Assembly: GCF_001194135.2 (NCBI RefSeq) | Contig: NC_068988.1 | Coordinates: 82,551,927 to 82,615,926 of the forward strand | Source of the DNA: Octopus bimaculoides | Taxonomy: Eukaryota | Reading direction: 5' to 3' | DNA length: 64,000 bases | Shown: in pieces, positions 1-64,000 of the stretch | Position numbering within the stretch: the first letter of the stretch is position 1 | How the letters are laid out: each line of letters starts with the position of its first letter | Made by a program: the position numbers and the translations under genes | Notes under the pieces: model-generated | What the model was told of the DNA's origin: nothing | The model's input: the letters and a program-made list of their open reading frames with translations, nothing else | Database searches by the model: none

Positions 1-37
<37 letters not shown>
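1..37. repeat. (TA)n microsatellite
   Basis: Direct reading. Other (TA)n runs at about 23758-23816, 52370-52435, 57862-57928 and beside the gaps at 13905 and 63068. Confidence 0.95.
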
Positions 38-39
<2 letters not shown>

Positions 40-628
40 AGGTTGACAAACAGCTGGTTTAATTGGGAAAAATTTTCAGTGAAAAGCAAACGTGAATAAG
101 AATTGAGTGTTATGTTGATGGCAGAGCAAACAGATCTTATTGGAACTATATAAATACGAGGTTAGCTTGATATGCATCGTCATTTTGAATCAATGGACAG
201 GAGGACCTCGTTTAATAAATAAATGGGGGAGGGGCGGTGTTAAAAGGGTTTAATCCTTTTGTAGATAGATGCGACCAAGAGGGAAGCGAAATAAACAACA
301 ATAAATTCAAACTACTTGGAAAAAAATAAAACAAATCAGCCACAATAAACAACACACAAAAAGTAGAGAGATGGAGTTGAGGATGGGGAGAGATTACAGA
401 AAAACCACGTGAGAACATGAAAGAATATCATTTTGACTCCAGTGCTTCTGGTTAAGGTGACTGCACCATCGCATCTTTATACATAAAATATACATTAGAT
501 ATATGTGTATATTATAATTTTGTCTAGCAAGCCTTTCCCTTTTTCTAGGGTGTATATAAGAGTGTGTATGTGTGAGAGAGAGGAGGAAAAGAGGGTGGTG
601 GAAAATGTGTAAAATACAAAGAGCTTAC

Positions 629-849
629 TGCTTCATAACAACCCTGATAGGGACTGAAGGTGGAACCAAGGTAGGTAGCGTAGGCATACTGCTTCGACGT
701 ATGCTTTCCATGACATCTACACAATTTTCTTTTATGTTGTTGTTAGTCTCAGGATTCCCTTCTTTGGGTGTTAAAAAGACACGAAATGGTGAGACGCGGG
801 GTAAGGCCGCCGCAACGACGTGCGGAAGGCTTCTCCTTCGGTTTTCCAT
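629..849 (-). CDS. Candidate alternative first coding exon C (73 codons + 2 nt; MENRRRSLPHVVAAALPRVSPF...PSVPIRVVMK) of an unidentified large gene continuing left of the window
   Basis: ATG at 849 in strong context (ACA ATG G) with an in-frame TAA upstream at 862-864. The ORF is non-repetitive and richer in GC/CpG than its flanks. It ends at donor CA|GTAAGC (GT at 628-627); the ORF-track stop is the TAA inside the donor, i.e. phase 2. Confidence 0.75.
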
Positions 850-2050
850 TGTATATAATAGTTACACGGATATATTTTACAAATATATTTTGGTGCTGCC
901 ACAAATGTTTTCTTGATCAAAATGAGACAAAAGGCGACGAAGAAGAAACTAATTATAAAAACTGCTAGAGATCCATAAATATGAACAGTGGCATGACATA
1001 CTTTTTTCTTTTTTTTTTTTCTTCACATCATTTCAGTTTGAGTGCAAGAAGTGCAGGAAGAAAGAACATTTCTTTCGCTACATGTTGATTGACTAAGATA
1101 GTTTTATTATGGCAAGACATTCCAACGTAAGCGCTTGCTTTGATTTCCGTCCATAAATAAGAAGACAATCGTGTTTGTTGTTGCTGTCAAGACATCAGGA
1201 ATGGTACAGCTGCCACCTGTCATTTCAGCATGGATTGACGGTGCAACAATGAGCATTTTGTATATAATTTCAAGAGAAACTGAAAAGATATATTTATACT
1301 TTAGAAGTCATCCAGGCATCACACGTTGACAACAATAGCAGCAGCAGTCGTCACACACGAACAGGATGACCGAAAAGAATTCTATAGGCGGACTGACAGA
1401 CAGACAGATAGCAGGCAGCCACAATCCACCAGAAGCCAACGTTAAAGGACTCGTTGCTCCAACTACAATCCTTCGTGAAACGTTACAGCAGCGGCGGTCG
1501 TGGCGGCGGCGATGTTGTAGTAGTAGTAGTAGTGTTGAGAGAAAGAGTTGTGAGTGGTGATGATAAAAGGTGTTGCAGCAAGCAGTAAAGCTAGTTCCGT
1601 GGAAGGAAGAAATTATAATATTGTTTGTTGTCAGTCAGTATACACAGTGGCAGCAGTAACAACAGCAACAACAACATGGAGCCATAAAAGCATTATTACT
1701 ACCACTACTGCTTTCTTAATGAAATGTAGTGAGTGACAGAAGAAAAGTGTAAACGGGGAGGAAAGACGGGCGTAGATGATTAATGTTGTTGTTGCAGAAC
1801 AGCTATTTATTTTCACCTAAAAGAATAAAAATACACATAAACAAGAGATCCTGCCAACTAGTCGTGAAGATGGCAGCAGAAAGACTAGCAGATGGTGGAA
1901 TATAACACCACTAGGTCACTACTAGAAGCATTTAAAATGATGGTTTCAGGTAAACTTTAAAAGCCAATCTTTTGTTGCGTCTCAATGTCAGTTATAACGT
2001 AGTTTCTTGAATGGAACCATTAAAAGAACAAACGGCTTCAGATTCCAGAA
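850..2050 (-). promoter_or_regulatory. CpG-rich leader/promoter region upstream of exon C
   Basis: Many CpGs compared with the CpG-poor bulk of the window, short triplet runs (GGC, TAG, CAA), no recognisable TE. Acceptor-like ttttattcttttag|G on the minus strand at about 1817. Confidence 0.45.
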
Positions 2051-5000
2051 ACCCAAAAAACTTTCAATACAATTGAAATATAAATCTTTTCATGAAATAC
2101 TTCTGCAAAAACTTCTATACGGAAATAAAATTTAGAGGTTAAAATTTTCAAAATTTTATCAAAAAACTTTTTATTCATTGATTTTAAAAAGTAATTTAAA
2201 TACGGTATTCTGTATCTATTTTGTGTACATGTGGCCTTTTGTTACAAACTTTTCTACTGATATGAAAAAAAAAAAAATGAAAAGTTGAGTGAAAAGAAAA
2301 CTTAAAAGTGACAAAATTATTAGACACGAAGTGGAATGTTTATAATTGTATTATTGATGATGTCACTTGAAAGGGTAACTTAAGAGATCGAATTTGATCA
2401 ATCAAATGATAGGGATATTGCTACTACCACGTGTGATCTCAAAAGAAGTTTTAATGATATTGAAAACTTTAGAATGATTCTTTCTGATTAATCTTTGCAT
2501 TCAGAAGACACATTCCACACGATATACATATAAATACACACACAGACAAACATACACACACATAAGCGTATATAAACATAACCATATATATGCACACGCA
2601 CATACAGTGATTGCTTGACTCGCAAGAAATAGTAGTCATCTTCTTCAAGTGACACAGTCATGTATAACCAGGCAGTGTAATTATAGCCTAGATAGTTTAT
2701 TTTGAACAGACGAGCTGATCATGGTATAAGCACCTTTCATTATAGATCTGCTCAGTCATGGCTTACCTGGGGCTAAACAACAATTTATGCTCTTGCCTAA
2801 TCGACACCTGATACTATAATGCATTCCATTACACCACAACCACCTATCAAAATAACATATGCTACACAGTGCAGCCTTCACAACTGTACAATTCAACATT
2901 ATACATGAAACACTAAAATAATATCAGAAATAACAAAATAAACTCTACAAAGAGAAAAATATAATATACAAACATTAATTCTACACCCCTAAAAGGTAAT
3001 GCTGCACATACATACACCTGGAGCAACATGGAGGTGCATCTTGTACTACATAAGAAACTCACACGAAACTGCTGAAAATATAATTTTTTGCATTGGCAGA
3101 TAGCCATAGATTTGTGGGAGAGACCTGGTCAATCAAATCACTTGCTATAACACTGGTATTTATTCTATTGATCCTGGAGAGATAGGAGGCAGAAGTTAAC
3201 CCAATAATCAAAGGCTTTATAAAGGAAGCTGAAGCACTTTAATTTTTTTTTTATACCAACCCACCTGGGACTGATTTTCATTCTATGATACAAAGCTCTT
3301 GTTTCAAAGTGATATTAATTAAAATCCACCATCAAAATTTCATGCTAATTTATGTTCCTAACACCAGATTGATAATGGCAGTTAATTTACTAAATTCTTT
3401 GTTATTTTCAAAATTAAGTGAAACAAAAGCACTGTGTTTCAACAAGAAAATGATTAAAAAATGATTAATAAGGATAATTATTAAAATGCACAACTGAAAA
3501 TAGTATAAATGGTGTACATGTCTAGTGTGTAAACACTATAAATTATACAATCAACACATCTGTTCACAGAATGACTGAGGAATAATGAATACAATTATAA
3601 TCTATTGTTTAATATCCCACAGGAAGGAAAAGACTGATGTACCAGTAGACAATATATTTCCTTTAGTGTTCTTTTAAAAGATTGAGAATGGAATAAGACT
3701 ACTACACACAGAAAATAAATAATCCAATCAATACAAGACTAGAATAATATAAATTACACAGATTAGAGAAAAAATATGATTATACATGATATGTTTATAA
3801 TTACTACTGTCTTATTGCTGATTCTTTCCACAATTACCATATTTAAACAATATTTCTACAACTGGGTTATATCTAATGCAGCTGAGAGCTTTCATTATCA
3901 GCTGATATTTTCCAACATCAGCTGGAAAAATTGAAGTTTTTGCTACAAAGGGGATTACCTTAGGAATGTATTTTTTGAAAAAAATCTGTAACATTAAATT
4001 ATATTTAAAATTATAATACAAATGTACTTGCTTTATAAAATATAGAAAGTAAAAGTTAAAACAACTGGATCAAAGTTTTGAATTAATCAGTGGAGAAAGC
4101 TAAAATATTGAAACACTAAACAATAGTATTCTGAGTCCAAATCCCTGACAAAAGAATAACAATCCTTTCTGCTATGGGCACAAGGCCTGGAATTTAGGTG
4201 GAAGGGGCAAGTTGATCACATCAACCCCAATGTTTGATTGGTACTTATTTTGTCAATCCTGAAAGGATGAAAGGCAAAGTTGACCTCAGCAAGATTTGAA
4301 CTCAGAATGTAAAGATAGAAGAGATAACACTAAGCATTTTGTTGGGTTTGTTAATGATTCAGCCAGTTTGCCACCTTAATAATAGTAATAATAATTCATG
4401 TGGGAAAAAATTATAATATTTAAAATGTTAAAAACAACTATGAAAATTCAGGACAAAATGAAGTTAAAAAGATGTACAAGCCACAAAGCTGCTGTGATAT
4501 GAATAATGTTTAAACATTAAATTTAAATTTAAAATAATTAAGAATGAAAAACTGTTTAACCAATGTAGTCAGCAAAATAATGACATTCCGAATACTAGCA
4601 TACAAATAGTGTCCCCTCTCACTTCCCTCTCTACCACTACCTGAGTCTGATACCCAGAGCTGGTTTGTCTTGTGCCATACTGCATCTGCCTCATACTAAA
4701 ACCTACACTCAATCCTTCCTCCCTAACATTATCCATGTCAATCTCACTAGTCTCAGATGGTCTGCAAAGCCCATGGGAACACCAAACTAATAAAAAAAAT
4801 TTTCTAAGTATTTAAATGAACTTAAGGACAAGACCAAATATTTAATTCCCTTCTAAGAAGTGAAAGTGTTATGTAATTTAGACCCAAAGCTGAGCCATTC
4901 ACCTTAAATGTTGAAATGCTGTCAACAAAGAATATATTGATCTTTAACAAGAGAGGTAACTGAAGTACAGAAGTATGGATATATTAACCAAGACATAAAT

Positions 5001-5689
5001 AAACACAAACACAGCTATATTGAATTTGGCACAACAAAATAAACTGAAATGAGTTTACATGATGTAACAGTGCACACTGCAGTGTCAACAGAGCTGATGG
5101 TGTGTACACACACACACTGGAATGATAATGCCAAAGAGACAAAACTGCATTAATTCTCTATCATGGTGTTATACAGAGTGACTAAAGTTTTTGTGATTTT
5201 CTATTTAGTTTCATCATCCACTAGCAAGTTATTCTTTCCCTTTAACTGTTCTACTGCAAAAATACTTAGGAACTTTACTCAGAGATAAGTACTAAAACAT
5301 TAGACAATTCTAAAGAATTTAATATTAACTGTATTCATTTCTCTACCTGATCCATTGTGGGAAACACACTTGAAAACATAACATATATTAAGTTAAATTC
5401 AATAGGATGTGACATTTTTTTGGTGGGGGGATTGTTTAATTCTACAAAGATGCATGTTGGGGGCTTAGGCAAGACTACTGTTAATAGCTGCTCAAGTTAT
5501 TTCCACCTGTCAGGTGAAAAAAAATCTAGTAATTCTTTTTTTTTTTTTTCTAAGTCAAGCTTTATCAATTATGAAATATAAAATCCATGCTGAATTGGTA
5601 TACTAGTTATTAACAACCAGCCATAAATCTTGTACCATTGTGTAAAATTTGTTATGGCTGTAAATATATTTTTAAAATTTCTTTAAGTG

Positions 5690-6524
5690 CAAAGTCTGAT
5701 CAATAAGTATTCAGACTGTTGCCAAAGTAACGAAGCTAAAGCATGCAGAGTGAAGCCACTTGGCACAGATTGACCTCGACCTCTGCTGTGCACTAAGTTT
5801 TAATGTTCTAGCTCACTTCTGTTGTTTACAGCAGTACTTTGAAATAATGTGTGATCATCGCATTGACCATGACAGAGAAAGTTGTCATGGCGATACCTGC
5901 TCAGAGGCCTATGCAAAGTTGCAGAAAGTGTATGGAGAGGAGTGTATGAGCCACACACAACTGTGTATGAGTGGTTCAGATGCTTCCAAGATGATTGAAA
6001 AATGTCAATAGTGACAAAACAGTCTGGGAGACCTGCAACCAGCAGAACTGAGAAAAACATTGCAGATGTACATGCAGCTGTGAGGGGAAATCGTCGAATC
6101 ACCATCCGTGAGTTATCAGAGGATATGCAGTTAGTTACGGTTCAGTTCAGTCCATTATCACTGAAAATTTGGGTATGAGACATGTGTCTGCCAAGTTTGT
6201 GCCAAAACTGTTTTCAACTGACCAAAAAGACACAGGTTTCAATTGCACAAAATCTCCTTGATTGTCTCAAGAACGATGAAAACGTTTTTGAAAACTTTGC
6301 ATAGATATCGCCAAGTTTTTAACAAAACTTGATGCAGATTTCAACTTTCTCTGTCATGGTCAATGTGATGAACACATGCTACACACATTCCTTCCAAGCA
6401 CTGCTGTAAACAGCAGAAGTGAATTAGAACATTAAAACTTAGTGTAAATGCACAGCAGAGTTCAAGGTCAATCTGTGCCAAGCAGCTTCACTCAACAGTC
6501 CAGATACTTATTGATTGGACCACA
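5690..6524 (+). mobile_element. Internally deleted, degenerate mariner (Tc1/mariner) element
   Basis: Imperfect TIRs (gtctgatcaataagtattcagactgttg at left; caacagtccagatacttattgattggac at right) with TA at 6525-6526. Frameshifted N-terminal transposase: KVYGEECMS...SGRPATSRTEKNIADV...RRITIREL...LGMRHVSAKFVPKL. No catalytic domain. Confidence 0.85.
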
Positions 6525-8711
6525 TATGTTACACTACTTAGTTTCGGTAGCTTGGATGACAGACTAGTGATGCTCCTGTTTAACAAAAATCAAATCTAGT
6601 CTGTTCAACCCCCTTCTAAATTTCCAGAAAATCCTGTAATTTGCCCATAGGGAGTGTGGTACTGTCAACAGCAAGATTACCTATATGTTTACTAAACACA
6701 GGTCCATAACTCCATAAACAAAAAGAAAAATGTAGAGGGGAAATAAAGTTTACCTAAAAGATGAAACTTCTTTTCAATGCAAGTTTTTCATTAATTAGAC
6801 AGTTATTGTCTGCTATTCCATTTTTTGGTTTGAATATTATCAATAAAATGAATATAAATGATGAAAACAATATAAAAGAAATATTTCATAAAACAAAAAT
6901 AGATGGAAAGTTTTTTTATTTTTTTTATTTTTAAATCAATAAAAATTAAATTATCACTTTTCATTGAAAAATTGAATTATGAATTTCATCAAAATATATT
7001 CTGGTGTAACTATTTTATAACAACAAAAAACAAAAAGCTGATGATAAAAAGAGTATCCAACTATAAAGAAACAAAAAACATGCCGAAAAGGAACAAATGA
7101 GAACTTCACAAAGGCAACATCTCTAGTGTCAGTGGTATAATAAAATGCAACCAATCCATGGTGTACAGCAGTCAATGATAGGAAGGACATCTAGCTATAA
7201 AAACCATGTCAAAAATTGACATGCATAAAACTGACTGGTTTATTTTTGTGTTGTGTGGACCAGATGATGAAGGGAGACCACAATGTGCAGAGAAATGTTG
7301 TGATACTCATCTAACCCATGGAAGCATAGAAAAATGGATGTAAAGAGATGAACTTCTATAATCAGCTAATACATGGAAATAGTTCTAATAAACTAGCATT
7401 TACTTAGAATATCAAATTATAAGTTTTTATTTTTTTTATATATGTAAATTGCATGGCCTAGTGGCTAGGGTGTTAGATTCATGATCTTAAAGTTATGAGT
7501 TCAATTCCTAGACTAGATGTCACATTGTGTTCATGAAAAAAGCATTTCATTTCACAATCTTTCAGTCTATTCAGCTGTAAATAAGAAACCAGCCAAGTAG
7601 AGGTGCAACCTTCTCTCAACAATGACAAGCTCGATGCTTTGCTAGGTTGAAGGTGGGAGCAAAATAGTGTCAATGCAAAGTCACCAAAAACAACGAAAGT
7701 GTGGTATGTTACCATATATGTATGAGATGATAATGGATGCATATAATTCCAACACCAAAACCATTGCTACAGTTTTCAGAAAGAATAAGAATGTATCAAA
7801 AGACTGAAATGGCTTGATGTGTTATTTTTACCATATCTTTTAATGCCCATAGATTGGACTTGTTCATAAAATCAGCATCTTTCATTACACAAATAACCTG
7901 ATAAGTGTAACTGAAAATCCAATTTGTGTTGGACATTAGTTAAAATAAAGCAAGGTAAGCGAGAGTAAACTGGCATTTAAGTTTTATGACAAAGTTGGAA
8001 ATTTGTGAGAAGTGGAAAGTTTTCCTTTGAAAAAAGAGACATTATTTTATTTTTAAGATAAAGGATTGTTTTCTGAACTGAGCACAAGGTACAGCACAAA
8101 ATCACACACCAATAACAATGAGACAAACAAGAATGAAATTTAATTAAAGATAATCAATTTAGAATATAAATTTGTGTTTACAACAGATATATGCAATAAG
8201 ACAGTGTTTAAAGGGAAACCACCAAATGGAATACACTCTAACATCAATATTTCGAACCGACAAAGAGGTCTCTAAGACGTCTGACCTAATAGAAATAGCA
8301 CCAAATACCCCCTCAAATTTCTCCTTACAATCTTAAAAATACATTCACATCGAGTAATGAAGTTCTTGATAAACGATGGTTACACAAAATAATGAGATGG
8401 TTGCATTCAGAAATTATTTGACCAACCTGGCTTACAATTACAAAGCAACAAAATAGATTCTTCAGAGGGAGGATATAGTCAACTGAATCAGTGTTACTGA
8501 CAGTTATTTCATTGAAGTTAGAAAAAGAAGGACAACTTGGTGGAGTTTTGAAGTAACTATCCCTAAATCATAAAAAAAGGGGGCACAGAATTGGCAAGGG
8601 AGCAAATATGTTTAAAAAAAAAAAAAAAAAAATTAAATAGAGAAAGGGAACTGTCATTACAAACCCAGATATTGCCGCCTGTAATGCAGGAGAGTAAAAA
8701 TAAATGAATAT

Positions 8712-9067
8712 AGGAGCCTGATGGGACACTTTGTGCCAGTCACTGTCAAGACCTCAGGTGTTCTCAGACTCCAGAGTATCGATTTCCTCCGCAAGAATCA
8801 GGATAACGGCGGCCCATCTGATAAATGAGCCCTACGAGGTGCAGTGGCTGCTGCAGCGAGTGTCAATGGCCATTCTCCACGACAACACCATTGCAATCAT
8901 TACTGCAGGGTGCAGCTAAGCACACCATTTGTTCTGGGATATGTGGCTCAATGCTCCCTCTCCTCCACTTTCTGCTGCTTAATTCCTCCCTTTTTTTCTG
9001 TTTCTTTGTCTCCTTGTAATTAAGTTGTGATTGAATAAAGTTTATCCCCAAGTTATTTAAAAAAAAG
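8712..9067 (+). mobile_element. 5'-truncated 3' end of a non-LTR retrotransposon with restriction-like endonuclease, probably CRE clade
   Basis: With one frameshift it reads HFVPVTVKTSGVLRLQSIDFLRK/IRITAAHLINEPYEVQWLLQRVSMAILHDNTIAII*. This matches the CRE-type C-terminal pattern FVPxAVETxG...FL.QRLSVAIQRGNA. Followed by a short 3' UTR, AATAAA at 9034-9039 and an A-run at about 9059-9067. Confidence 0.65.
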
Positions 9068-9091
9068 TATTTTCTACAAAAAAAGGGGGGG

Positions 9092-9641
9092 NNNNNNNNN
9101 NNNNNNNNNNNNNNNNNNNNNNNNNNNNNNNNNNNNNNNNNNNNNNNNNNNNNNNNNNNNNNNNNNNNNNNNNNNNNNNNNNNNNNNNNNNNNNNNNNNN
9201 NNNNNNNNNNNNNNNNNNNNNNNNNNNNNNNNNNNNNNNNNNNNNNNNNNNNNNNNNNNNNNNNNNNNNNNNNNNNNNNNNNNNNNNNNNNNNNNNNNNN
9301 NNNNNNNNNNNNNNNNNNNNNNNNNNNNNNNNNNNNNNNNNNNNNNNNNNNNNNNNNNNNNNNNNNNNNNNNNNNNNNNNNNNNNNNNNNNNNNNNNNNN
9401 NNNNNNNNNNNNNNNNNNNNNNNNNNNNNNNNNNNNNNNNNNNNNNNNNNNNNNNNNNNNNNNNNNNNNNNNNNNNNNNNNNNNNNNNNNNNNNNNNNNN
9501 NNNNNNNNNNNNNNNNNNNNNNNNNNNNNNNNNNNNNNNNNNNNNNNNNNNNNNNNNNNNNNNNNNNNNNNNNNNNNNNNNNNNNNNNNNNNNNNNNNNN
9601 NNNNNNNNNNNNNNNNNNNNNNNNNNNNNNNNNNNNNNNNN
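9092..9641. other. Assembly gap (others: 13905-14110, 16166-16652, 27645-28140, 47607-47616, 58498-58939, 63068-63107)
   Basis: Runs of N. Confidence 1.
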
Positions 9642-10219
9642 CAGAAACATTTTCAAAGCGTTTTATGGACTTTTTGTCATAGCGTCTCGTCTGACCAAAA
9701 TGCTAGGGGAGACTCGTGACGACACGTGGCTTGTTCCACTGATCGTTTCGCAGCAGTTAATAATGCTGCGATTGTTTTGGAGTGTTTCCATTAGGCTGAA
9801 ATATATACAGATTAAAGAAATACAAAACCGAAACCAAATTAACCTGCTGATTATTTTATTGATGATGATCTAAAACAAATTAGTAAAACATTTTATTAGT
9901 CACACATGACCTGTAAAGATGAATGTTGCAAATGAACTCAAACGGAGTGAATGCCAGAGAGAGACAAACTAGATAGAAAAATCTATAATAATGTTTCTGC
10001 AATCATACTAAGTATGGAATGAAATCTAAAATATAACATTCGTAATCTATGGAACAAAATCGAACACGTAATCAGTACTACGTAGTCAAGAATCAAACGC
10101 TTTAGAAAAAGTAGAATTTCAAAAGAAAACATTAAATGTACTGCTTACTGTCCCGCTACCTAACCCAGGATGACATCCTAAAATGAAAATAATGTGTATG
10201 TGTGATAACAAAGATTACC

Positions 10220-11085
10220 CGAGGGGGTACCCAAAAGTAACCGATAACGTTCTCTGTAGGACAAACCCGTTGTAGTTCAGGCTTCCGGCGACAAGCCACT
10301 TGATGCAGCCCTCAGGCATCAGTCTGCCGGCGTCGTCAGCTGCGGTCGTACTGCCACGTAGTACGTCTTTGTTTTGCAGTGCTTCTCCCCTGTTCGTTGA
10401 TTTTTGCGATGCCTGAAACGAAGGCAGAGCGTGCTACCGTGAAATTCTGTTTTCTGCTGGGGAAAGCGGCGGCCGGCCAAAACAGTTGTCATGCTTCAAA
10501 CACCTTACAAGGACACTGCTGTGGCTTTAAGAATGGTCACCTGTCACTTGAAGGCCAACCTCATTCGGGACGACCATCAATCTCTCAAACGAATGAAAAT
10601 TCATGATCTGATCTTCGAGGAACGTCGCCCAACAATTGAGGAATTTGTTGATATGACTAGTGTGTACTGGAGCTCCTGCCAACGAATTTTGAGTGAAGAA
10701 TTACAAATATAAAGAGTTACAGCAAAATTTGTACCTCACTTGCTCATAGAAGATCAAAAGCAGTCACAACTGAATGTGTGTTGTGGACTGAAAGAACAGT
10801 TGGCAGTTGATATGGACCTTATTTCAGGCGACATCACTGGTGATGAAAGCTGGTGCTATGGAATTTGCAGATGTGGAAGAAGTGAAGAAAAAAAAAAACA
10901 ACGGAGGCATTAAAAGGCATCACTTTGCAAGAGTTCCAGCTCTGCTTCAAATAATGGAAAACACTCCTGGGCTGATGCATTGCTTCAAATGGAGAATACT
11001 TTGAAGGTGATAAAAGTGTAAACCTGTAAAACTAAGTGGATAAAATTATATTGCAAAATTCTGGTTTCTTTTGGGTACCCCCTCA
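10220..11085 (+). mobile_element. Internally deleted mariner element (second lineage)
   Basis: TIRs cgagggggtacccaaaag / cttttgggtaccccctca with TA at 11086-11087. Transposase remnants: RATVKFCFLLGK, HSGRP, AKFVPHLL and first catalytic motif TGDESW, fused directly to the C-terminal FADVEEVK...CIASNGEYFEG. Confidence 0.9.
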
Positions 11086-11449
11086 TATACCAAAACCTAA
11101 ATGTTTCATTGTGTTGTAGTTATCTTTGTAATAATCACAGATACAGTACTTAATATTTTTAGAGTTCTATGCAAAACCTACAAATGTGAGTTTGTATTTT
11201 TATATAAAGCCATGGAGATGTTGAAGCCTAGAAGTTAGGCCCACATGGCATATGTATGCAAACTTATGTCTCAGAGTTGGCATGTGCAATGACATCTTTC
11301 ACAGCCTGGAGGAGGCTGTTCAAACTGGAGTTGATGTCCAGGAGTAATGTGGCATAGGCTAAAAAGTTTGAATTTGTAAATATAATCATCATACACACAA
11401 TCCCCAATGCTTTATTTTTCTCCTTAGCTGTCATATCACAAGACAAAGA

Positions 11450-11795
11450 TGTGAAAGATTGTGGCAGTTGGGTAAGAAGTTTGGTTCCCAACCACATGGT
11501 TCTAGGTTCAGTCCCACTGTATTGCAGCTTGGGCAAATGTCTTCAACTGGAGCCTCAAGCCAACCAAAGTCTTTCGAAAGAATTTGGTAGACAGAAACTG
11601 AAAGAAGCCTGTTGTGTTTGTGTGCATATATCTTTGCGCCTGTGTTTGTCCTCCACCACCGCTTAACAACCAGTGTTGGTGTGTTTACAACCCTGTAACT
11701 TAGCAGTTCAGCAAAAGAGGCCAATGGAATAAATACCAGGTTTTGAAAAACTTAAGTATTGGGGTTGGTTCCCTGACTGAAACAAGTAAAAGATA
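11450..11795 (+). mobile_element. Abundant SINE family with tRNA-like head and internal (TG)n region
   Basis: ggtaagaagtttg...ggttcagtcccactg...ttgggcaa...ggaaactgaaagaagcc pattern, repeated many times in the window. Confidence 0.7.
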
Positions 11796-13872
11796 AAACG
11801 TTTTTATACATTTCTGCTCTATATAATAAAACATTTATACATACATTATATATAATCTTCATCAATACACTGAATACTGAAGAGTTCCCTTGAATGGAAA
11901 TAATTTTATATACCTTAGAAGTACAAACTACAAGAATTTAGTAGATACTATGTGCTGTTTCAGACCAATGTATTGCATCACCTAATTTATATACCATGGC
12001 AGTATCAATAAAAAAAAATAGGTACTGCTTCTGCTGTTGTATGTTGCAGACCAATTATAGCATCCACAAAGGACCAAACAGATAATACAATGTGAACAGA
12101 CTGTAATTTTCAACTGCTTATTTGTGTTCATTCAAAACATATAATTACACCAATAAGTAAACTGGCAAACAATCAGTTAGCAGAGACACCTGAAGAACAT
12201 CCTAAACATCAAAGAAGAGAGAAAAACTTATGATGAAGTACTCTGCCATGTAAACCTACTACAAAAATCCTTCTTATGTACTCAGTTAGTGCACAAATGA
12301 TGTTTGTGTACCCAGTTTGTTCACAAATGTCACCTGAAGAACATTGATGCAGACATCAAGAACTTGCAATCAGAAAGTGCAGTGTTCTCTAAGAAAATCT
12401 GTACAACTCCTCAACAGCCACCTTTATGTTTATGAAAAAGAGAACAAGCTCAGTTCCATTTTCTACAAGTAAGACATGCATCATAATCTAATGAGTGACA
12501 ACTAATGGAGACTGTAGAGCACCTAGCTGTTCATATTTTGTCACCATTAAGGTATTATATCCATAGCTAAGACTTAATTTTCTAAACGCTCAGTCAACCT
12601 ATCTGTGAATAGGCACTGAAGAACAGGAACAATTTGCCATTATTATAAAGCATTTGCAGCATAAACAGATGCTTCATTAGCTTGCAGTCCCACATTCAAC
12701 TCATGTGGCATAGTCTGGAGAGAGAATACTACCAAACTGTTGAACCTTTGATACACAGTATAAAGACAAAATCTTTAGTGTGCTATTACAGTTTAATAGA
12801 TTATTAGATGCACTATATATTAGCTATTCTAAGAAGAAATTATGGTCATCATTATTTTAGGCTCTCCAAGACTGGAATTTAAGGACAACTAGATTAGATG
12901 TATGCTGGCAGTGCTCGGTTTGAAATGTTGTCAAAATGCAAATAAATTAAATCTAGCCAAATAATTTACAATACTAAATATGAGAAAGACAGATAGGCAA
13001 GGAGACAAGCTACTAACTGCAGACATTGCCAGGTTATTACAAAGTGCTTTAGTCTACAAGCAGAATTAATTTTTAGAATCTAATCTATAACTTCCTACAA
13101 AACAGGCCAAATTAACACTTTCTATTAAAGAAGCCAGGTTAACTAAGCACAACTTACCACACTACCAGTCCAGAATGATAAATCCATCATAAACTTCACC
13201 AGTGACTGTCAATCAGTGTTTCTAATTACCTATTAATTAGAGTCCATACAACTTTAGCTAAATAAACTTCCAAGAAGTGTACTTCACCCACGGCTATTAA
13301 AGTCACAGCTATCTGAGAAACAGCACTGTGTGTTTGCTGTATTAACAGAACTGCAAAATATAAACTTATTTCATATAAAGCACATTTCATATTAAAAACC
13401 AATTAATTGATGGAGTTTTCTTTCACTTATTTATTATCAATTGGTTTCTGTATTTCATTTCAATGCAGAATGTTTAAGGTATACAACATGGTAAACAGAT
13501 TTCACTCAGGGTGAGTGAGACTCATACTTTTAAGGAGATTTTGCTTGAATCTACCAAGAATACTCAGAGGAGAATGGTAGCACAGAGTAAATGATGACAG
13601 GCATGCAATAGGTGCCGAATGCATCATATTCTGAACCTTTATAGCATGATAAACACAGTCAACAACCTACTGTTTACATCTTTCAGTGCTTATTATTTTA
13701 AACAACTGCCACCTATATTTATTTTTAGTGAGCAGCTATGCCAGAAACTAATGACATCATATATCTTCCCATAATTCTAGAAGACCATATGGAGATGTCT
13801 CTTCTTTTTCTAAACCTTGCATTTTATAAATCTTTAATATCAAATCACTTTCAAACTTTTATACACCTTAAA

Positions 13873-13904
<32 letters not shown>

Positions 13905-14110
13905 NNNNNNNNNNNNNNNNNNNNNNNNNNNNNNNNNNNNNNNNNNNNNNNNNNNNNNNNNNNNNNNNNNNNNNNNNNNNNNNNNNNNNNNNNNNNNNNN
14001 NNNNNNNNNNNNNNNNNNNNNNNNNNNNNNNNNNNNNNNNNNNNNNNNNNNNNNNNNNNNNNNNNNNNNNNNNNNNNNNNNNNNNNNNNNNNNNNNNNNN
14101 NNNNNNNNNN

Positions 14111-14152
<42 letters not shown>

Positions 14153-17100
14153 ATGTATGTATGTATGTGTGTGGAAAAATAAGTATTGATTGGAAAAATA
14201 AGTATTGAAATTTGTCAATAACTGTTTAGATTTATGCATATATATTCAGTTGGTTATCGATCCAAAGCTAGTACTTGGCAAAAATAACAACTTACATCAT
14301 GAAATCGGCTACATGATTATAAATTTGTGAACAATTCAAGAAGAAAATCACATTTATCAATAGACCCTAACATCCAAACGTAATATTTTTTTTCTTCTTG
14401 CAACCAGCCAGACTGCATTAGCTCACAATACCTGTACATAGAACACAACTCTTGCTTGATATTTCTTTCACTTTTAGCAAGCAGATAAAGAGTTGGCAAG
14501 TATCCAAAGTGTAAAGCTACTTTATATAAAATAATACTTATCACAATACAAATTGATGCAACCAACGAAATTATATTCCAAGAAAATATTTTTTAGACTG
14601 TATGACACATATGTGAGAAGTGTGATGTCACATGTTTGTAAAACCAGAAATAATGAGTATGTCTTATTGGTTGCATGAATGGCTAAGCATAAGTCAGTTC
14701 AGAAAACAGACATTAAACACAATTCTTGTCTTCAGAAGAGATGGGTATATGTAATAAAACTGGGAGGAAAAATACTTGTAAACAAACAGTGAAGAGTAGA
14801 TGTAAAATAAAGTGCTGCATTTAGATCTGAGGAAAAGACCTCACAAAAGAGATGACAAAGGTTCATAGGAATGATAAAATTCTGTGCTGCAGGCCAATAT
14901 AAGTATGAAAACAGATAAAATTTTTAAAATAGAGAAACAAGAGTTATGAACATAAGATCATGGGTACCTAACATTGATTTCTGATTTTATCGCTCAGCAC
15001 TGTAGAATGGTGTGAACCTCAGCCCATCTTATTCTCCTCTCCACACCTAACTACTATTATGAAACAATAAATACAAGCATAAAACAAAATAAATTAACAC
15101 GTATTATGGCATGTTTAAAATTTCCCCTCAATCAGAAATTTAATTTCAAGAAGAAAAAAAAAATCAATCAAATCAAAACAGCAAATAGGCAGGAACTAAC
15201 TGTTGCACAGATAGTGCAGTCAGTGGATAGGTAATGTGTTGTTTAGTCTCATATTAACAGGAAATTAACAGATTAGAGCTAAACACCACAAACCACTTAG
15301 TTAATAATGCAGTATTAATAATAATGCAGTATTAATAATAACGCAGTGTCTGCAGCTGCATTCTATAACCAAGGTTCTGCAACATTGTCAATATATCCAC
15401 AAAGTGGTAATTAAAATTCACTAATAATGAAAATAACCAAAAGAACAGATAAGCAATTTTAATTAAATAAGTGTTATGATAGTCAACAACAATCAAATTA
15501 TACACAATTATGAAAACAGTCAATGGTGTCAGTGAAATATTCTAAGGGATTGTGTTATAAAAAAGGTTGTGGAACACAGTTTCAATATAGAGAGAGTGGT
15601 CAAAACATTTGCACAGCATAGGATTGGAACAAGAGTGACTAAAACACTTATTACATCACTTGTAAATTAACAAAGCACCCTAAGAAAAGTGGGTAGATAG
15701 GAATGGTGAGTCTACTGCATTTGAATAGGAAGTTTATATTGTTAGAGGTTATAAACTGTATAAACAAAAGAATAACAAAAATATGGAGCTGTGAGTGAAT
15801 ATGATATATCCATGATGTATTGATAGAGAATGGTAGTAAGAGGAATAAAGATAAGTTTAGAGTGGCTTCACAAATGATTCAGCATCGAAACACGAACAAA
15901 TACCACTACTACTGCTAGGGGAATTTGACTCATTTAACTCTTGTTAAGCCAATGGTTATTATTATTATTAGATATGTAAGGAAAGGGAGAAATGAAATAG
16001 ATAAATGTAGCTTTATCTATGTCATTATGAAGGATTTCAAAAGGTTCCACCACAACAAAATAGATAAATCTTCACTGATAGAAACATACATATATGCACA
16101 CAAATATACACATACATATATCTCAGACAAATCTGCATCTGAATTATTACCACTAAAGATATAAANNNNNNNNNNNNNNNNNNNNNNNNNNNNNNNNNNN
16201 NNNNNNNNNNNNNNNNNNNNNNNNNNNNNNNNNNNNNNNNNNNNNNNNNNNNNNNNNNNNNNNNNNNNNNNNNNNNNNNNNNNNNNNNNNNNNNNNNNNN
16301 NNNNNNNNNNNNNNNNNNNNNNNNNNNNNNNNNNNNNNNNNNNNNNNNNNNNNNNNNNNNNNNNNNNNNNNNNNNNNNNNNNNNNNNNNNNNNNNNNNNN
16401 NNNNNNNNNNNNNNNNNNNNNNNNNNNNNNNNNNNNNNNNNNNNNNNNNNNNNNNNNNNNNNNNNNNNNNNNNNNNNNNNNNNNNNNNNNNNNNNNNNNN
16501 NNNNNNNNNNNNNNNNNNNNNNNNNNNNNNNNNNNNNNNNNNNNNNNNNNNNNNNNNNNNNNNNNNNNNNNNNNNNNNNNNNNNNNNNNNNNNNNNNNNN
16601 NNNNNNNNNNNNNNNNNNNNNNNNNNNNNNNNNNNNNNNNNNNNNNNNNNNNATATATATATATATATATATAATGGCTATGGAGAAGGATATTTCGAGG
16701 GAATAAATGAAAAAGCAATATTAACTAACAAGAAAAGCTGAATAAAACACAGAATGATGATGTATGTTGGAAAGATGAAGACACTGCTACAGATAAGTAA
16801 TGTAAACGGATGCTAGAGACAGTGAAAAAAATACCTTGAGATACCAAGGATATCTATGATAGATCAACAAGGATATTAATGCTATGTAAACAAAAGTACT
16901 CAAGGAATGTGAACCAGGATATGCATAGTACATAAACCAGGATAGCTATGCTACAAAGGTACCTATGCCACATGAACATAGGTATTTATATGTTAACAAA
17001 GGTACTTAAGGTACATGAACAAGAAAGATGACTCAGGATGAAATTACAAAGGTCTGTTGTAAACCAATAATGTATTAATTGTATTGTAGGTATGTCTACT

Positions 17101-17769
17101 TTTTACTGATACTCAAAAATAAAAACACAAATTTACATTTAGTACATGTATATGCATGGATACACTCATTCACTGAGGGTTCCGCTAATAATTTAAGATT
17201 AGAAAACCAAGTTCCTCAGCAAGATAATCTGTTTTTAAGGGTATAATATTTAAAAGTTAAAGACTAAAGCACAATATTGATACTGGGTATTATAAACCTT
17301 AAAAAGTCTAATTTTGCTTGCTTATTTATTGGAAATGTTAAAGGAGATACACCTATAATGTTAGAATAGAGTGAATATTCTGATTAAATTTATAGAACAT
17401 TAACTATACAAATATTAGTTCTGAGCTGAATATATTTAGTAATGGTAAGAAACAAATATAATAATGTTTTCAAGTTTTGGCACAAGCCCAACAATTGTAG
17501 GAGTAATAGGCTAGACAACTATATCACCCACCCCACCTAACTGACCCTGAAAGGATGAAAAGTTAAGTCGACCTTGGTGGAATTTGAACTTAGGAAGATA
17601 GACAAAATGTCCAACATGCTAAATGAATGATGATCAAGAATAAGAGATGTAAAACGTATGTTAGGGTTTGGATAAACCACAGGAAATACAGAATGGTGAA
17701 ATTCAGCAAAGAACTAAATCAAATGGATATACAGTCTGTGATGGTTAAAGGTTAAAAGTAAATAAATAA

Positions 17770-17915
17770 GGCACAGGTATGTCTGTGAGGTTTGCTTTGC
17801 ACTTGCATGGTTTCAGGTTCAGTCCTACCTGGGGTAAGTGTATTCTACTATAGTCCCAAGCCAACCAATTGGTTGTGAATGAATTTGGTAAATAGAAACT
17901 GTATTTAAGTCATGC

Positions 17916-17960
<45 letters not shown>

Positions 17961-18260
17961 ATGTGTATGTTTATGGGTGTATGTGTGCATGTATTTTTTG
18001 TTTTTATTGTTTTAGTGGAAGTGTGTGCACATATGAGCACTTATTTGTGCTTGTCCTTCCTACTGTTTTGTTTAAGTCTGGTACTACATATTCTATCGGT
18101 CTCTTGTTATTAAACTGCCATAACTTTGCAGTTCAACGACAAGAAACCCATAGAGTAAGTAGTACCAGACTTAAATAAATACTAGAGTTGATCTGTTTGA
18201 CTAAACCCTTCAAGATGATGCTCAAATACAATCACAGCCCAATGACTGAAACAAGTAAAA
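17770..18260 (+). mobile_element. SINE copy, same family as 11450-11795, with expanded (TG)n
   Basis: Same head, core and tail motifs; (TG)n at about 17919-17958. Confidence 0.7.
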
Positions 18261-18859
18261 GAATTTTTTTAAATAACATAAAATGAGTTGGTATTACTTT
18301 GGTGGGTTTATGTTTTTCCCAAATTTCTTCACAAAATTTAGGAAGAGAATATTAGAAAACCAGTTGCTAAAATAAATTGTACATTTAAAATTGCTGTTAA
18401 TTATCTTTCACCATTCTGTAGAAACACCATATGCAACCATTTATGCTGTAAAAAGATAATCTAAAATAGAAAATGAAATTCAAAGAATGAGTCACAAGAA
18501 TATAACCTGAATGCTAATTGTAAAACCATTGTGAAAATGATCAATAAAGATTCTTCATTAGCCACATAGCCTAAAGTGAAATGAAAATTTTCATAGTGAA
18601 CAGTATTCAATGAGATATTTTACTTGAAACTTGTAAACATATCTGTAAATACCAACAGCAAGGTATCAGTGAATTTCCTGAAATTAGCTATATGAAGTCT
18701 TAGTAATATGATGACAGAGTGCATCTGTAGACAATGAAAGGTATGTTAAGAGCATATAGAAACCACATTATCGATCATCCATTAGATAGCTGTAAGAAAA
18801 TATAGCAGAGTGGAATGAAATGTTAAAACATTAAATGGTGTTTTGGGGGCTGGGGCTCT

Positions 18860-19190
18860 ATCTTTTACTTGTCTTTCATTGGACTACAGCCATACTAGGC
18901 ACCATCTTGACTGGTTTATTTGAACAAGTCATTCCTAGTCTCTTTTGTTGAATCACTAAGTTATGAAGATGTAAGCAAACCAACACCGATTATCAAGCAG
19001 GAAGTGGGGAGAGACAAAAACAAAAACATACACAAATATCTATACACATGACAGGCTTGCATGCAGTTTCCATCTATCAAATTCCCTCACATGACTAAAA
19101 CTACAGTAGAAGACACCGCATAGTGGGACTGAACACGAAACTGCATGGTTGCAAAGTGAGATTCTTAACCAAACAGCTATGCCTGCCACT
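18860..19190 (-). mobile_element. SINE copy, same family
   Basis: Reverse-complement motifs (tagtgggactgaac, cttaacca...gctatgcctg). Confidence 0.65.
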
Positions 19191-20604
19191 TATTTGTCTG
19201 AAAGAATAATATTTGGGCTTTTTTTCCTCCAACTGATCTATTTTTCTATGGTAACTAGGCAATTCTTACAAATTTGAACATTTGTCTGATAAAGTAATTA
19301 TTTTTACAGGTAAATAATTTTTCACTTAAAGTAGTTTCAACTTCACATTCAAGTGAAGATGCAGGTTTCACATTTGGTTAACAAATACAAAACACATTTG
19401 CCAACCAAACAGGCAACTATGTACCTTGTTCAAAGATGTAAAAGCAGCATTTACAGAAGAAATGAGACTTATTCCTTATATAAGTAAATAATGATTTCTT
19501 AAGTAAGCATAACACTTTAGTGTAATATAGAAAAAGGAATGTGAATCTGTGACCTTTATGCTGATCCATGTTACTAAAGACATGACTCAGAGAAGAAAAA
19601 GTAATGAAGTATTAACAATGTTCAATGTTTATTATATTCCATGGGATAACATTCAAAGAAATTTTTGTAATTTGTTGAAATTACTTGCACCTAAACTTAA
19701 TTAGAGATATACTAAGAATAAAGCAGTAAAGTTATATGCAGAAGCAAGTAGGTAAATTTATAAAGTGAGAAGGAAGACTAGAAAATTAACAAAGTCACAC
19801 AACCAATCAACATCTATAACCTAAGTAGTTCATACACAACACAATGTTCTACCTCCATTTTTCACTGTCATATTTTCTACCATCTTTCTCCCTGTTCATT
19901 GCTTGATGTTGCAGAACTATCCCCTTTGTGGCCTTCCTATATCTCTTTCACTGGAGTGTTTGACCATCTGTAGCCATATTCACTATAGGTGGGATGTCAT
20001 GTGACCAAACTATACAGTAGATATATCTGAAATTGTATAAATCATTATGGCACCAGCAGTGTATTGAGTACCTGGCTAGACACTGCACCATACCTGCAGC
20101 TACTTACTTGGCAGCAGAGCAAGATTAAAAAAAAAGAGAAACATCCAATAATTCAGTGATTTGACATGGGATGGAGTTTGATAGCTTACAACACCGAGAC
20201 AGAATTTTTTAGATGGAAATCAATGTCAGTGAAAATAAGAGCTTGAAAGTTAGGGGAAGAAATGGCCATTAAAGTTGTTTTAATCTAATATGCTGGTTGA
20301 AAGAGCTAAGGATGATAGCAGATGTGAAAGGGCAAGTGAGTTACATACAGAAGTAACCAATATAACTGTGACAATAATAATTTAAGAGAGAGAAGGGTGA
20401 CATTTACAGCTGATAAAGGTAAACAATAAAATAACATCAGTAATGACTTCACATTATTTCACTATATTGCTATAGAGTAGACAGCTATATTTAGTTTCTA
20501 AAGTAAATACCTCTCATAGAGTCCTTCTAAATGTCTAAACACTAATTAAATAACAATAAACACTATGAGTTTTCCTAGACAAATTGAATTTCCACAAGAA
20601 AGTA

Positions 20605-21847
20605 CAAGAGGTGGGGAGTCAAAAATTATCTACATTTTCACCAAAACTTTCTTTAGGTTGGCTATACTGCCTTCAACACTTCCAAGCTAAATGGAGATAT
20701 TCTTGTGGTTAAATAACCGAGGTCTGACCTTGATCGCTCCAGTTTGTTTTCTTGTGCTACAGAGTAAAAAGGCCACAGGAAGAACAGTGATTTTTCTGGG
20801 GATGAAACTCACTGCAGACTTTCAGTACCATATGGGGACAGCACTCTACCATGTAGAAGTGTGTATGCGTGGATCAAGAAATTTTTAAATGGCCCAGAGA
20901 AGTATGAAGCACAAAAAGGAAGCAAGACACCCACCAACTTCCACCACTGATGTGAAGATTCAACAAGCTCAAGAGATGGTTCTGGCAAAGTGACAAGTGA
21001 CCATCAATGATGGTGGCAAGTTTTCTGCAAATTAGTCATGGTTTTGCATACATTATCATCCACAACAAGCTTTGCTTCTGTAAAGTCTGTGCTAGATGGG
21101 TGCCAAAAGTGCTTACTGAAGTGCAGAAGTGCAAATCATGTGGAGATTTGTCAACGCTTACTTGACCGCTACAACAATGAAAGTGAAGCTTTTTCAAGGA
21201 TATAGTCACAGGAGATGAATCCTGGGTCCATTACTTTCAGTCAGAACCCACAATGCAAGGTATGAAGACGAAACACCTAAAATTGCCAGTGAAAAAGAAA
21301 TTCAAGACTCAACCTTCTGCAGAAAAAATGATGCTAACCATTTTGGGGATGCAAAAAGGGCCTATACTGGAACATTAACTGGAAAAGTGGTTTACAGTCA
21401 CCAATGTAGAATACAGAGAGACGCTGGCCAACAAACTGAAACCAGCAATTCACACCAAACACCAGTATTTATTGTCAAAGCAAATGTCATTGGTGTACAG
21501 TAATGTATACCCACATATAGTTGCCTACACCATTAAGACCATTGAAAAATTGGGTTTCAAATTACAGAGACAGGCTGCATACAGTGCAGATGTCGCTCCT
21601 TCCAATTATCACCTTTTTGGAGCACTTAAACATCCTGTACTACAGATGAAGAAACTCAGGAAGCAGTGCATAAATGGTTGCACAACCAGCTGAAAACCTT
21701 TTTCTTCAGTGGAATAAGCTTTTAGATTGCTAGAAGTGCATCGAAAAGCAAGGAGATTATGTCAAAAAAACGATGTAATTGTTCAAACCCTGCTTTTGTT
21801 TTAATAAATTATAGAAACAAGTGTGTATAACTTTTTATTTACTCTTA
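20605..21847 (+). mobile_element. Near full-length but decayed mariner transposon (third lineage; transposase pseudogene)
   Basis: About 1.25 kb between degenerate TIRs with TA at both ends. Contains WVPKVL, TGDESW (21208-21225) and a YSPDLAPSDYHLF-like motif (YSADVAPSNYHLF), with many stops and frameshifts. Confidence 0.88.
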
Positions 21848-23754
21848 TAGTTTAATAAACATCAGAAGAAAAAGAAGAAAATCTCAAAACAAAGCTTTTT
21901 TAATGCTTTTAATACCAACCCACCTGAGACAGCATTTGATTCTGTGATACAAACCTCCAGTTTGAAAGTGATCTAAATTAAAACCGTCCATCAAAATTTC
22001 ATGTTAATTTCATGTTCCAAACGCCAAGTTAACAATGACTTAAGATATTTTATTAAATTCTTAACTATTTTCAGAATGAATTGAAGCAAAGATAATGTAT
22101 TTTAACAGAAATTTAGTAACACCATACCTATATCAAAGTGCTATTACATTTAAGCACAAATGTTTGATCAGGACAGACTGCCTGATAACATGCTCGGAGA
22201 TATTAGACTCATTTTTAATGTGCATGGAGATATCAGCAATGAATAAAAATGTTAATTCTGCATCTGAGATCTAAGTGCATTGTTAAGAAAATTTTCAATA
22301 TTTAATCAGTTATCTCAGTAGAAAACTGACTGACTTTGTATCTGTTGTGATTTCCCTATGAATAGATGATGAGTAATGGATTGCATTCAGGTGGTTAGCT
22401 CATTATTTTGACATCAATAATTGAATAGGAAATCAATATTTGAAAAAAGCCTCATTATGACTGAAGAGAACAGCAATATTGTTATGTTGAAATTATGTTG
22501 CTACAAGACACTAAATTTAAGTGAATAATGCAGATTCTATATCAAACAGACACTGAAGAGGACACAATGAATTATAGAAATTTGGCACACATTAAAGCAG
22601 TGAATCAAAGCTCTTTTTTTTTTTAAAAAAAACAAAATGCCTGCCCTAACATTTGCTCAGAGAATTCAAATAATTGAAAACAATTGAGGATATTAATGAT
22701 ACAAAGCTGAAAAGATAGTAAAATGTGTATGTTTGATTAATACAAATTAAAGAAACAATATAGGTAGAAGACACTTGCCCAAAAGTCCTAAGAGTCATTG
22801 GAAGATTAAAAGAGTTAAAAGAGAATGGAATATGTGATATGTTTAATGCTTTTCATATCATATTTCAATTGAAATACACTGCCTTTGTTTCAATCAATTT
22901 TGAAAATAAGAATTTAGTAACATATCTTTAGTTATTATTACGCTGGTGTTTGGAATAAAATCAACATGAAATTTTAGTTCAGTTTAGAATAGGAAGCTTC
23001 TATCATACAACCAGTGTTGGGCAGTTTGATATCAAAAGATTTAAGGAATAATTATAGAAATAAGCATGGAAAAACTAACTAGAAAGATCACAAATCAAAA
23101 ACTATAAAAATAAACCTAAGTTGAGTAGTGAAGAAAGAATACTTCAATTGCAGGTGACAGAATTTGTCTGGTGGTATAAAAATAAAGATTATTCAAAAGC
23201 AGCATGAATTGTCAGAGAAAAAAAAAATTCCAAATCAGTAATTACACAAGTATGACAGAAGAATACAAGAGCTGTTTGAAATATCTAGTAGTGTAATTAA
23301 ATGCAAAGTGAAGTTTGAGGTCTACCACTGGTATGCAATGTTATTTGGTTTCAACTAAAAGAACTGTAAATTTTGCAATGCATTCCTGGTGTCCATAGAT
23401 ACAGTACCTAGCTCTGATATACGCAGTGCAGCAAATGGGAAATATATTTCCTTTGTGGATTGGATATTAATAGCGAAGATCCCAGTAGATCTGATATTTA
23501 TTTTGCAGCTGAGGAAGCTGATAATGAAAGTAGAATTGACATGAACAACACAACAATACAAAAATATGAACTTAAAATACATGTCTGTAACATCTTGAAC
23601 ATAGTTAAATTCACTGGAAACAAAATGAGTGCATTAGGTAATTGAATAGAAATTATGACAATGAAATGATAATAGAGGTAGTTGTTTCTTAGAATAACGA
23701 GATAGTTTAGTAACTAATATACCTCACGATTAATTATAAATCATGCATCAAAAT

Positions 23755-23821
<67 letters not shown>

Positions 23822-26133
23822 AGGCAACAGTGAGTGATCCAAACAAATTTGTGATTCAAAGTAAGTTTCCAGTAACTTATAAGTGGTGAAAGATTAACAT
23901 AATATTCGCAGTGAATAAAAATGTTTCAGTAACAATATCAATTAAATAGATTCAATTTATACAAACATAAGCTAATTAAACCATTTTAATACGAGAATAT
24001 TTATAGCAAACAAAACCTTTAGTTTTCAAACATTCTTCAAGTATCAAGTTATTTAGAAATATCAAATATTTGCAAATTATTTATAAAGTGATCATCAAAA
24101 TATAATTAAATTAAACTAATATAACTTCTAACTCAATACTTAAACAATGAAGTTTATATTCTATTCTACTCTTTAATTTAATAAACTGATTTCTTTTAAC
24201 TAGGCACAACCAACCTGTCAACCAAAAAAACATGGTAAACTGATTCAACTCAAGTATATTTCTGTTACTTCTTCCATTGACACAGATGAAAGAGATTTCA
24301 TTTATAACTGGAAAGCTTTAAAAAACTGTTCGACCAACACTAACAAATTTATAAACTCTTAACTGATATATTATGAATAACCTTTATAATACTAAATTAC
24401 TAAAATCCCTTCACAGGCAAATATTTTTTTCTCATTCATAAGAGATTCAAGATGGCATATATGTGAGGAATAGCTTACATGTGCAGGCATGGCTGTGTGG
24501 TTGCGTGGTTTCAAGTCCAGTCGCACAGTACAGCATCTTGGGCTAGTGTCTTCTACTATAACCAAGGTCAGTCAAAGTCTTGTGGTGGTATTGTCAGTTC
24601 TTTAGTTAACAAATCATTCACCTACTTCCCTCCTTCAAAGTTGTATGGAATAAAAAATTTACTTGGAAAACAGGTAAAGGTTAAGGCAATAAGAGCAACC
24701 AGCTGTAAAACAATGTCACAAAGACATATTCATCTAACCCATGCTATCATGGAATAATAGACATAAAACAAGTGAATGAATATCTACAACAAATAATTGT
24801 GTACATTTTTTAACTCTTTAACTTTGATAGTTTGTGAATAAAGGAATTTAAGGAGTATTTCCAGAAGTCAGGTCTTTGTCCAAGACTAAAATCATTTAAT
24901 AACACTGTATTCATTCCTGTTTATGTTTCAGTTTTCTAAAGGTCTTTACTGAGTCTTGCAACCAGACTAAACAAAACTTGGGTCTCTGGTCAAAACACTG
25001 ATTTTGTTTGGTAGGAATGTGACAGGTTTTAAATCAAGTCAACATATGACATTTTGGAGATTCAAATGAGAAAAACAATGTTAGTTAAACTATGCAAAAA
25101 ACAAACCAATTTGTGGGAAATTTATTCTACATGATAAGTTGTCAAAAGTGGTGATTCCAACAGTTTGGTCAGAGTTGAGAATTACAGTTTTGACAGCTAT
25201 AGCAGATGTTGTACTGTTAGCTGGATAAGTGCAGTTTGAAAACAAGAACAAGCACTGCACAAACATTGAACCACTTATTGATAGCTACACTATTTACCGA
25301 ATCATTATATCATTGTCCAAGGATTGATTCAAAACCTCAATTCTTCTTCCACTGTTCTTTAACACTTTCCAGTGTCTAAGACAGGAAAATATGACATATA
25401 TGAACTTTATTTGCTCCAGTTGTAAACTTATAACTCCCACTTATGTTTTGCCTAAAAGGAAATATTAAGACCCACCAGTATTTGAATAAATATAATCATT
25501 GAGATTTATTTACTACAGCTTGATCAATTGCTTTCACTTTCATAAAACAATCATTTTAATTTCAACTTTTCTATACTTGCACGAGTCAGATGGATTTCAA
25601 AGAAGCAAATTTTTCGACAGTTGAATGACCTTCCTGTCACCAATCCTGACCTGTTTCCAAGTTGAACTGGACAGGTTTTCAAAGAAGACTAGAAGCAAAT
25701 GTGACACCACTTGTATGACGGTGATGCTCATTTACATCTTTTAAGTCATGTCAAGAAAAAGAGACACACATACACACCAATAGACTTCTTTCAGTTCCTG
25801 TCTACGAAATCCATTCACAAGGTTTTTGGCTGGCCCAGAGCTATAGAAAACGCTGGACTGAACTTAAAACCATGAGGCTGAGAAACAAACTTCTAAACCA
25901 CACAGCTATGCTTGCATTTCATAGCCATATATACATGTGCATATATATTTTTGTGTTTATTTCACACACACACGTGTGTGTAGTAGTAGTAGTAGTAAAA
26001 GACACTTGCTCAAGGTGCCACTCAATGGGACTGAACCCAAAACCACATAGTTGCAAAGTAAGCTTCTTAATCACACACCCATGTCTGCACTTACACCATT
26101 TTATATCCTAATTAAAAGAAATCCAAACACACA

Positions 26134-26176
<43 letters not shown>

Positions 26177-26523
26177 CATGCGTGTGTGTGCTGAGAGAAA
26201 GAGTAATTTATACTCAAAAGATGGAGTATGGTGGAGGGAAAAAAATCTGCAAGCTCCACTTTCTGCTGCAGGTATTTTTTGTTTTTCTTTTGTCTGGCGC
26301 ACTTGAATTTTACAGAGACTGACATTTAAAAGTATTAGCAGTCAAGAAATGATAGACAAGTGTAGAGATACTTTATCCACCTTCCAGAACATTCTGCAAA
26401 ACCTGCTTATAATCAAATATGTATTAAAATTATAAACTACCTAAATTCCCATATAACTTCATTGTATGACAACCTCACATCACAAATATGACAGACTGTT
26501 CTCAAAATATGTTTGTTTTTCAT

Positions 26524-27106
26524 TTAACTCTTTTGCATTTAAATTGGGCATGTCCAGCCCAAATATTCTACCTACTTTACATTCAAACCAGCCAAATTTG
26601 ACCCCTTACACCTACCATGCAATGTCATTCTGAAAACAATCACATTATTGAAATCTCAAAGGTTATGAGATAGTGCATGATTAATCATCATCATCATCAT
26701 CGTCATCGTCGTTTAACGTCTGCTTTCCATGCTAGCATGGGTTGGACAATTTGACTGAGGACTGGTGAAACCGGATGGCAACACCAGGCTCCAATCCAAT
26801 TTGGCAGAGTTTCTACAGCTGGATGCCCTTCCTAACGCCAACCACTCAGAGAGTGTAGTGGGTGTTTTTACGTGTCACCCGCACGAAAACGGCCACGCTC
26901 GAAATGGTGTCTTTTACGTGCCACCCGCACAAGAGCCAGTCCAGGGGCACTGGCAACGATCTCGCTCGAAAACCCTTTCCTCCCTATATTTTTAATTCTA
27001 CCCATAATAATAATCCTTTCTACTAAAGGCACAAGGCCTGAAATTTGAACAATATAATTAAGTAAGCATTACATTTGAGAGAATAATCCGAATGCTAAAG
27101 GGTTAA
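26524..27106. mobile_element. piggyBac-like MITE (TTAA at both ends) interrupted by the composite retroelement
   Basis: TTAA-ctcttttgcattt at left and aatgctaaaggg-TTAA at right form terminal inverted ends. Confidence 0.55.
26686..27047 (-). mobile_element. 5'-truncated composite retroelement: SINE 3' end + 30-nt linker + RTE-type tail with (GAT)n
   Basis: 26853-27047 matches 58940-59134 over 195 bp with no indel and 7 mismatches, including the same linker. Inserted inside a TTAA-flanked MITE. Confidence 0.75.
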
Positions 27107-27488
27107 GACATAAAATGATATTACACTACTTGTAAGAGAACTTGATCATTTTGCCAAATTACATGCAAAACAAATACAGAAACTATCATATATTCCCTTG
27201 AATAAACTAAATTAGAAAAATAAAAAAAATTACCTTCAACTATTTTTCTAATCATACAGCTCTAGGTTATGTCCCATGATAGAAGCCCTTTGTGTTTGTT
27301 TGCTTTTAGGCCATATTTTCCATGTTAGCATAGGTTAGATGAATATACTACTGAGGCGTTATTTTACCTCCTGATGCTAGCCTTTACATGTTTTCAAAAG
27401 TGGAGAGTCAGCAGATGATTTGTGGACAAAACAAAGAAATGACAATATACTATCACCCAGTGCAAATGTTAACACTCACACATACATC

Positions 27489-27521
<33 letters not shown>

Positions 27522-28140
27522 AGATAAATTCTTTATAAGAATTTATCAAGTAGTCAGCGTGAAAAAAACCTCAATGAAAAAAATAATGAAAAAAAATTTC
27601 GTAATGAAAAAAATTCATCATTTTTTCATAAATATAAATAATTTNNNNNNNNNNNNNNNNNNNNNNNNNNNNNNNNNNNNNNNNNNNNNNNNNNNNNNNN
27701 NNNNNNNNNNNNNNNNNNNNNNNNNNNNNNNNNNNNNNNNNNNNNNNNNNNNNNNNNNNNNNNNNNNNNNNNNNNNNNNNNNNNNNNNNNNNNNNNNNNN
27801 NNNNNNNNNNNNNNNNNNNNNNNNNNNNNNNNNNNNNNNNNNNNNNNNNNNNNNNNNNNNNNNNNNNNNNNNNNNNNNNNNNNNNNNNNNNNNNNNNNNN
27901 NNNNNNNNNNNNNNNNNNNNNNNNNNNNNNNNNNNNNNNNNNNNNNNNNNNNNNNNNNNNNNNNNNNNNNNNNNNNNNNNNNNNNNNNNNNNNNNNNNNN
28001 NNNNNNNNNNNNNNNNNNNNNNNNNNNNNNNNNNNNNNNNNNNNNNNNNNNNNNNNNNNNNNNNNNNNNNNNNNNNNNNNNNNNNNNNNNNNNNNNNNNN
28101 NNNNNNNNNNNNNNNNNNNNNNNNNNNNNNNNNNNNNNNN

Positions 28141-28196
<56 letters not shown>

Positions 28197-28771
28197 AAGA
28201 AAAATTGTAAACAATGATGTGACACTAAATTAGCAATGTTACTGAATAACTACAAGCTGTGGTGTTTCTGCTGTGCAAGACAATCACTTAACACTGGGTG
28301 GGGATCATCAAAAATACAGAGAACCAACTTGCTATGATTCATCAAGATGATATTAAATAATTCTAAAATTCTATATAATAAACATTAAAAGGTGAACATA
28401 TAAAAAAATTAGCTCCTCAACAAAACTGTAACTAGAATCTGGTTAGAGTGGTCTAATTCAACTATGCTTCAGTTTCATCTAAGATTGAACAGAGTAATGA
28501 ATTTGTTTGATGAGTTAGAACAGTTGTTCAACCTAGTAACAAGTATTTTTGCTAAAAGAATTAAAGAAATTTTAATATTTTAGGCAAAGGTAATATGAAA
28601 TACAGTTGATAGTGTCTATTATTTGAAATTCCAAAAATCTGAAATCTTTCAAAACTGGAAATTATTTTCAGTGAGTAAAAAGCAATGAACAGAAAATTCT
28701 AGAAAGTGCTCAGAAAGGAATTTTTCCTGGAAAATGAGAGTGAGCATAAAACAAAACCATAAAAGAGGGAA

Positions 28772-28816
28772 GTGGTGTGTAGCTGTTTTATGTGGTGTGT
28801 AGCTGTTTTATGTGGT
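28772..28816. repeat. Perfect 20-bp tandem duplication
   Basis: gtggtgtgtagctgttttat x2 plus gtggt. Confidence 0.9.
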
Positions 28817-29759
28817 TGACACAATAAAGTAAAATTCTAACATAGATTTGTCTTAATGAAAAGAAAAACTTTTACGCCATAAGGAAGTGGGTGAGAGTAT
28901 AAATTTAAGTACAACTACCTTCACAGTATATGCATAAGCTGCATTAAGAAACGCAAATGGAGGACGTGTTTAGATTAACATCCCTAGCTATCTCACTGTA
29001 TAGATGCAAGTATTTGGAATGTGAAGCATTTGCAGTCCCAAGAAATGTAGACTAAAGGATTAGTCTACATTAGTCATTACCATCATTTAACATCTCATGT
29101 TCAATGCTGACATAGGTTGGATGGTTTTCAGGATCATGCTCTAGTCTATCTTGGCATTGTTTCTACAGTTGGAAGCCCTTCCTAATGCCAACAGCATGTA
29201 CTGGGTTCCTTTTTCATGCCATCAGCACTAGTGAGGTATCCATGCACCTTTTTCGAAACTACAAACCCCAAGAGAGGCAGCTTAGAAAATGAGGAATTAA
29301 AATATGAAAGGGGCCAGAGCAGAAAAATGTTTCTTGCTGTAAAGATGCTACATGGCTACTCACATTTTGGAAGAGATGGTGGTGAGGTAATCAAGATGGA
29401 GTTAGTAAGAAATAAAAATAGTGGTGATGAGGTGCCTGAGTTGACCCTCGATGTATGAGGTGAGAAGTGAGTGAACTATATCAAATCACATTACTACCAG
29501 AATAAATTAAAATGAATACAGAAAAGAATAGCTATCTACAAAGTACTGTCATATATAATTTAAATTCTAACATCCATAAATCAGTTTTCTAAATGTCAGT
29601 ATAGCTACCTAAATAATGTGAATATATTCTTTTCAAAAATATGAATTTTGTGACATTATGCACAAAGAATACATTTTTTTGAACAATGATTGTCTACACA
29701 AAGACTTAATTCTCTTTCCCCAGGTAAGTAACATGAAAACATTTATCTCATTTCAAAAT

Positions 29760-30065
29760 TGGACTATGGTCATGCTGGGGCATTACCTCAATGGGTTTTA
29801 GTCAAACAAATATCCCTAGTACTTATTTCAAGTTTGGTCCTTACTCTATCAATTTCTTTTGCCAAACTGCTAAGTTACAGGGATGTAAACAAACCAACCA
29901 CAGGTTGTCAAGCAGTGGTGGGGAACAGACACAAAGACACAAAGACACACACCAGACTTCTACACAGTTTCTGTCAACAATCACTCACAATTGGTCAGTC
30001 CAAAGTTATAGTAGAAGGCACTTGTTCAAGGTGCTGTGCAGTGATACTGAACCTGAAACCTTCCC
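29760..30065 (-). mobile_element. SINE copy, same family (source of spurious ORFs 29759..30130 and 29791..30204)
   Basis: Reverse-complement core and tail motifs. Further copies near 25640-26090, 34545-34765, 38700-38870, 42330-42570, 49600-49770, 50880-51040, 52470-52810. Confidence 0.65.
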
Positions 30066-31509
30066 ACACAAAAATTATACCATCTGCCCTTCAATCAAGA
30101 AAGAAAGAATCTCATTGTTGCCAGCAGTAGATAATGTTTTCCATTATTCCTTCTCTTCATATCTGTACATGTGTATAATATCTCGACAGACATCCAAAAA
30201 TTAGAGAAAGAAAATTGCTGGTAAAAACCTTTCGATATTATTTCAAAATTATTATACATGGTTATACTCACACTAGTGAAATTCTATTAATTTTGGAAAT
30301 AATAAGGAATATATTAAAATAACTTTGCTGTTAATAAGCTGATGTTCGAAACATAAATTAGCATGAAATTTCAATTTGGATCACTTTAAAGCAGAAAGCT
30401 TGTACCAAGGGCATTTTGGGCGGGTTGGTATCAAAATGATTAAGCACCTATCATATCTGATAGTGTTCTCAGAGTATAAACAGAACCTTTATTATATCCA
30501 TGGGTAGTTATTACATTGTCCATACCGAAGATATTTTCCCACTTGTGATGTCACATATATCGTCTGACTGTCCCAGGGACTGAACTCAAGCCCACTACCT
30601 AAACTACTACACTTGACTCCTAACCAACACCTATATTTACCATCTTCTTGAATTGCAGGAAAATTGGGTTACAGAAATTAGGAGCGTTAAAGCTAACAGG
30701 TTTTTTCTTAAAACTCTTAATTTCTATTATGTAATTAATATAAACATTAAGCATTAAGTGGTTAATGCAATTAGTAACATAGCCGGTGGGTATAAGTTCA
30801 ATTACTGGGTCATATGTGTATATGTGTGTGTGTGTGTGTGTGTCTGTGTGTTTTATTTATTGACATCACTTTACATATTTTGCCTAATTTCTCACCTGCA
30901 TTGCTTAAATGTTATGTATATGTGTGTGTGTGTATATGTATATATAATTATACACACACACACACATGTTGGTTCAAGTGGAATGAGCAAGTAACAACAC
31001 AAGAAGGGGAGAATAATAGAAAATCCCTGGTATGAAAACAAACTAGCTCTGTGAGTTTAATAAAGGGTTTGGTGTGAAATTCCAAGAATGTTACCAAGAG
31101 GCACCTGGACAAGACCAGAGGGTACAATGGCTGATATATTGCAACGATAACAACGAAGACAATACACTAGTCCAAATAAGTGTAATAAAAATAATTATTT
31201 GTCCATCATAGGCAAAATTTATTTCAAAATTATTCTAAACAAGTATTTTTCCAATAATCTATTAAATGCTATGGTGGCCTTACAGATAGGTTTAAATATT
31301 AGAAAGTAGTTTTTTTTTTTTTTATATAAATATATATATATATATATATACAATTGCAATTTAATTTTCCTTCTAATGTTGATGAAAAGAAATCAATATC
31401 CATCTCGTTATCACATAATTCAATGCTATATAAGGAAGCTACTAATTTCATAGAATTGTATGTGTATTAGTTGACAAAACCAAATACATCCACTATTTCA
31501 GAATTTCAA

Positions 31510-31513
<4 letters not shown>

Positions 31514-31540
<27 letters not shown>

Positions 31541-31554
31541 TGCACGCACGCGCG

Positions 31555-31591
<37 letters not shown>

Positions 31592-31645
31592 GCACGCACG
31601 CACGCACGCACACGCACACACACGCACACATGCACACACACACAA
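31514..31645. repeat. Compound (CA)n/(CACG)n microsatellite
   Basis: Direct reading. Confidence 0.9.
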
Positions 31646-33068
31646 AACATGCTGGAAATCATAAAGGGGAATAAGAACAACCTTAGGTAAAATGAATCAA
31701 GGTGTCTATGATAGAATATTTATCAAATGATAAGTTATAAACTGGAAGTTGCCAGCTATTTTAGAGTGACTGAAATTTTTGGTACATATTAATGAAAATA
31801 TTTCATGAAACTAAAACAGGTATAAAAGCTATAATATGAATGCCGACACACATCATTACATAAGATAAAATTAATATTCATGAGAAAATTCTCCTGCAAC
31901 AAATGTTTACATGTTTGATATAATTTTAACAGTTAAACAAAAGAATTTTTTCTTTTTGTTTTAATTAATGATATTCAATATCATTAGCATGCAATTGCTT
32001 TCATTTTTAGTTATTTTCAAGGTTAGACTGCAGTCAATTTTACCGGTATCAGTATATTTATGTTTTGTCGTTAATATGAATATTTAATCAATCTTTATGT
32101 AGGAGTATTACGAGGAAATAAACAGCTTGTTACATAAAACCCAATTATTTTTTCACATATAAAGCTGAATATTTTAATAAGTCAACAAAATTAAATCAAG
32201 AACTAGCAATTAGCTTTGTTTACATTAATTCCTTTAGGTTTTTAGTCCATATAAAAGTTTACTTTCTTTTCAGCAACAATGTCTTCTACATTGAAAACCA
32301 TAGTAGGAATTGATTTTATGCTATTTCAGTGGGATACTTAAATAGAATTTCTGTTTATAAAGATTCATAGCTATGTTAATCAGCTTCAAGCAGGAATTAC
32401 AGCATAACTTATAACACGAAATTAGAAAACATGATAAACTAGAAAAAAAAAAAAAAACAGATACCCATTTTCTCTTTCTTTTTTTTTTTCTTTTTTTTCT
32501 TCTCTGAATTTTAAGTTAATCTTATTCATATCATGTGATGATAATATGAATTTAAATAAAACATTATCTACAAAGTTTTTGGACTGGAAGCTATAAAATA
32601 AAACCATAATTGATGATAATAAATACAGTCAATTTAAATCATAACTACTAGAAGAGATTATTTAAACAAATTTAGAATAATAAAAAATATTAAAACATGT
32701 GTTCTTTATTTCATGTGTGTATGAAGGTCAGTTGCATGAAGTATATTTTTAAGAGGCAAAAATATTTACAGACAAAACAGAAGGAACCATCCAATGATGG
32801 TTGATGTATCTGTCATCCCAATATCAGCAACAGTCATTTGTTTCTATAATAAAAGGTGGTATACCTTTTAGTTATACTAACCTTTTGCTACACATTTTTA
32901 ACAAATATATATATCTATATATATAACAATATAACACTCTTGGTGCAGCTTCACTGAGAAAAATGTCATCAATGATTGGTAGTGACTGTTAATTTTGTTA
33001 ATAACAACATGTAAACACATGAACTGACGGTGGGGTGTGTAGAAAGAAAAAAAAAATAGGGAAATTAC

Positions 33069-33190
33069 CTGAATGATTTAACGATGGCATAAGCAGCAAA
33101 AAGGAAGTTATCAGAAAAGCTTTTATCAACTGTAGCCTTAGTATGCATCGTCCTTGGCCAGGGGAATGTTATATGAGGCTGGGTTTCCAT
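33069..33190 (-). CDS. Candidate alternative coding exon B (40 codons + 2 nt; METQPHITFPWPRTMHTKATVDKSFSDNFLFAAYAIVKSF)
   Basis: ATG at 33190 in strong context (AAC ATG G) with an in-frame TGA upstream at 33254-33256. Unique, non-repeat sequence. Ends at donor AG|GTAATT (GT at 33068-33067), phase 2. Confidence 0.6.
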
Positions 33191-35949
33191 GTTAACTGCT
33201 ACTGTATTATCAATAGTAAACCAACAACTTTGACTGCTGCTGTACAAGACTGTTCAATGAAACAAATCTTTGTACAACAGCCAAATTTTATCGACCATAA
33301 GCAGCTAATATCTACTATACCAGCAAGTTGAGAGTAGAACTCACTTCTTTCCACTATAGGATCAACTAGTAAACAGACACTTGAAATAAAAATCTCGTAG
33401 TGGATTTTAATTTACTTATTTATTTTGTTCGACTGTTGTAATATTAGAGTTTTAAAAATAAGTGACAGTCAGAATATTTAGAGGTGTGGTGGGAGAGGAT
33501 ACACCCACACTATTTTTAAACAAAATCAAATTAATTGAATGATGATAGATGAACATATTCTATTAACATTTTGAATATTGAAGTAAATGTTGTGTTGTCA
33601 ATCTTTTCAATAATCTAGAATTCGTGTTCATATTTTATGAAGTGTATTATGAAGTCATATTAAACAAATAGTGTTGACACTAAACATGACAGGTTCAATT
33701 TCAATCAACAGCTGACTTGCCTAGTAAAAGTAGAATATAAATGTTCAATTTGATCAATGAGTCATCATATATAAGGTCACAAGCTAACACTAGTATAGAC
33801 TGCCAAGTCTGGTTACTACATTCGATTACTTATGCAGCGATAATTTGAAAAAAATATACGTATTGACTGCAGTATATCATATGGAATAAGCACTCGAGAT
33901 GTCATTTCATCAAGAACAAAAATAGTACTTCATGGAAACTGATATTAGCTTTTAAAAATATTTCTCCATATTAAACTTAAATTATAGAAAAACTTAATGT
34001 TAATCAGATAGTCCTTAAAGTGAATCTAATTAGAAAGAAAAGAAAAAAAACTAAGCTGACATCATTCCATCAAAACAAAAATAGTTTTGTTTAGAGCAAG
34101 TGATATGACAGGTGAAGATAGATATGAAATACAATCATAACATGTATAAAACAAAAGAGAGTACATGAAAAATAACTTTACATTCTTAGAAGGTATTACA
34201 TCGTAGAACTGATTATCATTGTTGCTTAAAAAGATTTGATCTGACAATTAACTGCAAACAAAACTATACATCAATGTTCAGGTACTTTCTTGACATGACA
34301 AAGTATTAAATATACAGTTAAAATTAAGTTATTTTAGGATAGTAAACTTTAAAACAGTAGTTTTGGTATTTTATAAACACTTTTTCACTATTGCATATTC
34401 TGCAAAAAATAAAAATTACTTTAATCAAACAGAATCTAATTTTATGCAGTGATTTATTTTTTCCCCTTTTCCTATCCTATCTAGCAAATGACCCCTTTTT
34501 TAGATATCTATCTTTGACCTTTTGTTTCTATATTTGGACTGCAGCCATGCTGGGTCACCATTTTGTAGGGTTGTCAAACAATGGTGGGGAACAAAACACA
34601 CACACACACGACAGGCTTCTTTTAATTTGTCTCTCAAATCTACTCACAAGGCTTTGATCAGCTCAGGGTTATTGAGGAAGGTGCTTATCCAGGGTAATGC
34701 ATAGTGGTACTGAACCAAAGACCACATGGTTGGAAAGCAAGCTTCTTACACCACAAACGTGCCTATTAAAGGCGAAAAACTAGGTAACAAAATTATGTTG
34801 GACCTTGTATGTCGTGTTTTTCTGTTCACTGGTAACACAATGTCCTTCTCATATCTGAATACCGTCAAAGATATTTTTTTTAACGAAAATATGTTTGAAA
34901 TATAAGTATTGTGCATAGTTTAAATATTTAATTTCTAAGAAATATCATGACATTACTAAACACCCAGCATACACAATCCCACAGTGCTCCCTTCTGAGGT
35001 CACAAGGTCACCAAGGAGGTGCTATTACCTACATTAAGAATCATTACTCCAAACAGTATTAAAAATCTGTTTTAATCAGTGCTACTATAGGTGAAAATTC
35101 TCTCAAACTAAGAGGGAAAAAATCTATAATACATACATCAAAAATTTGTTTTAAATCTCGTAACAATTATCTGGAAATATATAACTAACAACCCTGTAGT
35201 TGGAAAGTGCTTGAAAGATTTATATAGTTATAGAATATACAATTTTCTTTTTTTTCCTTTTATCAAAACTGCAACACCATACTGTGGCAAAAATAGAGTT
35301 TATGGATAGGCACTCTTTAAAGTTTATTATTAGGAAAGACAACTGAAGAACATCAAATAAGAGAGAAGACTGAAAAGGGTTAATATGTTGAGAAAGATAC
35401 TCCAAAGGGGTTAAGGTGTTGAATGACACTCCAGACTGTTCTGCTGAACAATGACGTGAGAAATAATAGAAGACAAGCTTTATGAATATGGGAAGATAAT
35501 ATCAAAAACACGATAGTAATTAACTTTCACAGTATCAACACACTTCTATAATACAAAATCACAAAAACTATCCATTTTAAAATTAAATCATTACGTGAAA
35601 GTGTATTCCAATCACCTTAGTTCATTTACAAATCCCTCCAAATTCTTCGTTCACCATCATCATTTAACATCCATGTTCCAAGCTGGCATGGGTTAGATGG
35701 TTTGACAAGTTGCAATGTTTCTGAAGACTGCACTGTGCTCCAGTGTCTACTTTAGCATGGTTTCTACAGTTGGATGATTATTTTTCAATATAATTGAAAC
35801 ATACAGACAGTGTGAATCATTAGAAATATGATCATAAAATAGTTGGCAACAAAACAATACAGAGAAAACTTTCTATCAGGTTCCACATGGATATTAGGTG
35901 TAAGGGATGAACAATTCGTTTGTTAGAATAGTAATGTTGATATATGACA

Positions 35950-36940
35950 GATGACAGTTGCAAAGATGAAGGAACGGAACAGTGATGAGTTTGAAGGTTA
36001 GAGTATCAGGGATCAGTATTAAGCTCACTCCTATTTATACTTACGACAGAAGTGCTGGTTCAAAACATAAAAGGTTTACCATATGAGCTGCTGTATGCTG
36101 ATAATTGGTGTGAATAACCAAAAGTATAGATGAACTTAGGATGAATAGGTCATTGGAATGTTATGACAAAAAAAACAGTAGGAAAATGAATATAGGTAAA
36201 ATGTCAATGATTGAAAGTAGTGATGAGGCAGAAAGACAAAAGTGACTGAAGATGATAAGATGTATGATAAGTGGTAAAAGAAAGTGCTAAAATATATTAT
36301 GGAAAGAACAACGATGTGAATGTGTGAGTTTGCATGAAAGGTGCATGAGTGGACATCATTAAATGCATAACATGTGTTGGATGTTTTCATTAGACATGTA
36401 ATGTGAAAGGGGTATTAATGTGGCAGCTACATTTAAGTATAAAGTGTAAATGGAGGGAGCTGCAGATGATAGGAATACTGAGGTGTATCTTCAAAATGGC
36501 ATGAAGATGGAAGATGCAAAAATATTTTGTTACTTAGTAGAGGGAAGCATGTTGTTACTTAGTGCAAGAAGTGAGTTGTATGCTAAAGAAGTAAAGGATG
36601 TGGATGAAACTGAACAGAAAAATGAATGTTGTATAAGAGAGAAATGCTAAGATTTATGTAAATGAGACATGGACAATCAAAGTGGAGTAACAGAAAAGAG
36701 AATAAGTGAGTAGATAAACAGTGTATCAGTGAGTGAGAGGAATGAAATGGTAAAGAATAAGAAAGAGTCAGTGTTGGATATTGTGAAGAGATACGGGATA
36801 AGGTGGCCAGGTCATTTGATGAGGAAAGATGAAAGTGATGGAAATGAATATGAAAGGATGTAGAGAAAGACATGACCAAGAATTATGAAAGGGAAAATGA
36901 GAGCAAGGAGAGGGAGATATAGAAGAGAAGGGTAAAATGA
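35950..36940 (+). mobile_element. Decayed RTE-clade LINE reverse transcriptase fragment
   Basis: QGSVLSSLLFI and LPYELLYADN (YADD-like motif at 36094-36105), with a later RWPGHLMR-like motif. Many stops. Confidence 0.7.
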
Positions 36941-39116
36941 AGACTGTTATGGAGCCTACAAGATTAAATTCTACTCCAGCAGGGAAAATGGGTCTTTAAA
37001 GCATTTGAATACAGAGGTAGTGAAAACACAGAATGTGATGCAAATAGACAAGACTAAGTTAAACATAAATGAAGAAACAACAAAAGCATTGGCCAATGTA
37101 TGTCACACATAAATGTGATGATACTTGCAATATGAAATATAGACAGTAGTAGATAGCCATAGTAAATCTAGTAACAACTACATTGGATCACTGATGACTA
37201 AGTCTTTATGTAAGGATTCAACTTATCAATATACAGTAGTGGTTTCCCTTGCAAGGTTCTTACACAGAGCTGTTATATCATTGTGTTACATACCTTGGTA
37301 CAAGGTGGACCAACTAGTTAAGTGTATAGGCCATCAATGATAGGACGTATATTGTCGATCTGCTTGGTTCTCCACTTTTAACTCAGCTATTCACATTTGC
37401 TATGGTAGATGTAGACAACAAAAGAAAAGTAAATCATAGGTGAAATAATTAAACCAGATTTACTATCACTGGCCCATAATGAAATAACAGCATTGATCTA
37501 CACTGGTGATGAAGATGTTTAGAATGCTGATTATGGCAAACATGAGAAGGATACAAGATGCTTTGTGTTTTCTGGGCTGGTATCCCATGTTTCTGCTGCT
37601 GGTACTTGAGTAAATTTTACTTGTCAGTCATTTATAGTTCATAAAAGGTAGAAAGCTGATAATATTGAAGTTAATTAAATTACAAGTCTTTACAAAATGT
37701 AGTCTTCTTCCAAGTCAAAAGAATTATTTTATCAGGAAATGAAAGATTACACATTAACAGAATATGTTATATTCCCTAGCTAAGGCTAATATAAAAAAAA
37801 TTCAGTTTCATAATTAAACAGAATTTGAACTAAGATAGTTACCATCAGTATTAAGCAAATTATTTTGATTTTTGATTCTTCAAACAATTTAAAAGGTTTT
37901 TGAATTATTTCAAATGAATTATCTTAAGAGAAAACAAAAACTGATTTTAAAATATTTAATAATGATATTTAATAATTCAATTTGGAAAAGTTATCTAATT
38001 CAATTAAGCTAGTGAGATGACTGACAAAATGGTCAGGAATTATTTTTAAAAAGTGATAATAGATATAGAATTGTTTTCTGTTACTGTTTTTTTAATGTCT
38101 AAGTCAGAGAAAAATCATACCCATGATCCTTTCTAAGACTGGTGGATGCCAAAAAGTTGAACTGGGTGACTGAGTAAGTCTACTATCCAAGGGCAAAAAC
38201 AAAAGGCTTCCACAGGTTCCCAAAGGCAAAGACTTCCACAGTTTCCCAAGGGCAAAAGCACTTAGTTTACCCTGTACCAAATCTTATTCACCAGGCTTTG
38301 GAAGAAGACACACACCTAAGACTGTGTGTGATAGCAGTAAATCAAAACCTACAGTCGAAACAGTATTTTATTTAAAATATCCAACTTCCAGCATTAGAGA
38401 TATTTGCAAAAACATTCCAAATCCTGATAGTAAGGAAATATAGACTAAATTTGGACTTAGCAACCAAAATTTAGAATACTAAAAGAAAATTGGGGTTGGG
38501 TAAATATATTATCAAGGAAAACAGGGACACCTCCATCCCCCAGGAGTTGCATGTTGTTTCTCACTTAGCAAGTCACTCATCATCATTGTCTTTATTTTTG
38601 TTTTTCCTTCGTTGATATGGATTTGATGGGTCAAAATAGTCCAGTCAGTCCATATTTAAACTGGTGGGAAAACATTTCTGCTTGCTGATATGGTTATGGC
38701 TGTGCGAATAAAGAATTCACTTAGCAGTCATGTTGGGTTCAGTCTTACTGCAGCACCTTGGGCCAACCAAAGCGTTGTGAGTAGATTTGGTAGACAGAAA
38801 GTGAAAGAAGTGTAAATATGGATGATGATGGTGGTGTGTGTATGGCTCCTTGTCTTGGTGTTGCACAATAGTTGTAAATGAGTGCCACCATTACATAAGT
38901 GCTATTCGTTTTTAATTTTCCATGAAAAGATATCTGGCCACGGGGAAATATCTTCTTACCTGGAAACAGGTTAATTGGCAACAAGAAGAGTATTCAGTTG
39001 TAGGAAATCTGCCTCAACAAAAGCCATCTGACTCATGCAAGCAAAGAAGACTGGACATTAAAATGATAAGTGTATATATATTCAACATTATAAAGAGAGA
39101 GGATTATATTCATTGT

Positions 39117-39154
<38 letters not shown>

Positions 39155-39169
39155 TGAATGAATGAATGA

Positions 39170-39210
<41 letters not shown>

Positions 39211-39343
39211 CTTGTGTATATATATATTCATATTCATTAAATGCCTTAATTGCAATTGTTTTCTTTATTTTCCTGAGTTTTTTTCCACCACATATTTTAC
39301 TCGTCTGACATCATAGTGTTGTTTGTCTCCTCCCTACTTCATA

Positions 39344-39346
<3 letters not shown>

Positions 39347-39426
<80 letters not shown>
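39347..39426. repeat. (TG)n microsatellite
   Basis: Direct reading. Other (CA/TG)n runs at about 26135-26166, 28141-28192, 51960-51988, 59619-59658, 63108-63154. Confidence 0.95.
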
Positions 39427-39430
<4 letters not shown>

Positions 39431-39720
39431 GATATAAAAATTCTAATTATAGCAGCTAGCATTGCCAAAGACCTTCAGCAGTAAAACAACAACTAACGAC
39501 AGACTTTAGGTATCCTCCCCACTCATACCAGCATGAGAAAACAAACAAGACAGCAATGAATCATTACCAATGATATTTGTTTTGATATAAGACAGGTCGC
39601 GAAGAAGAAATCAGATATGAAGAAAGACCACAATAGATTTGCTTTGTTCCAGAGCAACCTTTTTATTCATTGTTTTGAACAAGAGTTTGTAAAGGCACAA
39701 ATCATTTGAAAACCCGTTCC

Positions 39721-39949
39721 TTAACCTTTTTGTTAGCATATTTATGTTGGATTATATTGTCATTGTTTTAATTGATTTTAAAAATAATGAGGAATTGAGT
39801 AAAATAACTTTGTCATTATTAAGCTGGTGTTAAGAGTAGAAGACAGTCTGAAATTTTAACAAAGTTTTAAATTTCAATTATTTCAAAATAAAAAGTTTAT
39901 ATCATAGAATCAAGTGTGATCTTGAGCAGGTTGGCATCAAAAGGGTTAA
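39721..39949. mobile_element. piggyBac-like MITE, about 225 bp (second family; related copies near 3240-3480, 21900-22130, 22845-23045, 30230-30445, 57950-58110)
   Basis: TTAA-cctttttg...caaaaggg-TTAA. The internal motif (aatttcatgctaatttatgttcc) recurs at the listed sites. Confidence 0.6.
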
Positions 39950-42864
39950 AATGTTGCTTTCCAACGATGAGGTTAATCAGCTTATTTTGAGAGATAATTT
40001 ATGTCAAAGCAATCACATAAATTAATACTACAAGTTCTCTAGAAGTGTACTTAGCCTTTAGCAGCCTTTCACTTTCCTAATGAGAACTTTCCCCCACCTA
40101 CTGCTCATATAATCTGAACAAGGCACAAGGTCACAACTTAACCATTTCATATTCTATATAGCAGTAACTTAGCAACACCCATTGATAATAAGGGATTAAA
40201 ACTGTACAACCTTAGAGTCAAAAGTTCTCATATTCAAGCCACCAAAGAAACACACTCTCACCTCTCTTTCATATACAAGTGTGTATACATACACACTCAC
40301 ACATATGTGTGTGTGTGTGCATGCACACACACACATGTATATACACATGCTTATACATACACATGTATGTTCACCTTCATGACAAGCCATTTAATTAAAT
40401 CACTGTACCACCTAACATATAATTACAGTTCAGCATCATGAAAATTATATTAGCAACTGATTATATTTAGAGACAATGAGTTAAGTCTGAAATGTCATGA
40501 TGTAATAATTAAAGCTACTCGCTTTGATAAAAGTCAGAAGTATATCTCAACAGCTTGCTGAAGCAAGTCAATAAATAATACTTAGAAATATTTGTAAATA
40601 TGTTGTTAGTAACTTTTTCGAATATCTCTACCCAAATTCTCAATAACACATTACATAAAAGAATCCTAATAACACAGATGATATATGCCACCTGCTAATT
40701 TAACTTTCATGTGAATAAGTGTTATTTTAATTTTATGGTGTCCAACAAAATACCTGACACTACCTATACATTCTGGGTTCAAATATTGTCAAAGCTGACT
40801 GCTTATCTTTCCAGAATCGATAAAATAAGTATGTGCAAGAAAGAGCACAGAGTGGGGTCAGTTAATTTTGACTACACTTCTACATCCACTTCTTAGATAA
40901 GTGACCTTATAATTGTGTGGGACATCAAAAATATAGAGTCTTAGTTAAGTCTGAGGTTAAGACTATATCAGACTAGAACCAATAAAAATATATTAGAGTC
41001 ATGCACAGCTATCAATTCAATTGATTGTATGTGCTTTAAAAACAAAGGTTACTATGACAGAAGTATGTTGGAGAGAGAGAAAAAGAGCAAGTAGGAAAGA
41101 GATTAACCTAAAATGCAAAGCAACTCACACAGACACAATCATTCTTTCAAACTGAAGGTCAATGTTAGTCGGGTTAGCTTCAACTCATCCAAGTCTACAA
41201 TAAGCTCCATTAGAATCTGTAGGTATATCAAAATATTCACAAAAAATATCTCATGTATAATATGCATTGAATATTCTTTACTACTAAGTTATATGGGGTG
41301 GGGAAGAGTATTTAGTCACATTTATCATAATTGCTGTATAATTCACATTGTAAAAGTTCCGGCATCCTACACGGAATGACAAATGAAATTTGAAAGTAGT
41401 ATTTGAACTTCACTAGTACAGGCCACAAACATTCACCTGTTGTAAAATCAACTTAGTGGCAATTACAGTGTTATTGAGATATATTCAATGTTATTTATCG
41501 AAAATATCATTTCTGATTGACTATGAACTGAACGACACCAATAACAACAGCAAGAAACCAATAAAAAGAAATACAAACTTTAAAAAGCATTACATATAAA
41601 ATTATGAACAAATAAACAACCCGAATTAGAAACGGTTTCTTAATATTGAACCTTTTAAGTATGAAAATATATAAAAAGCAACAATAATTGGTGAGTATTT
41701 ACAGTCTGAAGGTATTAAAAACAAACAGAAAACTCCTTTTAATGATGTAACAGAGCTGTTCTTAATTGTATTTAGCATGAACAACCAAACTTCCTCCAAA
41801 CATTACCCTACATATGAACCAACAAGCAAGGCAGCTACATAATAGTTTGACATATTAAAAATGGCAGCCAATTCTTCTTTAAATTATACCCTTCTTCTGT
41901 TAGTTTGATGCAATTCTTAGTCATTGCCATTCAGCTCTGAGAGGTGAGTATGAAATGAAAGAGCAGTTTTAAACATAGGTGATTATAATCCTAGAAAAAT
42001 GCACAATCAATTTGAAAACATGTTATTTTTAGCATCTCTCTCTCTCTCTCTCTCTCAAAAGAAAAACCTGTAATATTTTGAAACTCAGTTAAAAATTTAT
42101 TCTTAAATAAAACACTTTAATTAAAACTTCTTTTTTTTTAAATCAGAATTTTAATAAATTGAAACAACATTTTAAATTTTCACCATTAACATACCAGCTT
42201 GCATGGGTCAGACTGAGTTTATTTGAGCAGATTTTATACAGCTGGTTTCCCTTCCTGTTGCCAACCCTAACCTGTTTCCAAGGTAGTATTTCCTCAGAGT
42301 CAGATATGTTTGAGCAGAATACTGGAAAAGAATAACGCTGCTTGTATGGCAGTGACACTCATTTACAACTATCACACTATGTCAAGACAAAGAAGCACAA
42401 ATACACCATGCATGTACATATGACTGGCTTCATTTAGTTTCCATCTACCAAATCCACTCACAAGGCTTTGAACAGTCCAGAGCTATAATAGAAGACAAGT
42501 GAACAAAGTACCACACAGTAGGACTGAACCTGAAACCATGGGGTTGGGAAGCAAATTTCTAAACCACACGCAAAAAAGACATTTCAAACTACAATTTAGA
42601 TCTTTAAAATAAAGGAAAAAATGAGTAGCTTTAGTTTTCGTGTACCTGTACCCACTAATTTCTAGGTTTGAGAATTTAACAATAAAGTGCCCAGTTTAAA
42701 AGAGAGAGAACTATATTTAAAAGGTACAGAGAACTGTATTTCAGATCTCCATTTACAAATAGCAGTGTATGGGTAACATAGAATCTCTTATATACCCAGA
42801 AATCTACTCAATGAGGGTCTTCACCTAATCCCATTTGTCCTGTATTAATTATAATGTAATTTAA

Positions 42865-43080
42865 GGCGGCGAGCTGGCAGAAACATTAGCACACCGGGCG
42901 AAATGCTTAGCAGTATTTCATCTGTCTTTACTTTCTGAGTTCAAATTCCACCGAGGTCAACTTTGCCTTTCATCCTTTCGGAGTTGATAAATTAAGTACC
43001 AGTTGCATACTGGGGTTGATCTAATTGACCGACCCCCTCCCCAAAAGTTTCGGGCCTTGTGCCTAGTGTAGAAAAGATTA
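42865..43080 (+). mobile_element. Intact tRNA-related SINE with CORE-like central motif and target site duplication
   Basis: ggcggcgagctggcagaa head, gagttcaaattcc box-B-like motif, ctttgcctttcatcctttcgg...aagtaccag core. Flanked by the direct repeat attaattataatg (42844-42856 and 43077-43089). Decayed minus-strand relatives near 4160-4380, 17480-17620, 57270-57450. Confidence 0.8.
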
Positions 43081-43351
43081 ATTATAATGCAACGTAACAT
43101 AAACAATACATGACTTATATAAGATACATTTAAATTTCATGTCATAGAAATTGTGTTTCACTAAGAAAAAGAAAATTTCCTTCTTCTACCTTCACATGAA
43201 GGCTGATAAACCCAGTGTGTGCATGCGTGTAAGCTAACAGAATATTATAAAATATTTATAAATCCAGTCTTCTTAATACCATCATAATCTCGAAAAAACA
43301 CAAGAGAAACCCCACTCCCCATATCTATACTATGTATGAGTAGTTGGTTAT

Positions 43352-43410
43352 GCAACCAATCTTGTTCAATGTACAGGTGTGGCACCTGTACATTGAACAA
43401 GATCGGGTGC
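43352..43410. repeat. Short hairpin: 21-bp perfect stem (28 bp imperfect), 3-nt loop
   Basis: atcttgttcaatgtacaggtg (43359-43379), TGG, cacctgtacattgaacaagat (43383-43403). Confidence 0.9.
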
Positions 43411-44109
43411 AGCAAAAAAAACAAAAATCCTCAAATTCACCATTCTTGATGTTTCAACAGTAAATGTATGGTGTGCATTGGTCCAAACCATGATGGTAAC
43501 TGTAAAAAAAAATAAAACATTAGCTACATGAAGATACCATTACCACCTGTCTAACTTCACTATTGCCATGCCAATAGCCATGTAAAATATGAGAGGTTTT
43601 CCTGGCACATCCTCTTTGAAAGTGATTTAAAAGTTATTTAGTTATTAAAGGCTTGTTCTAAACAAGGGTTTATAGAGGTGGTCCTCTCATACAAATGGGA
43701 GGAAATACAAAACAGAAAAAAATAGATTACGAAAAAACATAAAATCCAAGGTAAACAAAAGAATCTGAAAATTTCCAGATGAGTCTACCTTCCGCTAAGT
43801 TGTCAATACCTGAACTACTTAGCTGCTTCGAAATATTTATAAACACATTCCATCCATGAAGGGCAAAGTCAAAACAAAAACTTGCACTATATATACTGAA
43901 CATGTGTTTTACATGTCACTTGTTACTGGATCAGATTACAGTTCCACAAAGTAATAAAGAGGAAATCTAGCAGCTTATCACAACTGTCCTGTGTATAATA
44001 ATACAGTAGTTGCTTTGAAAGTCATACCAATAACTTTTGACTCCCAACTGCATTAAAGTTAACAAATCTGTTTATCCATTCCATTCATAACAGAGATCTC
44101 AAAACAAAT

Positions 44110-44430
44110 TATATAACAGGTAACATGCTGCTGAACAAGGAAAAATTTGAGCTCATCTCCTTTGAAAAGGAGGATATACTCAAGTCATATTCTCTTCCCT
44201 CAGAGATTCTTCTGATGTCAATATCAGACTTAAGTGTAACTGTGAACCATAACCTAAACTGGAGTGCACACGCCGACAATAAAGTGGATATGGTTTGTAG
44301 ATCTTTATACCCCAATTTCCCACATGGAAAGATATCCATTCATCTATTTGCCAAAGTACAAATAAAGTTGGAGAATCAAAAATGTCTTGAGACCAACATA
44401 AGAAATCATCAATGATTACATGCCCTACTG
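44110..44430 (+). mobile_element. Decayed CR1/L2/Jockey-like LINE RT C-terminal fragment
   Basis: LLNKEKFELISF...SDLSVTVNHNLNWSAHAD resembles the LN..K..........KDLGV..D..LNW..HI signature. Confidence 0.5.
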
Positions 44431-45329
44431 ATAATTTTTAAAATTTAAGGAAGATTTTAAATGACTGTCTAAAATTAAGATAGTTCGGTTACTATCTAAG
44501 GTGTAATTAAAGTTAATCGTCATGTAGATACCCATTAAGGTTTTATTCTAGATATCTCTAAAAGATAAAATTTTAACTTCAAATGAACAAAATACCATGC
44601 AAATTTAAAATAAATACCATATTTAAGTATATGCAGTCATCTTTTTAAATAGAAAAAACATATATATTCATTTACAATGCACAATTATTCACTTCCTTCA
44701 TCCAGGATATAATTTGTGGTAATTAGAACCTTTGTAATTTTGCATGTAGCAGTAAAGTCATGGTTGTGATTAACCATGTAATCAGAATATAATGTTTTCA
44801 ATTTTTTGCTTAAAAGGCTTATTGATACAGATGTCCAGTGATTATAAAATGTTTGTTAAACCACCAAGCATAACAAGTTCTGTATATTACATTATTGCAG
44901 GCTATTTCATTGTTATCTGTAAGGCAGCCATGAAGATAATCCAATACAAACATTGGTTTCAGTTTTAGCAAAGCACAAACATGATTCCAAACCAAACAGA
45001 CCCATTCTTCATCCAGCCTTTTTCAGTAGCAGAAACAATAACATTATTTGTAAATTTAATGCTGCCTATAACAAAGGGGCAGTTTACCACCATTAATACA
45101 AGCATTAGTATACAACACTGTTTTACACTGCCACCTGTAAGGCCAGATATCAATTTAGTATCATCTATTTCAAAATACACTGGTATTTAATCATCATTTC
45201 TAGTTTGATTAACTAACCCCAGACTTCTTTTATGCATACCAATGATAAGTATCAATGTATATGACACTTTCCTATATTATCTGGTTGACTATACAAGTGA
45301 ATAGACATATTTCAAATAGATATTTTAAG

Positions 45330-45860
45330 CAGCTCAGCAACTATCCCCAATGGGCCAACTTCTTTTCCTGCCTTCATATTCTTTATTGCTTTATCATGCT
45401 CATGTCAACTTGGATAGATGCCCATCACTACAGTTGAGTTTACATGGGGTAGACTCTCTTACAAACATTCTCCACATTCAACAGCCCTCACTTTCATGCC
45501 ATTTTCTTTTCAGCAACAGTAAATACAGGTGTGCCATTATCATTCCACACAACTTCTCTATGACTACTTTATTTTCTGTAGTAAACTGCTTACCAATTCC
45601 GAATACTTCATGTCTCTGATCCTTACATTTTAGAACATTGGTAAACTTCCTACTTTCAACTTCTCCCCTTGCTAAATATATGTGATGTCTAGGATCTGTT
45701 CTAGCTACTTATTATATTCCTCTTTAACACCTACTTTCTTCCAATATTTCCAGGACTATCTCTATGCCTTAACAGCTCTCTCTACAGAACTATTCTCTCA
45801 TCATGTCACCCTTTTGGCTGTAACCTTACACCAGCCACAGATATCTATTACCCAAAATAC
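45330..45860 (-). mobile_element. Decayed RTE LINE fragment (EN-RT linker region)
   Basis: The minus strand reads KAIKNMKAGKEVGPLGIVAEL, matching the RTE motif KAIKxMKxGKAxGPDGIxAE. Confidence 0.65.
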
Positions 45861-45959
45861 ATTGTTCCATAAAGGACAACTGTGTGTGTGTGTGTGTGTG
45901 TGTGTAAAATGTATACTTGGTTTACCTTTCCATCACTAAATCAACCACAAGCAAAAATA

Positions 45960-46450
45960 AGAATGGGAGAATACTAGTAATGATGCTAAGGTTCTAAGTA
46001 TACCCAGAATCTGTCCTGAGACAACAACTAGAATCCTCATACAGATTCTGAAAGATGCTGAGATACTGTTAGGGAATAACATATGCTTGGACAATCATCC
46101 ATAGAGATTTCTTATGGATGCAAGGAAAATTTGCTGTAAAACATGGAAAATGTTAGCAGAGGCAGCCAATGATGCCTACACACGATCCTCAAACACAACT
46201 GGTAAAAATTATGAAGGAGGAAATCCTTCTGCAAAACACGATGGCATTATATCAGTTTCACTTAGCAATTACATTTTACATGTAGCAGCCACTTGGCATG
46301 CAAAAACTGCAATATCGACACCAGAAGAAGGAAAATGAGACAAAAAAAGTCTAGCCTAAGAGAATCTGGCACAGACATTCCAACAAGATTTCAAATGAAT
46401 GAAGAGTAGCTAAATAGACCCAGAAAGAAATGCAGCAGAACGAAGCCTAC
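45960..46450 (+). mobile_element. Decayed LINE 3' coding fragment, RTE-like
   Basis: Weak resemblance to the RTE C-terminal W.P..GKR.RGRP.. region (TPEEGK*DKKSLA*ENLAQTF). Heavily mutated. Confidence 0.4.
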
Positions 46451-46600
46451 TATCTCATTACGCATTTCTCAAGATGAAGTGACTCAAGAGGTCACTTCTC
46501 TGGTCTATCTATGAGAGTAGCAACAACTCATCCAACTTACATCAGCACCAAAAGTGGTCATAAAATGACAATTATACATGTACATATGTGTAAGTGTGAA

Positions 46601-46932
46601 GGCGCATGGCTCAGTGGTTAGAGCGTCGAGCTTACGATCGTGAGGTTGTGAGTTCGAATCCTGGACCGGGCTGTGTGTTGTGTTCTTGAGCAAGACACTT
46701 TATTTCACATTGCTCCAGTTCACTCAGCTGTAGAAATGAGTTACGACATTACAGGTGCCAAGCTGTACCGGCCTTTACCTTTCCCTTGGATAACACTGGT
46801 CGCATGGAGAGGGGAGGCCGGTATGCATGGGCAACTGCTGGTCTTCCATAAACAACCTTACCTGGACTTGTGCCTGGGAGGGTAACTTTCTAGGTGCAAT
46901 CCCATGGTCAGTCATGACCAAAGGGGGTTTCA
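46601..46932 (+). mobile_element. Young tRNA-derived SINE with intact Pol III boxes
   Basis: Box A tggctcagtgg (46607-46617), box B gttcgaatcc (46652-46661), then a V/Nin-like core gtgttgtgttcttgagcaagacacttta and a non-tRNA tail. CpGs retained. Older relatives near 7450-7600 and 61455-61600. Confidence 0.85.
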
Positions 46933-47109
46933 GTATATGTATTTATTATGCAATTATGTGTGTATGTGTACATATATATATAAAATGTATCATTTTATAT
47001 CCGTTTTTCCATGGTAGAATCATCATCATCATTTAATGTCTGCCTTCCATGCTGGCATGATTGGGACCATAACTTAGACAAATATGCATTAGTGAGGTTA
47101 TAACCTAGC

Positions 47110-48591
47110 AGTGTGGGTTATAACCTAGTCACCCGTATAGTTAGGGATGCTGTCAGTAAGGTGAGGGTTGGCAACAAGTATAGCAAAGAATTCAGAGTGT
47201 AAGTAGGGCTTCACCAAAGATCAGTCTTCAGCCTCCTCTTGTTCATCAAAGCCTTCCAGGCAATAACAGAATTCAAGACAGGCTGCCCCTGGGAGCTCCT
47301 CTATGCTGATGACCTTTTGTTCTTATAACTAAATCACTACCAGAACTAGAGAAGTTTCCGGTGTGGAAGTAATGTCCTAGGCCTTAGAGTTAATCTAGCA
47401 AAAACCGAAGTCTTAGTAAGTAGGAAAGCAGACAAATTAAAAATCCCTTCAGGTAGATGGTTCTGCTTGATCTGTAGGAAAGGCGTAGATAGAAACTCCA
47501 TAAGATGTACCCGGTGTAAGTCATGAACACTTAAGAGGTACAGCAATATCAGAGGAAGGTTAACAGGGAAAATAGTTTTTGTGTGTGGAAGTTGCACACA
47601 TACAATNNNNNNNNNNAAGTGACTAAGTCAGTAGCAGGGGTGGATATTCAGAGAGCTCCTACCTCTGCTGGTAAGAAAGGGCCTCTCTCTCAGAATGAAA
47701 GATAGACTGTATGATGCCTGTGTGTGAACAGCCATGCTACACAGCAGTGAAATATGGACAGTGACTACTGATGACATGCCTAGGCTTGTAAGAAATGAAG
47801 CTTGTATGCTTCACTGGATGTGTAATGTCAGTGTGCATGCACGACAGTGTGTAAGCATCCTGTGAGAAAAGTTGGGCATAAGAAGCATCAGATGTGGTGT
47901 GCAAGAGAGATGACTGCGCTGGTATGGTCATGATGTATATGGACGAGGACAGCTGCATGAAGAAGTGCTGCACTCTAACGGTAGAGGGAACCTGTGGTAG
48001 AGGTAGACCCAGAAAGATATGGGATGAGGTGGTTAAGCATGATCTTCAAATGTTGGGCGTCATGGAGGCAATGACAAGTGACCAAGACCTTTGGTGATAT
48101 GCTGTGCTTGAGAAGGCCCATCAAACCAAATGAGATCAGAGTCATTGTCAATGCAAGTGTCGCGTAACTAATACATAAAAAGTACCTTCCAAATGTTGGG
48201 TGATATGCTGTACTTAAGAACTGTTAAACCAAGTAAAATCATAGTTGTGACTGATGCCAGTGCCATCTGACTGGTACCCATGCTGGTGGCACGTAAAAAG
48301 CACCATTCAAGCTTTGGGCCATGCTAGTGTAGACCTGTCAAGTCAAGTGAGGTCATAGTCGTGGCTGATGCCAGTGTCACATCAATGGCACCTGTGCGAG
48401 TGGCATGTAAAAAACACCCACTACACTCTTAGAGTGGTTGGTATTAGGAAAGACATCCAGCCATAGAAACCTTGCCAAATAAGATTGGAAACTGGTGCAA
48501 TTCTCCGGCTTACCAGTTTTCGGCCAAACTTTTTAACACATGCCAGCATGGAAAGCAGACGTTAAATGATAATGATGATGATGATGATGAT
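47110..48591 (+). mobile_element. 5'-truncated RTE LINE (RT domain to 3' tail)
   Basis: GCPWELLYADDL (YADD at 47302-47313), LRWYGH and RGRPRKIWDEVVKHDL, then a 3' UTR ending in a (GAT)n tail at about 48570-48591. Small N gap at 47607-47616. Confidence 0.9.
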
Positions 48592-48600
48592 TTATATATA

Positions 48601-48990
48601 TCATCATCATCATCATCATCGTTTAACGTCCACTTTCCATGCAAGCATGGGTTGGACGATTCGACTGACGACTGGTGAAACAGATGGCTGCACCAGGCTC
48701 CAATCTGATCTGGCAGAGTTTCTACAGCTGAATGCCCTTCCTAACGCCAACCACTCCGAGAGTGTAGTGGGTGCTTTTATGTGCCACCAGCACGAAGGCC
48801 TGTCAGGCGGTACTGGTAACGGCCATGCTCAAAATAGTGTATTTTACATGCCACCTGCACAGGAACCAGTCCAACGGCACTGGCAACAATCTTGCTCGAA
48901 TGACTTTTCACGTGCCAGGAAGGCAATGCTGGTAACGATCACGCTCGAACAGTGCTCTTAGCGCTACACTGGTACAAGTGCCATCATGAT
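48601..48990 (-). mobile_element. RTE-tail-type repeat with (GAT)n tail, opposite orientation to the adjacent LINE
   Basis: Begins (CAT)n-cgtttaacgtccactttccatgc on +. Same family as 26686-26965 and 58464-59060. Confidence 0.8.
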
Positions 48991-51957
48991 TTCGCTTTAA
49001 ATATATATAACATATAAATGTAATATAAGATATATATCTAAATTGTGTATGTGTGCATGTGTACTGATCGAGTGTCCCAATTTCAGGTCTTCAGAGTCTC
49101 CTTGCATTTACTCTGGCTGGTTTTGTGTTGACATTGAGTGAGACCAGCTGAAATACTTGGGTACATGTTTAGCCACTTCCCTATACAACACATTGCAAAG
49201 AACAGACAAGGAAACATACTCAATAAACAAAAATCTAACACAAATGCACAAATTTGATCCTTTCTTTAGTTCGAAATTGGAAATCATTACAATTTTGGAA
49301 TCTAAAAGAATTGTTCATTTCAATGGTGTCCATAACTTATTAGTGTACCAAGGATACAGACAAGTGTGCATAGAAAATGTTAAAATACAGATCAAGATAA
49401 ACAAAAAATATACAAAGTCTTTAAACGAAAAACAATAGTAACACAAGTTGTGAGAATGAAAAGGAAAATGAAGGCACAAGACAAAAGAAACAGGTGAATA
49501 TATATGTAATCATAAGACTTGATAAGTTTAAGTTAAAAAAAATTTCAAAAAAAAAAAAGATAAATTTGTCTTTTTGATTGGTTAAGTAATGTATGGAGAA
49601 AAATACAGCACCTGACAAAAAATACAGCCTGACAAAAAGCAATATCTTATAAGTGGCTTTGGTCAGCCTAAGGCTATAGAAGACACATGAAGTGCCACAC
49701 AGTGGAACTGAACCAGGAGCCAAGGAACCATGTGGTTGGGAAATAAGCTTCTTACCACAGAGCCACACCTACACTTTATATATATACATTTAAAGGACCA
49801 GTTAATTTTGTGAGGTGTAAATTTATGGCTAGAACTAGTTCACTGAAATATTACATACCCCTTAATTCTAAGTTTAAAAATATGTAAAAATAAGTCAACA
49901 TTATAGATGAATAGTGTGTGTGTGCGCGCGCGCGTGCGCACATGATAATGGAAATTATCTATATACATATAAGACAATAGGGTGTTGTTTCGGGAAAATT
50001 TGGTTATCTATTGGCAAGTGCACACTAAGAACAGCCTGGAATTACATGATTAAAAGAGGACTTCTCTTAGTATGACATCATTTTTAATGCCTTCAGAGTG
50101 AAAACTTACACATCAGTTGTTTATATAGTTTCATATTTAAAGGGCAGTTATATCTGTGTAATACCATAGTTTTCATTTGTAAAAATAAGCTCACCCATTA
50201 CCCCTGTAGAAAACAGCCTGCTCTGTGTGGTGCAGTTTACAAAGTTCAAAGTAAAAGAAGTATGAGATAGTTTGTTGCATAAAGCTCCAACAAAACTAAA
50301 CCAAGAAACAGAATAAAGTAGAAAACTCATATATTATGGTTACTGGTGCAGAATAAAACTTATTCAGGTTATTTCACTGTAGTAGAATGTAGTAGGTAAA
50401 AGCAAAGTAGTGGTGGCCACTATTTTGAGGATATATCACAAAAATATGTTTATTAATTATAGTGGAAATGCTGGTGGAAAGGTGATGGTTAGCTTTTTTA
50501 ATATATTCTACGATTTTGACCTACAACTGAGGAGACCTGAGAGGTGAATAGGGTGCAAATGAGACCTGACAAACATAAAGCATAATAGGAGAAATGAAAG
50601 GATGAATAACATACAGAATAAAATTAGAAAAAGAGTGAACAGGACCCTTGAAATGAAAATAAAAACTGTCAGGCCTGCTTATTTCCCTTATAGGACGTAA
50701 TTTATTTCACAAATTTTTTTCCATTTACAAATAAAAACTACAACATTATTTTGAAATAGTTTTCATAGATTGCTTATGGCTAACTTTGTGAATAGAATCT
50801 TTTAGTTTGTCTTGTATTACTGTCTTGTATTCTTCATGTCATAAAAAAAAAACATAAAATAGTTCTTAGTAAACGATACTGAATATGTTCAAATACTGCT
50901 GTATGGTTAAGAAGCTTGTTATTCAACCATGTGATTTTTAGATTCAGGCCCACTTTACAGTACCTTAGGCAAGCATCTTCTACAACAGCTTTGGCTGACC
51001 AATGCTTTGAGTGAATTTGGTGGACAGAAATTGTCTTTTGTTTTAAGGATGAATTCAAATATTTTAATGTATTTTATACAGCAATAATTATAAATCTGTC
51101 TAAACTCTTCTCCTCCCTCCTATACAACTTAATAGTGACAAAACTCAATGCATATTACACATAAGAGATATTTTTTCCAGGATATCACTGTCCAAAATTA
51201 GGTCTTCACATAACACAAGTGCATACTTTTACAGGCTTGTTTATTTGTATTTGTTTTACCTAAAATACTGTGTGAGTGTGTGTATATAAAACAGTATATA
51301 CCATGTAGAATACAAAGACACACACAGACACTTATATATATGCATTATATCATAATAAAAAGGTGTATGACATTTGTGATGTGTATACAAACATTCAACA
51401 GCACCAGCTGTAATATTATGTCTCTGAGAAGCTTCTCAAAAACCAAGCTCACTCAGAACACCAAAAACAGATCAGACAGTGTTTTGACCTCATTTGGTCT
51501 CCTCAGTGCTTACTGATGTCTACAGCTGAATGAATATCTTTTGGCTTAGCTTGGAATGTCTAGGGAAGTACATTGCTGAGAAGAATAAATGAGGTTGAAA
51601 TTGTTTGATGATCTGCCGAAGATATTCTGAGTTGAGCCCCATATTTTTTGATATACAAATATCTTGAGAAGTTTCCCCAGAATCAAAATGTTACAGCTTG
51701 TGCTATTTCAGGTTTGTATATACATTAAAACTATTATACACACCATTATGACACATATACACATACATACAGTTTGTTCTTGCCTTTCCTCCTCTCTATC
51801 TTACACCCTATTCCAAAGGACAAAACGTTCTTTCCACTTCTCTAAGCATCTAACTTAATAATGTTGACTGTCAACTTGTTCAGTCACATTGTTTTGTTCT
51901 TTTGATGTCTATATATAATATATTTACAGACAACAATGTGTGAGGGTATGAGTCTAA

Positions 51958-51991
<34 letters not shown>

Positions 51992-52365
51992 TTGTTGTGC
52001 ATCAGGTTTTTTATGCAAGATTATGTTGGGTGCATGTATGTGTCTGTCTATACCAATATACGTGTGCATGCATGTGCATAGGAAGAAACCTCTGTAGGTC
52101 AGTATGTTGACCATGAAACTGCACATGTATATGCAGGCCTGAGCAAGATTCTTTTTGAGGAAGACTGACATTAGCCTATGCATACAAGTTTCCCCTCTTG
52201 ACAACAATGTTTATCCAAAGAAAAGCCACCAACTTAGCCCAATACAACAGGTGTTAGTATCAGAAAACAAGGAGTCAGAACAGATATCACAAGGAAGCCG
52301 ACTTCAACAATTCCCCCAACCTACCACCCTGAATATATATATGCATGTGTGTGTAATATAATATA

Positions 52366-52436
<71 letters not shown>

Positions 52437-53737
52437 TTATGTAATTTATAACTACATATATGTCTAGGTGTTTAAGAGGTCAACCACTTGTTTTCAGGTT
52501 CAGTAGCACTGCACAGCACTTTGGGCAAGTGTCTCCAACTATAGCTCCAAGTTGACCAATGCCTTGTGAGTTTGGTATATGGAAACTGTATGAAGCCCAT
52601 CATGTGTGCATCTCAATAAATAAATTTTCTTTACGTTCACCACTTGAAAAACAGTTGTTTGTTTATGTTAATGTAATTTAATCGTTTGACAAAAATAGGG
52701 ATCAATAGAATAAGTAATACACTTAAAAAATATGTACTGGGGTCTATCAGACTGATGGAAACCTTTGATGATAGTGCCCCAAAATGGTTTCAGTCCAATG
52801 ACTGAGACAGTAGATAAGTCACATAAGATATGTACACAAAATATTGATAATATTTATGTATAACATGTCTGCATAATACATAAAAGATATATAAAAGTAT
52901 ATGCATATATATATATATATATATATAATTTATATATGTGCATGTGTTTACATTATATGCATGTCCCCTAATTCAGCAGTTCAACAAATAGCACTCAATA
53001 AAAATGTTTCATGGGGTCAAAATAATCATTTAGAACCCACAAAGGTAGTGTCCAGCATGGCCACAGTCCAAACACTAACACCAGCTAAATAGTATATAAT
53101 GCATCTAAATTGAGATGATTACAGCTTGCCAGGCTATTTTCACCAACATTGTTGAACGTTGTTGTCATGAAAATGTTGTCATATATATTGACTTGGCATG
53201 TTGTAAGTTAAAAAGAAAATTTTAAACATATCTAATTTGCTCAAGCCAGCTAATAATTAATTACCTGAAGCAGACAAAAAAAAAAAACTAACTTAGAGAT
53301 TTGTAACGTAAACTAAGTAGACGGTCGTCAAAACATTTATTTTTGTATTTACTTATTCCAGCAGATTTTTTTTTAATATTTTCTTCCTTCACATGTTCAC
53401 ACAACATGTGTGTTCATATGTAGATGTGTTTACATCTATACACAACGTGTTCATACATATAAACCCACTAATGTAATTGTGTACATGTAGTGCATGTATG
53501 AGCTCATGTAAATTTGCTTTTACAAATAAATATATATATATAAAGAGATAATCAAATTACATGCTTCTGTGATCTTACTCCAATAACAAGTTATGGATAA
53601 TGCATAATTCACAAGAATTTAAAAATCAGAGTTGGAAATAGAATTGAATACATACTGAAACAGTTTTAGTTTTTTTTTTGTTTTGTTTTTTTCTATTTCT
53701 CTTTTCTTTTTTTTTTCTTTTACAATAAAATTCTTAC

Positions 53738-54030
53738 CTTTCCTGAATTTTTCTTCTAAAATGACTATCATGCCTGTAACAAAATGGAGGTGATTTGATG
53801 GGGATCGGTCGATCATAAGGCAGTGGAGACACGGACCGCCTTGCTATAATACCACTGTCACAGTGAGTGCCAATGGATACAGCTCTCCTTTGAAGTGGTG
53901 GAGAAAAACTTCGTTGCATCAAAGTAGGAGACATAGGTTGAGGGGCCATCTGGGGTATCTGTGTGAAACTTAATGCCGATGGGATGTTTGGATAGGAATA
54001 ACATGTCTGTATAGTCAAATTGGGATACAT
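53738..54030 (-). CDS. Candidate alternative first coding exon A (97 codons + 2 nt; Pro/Ser-rich, MYPNLTIQTCYSYPNIPSALS...RRKIQE)
   Basis: ATG at 54030 with an in-frame TAA upstream at 54061-54063. The 293-nt open frame is clearly GC-richer than the flanking AT-rich DNA. Ends at strong donor AG|GTAAGA (GT at 53737-53736), phase 2, followed by a purine/A-rich intron start. Confidence 0.75.
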
Positions 54031-57000
54031 TAGGATGATATTTATAAGAAAAAGAATATCTTAGTTTATATTAATATTTTACTCAGACGCTTAGCAGCAT
54101 TTCTTCATAAAATTTACTTGTAAAACTTTTGTTGATAGAATCATTTTTGGGTCTGCAGCTGTTAATAAATAATATCAAAGGGCAGGCCAAGTTGTGTGTG
54201 TTAAGCTAATGTCAACTTTCCATAAACAATGACAAGAACTGTTAGCTGTTCAGTATGATTGCAACCCCACTCCATCCTTAGTGCTAGAAGAGAGTTACAC
54301 AACTTCCAATGAAAAGAACTAGGCTACCAGTAGAACAGTAACTTCAGCTACTGATGTCATAGCAATAATTCTCTTACAGGCAACAACAACAAATAAAATA
54401 ACTCACTCAATTGTATATGTAAGCTAGTTAGTAGATCTACAAAACATAACTATACAAACTTTTACAGTCATTCACTTGCTGCTTATGCTCAAAACAATAC
54501 TAAAAGTAGAGCATTTACCTGTGTTTTTGTGTGTGTATACATGTCAGGATTTACAAAGGAGAGAAAGTATTTGTTACATGAAGTAGAGTTTATTCACTGT
54601 ACATAATATATTTTTATACTATATCATACATTTTATGGACAATAGCTCTGCTCATTGGTTACAGGTTTCCAACAGATCACTCACTGGTTGAATGCATTTC
54701 CAATAGTGTGAATGACAAGGGAGCAACTACATAATCTTTACTTCTTTGTTTTTTGCTGTTTTTCTTCTGTTGGACTCATTTTATAATTTTTCTCTGACTT
54801 ATTTTAAGCATTTACTTTACAAGAGAATGGAGAGGGGAGGAGGCAAAAAAATTAATAAATTTATATTTAGTTACTTAAAAAAAGCAGTTATTTTACACTA
54901 TAAAATGATAATACTTCAATATGTGGAATATTCCCCAGCCTTTTTCTCTCCAACTGAATATCGAGAACCCAATGAAAAAACCTAAAACAGTATTGCTATG
55001 TATCCTACCAAAATACCACAGAGAAAGAATTGAGAAATGTTATCTCTATAGTTGGCTATTACTAGCAATCAAAACAATTGTTCTTCAAGCAAACACCTGT
55101 ACATAAGTTCTTTGATACAAGACTACTACTGATAATAAGTACAGAGTTCTTATAAGGTGAACATCTATTTTGCTATAAATGCCACCTGTTGTTTAATTCC
55201 AGGCCAACAATGATCAAATAGACCTATGACTATCTTGTCTTTCTCTTCTTTCTTTTTCTTTTTTTTTTTTTCAGACACATCCAAATGTCTCTGCATCATT
55301 TTTTTTTTTTTAAGTAGGGTGTAATATGACAGATTTAGCTGCTATTTCTAGCAGGTTGAGCAACCACAGAGAGGTCTCTCTCACTGACTTTGTTAACTGC
55401 CTATTATAGCAAACTTAAGTGAGATATATGTTTTGTGAATCAGAAATGTTTTGAAAAACCAGTAAAAACTTTCAAAAAATCTATTGTATGTTTTCATCAA
55501 AATGTCAACATTTTCCAATGATAGAAGTACATGGCAAACTCAGAGAATGGGAGAAAAATCAGAATCTTGAGCATGGTTATAAGAAAATAGTCTACATTTC
55601 ATTTTGTCCATTAGAGAACTAAAATGCACACATGAAATACCTCAACAACTTAAAACTCACAAACTCTTGAATTTCTTTTTTTTATTTGTGATATGGATTA
55701 TCTAAAATTTAAGTGGGATTCTCTTAATCTAAGTATAATATTTCTTATTTTTATATCAATAATTCGACAAAGAAATCATATTAATATTATAGAAAATAAA
55801 ATTTACTTTTGACAGTTTTTGATACATCTAAAGGAGAAACTTTTTTATTGTTAACATCCATATATGTACTCTGAGTAATCAAATGACTGAAAAAATGTTT
55901 TAAGCTGTGATATTAATAGAAATCATAAGAGGACACATTTATGGATTTCATTTTGCTAACTTCACTCCCAAGAGAAAACTCTTAACCATTCCATTCAAAG
56001 GAACAACATTCCAGTAGTGATTCCGTTAAATACTTGAACACAGTGCTTTGACTTTTACTGTGTATTCCATAGTAAATTGTAATAGAGAAAAATAAATCAG
56101 TTCACAAATCATTCAATTTTTATAACACATTATGAAACACAACAGGAACCATTCTTTCATACAACCCTCTAAAGCAAGTACATTAATACAATTTTCAAAA
56201 ACAAATAGCAGAGGCGGTGGTAAGAAGAGAACATGAATTTAAAAATTAAAAAAACTGCCACGTTGAAGACAACTTTAATATCCTAACACCACCAAGACAT
56301 CTCATCATTATTTTTGTTTCTGTTTCCAGCTCCACCTCAGCTACTCTCATTGTCTTTCCTTTAACATGAAAAGCCACATAGCTCCTCTTCAGCAAGAAAC
56401 CCAATGTTCTAGCCTCTTTCATTCTTCAACTTCTCATATCCTAACATAAAGCCTCCTTTCTCTCTACTGTAGCTCTAGTCAGTCACTGAAGATCTTAGTC
56501 TTACAAACTGAAAGGGTGAGTGCACTAGCGCTGGTGCCACAAAAAAAGCAAATGGAGTAGTTGGTGTTAGAAAGGACATCCAGCTGTACAAACCATGTCA
56601 TCAGAGTCAAGACTGTGTTGTCTCCAGACTCATTGAATCCTGTCAAACCATCCAACCCAAGCCAGCATGGAACATGAACATCATATGACAATGACAATCA
56701 TTAATCAAAATCAGTACAAGTAAAAAGGAGCACAAACAATTATAGCCATGAAACATTCTTCCTTCTTATTAAAACCATGTTTTCCAATACATTATCAGTT
56801 TTACCCCTGCTTTATCTCTAATTCTACACTTTAAATGCATAAATCTCTTCCACTGAAGGTTGTGTGTATCCCAACATTGCTACAGTCTAGCATCACTGAA
56901 GTGTCTACTTTCAATATAAAGGTGATCTCAGTTATCACTTAGTGCCTACAAAAATATTGCCTGCCTCTTATCACAGTATACTAGCCTCTACCTCTCAGAT

Positions 57001-57858
57001 CATTTACCTTCCCTCAGTAGGAATCCACACAAAAATTTTCTGACACCCATCCCATCAATTTAAGTCTTCTCCAAGGAACTAGGGTTTCTTAATGAAATAC
57101 TAATATATAGTTTCAAGATATAAAATAACTAAGGCAAGAAACTATTCTTATAGGCCACAGATCAAAGGTGATAGGGCAATATATTTTAGAAGAATGGAGT
57201 TGAAATATTCAAGTTTTTACTGAGCATATATAAGTTGCTTAGGTAAAGTGACTTAAATAATAAAAGGTTTAACAAAGGTACAAGGCCAGAAATTTCAAAA
57301 AGAGGGGTTGTGGACATGGTATGTGCATTATTTTATCAATCTAAGAGGGATGAAAAGGAAAAGTTGATCTCAGTGGGATTTGAACATGGACACAACGCCT
57401 TGTGGTATTTAGCACAACTCATGTTCTAACATTCTGAAGATTTTACCAATCCATTACCCAAGTAACCTTTCATAAAAATAATATTTATTATGGATGGTGC
57501 AAAGACATGATTTAATTCACTCTGGTTACTTACTTGTCTGTCACTTGGGATGAAAGACAAAATCTTAATGGTGTTAAAACTCACAATGTATGAGAATCAA
57601 ATTAAATATATATGGCAATAATAAAAACAATAACAACAATAATAAAGTTTCTAATTAAAAAGAATAGTTAATAATTATTATTTAAAAAAATAAAGATAGA
57701 AACAAAAATAAATTAATCATTTATACTGATTTCGACTGAATATGTCTATTCAAATATTAAGACCCACATGTTTAAAATACAAATATATCTACTTCAAATA
57801 CATATTTATTTATATACATTACAAAGACCCATGTTTAAAATATGTCTACTGCAAATTT

Positions 57859-57930
<72 letters not shown>

Positions 57931-58463
57931 CACTTTGGATACCTAACAATCTGAGACCCTCCCTGGTTCTATGATTTAAAGTGGTCCAAACAAGAGTTCC
58001 ATGATAGTTATTTTCCTAAATTTTCATTATTTTTAAAACTAATTGAAACAAAAACAGTATGTCTCAACAAAAATATTGCAACAAATGATAACAAAAGGAT
58101 TAAAGTTTTCTCACTAGAGTAAAATTATGTATATACATATATATTACACACATAATTGTTGCAGTCAACAATTCATTAAAATATACCTATTATTCCACTG
58201 AATTACATCGAGTTCTCTACATAGAACTACTTTGTTACGCACTACTAAAACTATATAGCATATACACAAATTCTAACAGATTGGCCTTGACAACTGGTAT
58301 AAAACAGGAGATTGTCAACATTTCCATTGTTATCAATTCACATTGAAACTAAGGATGGTTAATGAATAATTAAATCAAAGTTAGACACAAAAAGAAAAAT
58401 AATAAAAATAATCAGTAAAACATCACTTGTGAGCTCCTCATTTCAAATAATCTATGTAAGATG

Positions 58464-59308
58464 CATCATCATCATCATCATTGTCGTTTAACGTCCGNNN
58501 NNNNNNNNNNNNNNNNNNNNNNNNNNNNNNNNNNNNNNNNNNNNNNNNNNNNNNNNNNNNNNNNNNNNNNNNNNNNNNNNNNNNNNNNNNNNNNNNNNNN
58601 NNNNNNNNNNNNNNNNNNNNNNNNNNNNNNNNNNNNNNNNNNNNNNNNNNNNNNNNNNNNNNNNNNNNNNNNNNNNNNNNNNNNNNNNNNNNNNNNNNNN
58701 NNNNNNNNNNNNNNNNNNNNNNNNNNNNNNNNNNNNNNNNNNNNNNNNNNNNNNNNNNNNNNNNNNNNNNNNNNNNNNNNNNNNNNNNNNNNNNNNNNNN
58801 NNNNNNNNNNNNNNNNNNNNNNNNNNNNNNNNNNNNNNNNNNNNNNNNNNNNNNNNNNNNNNNNNNNNNNNNNNNNNNNNNNNNNNNNNNNNNNNNNNNN
58901 NNNNNNNNNNNNNNNNNNNNNNNNNNNNNNNNNNNNNNNGTGTAGTGGGTGTTTTTACGTGTCACCTGCACAAAAACGGCCACGCTCGAAATAGTGTCTT
59001 TTATGTGCCACCCGCACAAGAGCCAGTCCAGGGGCACTGGCAACGATCTCGCTCGAAAACCCTATCTTCCCTATATTTTTAATTCTACCCATAATAATAA
59101 TCCTTCCTACTAAAGGCACAAGGCCTGAAATTTGGGGGAAGGAATTAAGTCAATTACATCGACCCCAGTGCGTAACTTTATTGAATTGACCCCAAAAGGA
59201 CAAAAGACAAAGTCGACCTCGGCGGAATTCAAATTCAGAACACAGTGACAGATAAAATACCGCTAAGCGTTTCGCTCAGCATGCTAACAATTTTTCCAGG
59301 TCACCACC
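58464..59308 (-). mobile_element. Full composite retroelement: tRNA-related SINE (59308-59090) + linker + RTE-type tail, interrupted by an assembly gap
   Basis: The SINE is homologous to 42865-43080. Downstream on the minus strand come the linker gggtagaattaaaaatatagggaagataggg and the RTE-type tail ending in (GAT)n at 58464. Confidence 0.75.
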
Positions 59309-59616
59309 ATATGTCAGGTCATCACCTAATAATAATAATTAGCACAAAAAAAAATGATATGTACAAATGTTTGTGATGGAAAGTGGACTTATACATGTCT
59401 TTTCTTTACATTTTTAGAATTTCTCTAAACAATATTTAACTGTTTTAGTAAATTCTGATTGATCTCAGGTAATGTTACATATTGTCATTTTGGAAATAAG
59501 ACCTCAGGAACACTGCACTGGAAAAAAAGGGACTTAATGTTCAGGTCTAAATAAGAAAAAGGGACACATAATTCAAGAACTGAATTTAACAGCCTGAAAT
59601 AACTCACTGGTTAACC

Positions 59617-59660
<44 letters not shown>

Positions 59661-61764
59661 ATATATATTTAAAAGACAAAGGTTTTAAAAGTTTCACCCA
59701 TTTAAATGAAAACAAGAGGAAAAAACAAAGAATCACATGTAATTTCTGAAGGAGACAAATGAATAAATAATATTTTAGAAACAAAAGGACATGGAAATGA
59801 ACCAAAACAATCTACATTTGCATCTTGAAACAAAAATATTAAGAAGTCATAAAATAATCTCATAGCACAGCATTCAGCAGAAAGAAAGATTTGAAAATAT
59901 TAATTGAAAAAGTGAAAAGCACAAATGTTTTTTTGTTGATTTTTTTTTTTTAATTTGAACGATTATAAATTTTGGTATAATTCTCTTTAATTATTGGAGG
60001 ACAATGGTTTAAAAAGTAAACAGTTGTTATATGTGAATACTGGATCCAAAACAAATAACATTTGTAAGTTGAATAAAATAGATTAAAATTTTACACATTG
60101 GTAAGCAATCAAACTGTTACCAATTATGAAAAATTTTTCAAAAAAAAAAACTAAAAAAATTATTTAAAAAAAACAATATTGAAAGGATAAACATGCATAT
60201 TTGAAAGATAAAAAAGTCATAAAATGAGATTATGCTAGATAAAGGACTTGTTGGAAAACCTACTGGTGACCATTTCCCTATTCCTTTCAGTCAGAGTTAA
60301 CAAATAGGTACCAGTAATATACTAGAAAAAAACTGAAGTTATTGAGAAATAAAACACTTCTAGAACAGAAATGAAAAACACATCTAACACCTGTAGTAAA
60401 AATAATAGCACTAAAATAAATAGAAGAAAATGTAAAAAAAAAAAAAAATATTAAAAAAAGTCAATGGTAGTATATCAGATATACTATACTATCCTTGCAA
60501 TTAGACCTTACTGTCTCAATATAGAAACAGAATTAAGGATATACAAATGGCTGAGACAGAATAAAAGGTTCCTTTTGGTGATATACCATCATGCGCAGTT
60601 ATTCCCATTTCTAGTTACATGCAGGTCAGGAAGGATTTCTTTTTAGGCAAAACTACTGGTGATTTGGTTCTATGGAATATTATTAGCTTTTCTAATGAGT
60701 TAATCAAAAACATTCAAGTCTTTTTCAAGGCGTTTACAAACAAATGAATACAAATATACACGAGTTTGACACCAAGTTACATGAATGAAAATTGTTTATA
60801 ACTGAAAAATTCACCCATCCATCCTTTTATATATATATATATATTAGACGAACAGACAGATACATGCACACACATTTTCAATACATATATATTGAATTTG
60901 TAAGCCTTCATTACTAAGAGTTTGAAATTATTTTTACAAATTTCATAATTTAAAAAATATTTCAATCTAACTAGTTTCAGTTATATAAATGGCACCACTT
61001 CAGAAGAAATAAGTAAAATAATGTAGATTTGAAAGAAATGATAAACATACCAGAAAATACATTATAAAAAAACTTGATAATTGAGAACAGCTTTCAAGTT
61101 GTCACACTAAAAGAAAAGAATGCCACCAACAATTGTTTTGTCCTTCATGTGGTTTCTGTTTTTCTATTGTAACTATATTACTTCCACATAGCTGCCAGCT
61201 GGAAAATAATAGCTTTCCAAACAACATACAAGATTTTCTAGATGAAGATGAAAATTCATTATTTTCACTGTCAAACCTACATCATAAGAGCAAATGGGAC
61301 TGCCTCTACTTGAATACATTTGAACTGAACTAAAAACATTTTGAAAAAGAAATGTTTTTTTCTAGAAACATTTCCTCTGTGAATGGAAAGGATGCAACAG
61401 ACACCAACTGAAGTACAAAATGAAAAATGTTCCATAACTCATAACATTAGTGAAGGCATGTGGCTTAGTGTTTAGGGTGTTGGACTCATGATCATAAGAT
61501 TGTAGTTTCAATTCCTGATGATACGTTATGTTCTTGGGCAAAACACTTCACATTGCTGAGTGAACTACTCAGCTGGCAAAAATGAGTAATCCTGTGCTGG
61601 ATTAGTATCCTGTTCAAAGGTGGAGGGAGAATATATGCACCACAGAACCTGGGAAACTGGATTTATGACTTAGGAAGAAGCTTTATTCTTTTATCCATGA
61701 CATTAAGTGTTAAAGACATGTTCATCATGGGGAAGAATATGAGGAGTTGCCCATCTCTATATCA

Positions 61765-61968
61765 TTAAACCTTTTGTTAATATATTTGTTAAAATACTCT
61801 GCATCTGTTTCAATTAATTTTGAGAATATTGAAAAATTTAATAAAATAACTCATAATTCAGAAATTAACATAGAATTTTAATGGAAAATTTTAATTTATA
61901 TCTTTTTGAACCAGTTTCTATCACAGAACCAAGAGAAGTCTCAAGTGGGTTGATATCAAAAGGGTTAA
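61765..61968. mobile_element. piggyBac-like MITE copy, same family as 39721-39949
   Basis: TTAA-accttttg...caaaaggg-TTAA with similar internal sequence. Confidence 0.55.
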
Positions 61969-62770
61969 TTATGGACACAAAAGATGATGTAAATGGAAAT
62001 ATAGTTAACCAGGAATTGAAATCATCTCAATTTTGGTAATAAAGGAAGTTTAACACCACACTTCAATGTTCAGAACAATCAGTAATTGGGATTCTATGGG
62101 CTCTAAATATATTTGACACTTTATACTATAAAAAGCACTCAGTACAAATTGTTAAAGTGGTTGGCATTAGGAAAAGCATCCAGCTGTAGAAATCACACCA
62201 AAGAAGACATTGATGCAGTCATCAAGCCTGTCAGATACTGTCAAACCATCCTAACCATGCCAGCATGGAATAAGGGCATTAGATTATGATGATGACACAC
62301 TATCGAAAAGTATTAAGTCATCATTCAGTTTAATGTTAAATTGTTTTTAAGTATAACTTGACAAAAACATTTACTCGAGAAGACCTGTCCTCTACAGAGG
62401 AAGTATTAAGGCCACTTCCCCCAGGAAAGACGATTGGCCTGCAAGAGTTCTGTGCTCATGCTATATAAAAAGCACTCGTGTTGGTGCCACACAAAAGCGC
62501 TTGTGCCAGTGTCATGTTAAAAGCACCCACCACACTGTAAAGTAGCTGGTGTTAGGAAGGGCATCCAGCTGTAAAAACCAAGCCAAATCAAACTGGAACC
62601 TGGAGCAGATCTTCAGCTTGCCAGCTCTTCAGCTTGCCAGCTCTGGTCAATCCTTCCAACCCTTGCCAGCATAGAAAATGGGTATTAAAGGATGATATGT
62701 ATATATATATATTTCGTATGTGTATTTTGTGTGCAAGATTCTTGATGTGGATACGTGTGTTGAAAGAAAT

Positions 62771-63043
62771 ACAATTAAACCTTGGGAGAGGCATTATGCC
62801 GGTAATAAACACACGCACTGGTTCAGTCCTTTATTAATTTATATAGTTTTTTGTTAAATTATTTCATTGCACTCTTGCAATCTCTTCAGTAACTTGTCTC
62901 TCCACTTCCATTTATTTTGATCATCCGAAGAGATTGCAAGAGTGCAATGAAATAATTTAACAAAAAACTATATAAATTAATAAAGGACTGAACCAGTGCG
63001 TGTGTTTATTACCGGCATAATGCCTCTCCCAAGGTTTAATTGT
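62771..63043. repeat. Perfect 117-bp inverted repeat with 39-bp spacer (fold-back), between (TA)n runs
   Basis: 62771-62887 is the exact reverse complement of 62927-63043. Confidence 0.95.
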
Positions 63044-63107
63044 GTATATATATATATATATATATATNNNNNNNNNNNNNNNNNNNNNNNNNNNNNNNNN
63101 NNNNNNN

Positions 63108-63158
<51 letters not shown>

Positions 63159-64000
63159 GAGATATAGACACACACATCAGATGTTCATTTGAGATTCCAT
63201 TGTTCATTTATGAACCAGTTATCTCATGAACAGGTTTATTCCTTGCCATCAAGATTTACCAACTATGAACTTGTATGAAGATATTTGAGAAAAGTCTATT
63301 GAGGTAATCCATTCTGAAACAAATAAGCAAGCATTCATATAGGGTTAAAGTCATTAGCAAAGAATTCTTTAAATACTTGGATTAGGCTATATAAATGAAA
63401 AAACAATTACAAGTGAATGAAACTGAAATAGTGAATGAAAATATGCTGGGAAACAGGGAAACTAAGGTATCTACCACCAGAATTAAGGACACAACTTCCA
63501 TGTACATTTAGATTCTATTTGATAACAAACACTGAGAAAATGAGCAGATAAAAATGACCAAACATTCGATTATGTCCACAGATGAATGCTCCAAAAAATA
63601 CAATGAATTTAAAGATAACGATCACTAAATTATGCCAGAAAGTGCAATTTTTTAAATAGGAACGTTTTGGTAAGTTTAAATCTCCAGATCAATCAAAATG
63701 TTGTTTAATCAAATTTAATTCAAGATGTGCATTAATCATATGATTGTCAAACAGACTCTAATGAAACATTTTCTTGGGGCTTCTCCCCAGCATCTAATTC
63801 CGATCTTAAACAAAATCTCATAATCAGCACAGCTTGATTAAAAAAGAATTCATTTAAATATTCATATTAAAATCACACCTAATTTGTACAATCTTAATCA
63901 ATTGAACAGTCAACTGGACAAAGATCAATACATCAAATATATACTGAAGTATCTACAGAATCTAATGGGGGGAGGAATAAAAAAAATAAAACATTCAGAA

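What the first reader, a model, noticed from the sequence alone, without database searches (positions are those of the whole stretch)
629..54030. Array of at least three frame-matched (phase-2) alternative N-terminal exons spread over 53 kb
Seen in sequence: three isolated minus-strand ORFs (54030-53738, 33190-33069, 849-629), each with an ATG, an upstream in-frame stop, unique sequence and a GT donor falling after the second base of a codon. No recognisable conserved-domain exon lies between them. Inference: they are mutually exclusive first exons from separate promoters that splice onto one shared exon left of position 1, giving interchangeable N-termini. Established knowledge: PDE4 long isoforms use many unique first exons joined in phase 2 to the UCR1 exon (x|FDV[D/E]NG). 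PDE4/dunce is therefore one candidate host, but nothing in the window proves it.
Basis: partly seen in the sequence, partly recalled or inferred. Interest (0 to 1): 0.75.

Follow-up and report, generated by a model that had tools for sequence, protein, structure and literature searches.

The report
Alternative first exons of octopus TSC22 gene
The three small reading frames are real, conserved 5' coding exons at the front of an octopus TSC22/bunched-type leucine-zipper gene, not PDE4, and this family is already known to swap N-termini through alternative first exons, so the finding is correct in outline but ordinary.

Summary
All three minus-strand ORFs exist exactly as described. Their shared phase 2 is partly built in, because each ORF stops at the TAA inside G|TAA.

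Exon A (849-629) is identical over 73 residues to the N-terminus of Octopus bimaculoides protein A0A0L8HA40. That protein continues ...[24 protein letters not shown]..., a TSC22 box (Pfam PF01166). The host gene is therefore a TSC22/Dip/bunched family member, and PDE4 is refuted.

In cuttlefish and pearl oyster, the first exon ends in phase 2. It joins a 46-nt shared exon that begins cag|T GG..., so phase 2 is biologically correct.

Exon B (33190-33069) ends with DNFLFAAYAIVKSF. Among 3,038 candidate phase-2 GT sites, it is the best match to the motif that precedes this junction in other invertebrate short TSC22 isoforms.

Exon C (54030-53738) is conserved with a Sepia-like contig. The DNA similarity runs only from the ATG to the donor, and pN is 0.17 against pS 0.60. 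Its splice partner is not shown, and an in-frame C-to-B splice remains possible.

Alternative 5' exons on a common TSC-box exon are textbook for bunched and TSC22D1-4.

The parts
629..849 (-). Exon A. This is the first coding exon (73 codons + 2 nt) of a cephalopod-specific short TSC22 isoform. The ATG is at 849-847 and the donor GT at 628-627 (AAGCA|GTAAGC, phase 2).
   Evidence: It is 100% identical to residues 1-73 of O. bimaculoides A0A0L8HA40 (P0004), which continues [20 protein letters not shown]... and carries PF01166. It is 72% identical to Sepia pharaonis CAE1275770.1. DNA similarity to the Sepia locus is confined to 624-850. pN is 0.137 against pS 0.795, with differences by codon position of 13/6/42.
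850..1550 (.). CpG-rich patch directly upstream of, and running into, exon A. It is a candidate promoter or 5'-UTR region for the A isoform (inference).
   Evidence: CpG observed/expected is 0.90 here and 0.97 in exon A, against 0.27 for the whole window. It contains (CTA)n/(GCC)n-like triplet runs. No transcript start was mapped.
33069..33190 (-). Exon B. This is a candidate first coding exon (40 codons + 2 nt) of the conserved short isoform. The ATG is at 33190 and the donor is TTCAG|GTAATT (phase 2). The predicted junction is ...AIVKSF-S-GSSTV.
   Evidence: The 14 residues before its donor (DNFLFAAYAIVKSF) rank 1st of 3,038 open phase-2 GT sites on both strands against the pre-junction tails of 28 invertebrate TSC22 N-termini. 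Its best score is 40 against a next best of 31, and its top-5 mean is 28.8 against 19.2. The best values in a 57-kb control locus were 24 and 18. It aligns with Haliotis, Pinctada, Magallana and Mytilus first exons of similar length. There is no direct transcript or ortholog hit.
33229..33241 (-). Four AG dinucleotides upstream of B's ATG that would act as phase-2-compatible acceptors in B's open frame.
   Evidence: They mean an in-frame C-to-B splice cannot be excluded by arithmetic. Their polypyrimidine content is weak (0.45-0.6).
53738..54030 (-). Exon C. This is a conserved coding exon (97 codons + 2 nt) with the ATG at 54030 and the donor GAAAG|GTAAGA (phase 2). It is probably a further alternative 5' coding exon of the same gene. 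The predicted junction is ...RRKIQE-S-GSSTV.
   Evidence: It is 67% identical to residues 140-235 of P0001, from a 3.9-kb Logan genomic contig. DNA similarity is confined to 53734-54033, from the ATG to the donor. pN is 0.171 against pS 0.604, differences by codon position are 24/9/42, and indels are in frame. An ORF of at least 95 codons ending in a donor of this strength is expected 0.003 times per strand. The link to the TSC22 shared exon is inferred.

Best explanation
The window is the 5' part of the TSC22-domain (TSC-22/Dip/bunched) gene of Octopus bimaculoides or a very close relative, transcribed on the minus strand. The common 3' exons lie to the left of position 1. They are a 46-nt exon beginning Y-GGN-TCN... 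([15 protein letters not shown]) and a last exon encoding the TSC box and leucine zipper.

Several 5' coding exons, each with its own ATG, end after the second base of a codon. Each is joined to that 46-nt exon, whose first base (T in Sepia and Pinctada) completes the junction codon. That gives CA|T = His for A and AG|T = Ser for B and C.

The products share the dimerising TSC-box/zipper C-terminus and differ only in their N-termini:
- A is a cephalopod-specific 73-residue N-terminus with two conserved RRxSxP sites.
- B is the widely conserved short-isoform N-terminus.
- C is a cephalopod-specific Ser/Pro-rich N-terminus with conserved RRAxS and RRSxSP sites.

What is shown: the A junction and the identity of the host gene; the exon-shaped conservation and purifying selection on A and C; the junction-anchored homology of B; and the phase-2 acceptor in two other molluscs.

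What is inferred: that B and C splice to the same shared exon in octopus, that the exons are mutually exclusive, and that each has its own promoter.
For: The exhaustive HMMER search with the three peptides gave two hits. P0002 matches A at 72% identity over residues 1-70 and then continues into a TSC box. P0001 matches C at 67% identity.

P0002 is Sepia pharaonis CAE1275770.1, with Pfam TSC22 PF01166 at E = 2.3e-28. P0004, UniProt A0A0L8HA40_OCTBM, is identical to ORF A over all 73 residues and continues [41 protein letters not shown]....

A Sepia-type transcript (L003) mapped on the Sepia genome (L002) gives exon 1 ending ...AAG CA|GTAAGA, a 36.7-kb intron, a 46-nt exon 2 (cag|T GGT TCA ... 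ATG|GTAAGT), and then exon 3. Pinctada has the same structure, with a B-like first exon ending ...TTC TG|GTAAGT and exon 2 starting cag|T GGA TCT.

The junction residues of the invertebrate isoforms listed (C, S, D, F, G, H, R and the like) are all NNY-encodable. This fits a pyrimidine contributed by the shared exon.

Other support: B's rank-1 junction-anchored score; exon-confined DNA similarity and pN much lower than pS for A and C; and the CpG-rich patch at exon A.

Literature: the Drosophila bun locus gives six transcripts, each with a distinct 5' exon and probably its own promoter, and all share the C-terminal TSC-box exon. Mammalian TSC22D1 and TSC22D3 behave likewise (PMC2253523).
Against: No transcript or protein containing B or C joined to the TSC box was found in any library searched. 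C shows no significant similarity to the N-termini of other TSC22 isoforms. A first, unanchored profile built from the same 28 tails did not rank B first, and pairwise BLAST of those N-termini against window ORFs gave only noise. The anchored test was designed after I had noticed the resemblance. The regions upstream of B and C are CpG-poor and gave no promoter evidence. The shared exons are outside the window and were not read for octopus. Identity to A0A0L8HA40 identifies the species only to the level of Octopus bimaculoides or a near relative.
Confidence: 0.8

Rival explanations
1. C is not an alternative first exon of the TSC22 gene. Either it belongs to a separate upstream minus-strand gene, or it is an upstream exon that splices in frame into an extended exon B (C-to-B-to-shared exon), giving one longer isoform rather than interchangeable N-termini.
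For: No C + TSC-box protein exists in 1.84 billion representatives, although such a protein should have formed its own cluster. C has no detectable similarity to other TSC22 N-termini. Four phase-2-compatible AGs lie in B's open frame upstream of its ATG. Haliotis isoform X4 (P0024) has about 140 residues in front of its B-like motif. The only homologue, P0001, is an unspliced read-through ORF on a genomic contig.
Against: C has the same strand and the same donor phase as A and B, and lies 20.5 kb upstream of B inside the same locus. No other gene signal was found between C and A. The candidate acceptors before B are weak. B-type exons are N-terminal, starting at Met and about 41-56 residues long, in most molluscan proteins.
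Confidence: 0.3
2. The three ORFs are chance open frames in AT-rich intronic or intergenic DNA, and their common phase is an artefact of ending at G|TAA.
For: The phase is by construction. In the window, 44 of 187 ATG-ORFs of at least 40 codons end in a G|T-stop, and about 13.7 per strand are expected in simulated sequence. By length and donor score alone, A and B are unremarkable. Pfam finds nothing in the peptides.
Against: A is identical to an annotated octopus protein N-terminus. A and C are conserved with decapodiform cephalopods only within the ORF limits, with mostly third-position changes. B is the top-ranked junction motif of 3,038 sites.
Confidence: 0.03
3. The host gene is PDE4/dunce, and the exons join a UCR1 exon x|FDV[D/E]NG.
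For: Only the general resemblance: many phase-2 first exons and RRxS sites.
Against: The annotated octopus and Sepia proteins that start with exon A continue with [19 protein letters not shown] and a Pfam TSC22 domain, and contain no PDE domain.
Confidence: 0.01

Closest known systems
Drosophila bunched (bun) locus, isoforms BunA-F
   Same: It is a single invertebrate TSC22 locus. It has several distinct 5' exons, probably with separate promoters, that give different N-termini on one common C-terminal exon encoding the TSC box and leucine zipper (PMC2253523).
   Different: The octopus/mollusc gene has a separate 46-nt shared exon with a phase-2 acceptor before the last exon. N-termini A and C have no detectable counterpart outside cephalopods. 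No long BunA-type exon or RFRV/RWTC motif is present in this window.
Vertebrate TSC22D1 (TSC22D1.1/1.2) and TSC22D3 (GILZ isoforms)
   Same: Many alternative N-termini all converge on ...SS|[19 protein letters not shown]. The short isoforms carry a hydrophobic N-terminal motif. The C-terminal part of the octopus protein matches PDB 1DIP (porcine DIP/GILZ) at E = 3e-19.
   Different: Vertebrates have four paralogous loci. The junction residues and N-terminal sequences differ. Homology of B to the vertebrate FSISFLSSLL motif was not tested.
Molluscan short TSC22 isoforms (e.g. Pinctada imbricata FSP39_014371, Magallana gigas A0A8W8IG81, Haliotis rubra LOC124288072 X4)
   Same: They have a first coding exon of about 41-56 residues ending in a D-x-[FL]-L-x-x-[AS]-x-x-x-[LV]-[KQ]-[SN]-[FY]-type motif. 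A phase-2 donor follows directly, then the shared T|GG-TCN exon. Exon B fits this pattern.
   Different: B's junction codon would be AGY (Ser) rather than the usual TGY (Cys). No cephalopod protein with this N-terminus was found in the libraries.
PDE4/dunce long-isoform first exons
   Same: It follows the same general principle: many unique 5' exons joined in one phase to a common exon.
   Different: It is a different gene family. The shared exon here encodes [15 protein letters not shown], not FDV[D/E]NG.

Membership tests
TSC-22/Dip/Bun (TSC22 domain) gene family | The product contains the TSC box plus leucine zipper (Pfam PF01166). | tested here: met
   P0004 (O. bimaculoides A0A0L8HA40), whose residues 1-73 are encoded at 849-629, carries PF01166 (precomputed). 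The Sepia ortholog P0002 scores 98.6 bits against a cut-off of 30. PDB 1DIP matches at E = 3e-19. The domain-coding exons themselves lie outside the window.
TSC-22/Dip/Bun (TSC22 domain) gene family | Distinct 5' exons give alternative N-termini on common 3' exons. | tested here: inconclusive
   This is met for A. It is supported for B by junction-anchored homology. It is only inferred for C, which is conserved and in the right phase but has no known splice partner.
TSC-22/Dip/Bun (TSC22 domain) gene family | In molluscs, a shared 46-nt exon with a phase-2 acceptor (cag|T GGN TCN ... GCC ATG|gt) downstream of the first exons. | not testable with these tools
   It lies left of window position 1, and the octopus locus could not be fetched. 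It is present in Sepia pharaonis and Pinctada imbricata. It is implied for octopus by the K-H-G junction (CA|Y) in P0004.
Conserved short-isoform N-terminus of invertebrate TSC22 proteins (exon B) | A hydrophobic motif immediately before the phase-2 junction. | tested here: met
   B ranks 1 of 3,038 sites by both statistics. The control locus maximum is far lower. Caveat: an unanchored profile did not single out B.
PDE4/dunce | First exons spliced to a UCR1 exon x|FDV[D/E]NG, and a PDEase catalytic domain in the product. | tested here: not met
   The products that begin with exon A continue [10 protein letters not shown]... and are 150-153 residues long with only a TSC22 domain.

The most novel reading that the evidence does not exclude
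Cephalopods have added two lineage-specific N-terminal exons (A and C) to the ancestral TSC22 gene. Each carries paired basophilic-kinase or 14-3-3-type sites that are conserved between octopus and cuttlefish: RRRSLP and RRSS[ML]P in A, and RRA[VM]S and RRS[VM]SP in C. This would create phosphorylation-gated short TSC22 isoforms that have no counterpart in other animals. Exon A's SPFRVF...NCVDVME might be a degenerate relic of the RFRV...RWTC WNK/NRBP1-binding region of long TSC22D isoforms.
Probability: 0.2. Interest if true: 0.35.

Novelty: new member of a known kind. Interest (0 to 1): 0.2.

Why it matters
The result corrects the gene assignment from PDE4 to TSC22/bunched. It also shows that a reader working from sequence alone correctly recognised an alternative-first-exon array.

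Biologically it adds little. Alternative N-termini on a common TSC-box/zipper are the defining feature of this family, and exon A is already in UniProt.

The modest new points are these:
- A candidate octopus ortholog of the conserved short-isoform first exon (B).
- A cephalopod-conserved extra coding exon (C) that is absent from the protein libraries searched.
- Evidence that the phase-2 junction onto a 46-nt exon is shared by cephalopods and bivalves.

These points would help to annotate TSC22 isoforms in cephalopod genomes. Long and short isoforms of this family are thought to antagonise each other in growth control (PMC2253523).

Tried and rejected
- The search for homologous proteins with C and with A returned nothing. 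These were false negatives: the same tool later listed P0004, which is identical to A over 73 residues. I give no weight to its negatives.
- Pfam on the three peptides returned nothing.
- BLASTP of A against C found no similarity.
- Pairwise BLAST of 36 invertebrate N-termini against all window ORFs gave only noise. B versus Haliotis scored E = 0.8.
- An unanchored HMM built from the last 14-20 residues of 28 N-termini did not rank B first, because hydrophobic AT-rich ORFs compete. I replaced it with the junction-anchored rank test.
- C against the N-termini of Dreissena isoform X2 and 19 other isoforms of at least 60 residues gave z of 2.5 or less, which is not significant.
- Exon A against the RFRV...RWTCVDVYE region of human TSC22D4 and D1 gave p of about 0.015 for one pair and was not significant for Sepia or for D1. 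The human sequences were recalled from memory; only the motifs are confirmed, in PMC12266122. I treat this as unproven.
- No B-like or C-like exon was found in the Sepia locus L002, which covers 10 kb upstream plus intron 1.
- The octopus locus and several molluscan loci were not on record.
- The apparent CpG-rich spot at 31.25-32.0 kb is a (TG/CG)n microsatellite, not a promoter.
- No long-isoform motif (RFRV, RWTC, FQITSV) occurs in any window ORF.


Full report
**Observation.**
- C is 54030-53738: 97 codons + 2 nt, with donor GAAAG|GTAAGA.
- B is 33190-33069: 40 codons + 2 nt, with donor TTCAG|GTAATT.
- A is 849-629: 73 codons + 2 nt, with donor AAGCA|GTAAGC.

Each starts with ATG and has an in-frame stop 10, 21 and 4 codons upstream respectively. 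None is repeated in the window.

The five assembly gaps within the span all lie between the ORFs. No frame argument crosses a gap. Only the spacings and the "nothing in between" statement depend on them, and about 1.75 kb is unread.

**Chance.**
The shared phase 2 is partly built in. Each ORF is closed by the TAA of G|TAA, so a GT after codon position 2 is automatic. In the window, 44 of 187 ATG-ORFs of at least 40 codons end like this. A third-order Markov simulation gives about 13.7 per strand.

With a generic donor matrix, C scores 6.0, B 4.0 and A 1.6. Only C is improbable from sequence alone. An ORF of at least 95 codons ending in such a donor is expected 0.003 times per strand. B-like cases are expected 0.5 times, and ORFs of at least 70 codons about 1.9 times.

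All three are GC-rich islands: 0.43, 0.41 and 0.475, against flanks of 0.28-0.37.

**What the host gene is.**
Word-indexed protein searches with C and A found nothing. An exhaustive HMMER search with the concatenated peptides found two proteins.

P0002 has residues 1-70 at 72% identity to A. It then continues [41 protein letters not shown].... It is Sepia (Acanthosepion) pharaonis CAE1275770.1 and has a Pfam TSC22 domain at E = 2.3e-28.

Searching with P0002 returned P0004, UniProt A0A0L8HA40 of Octopus bimaculoides (153 aa). Its first 73 residues are identical to ORF A, followed by [11 protein letters not shown]....

It follows that:
- the window comes from O. bimaculoides or a very close relative;
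- exon A is already annotated;
- its donor is used in phase 2 (CA|Y = His);
- the host is a TSC-22/Dip/bunched family gene, not PDE4.

Searches should have found P0004, so negatives from that tool are unreliable.

**Gene structure in relatives.**
A spliced Sepia-type transcript (L003, from an SRA run) was mapped on the S. pharaonis genome (L002). It shows:
- exon 1 ending ...AAG CA|GTAAGA;
- a 36.7-kb intron;
- a 46-nt exon 2, cag|T GGT TCA AGT ACA GTA GCC ... GCC ATG|GTAAGT;
- then the last exon.

The pearl oyster Pinctada imbricata has the same plan. Its first exon ends ...TTC TG|GTAAGT and its exon 2 begins cag|T GGA TCT AGC.

The shared exon therefore has a phase-2 acceptor and supplies a T. 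This predicts His for A, and Ser (AG|T) for both B and C. The junction residues of the invertebrate isoforms listed are all NNY-encodable, which is consistent. They could not be fetched.

**Exon A.**
DNA similarity between the window and the 57-kb Sepia locus is limited to 624-850, which is the exon itself. Between the two species pN is 0.137 and pS 0.795, with differences by codon position of 13/6/42.

No AG lies between the upstream stop and the ATG. A therefore cannot continue an upstream reading frame.

The exon and the 700 bp upstream have CpG observed/expected of 0.9-0.97, against 0.27 for the window. This suggests, but does not prove, an unmethylated promoter region.

**Exon B.**
There is no database hit, though a 40-residue diverged ortholog would fall below threshold.

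The molluscan short TSC22 isoforms end their first exon, directly before the junction, with a hydrophobic motif. Examples are DSFLVAAFSYLKSY in Haliotis, DSLQFAAITYVKAL, EHFIQAAYIMFASF and KNLLLGALSLLQSF. B ends DNFLFAAYAIVKSF.

Pairwise BLAST and an unanchored profile were not discriminating. I then scored every phase-2 GT site with 14 open codons upstream. There were 3,038 such sites on both strands. Each was scored ungapped against the pre-junction tails of all 28 invertebrate N-termini of at least 30 residues.

B's donor ranks first by both statistics. Its best score is 40 against a next best of 31, and its mean of the top five is 28.8 against 19.2. In the 57-kb Sepia control locus the best values were 24 and 18. 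The alignment also matches in length and in an upstream F-P/Y-P element.

I designed the test after seeing the resemblance. Its reference set and statistics were fixed beforehand.

**Exon C.**
P0001 is a 236-aa ORF on a 3.9-kb Logan genomic contig (ERR3431203; L001). It ends ...SHFRRKIQER, the same read-through into GTAA.

DNA similarity to the window covers only 53734-54033, from the ATG to the donor, and nothing in the flanks. pN is 0.171 and pS 0.604, differences by codon position are 24/9/42, and indels are in frame. C is therefore a coding exon under purifying selection, with a conserved start and donor.

Its partner exon is unknown:
- no C + TSC-box protein exists in the libraries;
- it shows no significant similarity to other TSC22 N-termini;
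- its upstream region is CpG-poor;
- B has four phase-2-compatible AGs upstream of its ATG, so C-to-B splicing is arithmetically possible.

**Comparison with what is known.**
Gluderer et al. 2008 (PMC2253523) describe the Drosophila bun locus. It gives six transcripts, each with a distinct 5' exon and probably its own promoter, all sharing the C-terminal TSC-box/zipper exon. Short isoforms can antagonise the long one.

Mammalian TSC22D1 and TSC22D3 likewise have alternative N-termini. The vertebrate hits show many N-termini converging on SS|[10 protein letters not shown]. The array seen here is the normal architecture of this family.

No long-isoform (RFRV/RWTC) exon is in the window (motifs from PMC12266122).

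**Verdict.**

My estimates are:
- A is certain.
- B is probably (about 0.85) a real alternative first coding exon.
- C is almost certainly a real exon, and about 0.6-0.65 likely to be a further alternative 5' exon of the same gene.

This is a new member of a known kind, of low general interest.

Noticed in passing
tool behaviour (versus 31): the search for homologous proteins reported no candidates for peptides A and C. Yet its own database holds P0004, which is 100% identical to A over 73 residues, and P0002. The collection also holds P0001. Negatives from that word index cannot be trusted for short eukaryotic exons.
   Followed up: partly
window 629-849 and 53738-54030; L002 10001-10211; L001 1275-1568: Paired basic-Ser motifs are conserved between octopus and Sepia-type sequences. 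Exon A has RRRSLP and RRSS[M/L]P. Exon C has RRA[V/M]S and RRS[V/M]SP. They look like PKA/AGC-kinase or 14-3-3-type sites.
   Followed up: no
window 757-795 (exon A residues 19-48): SPFRVF...NCVDVME resembles the RFRV...RWTCVDVYE WNK/NRBP1-binding region of long TSC22D isoforms. The critical Arg and Trp are missing, and the similarity is not significant (p about 0.015 for one pair, none for Sepia).
   Followed up: partly
window 1-64000: The + strand has A>T in almost every 2-kb bin, so the minus (sense) strand has T>A, and this includes the 10 kb upstream of exon C. This may be a transcription-associated skew. If so, the gene may start further to the right of the window, for example at a long-isoform exon. 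The minus strand also has 29 ORFs ending in a G|T-stop, against about 13.7 expected.
   Followed up: no
window 572-916 (+): A 114-codon GTG ORF lies antisense to exon A. It is most simply a by-product of the GC-rich, stop-poor coding exon.
   Followed up: no
window 5760-6011, 10379-10712, 21472-21693 (+): These are decayed mariner/Mos1-like transposase fragments. There is a faint HTH_48 hit at 5760-6011, below the Pfam cut-off. The region 10001-10750 has CpG observed/expected of about 1.
   Followed up: partly
window 26765-26995 and 48566-48961 (+), 11431-11724, 17825-18040, 38745-38984, 50834-51058 (-): Dispersed repeat families are visible as recurring ORF peptides, such as ...TRLQSxLAEFLQLxALPNANHSESVVG... 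and ...SVYQIxSxxFGW.... They are probably cephalopod SINE/TE copies.
   Followed up: no
window about 31400-31650: A (TG)n/(CG)n compound microsatellite produces a spurious CpG-rich signal 1.5 kb downstream of exon B.
   Followed up: yes
L001 858-1274: In the Sepia-type contig the frame of exon C stays open for 139 codons upstream of the conserved ATG, but without any similarity to octopus. The 236-aa called gene is probably an over-extended ORF.
   Followed up: partly
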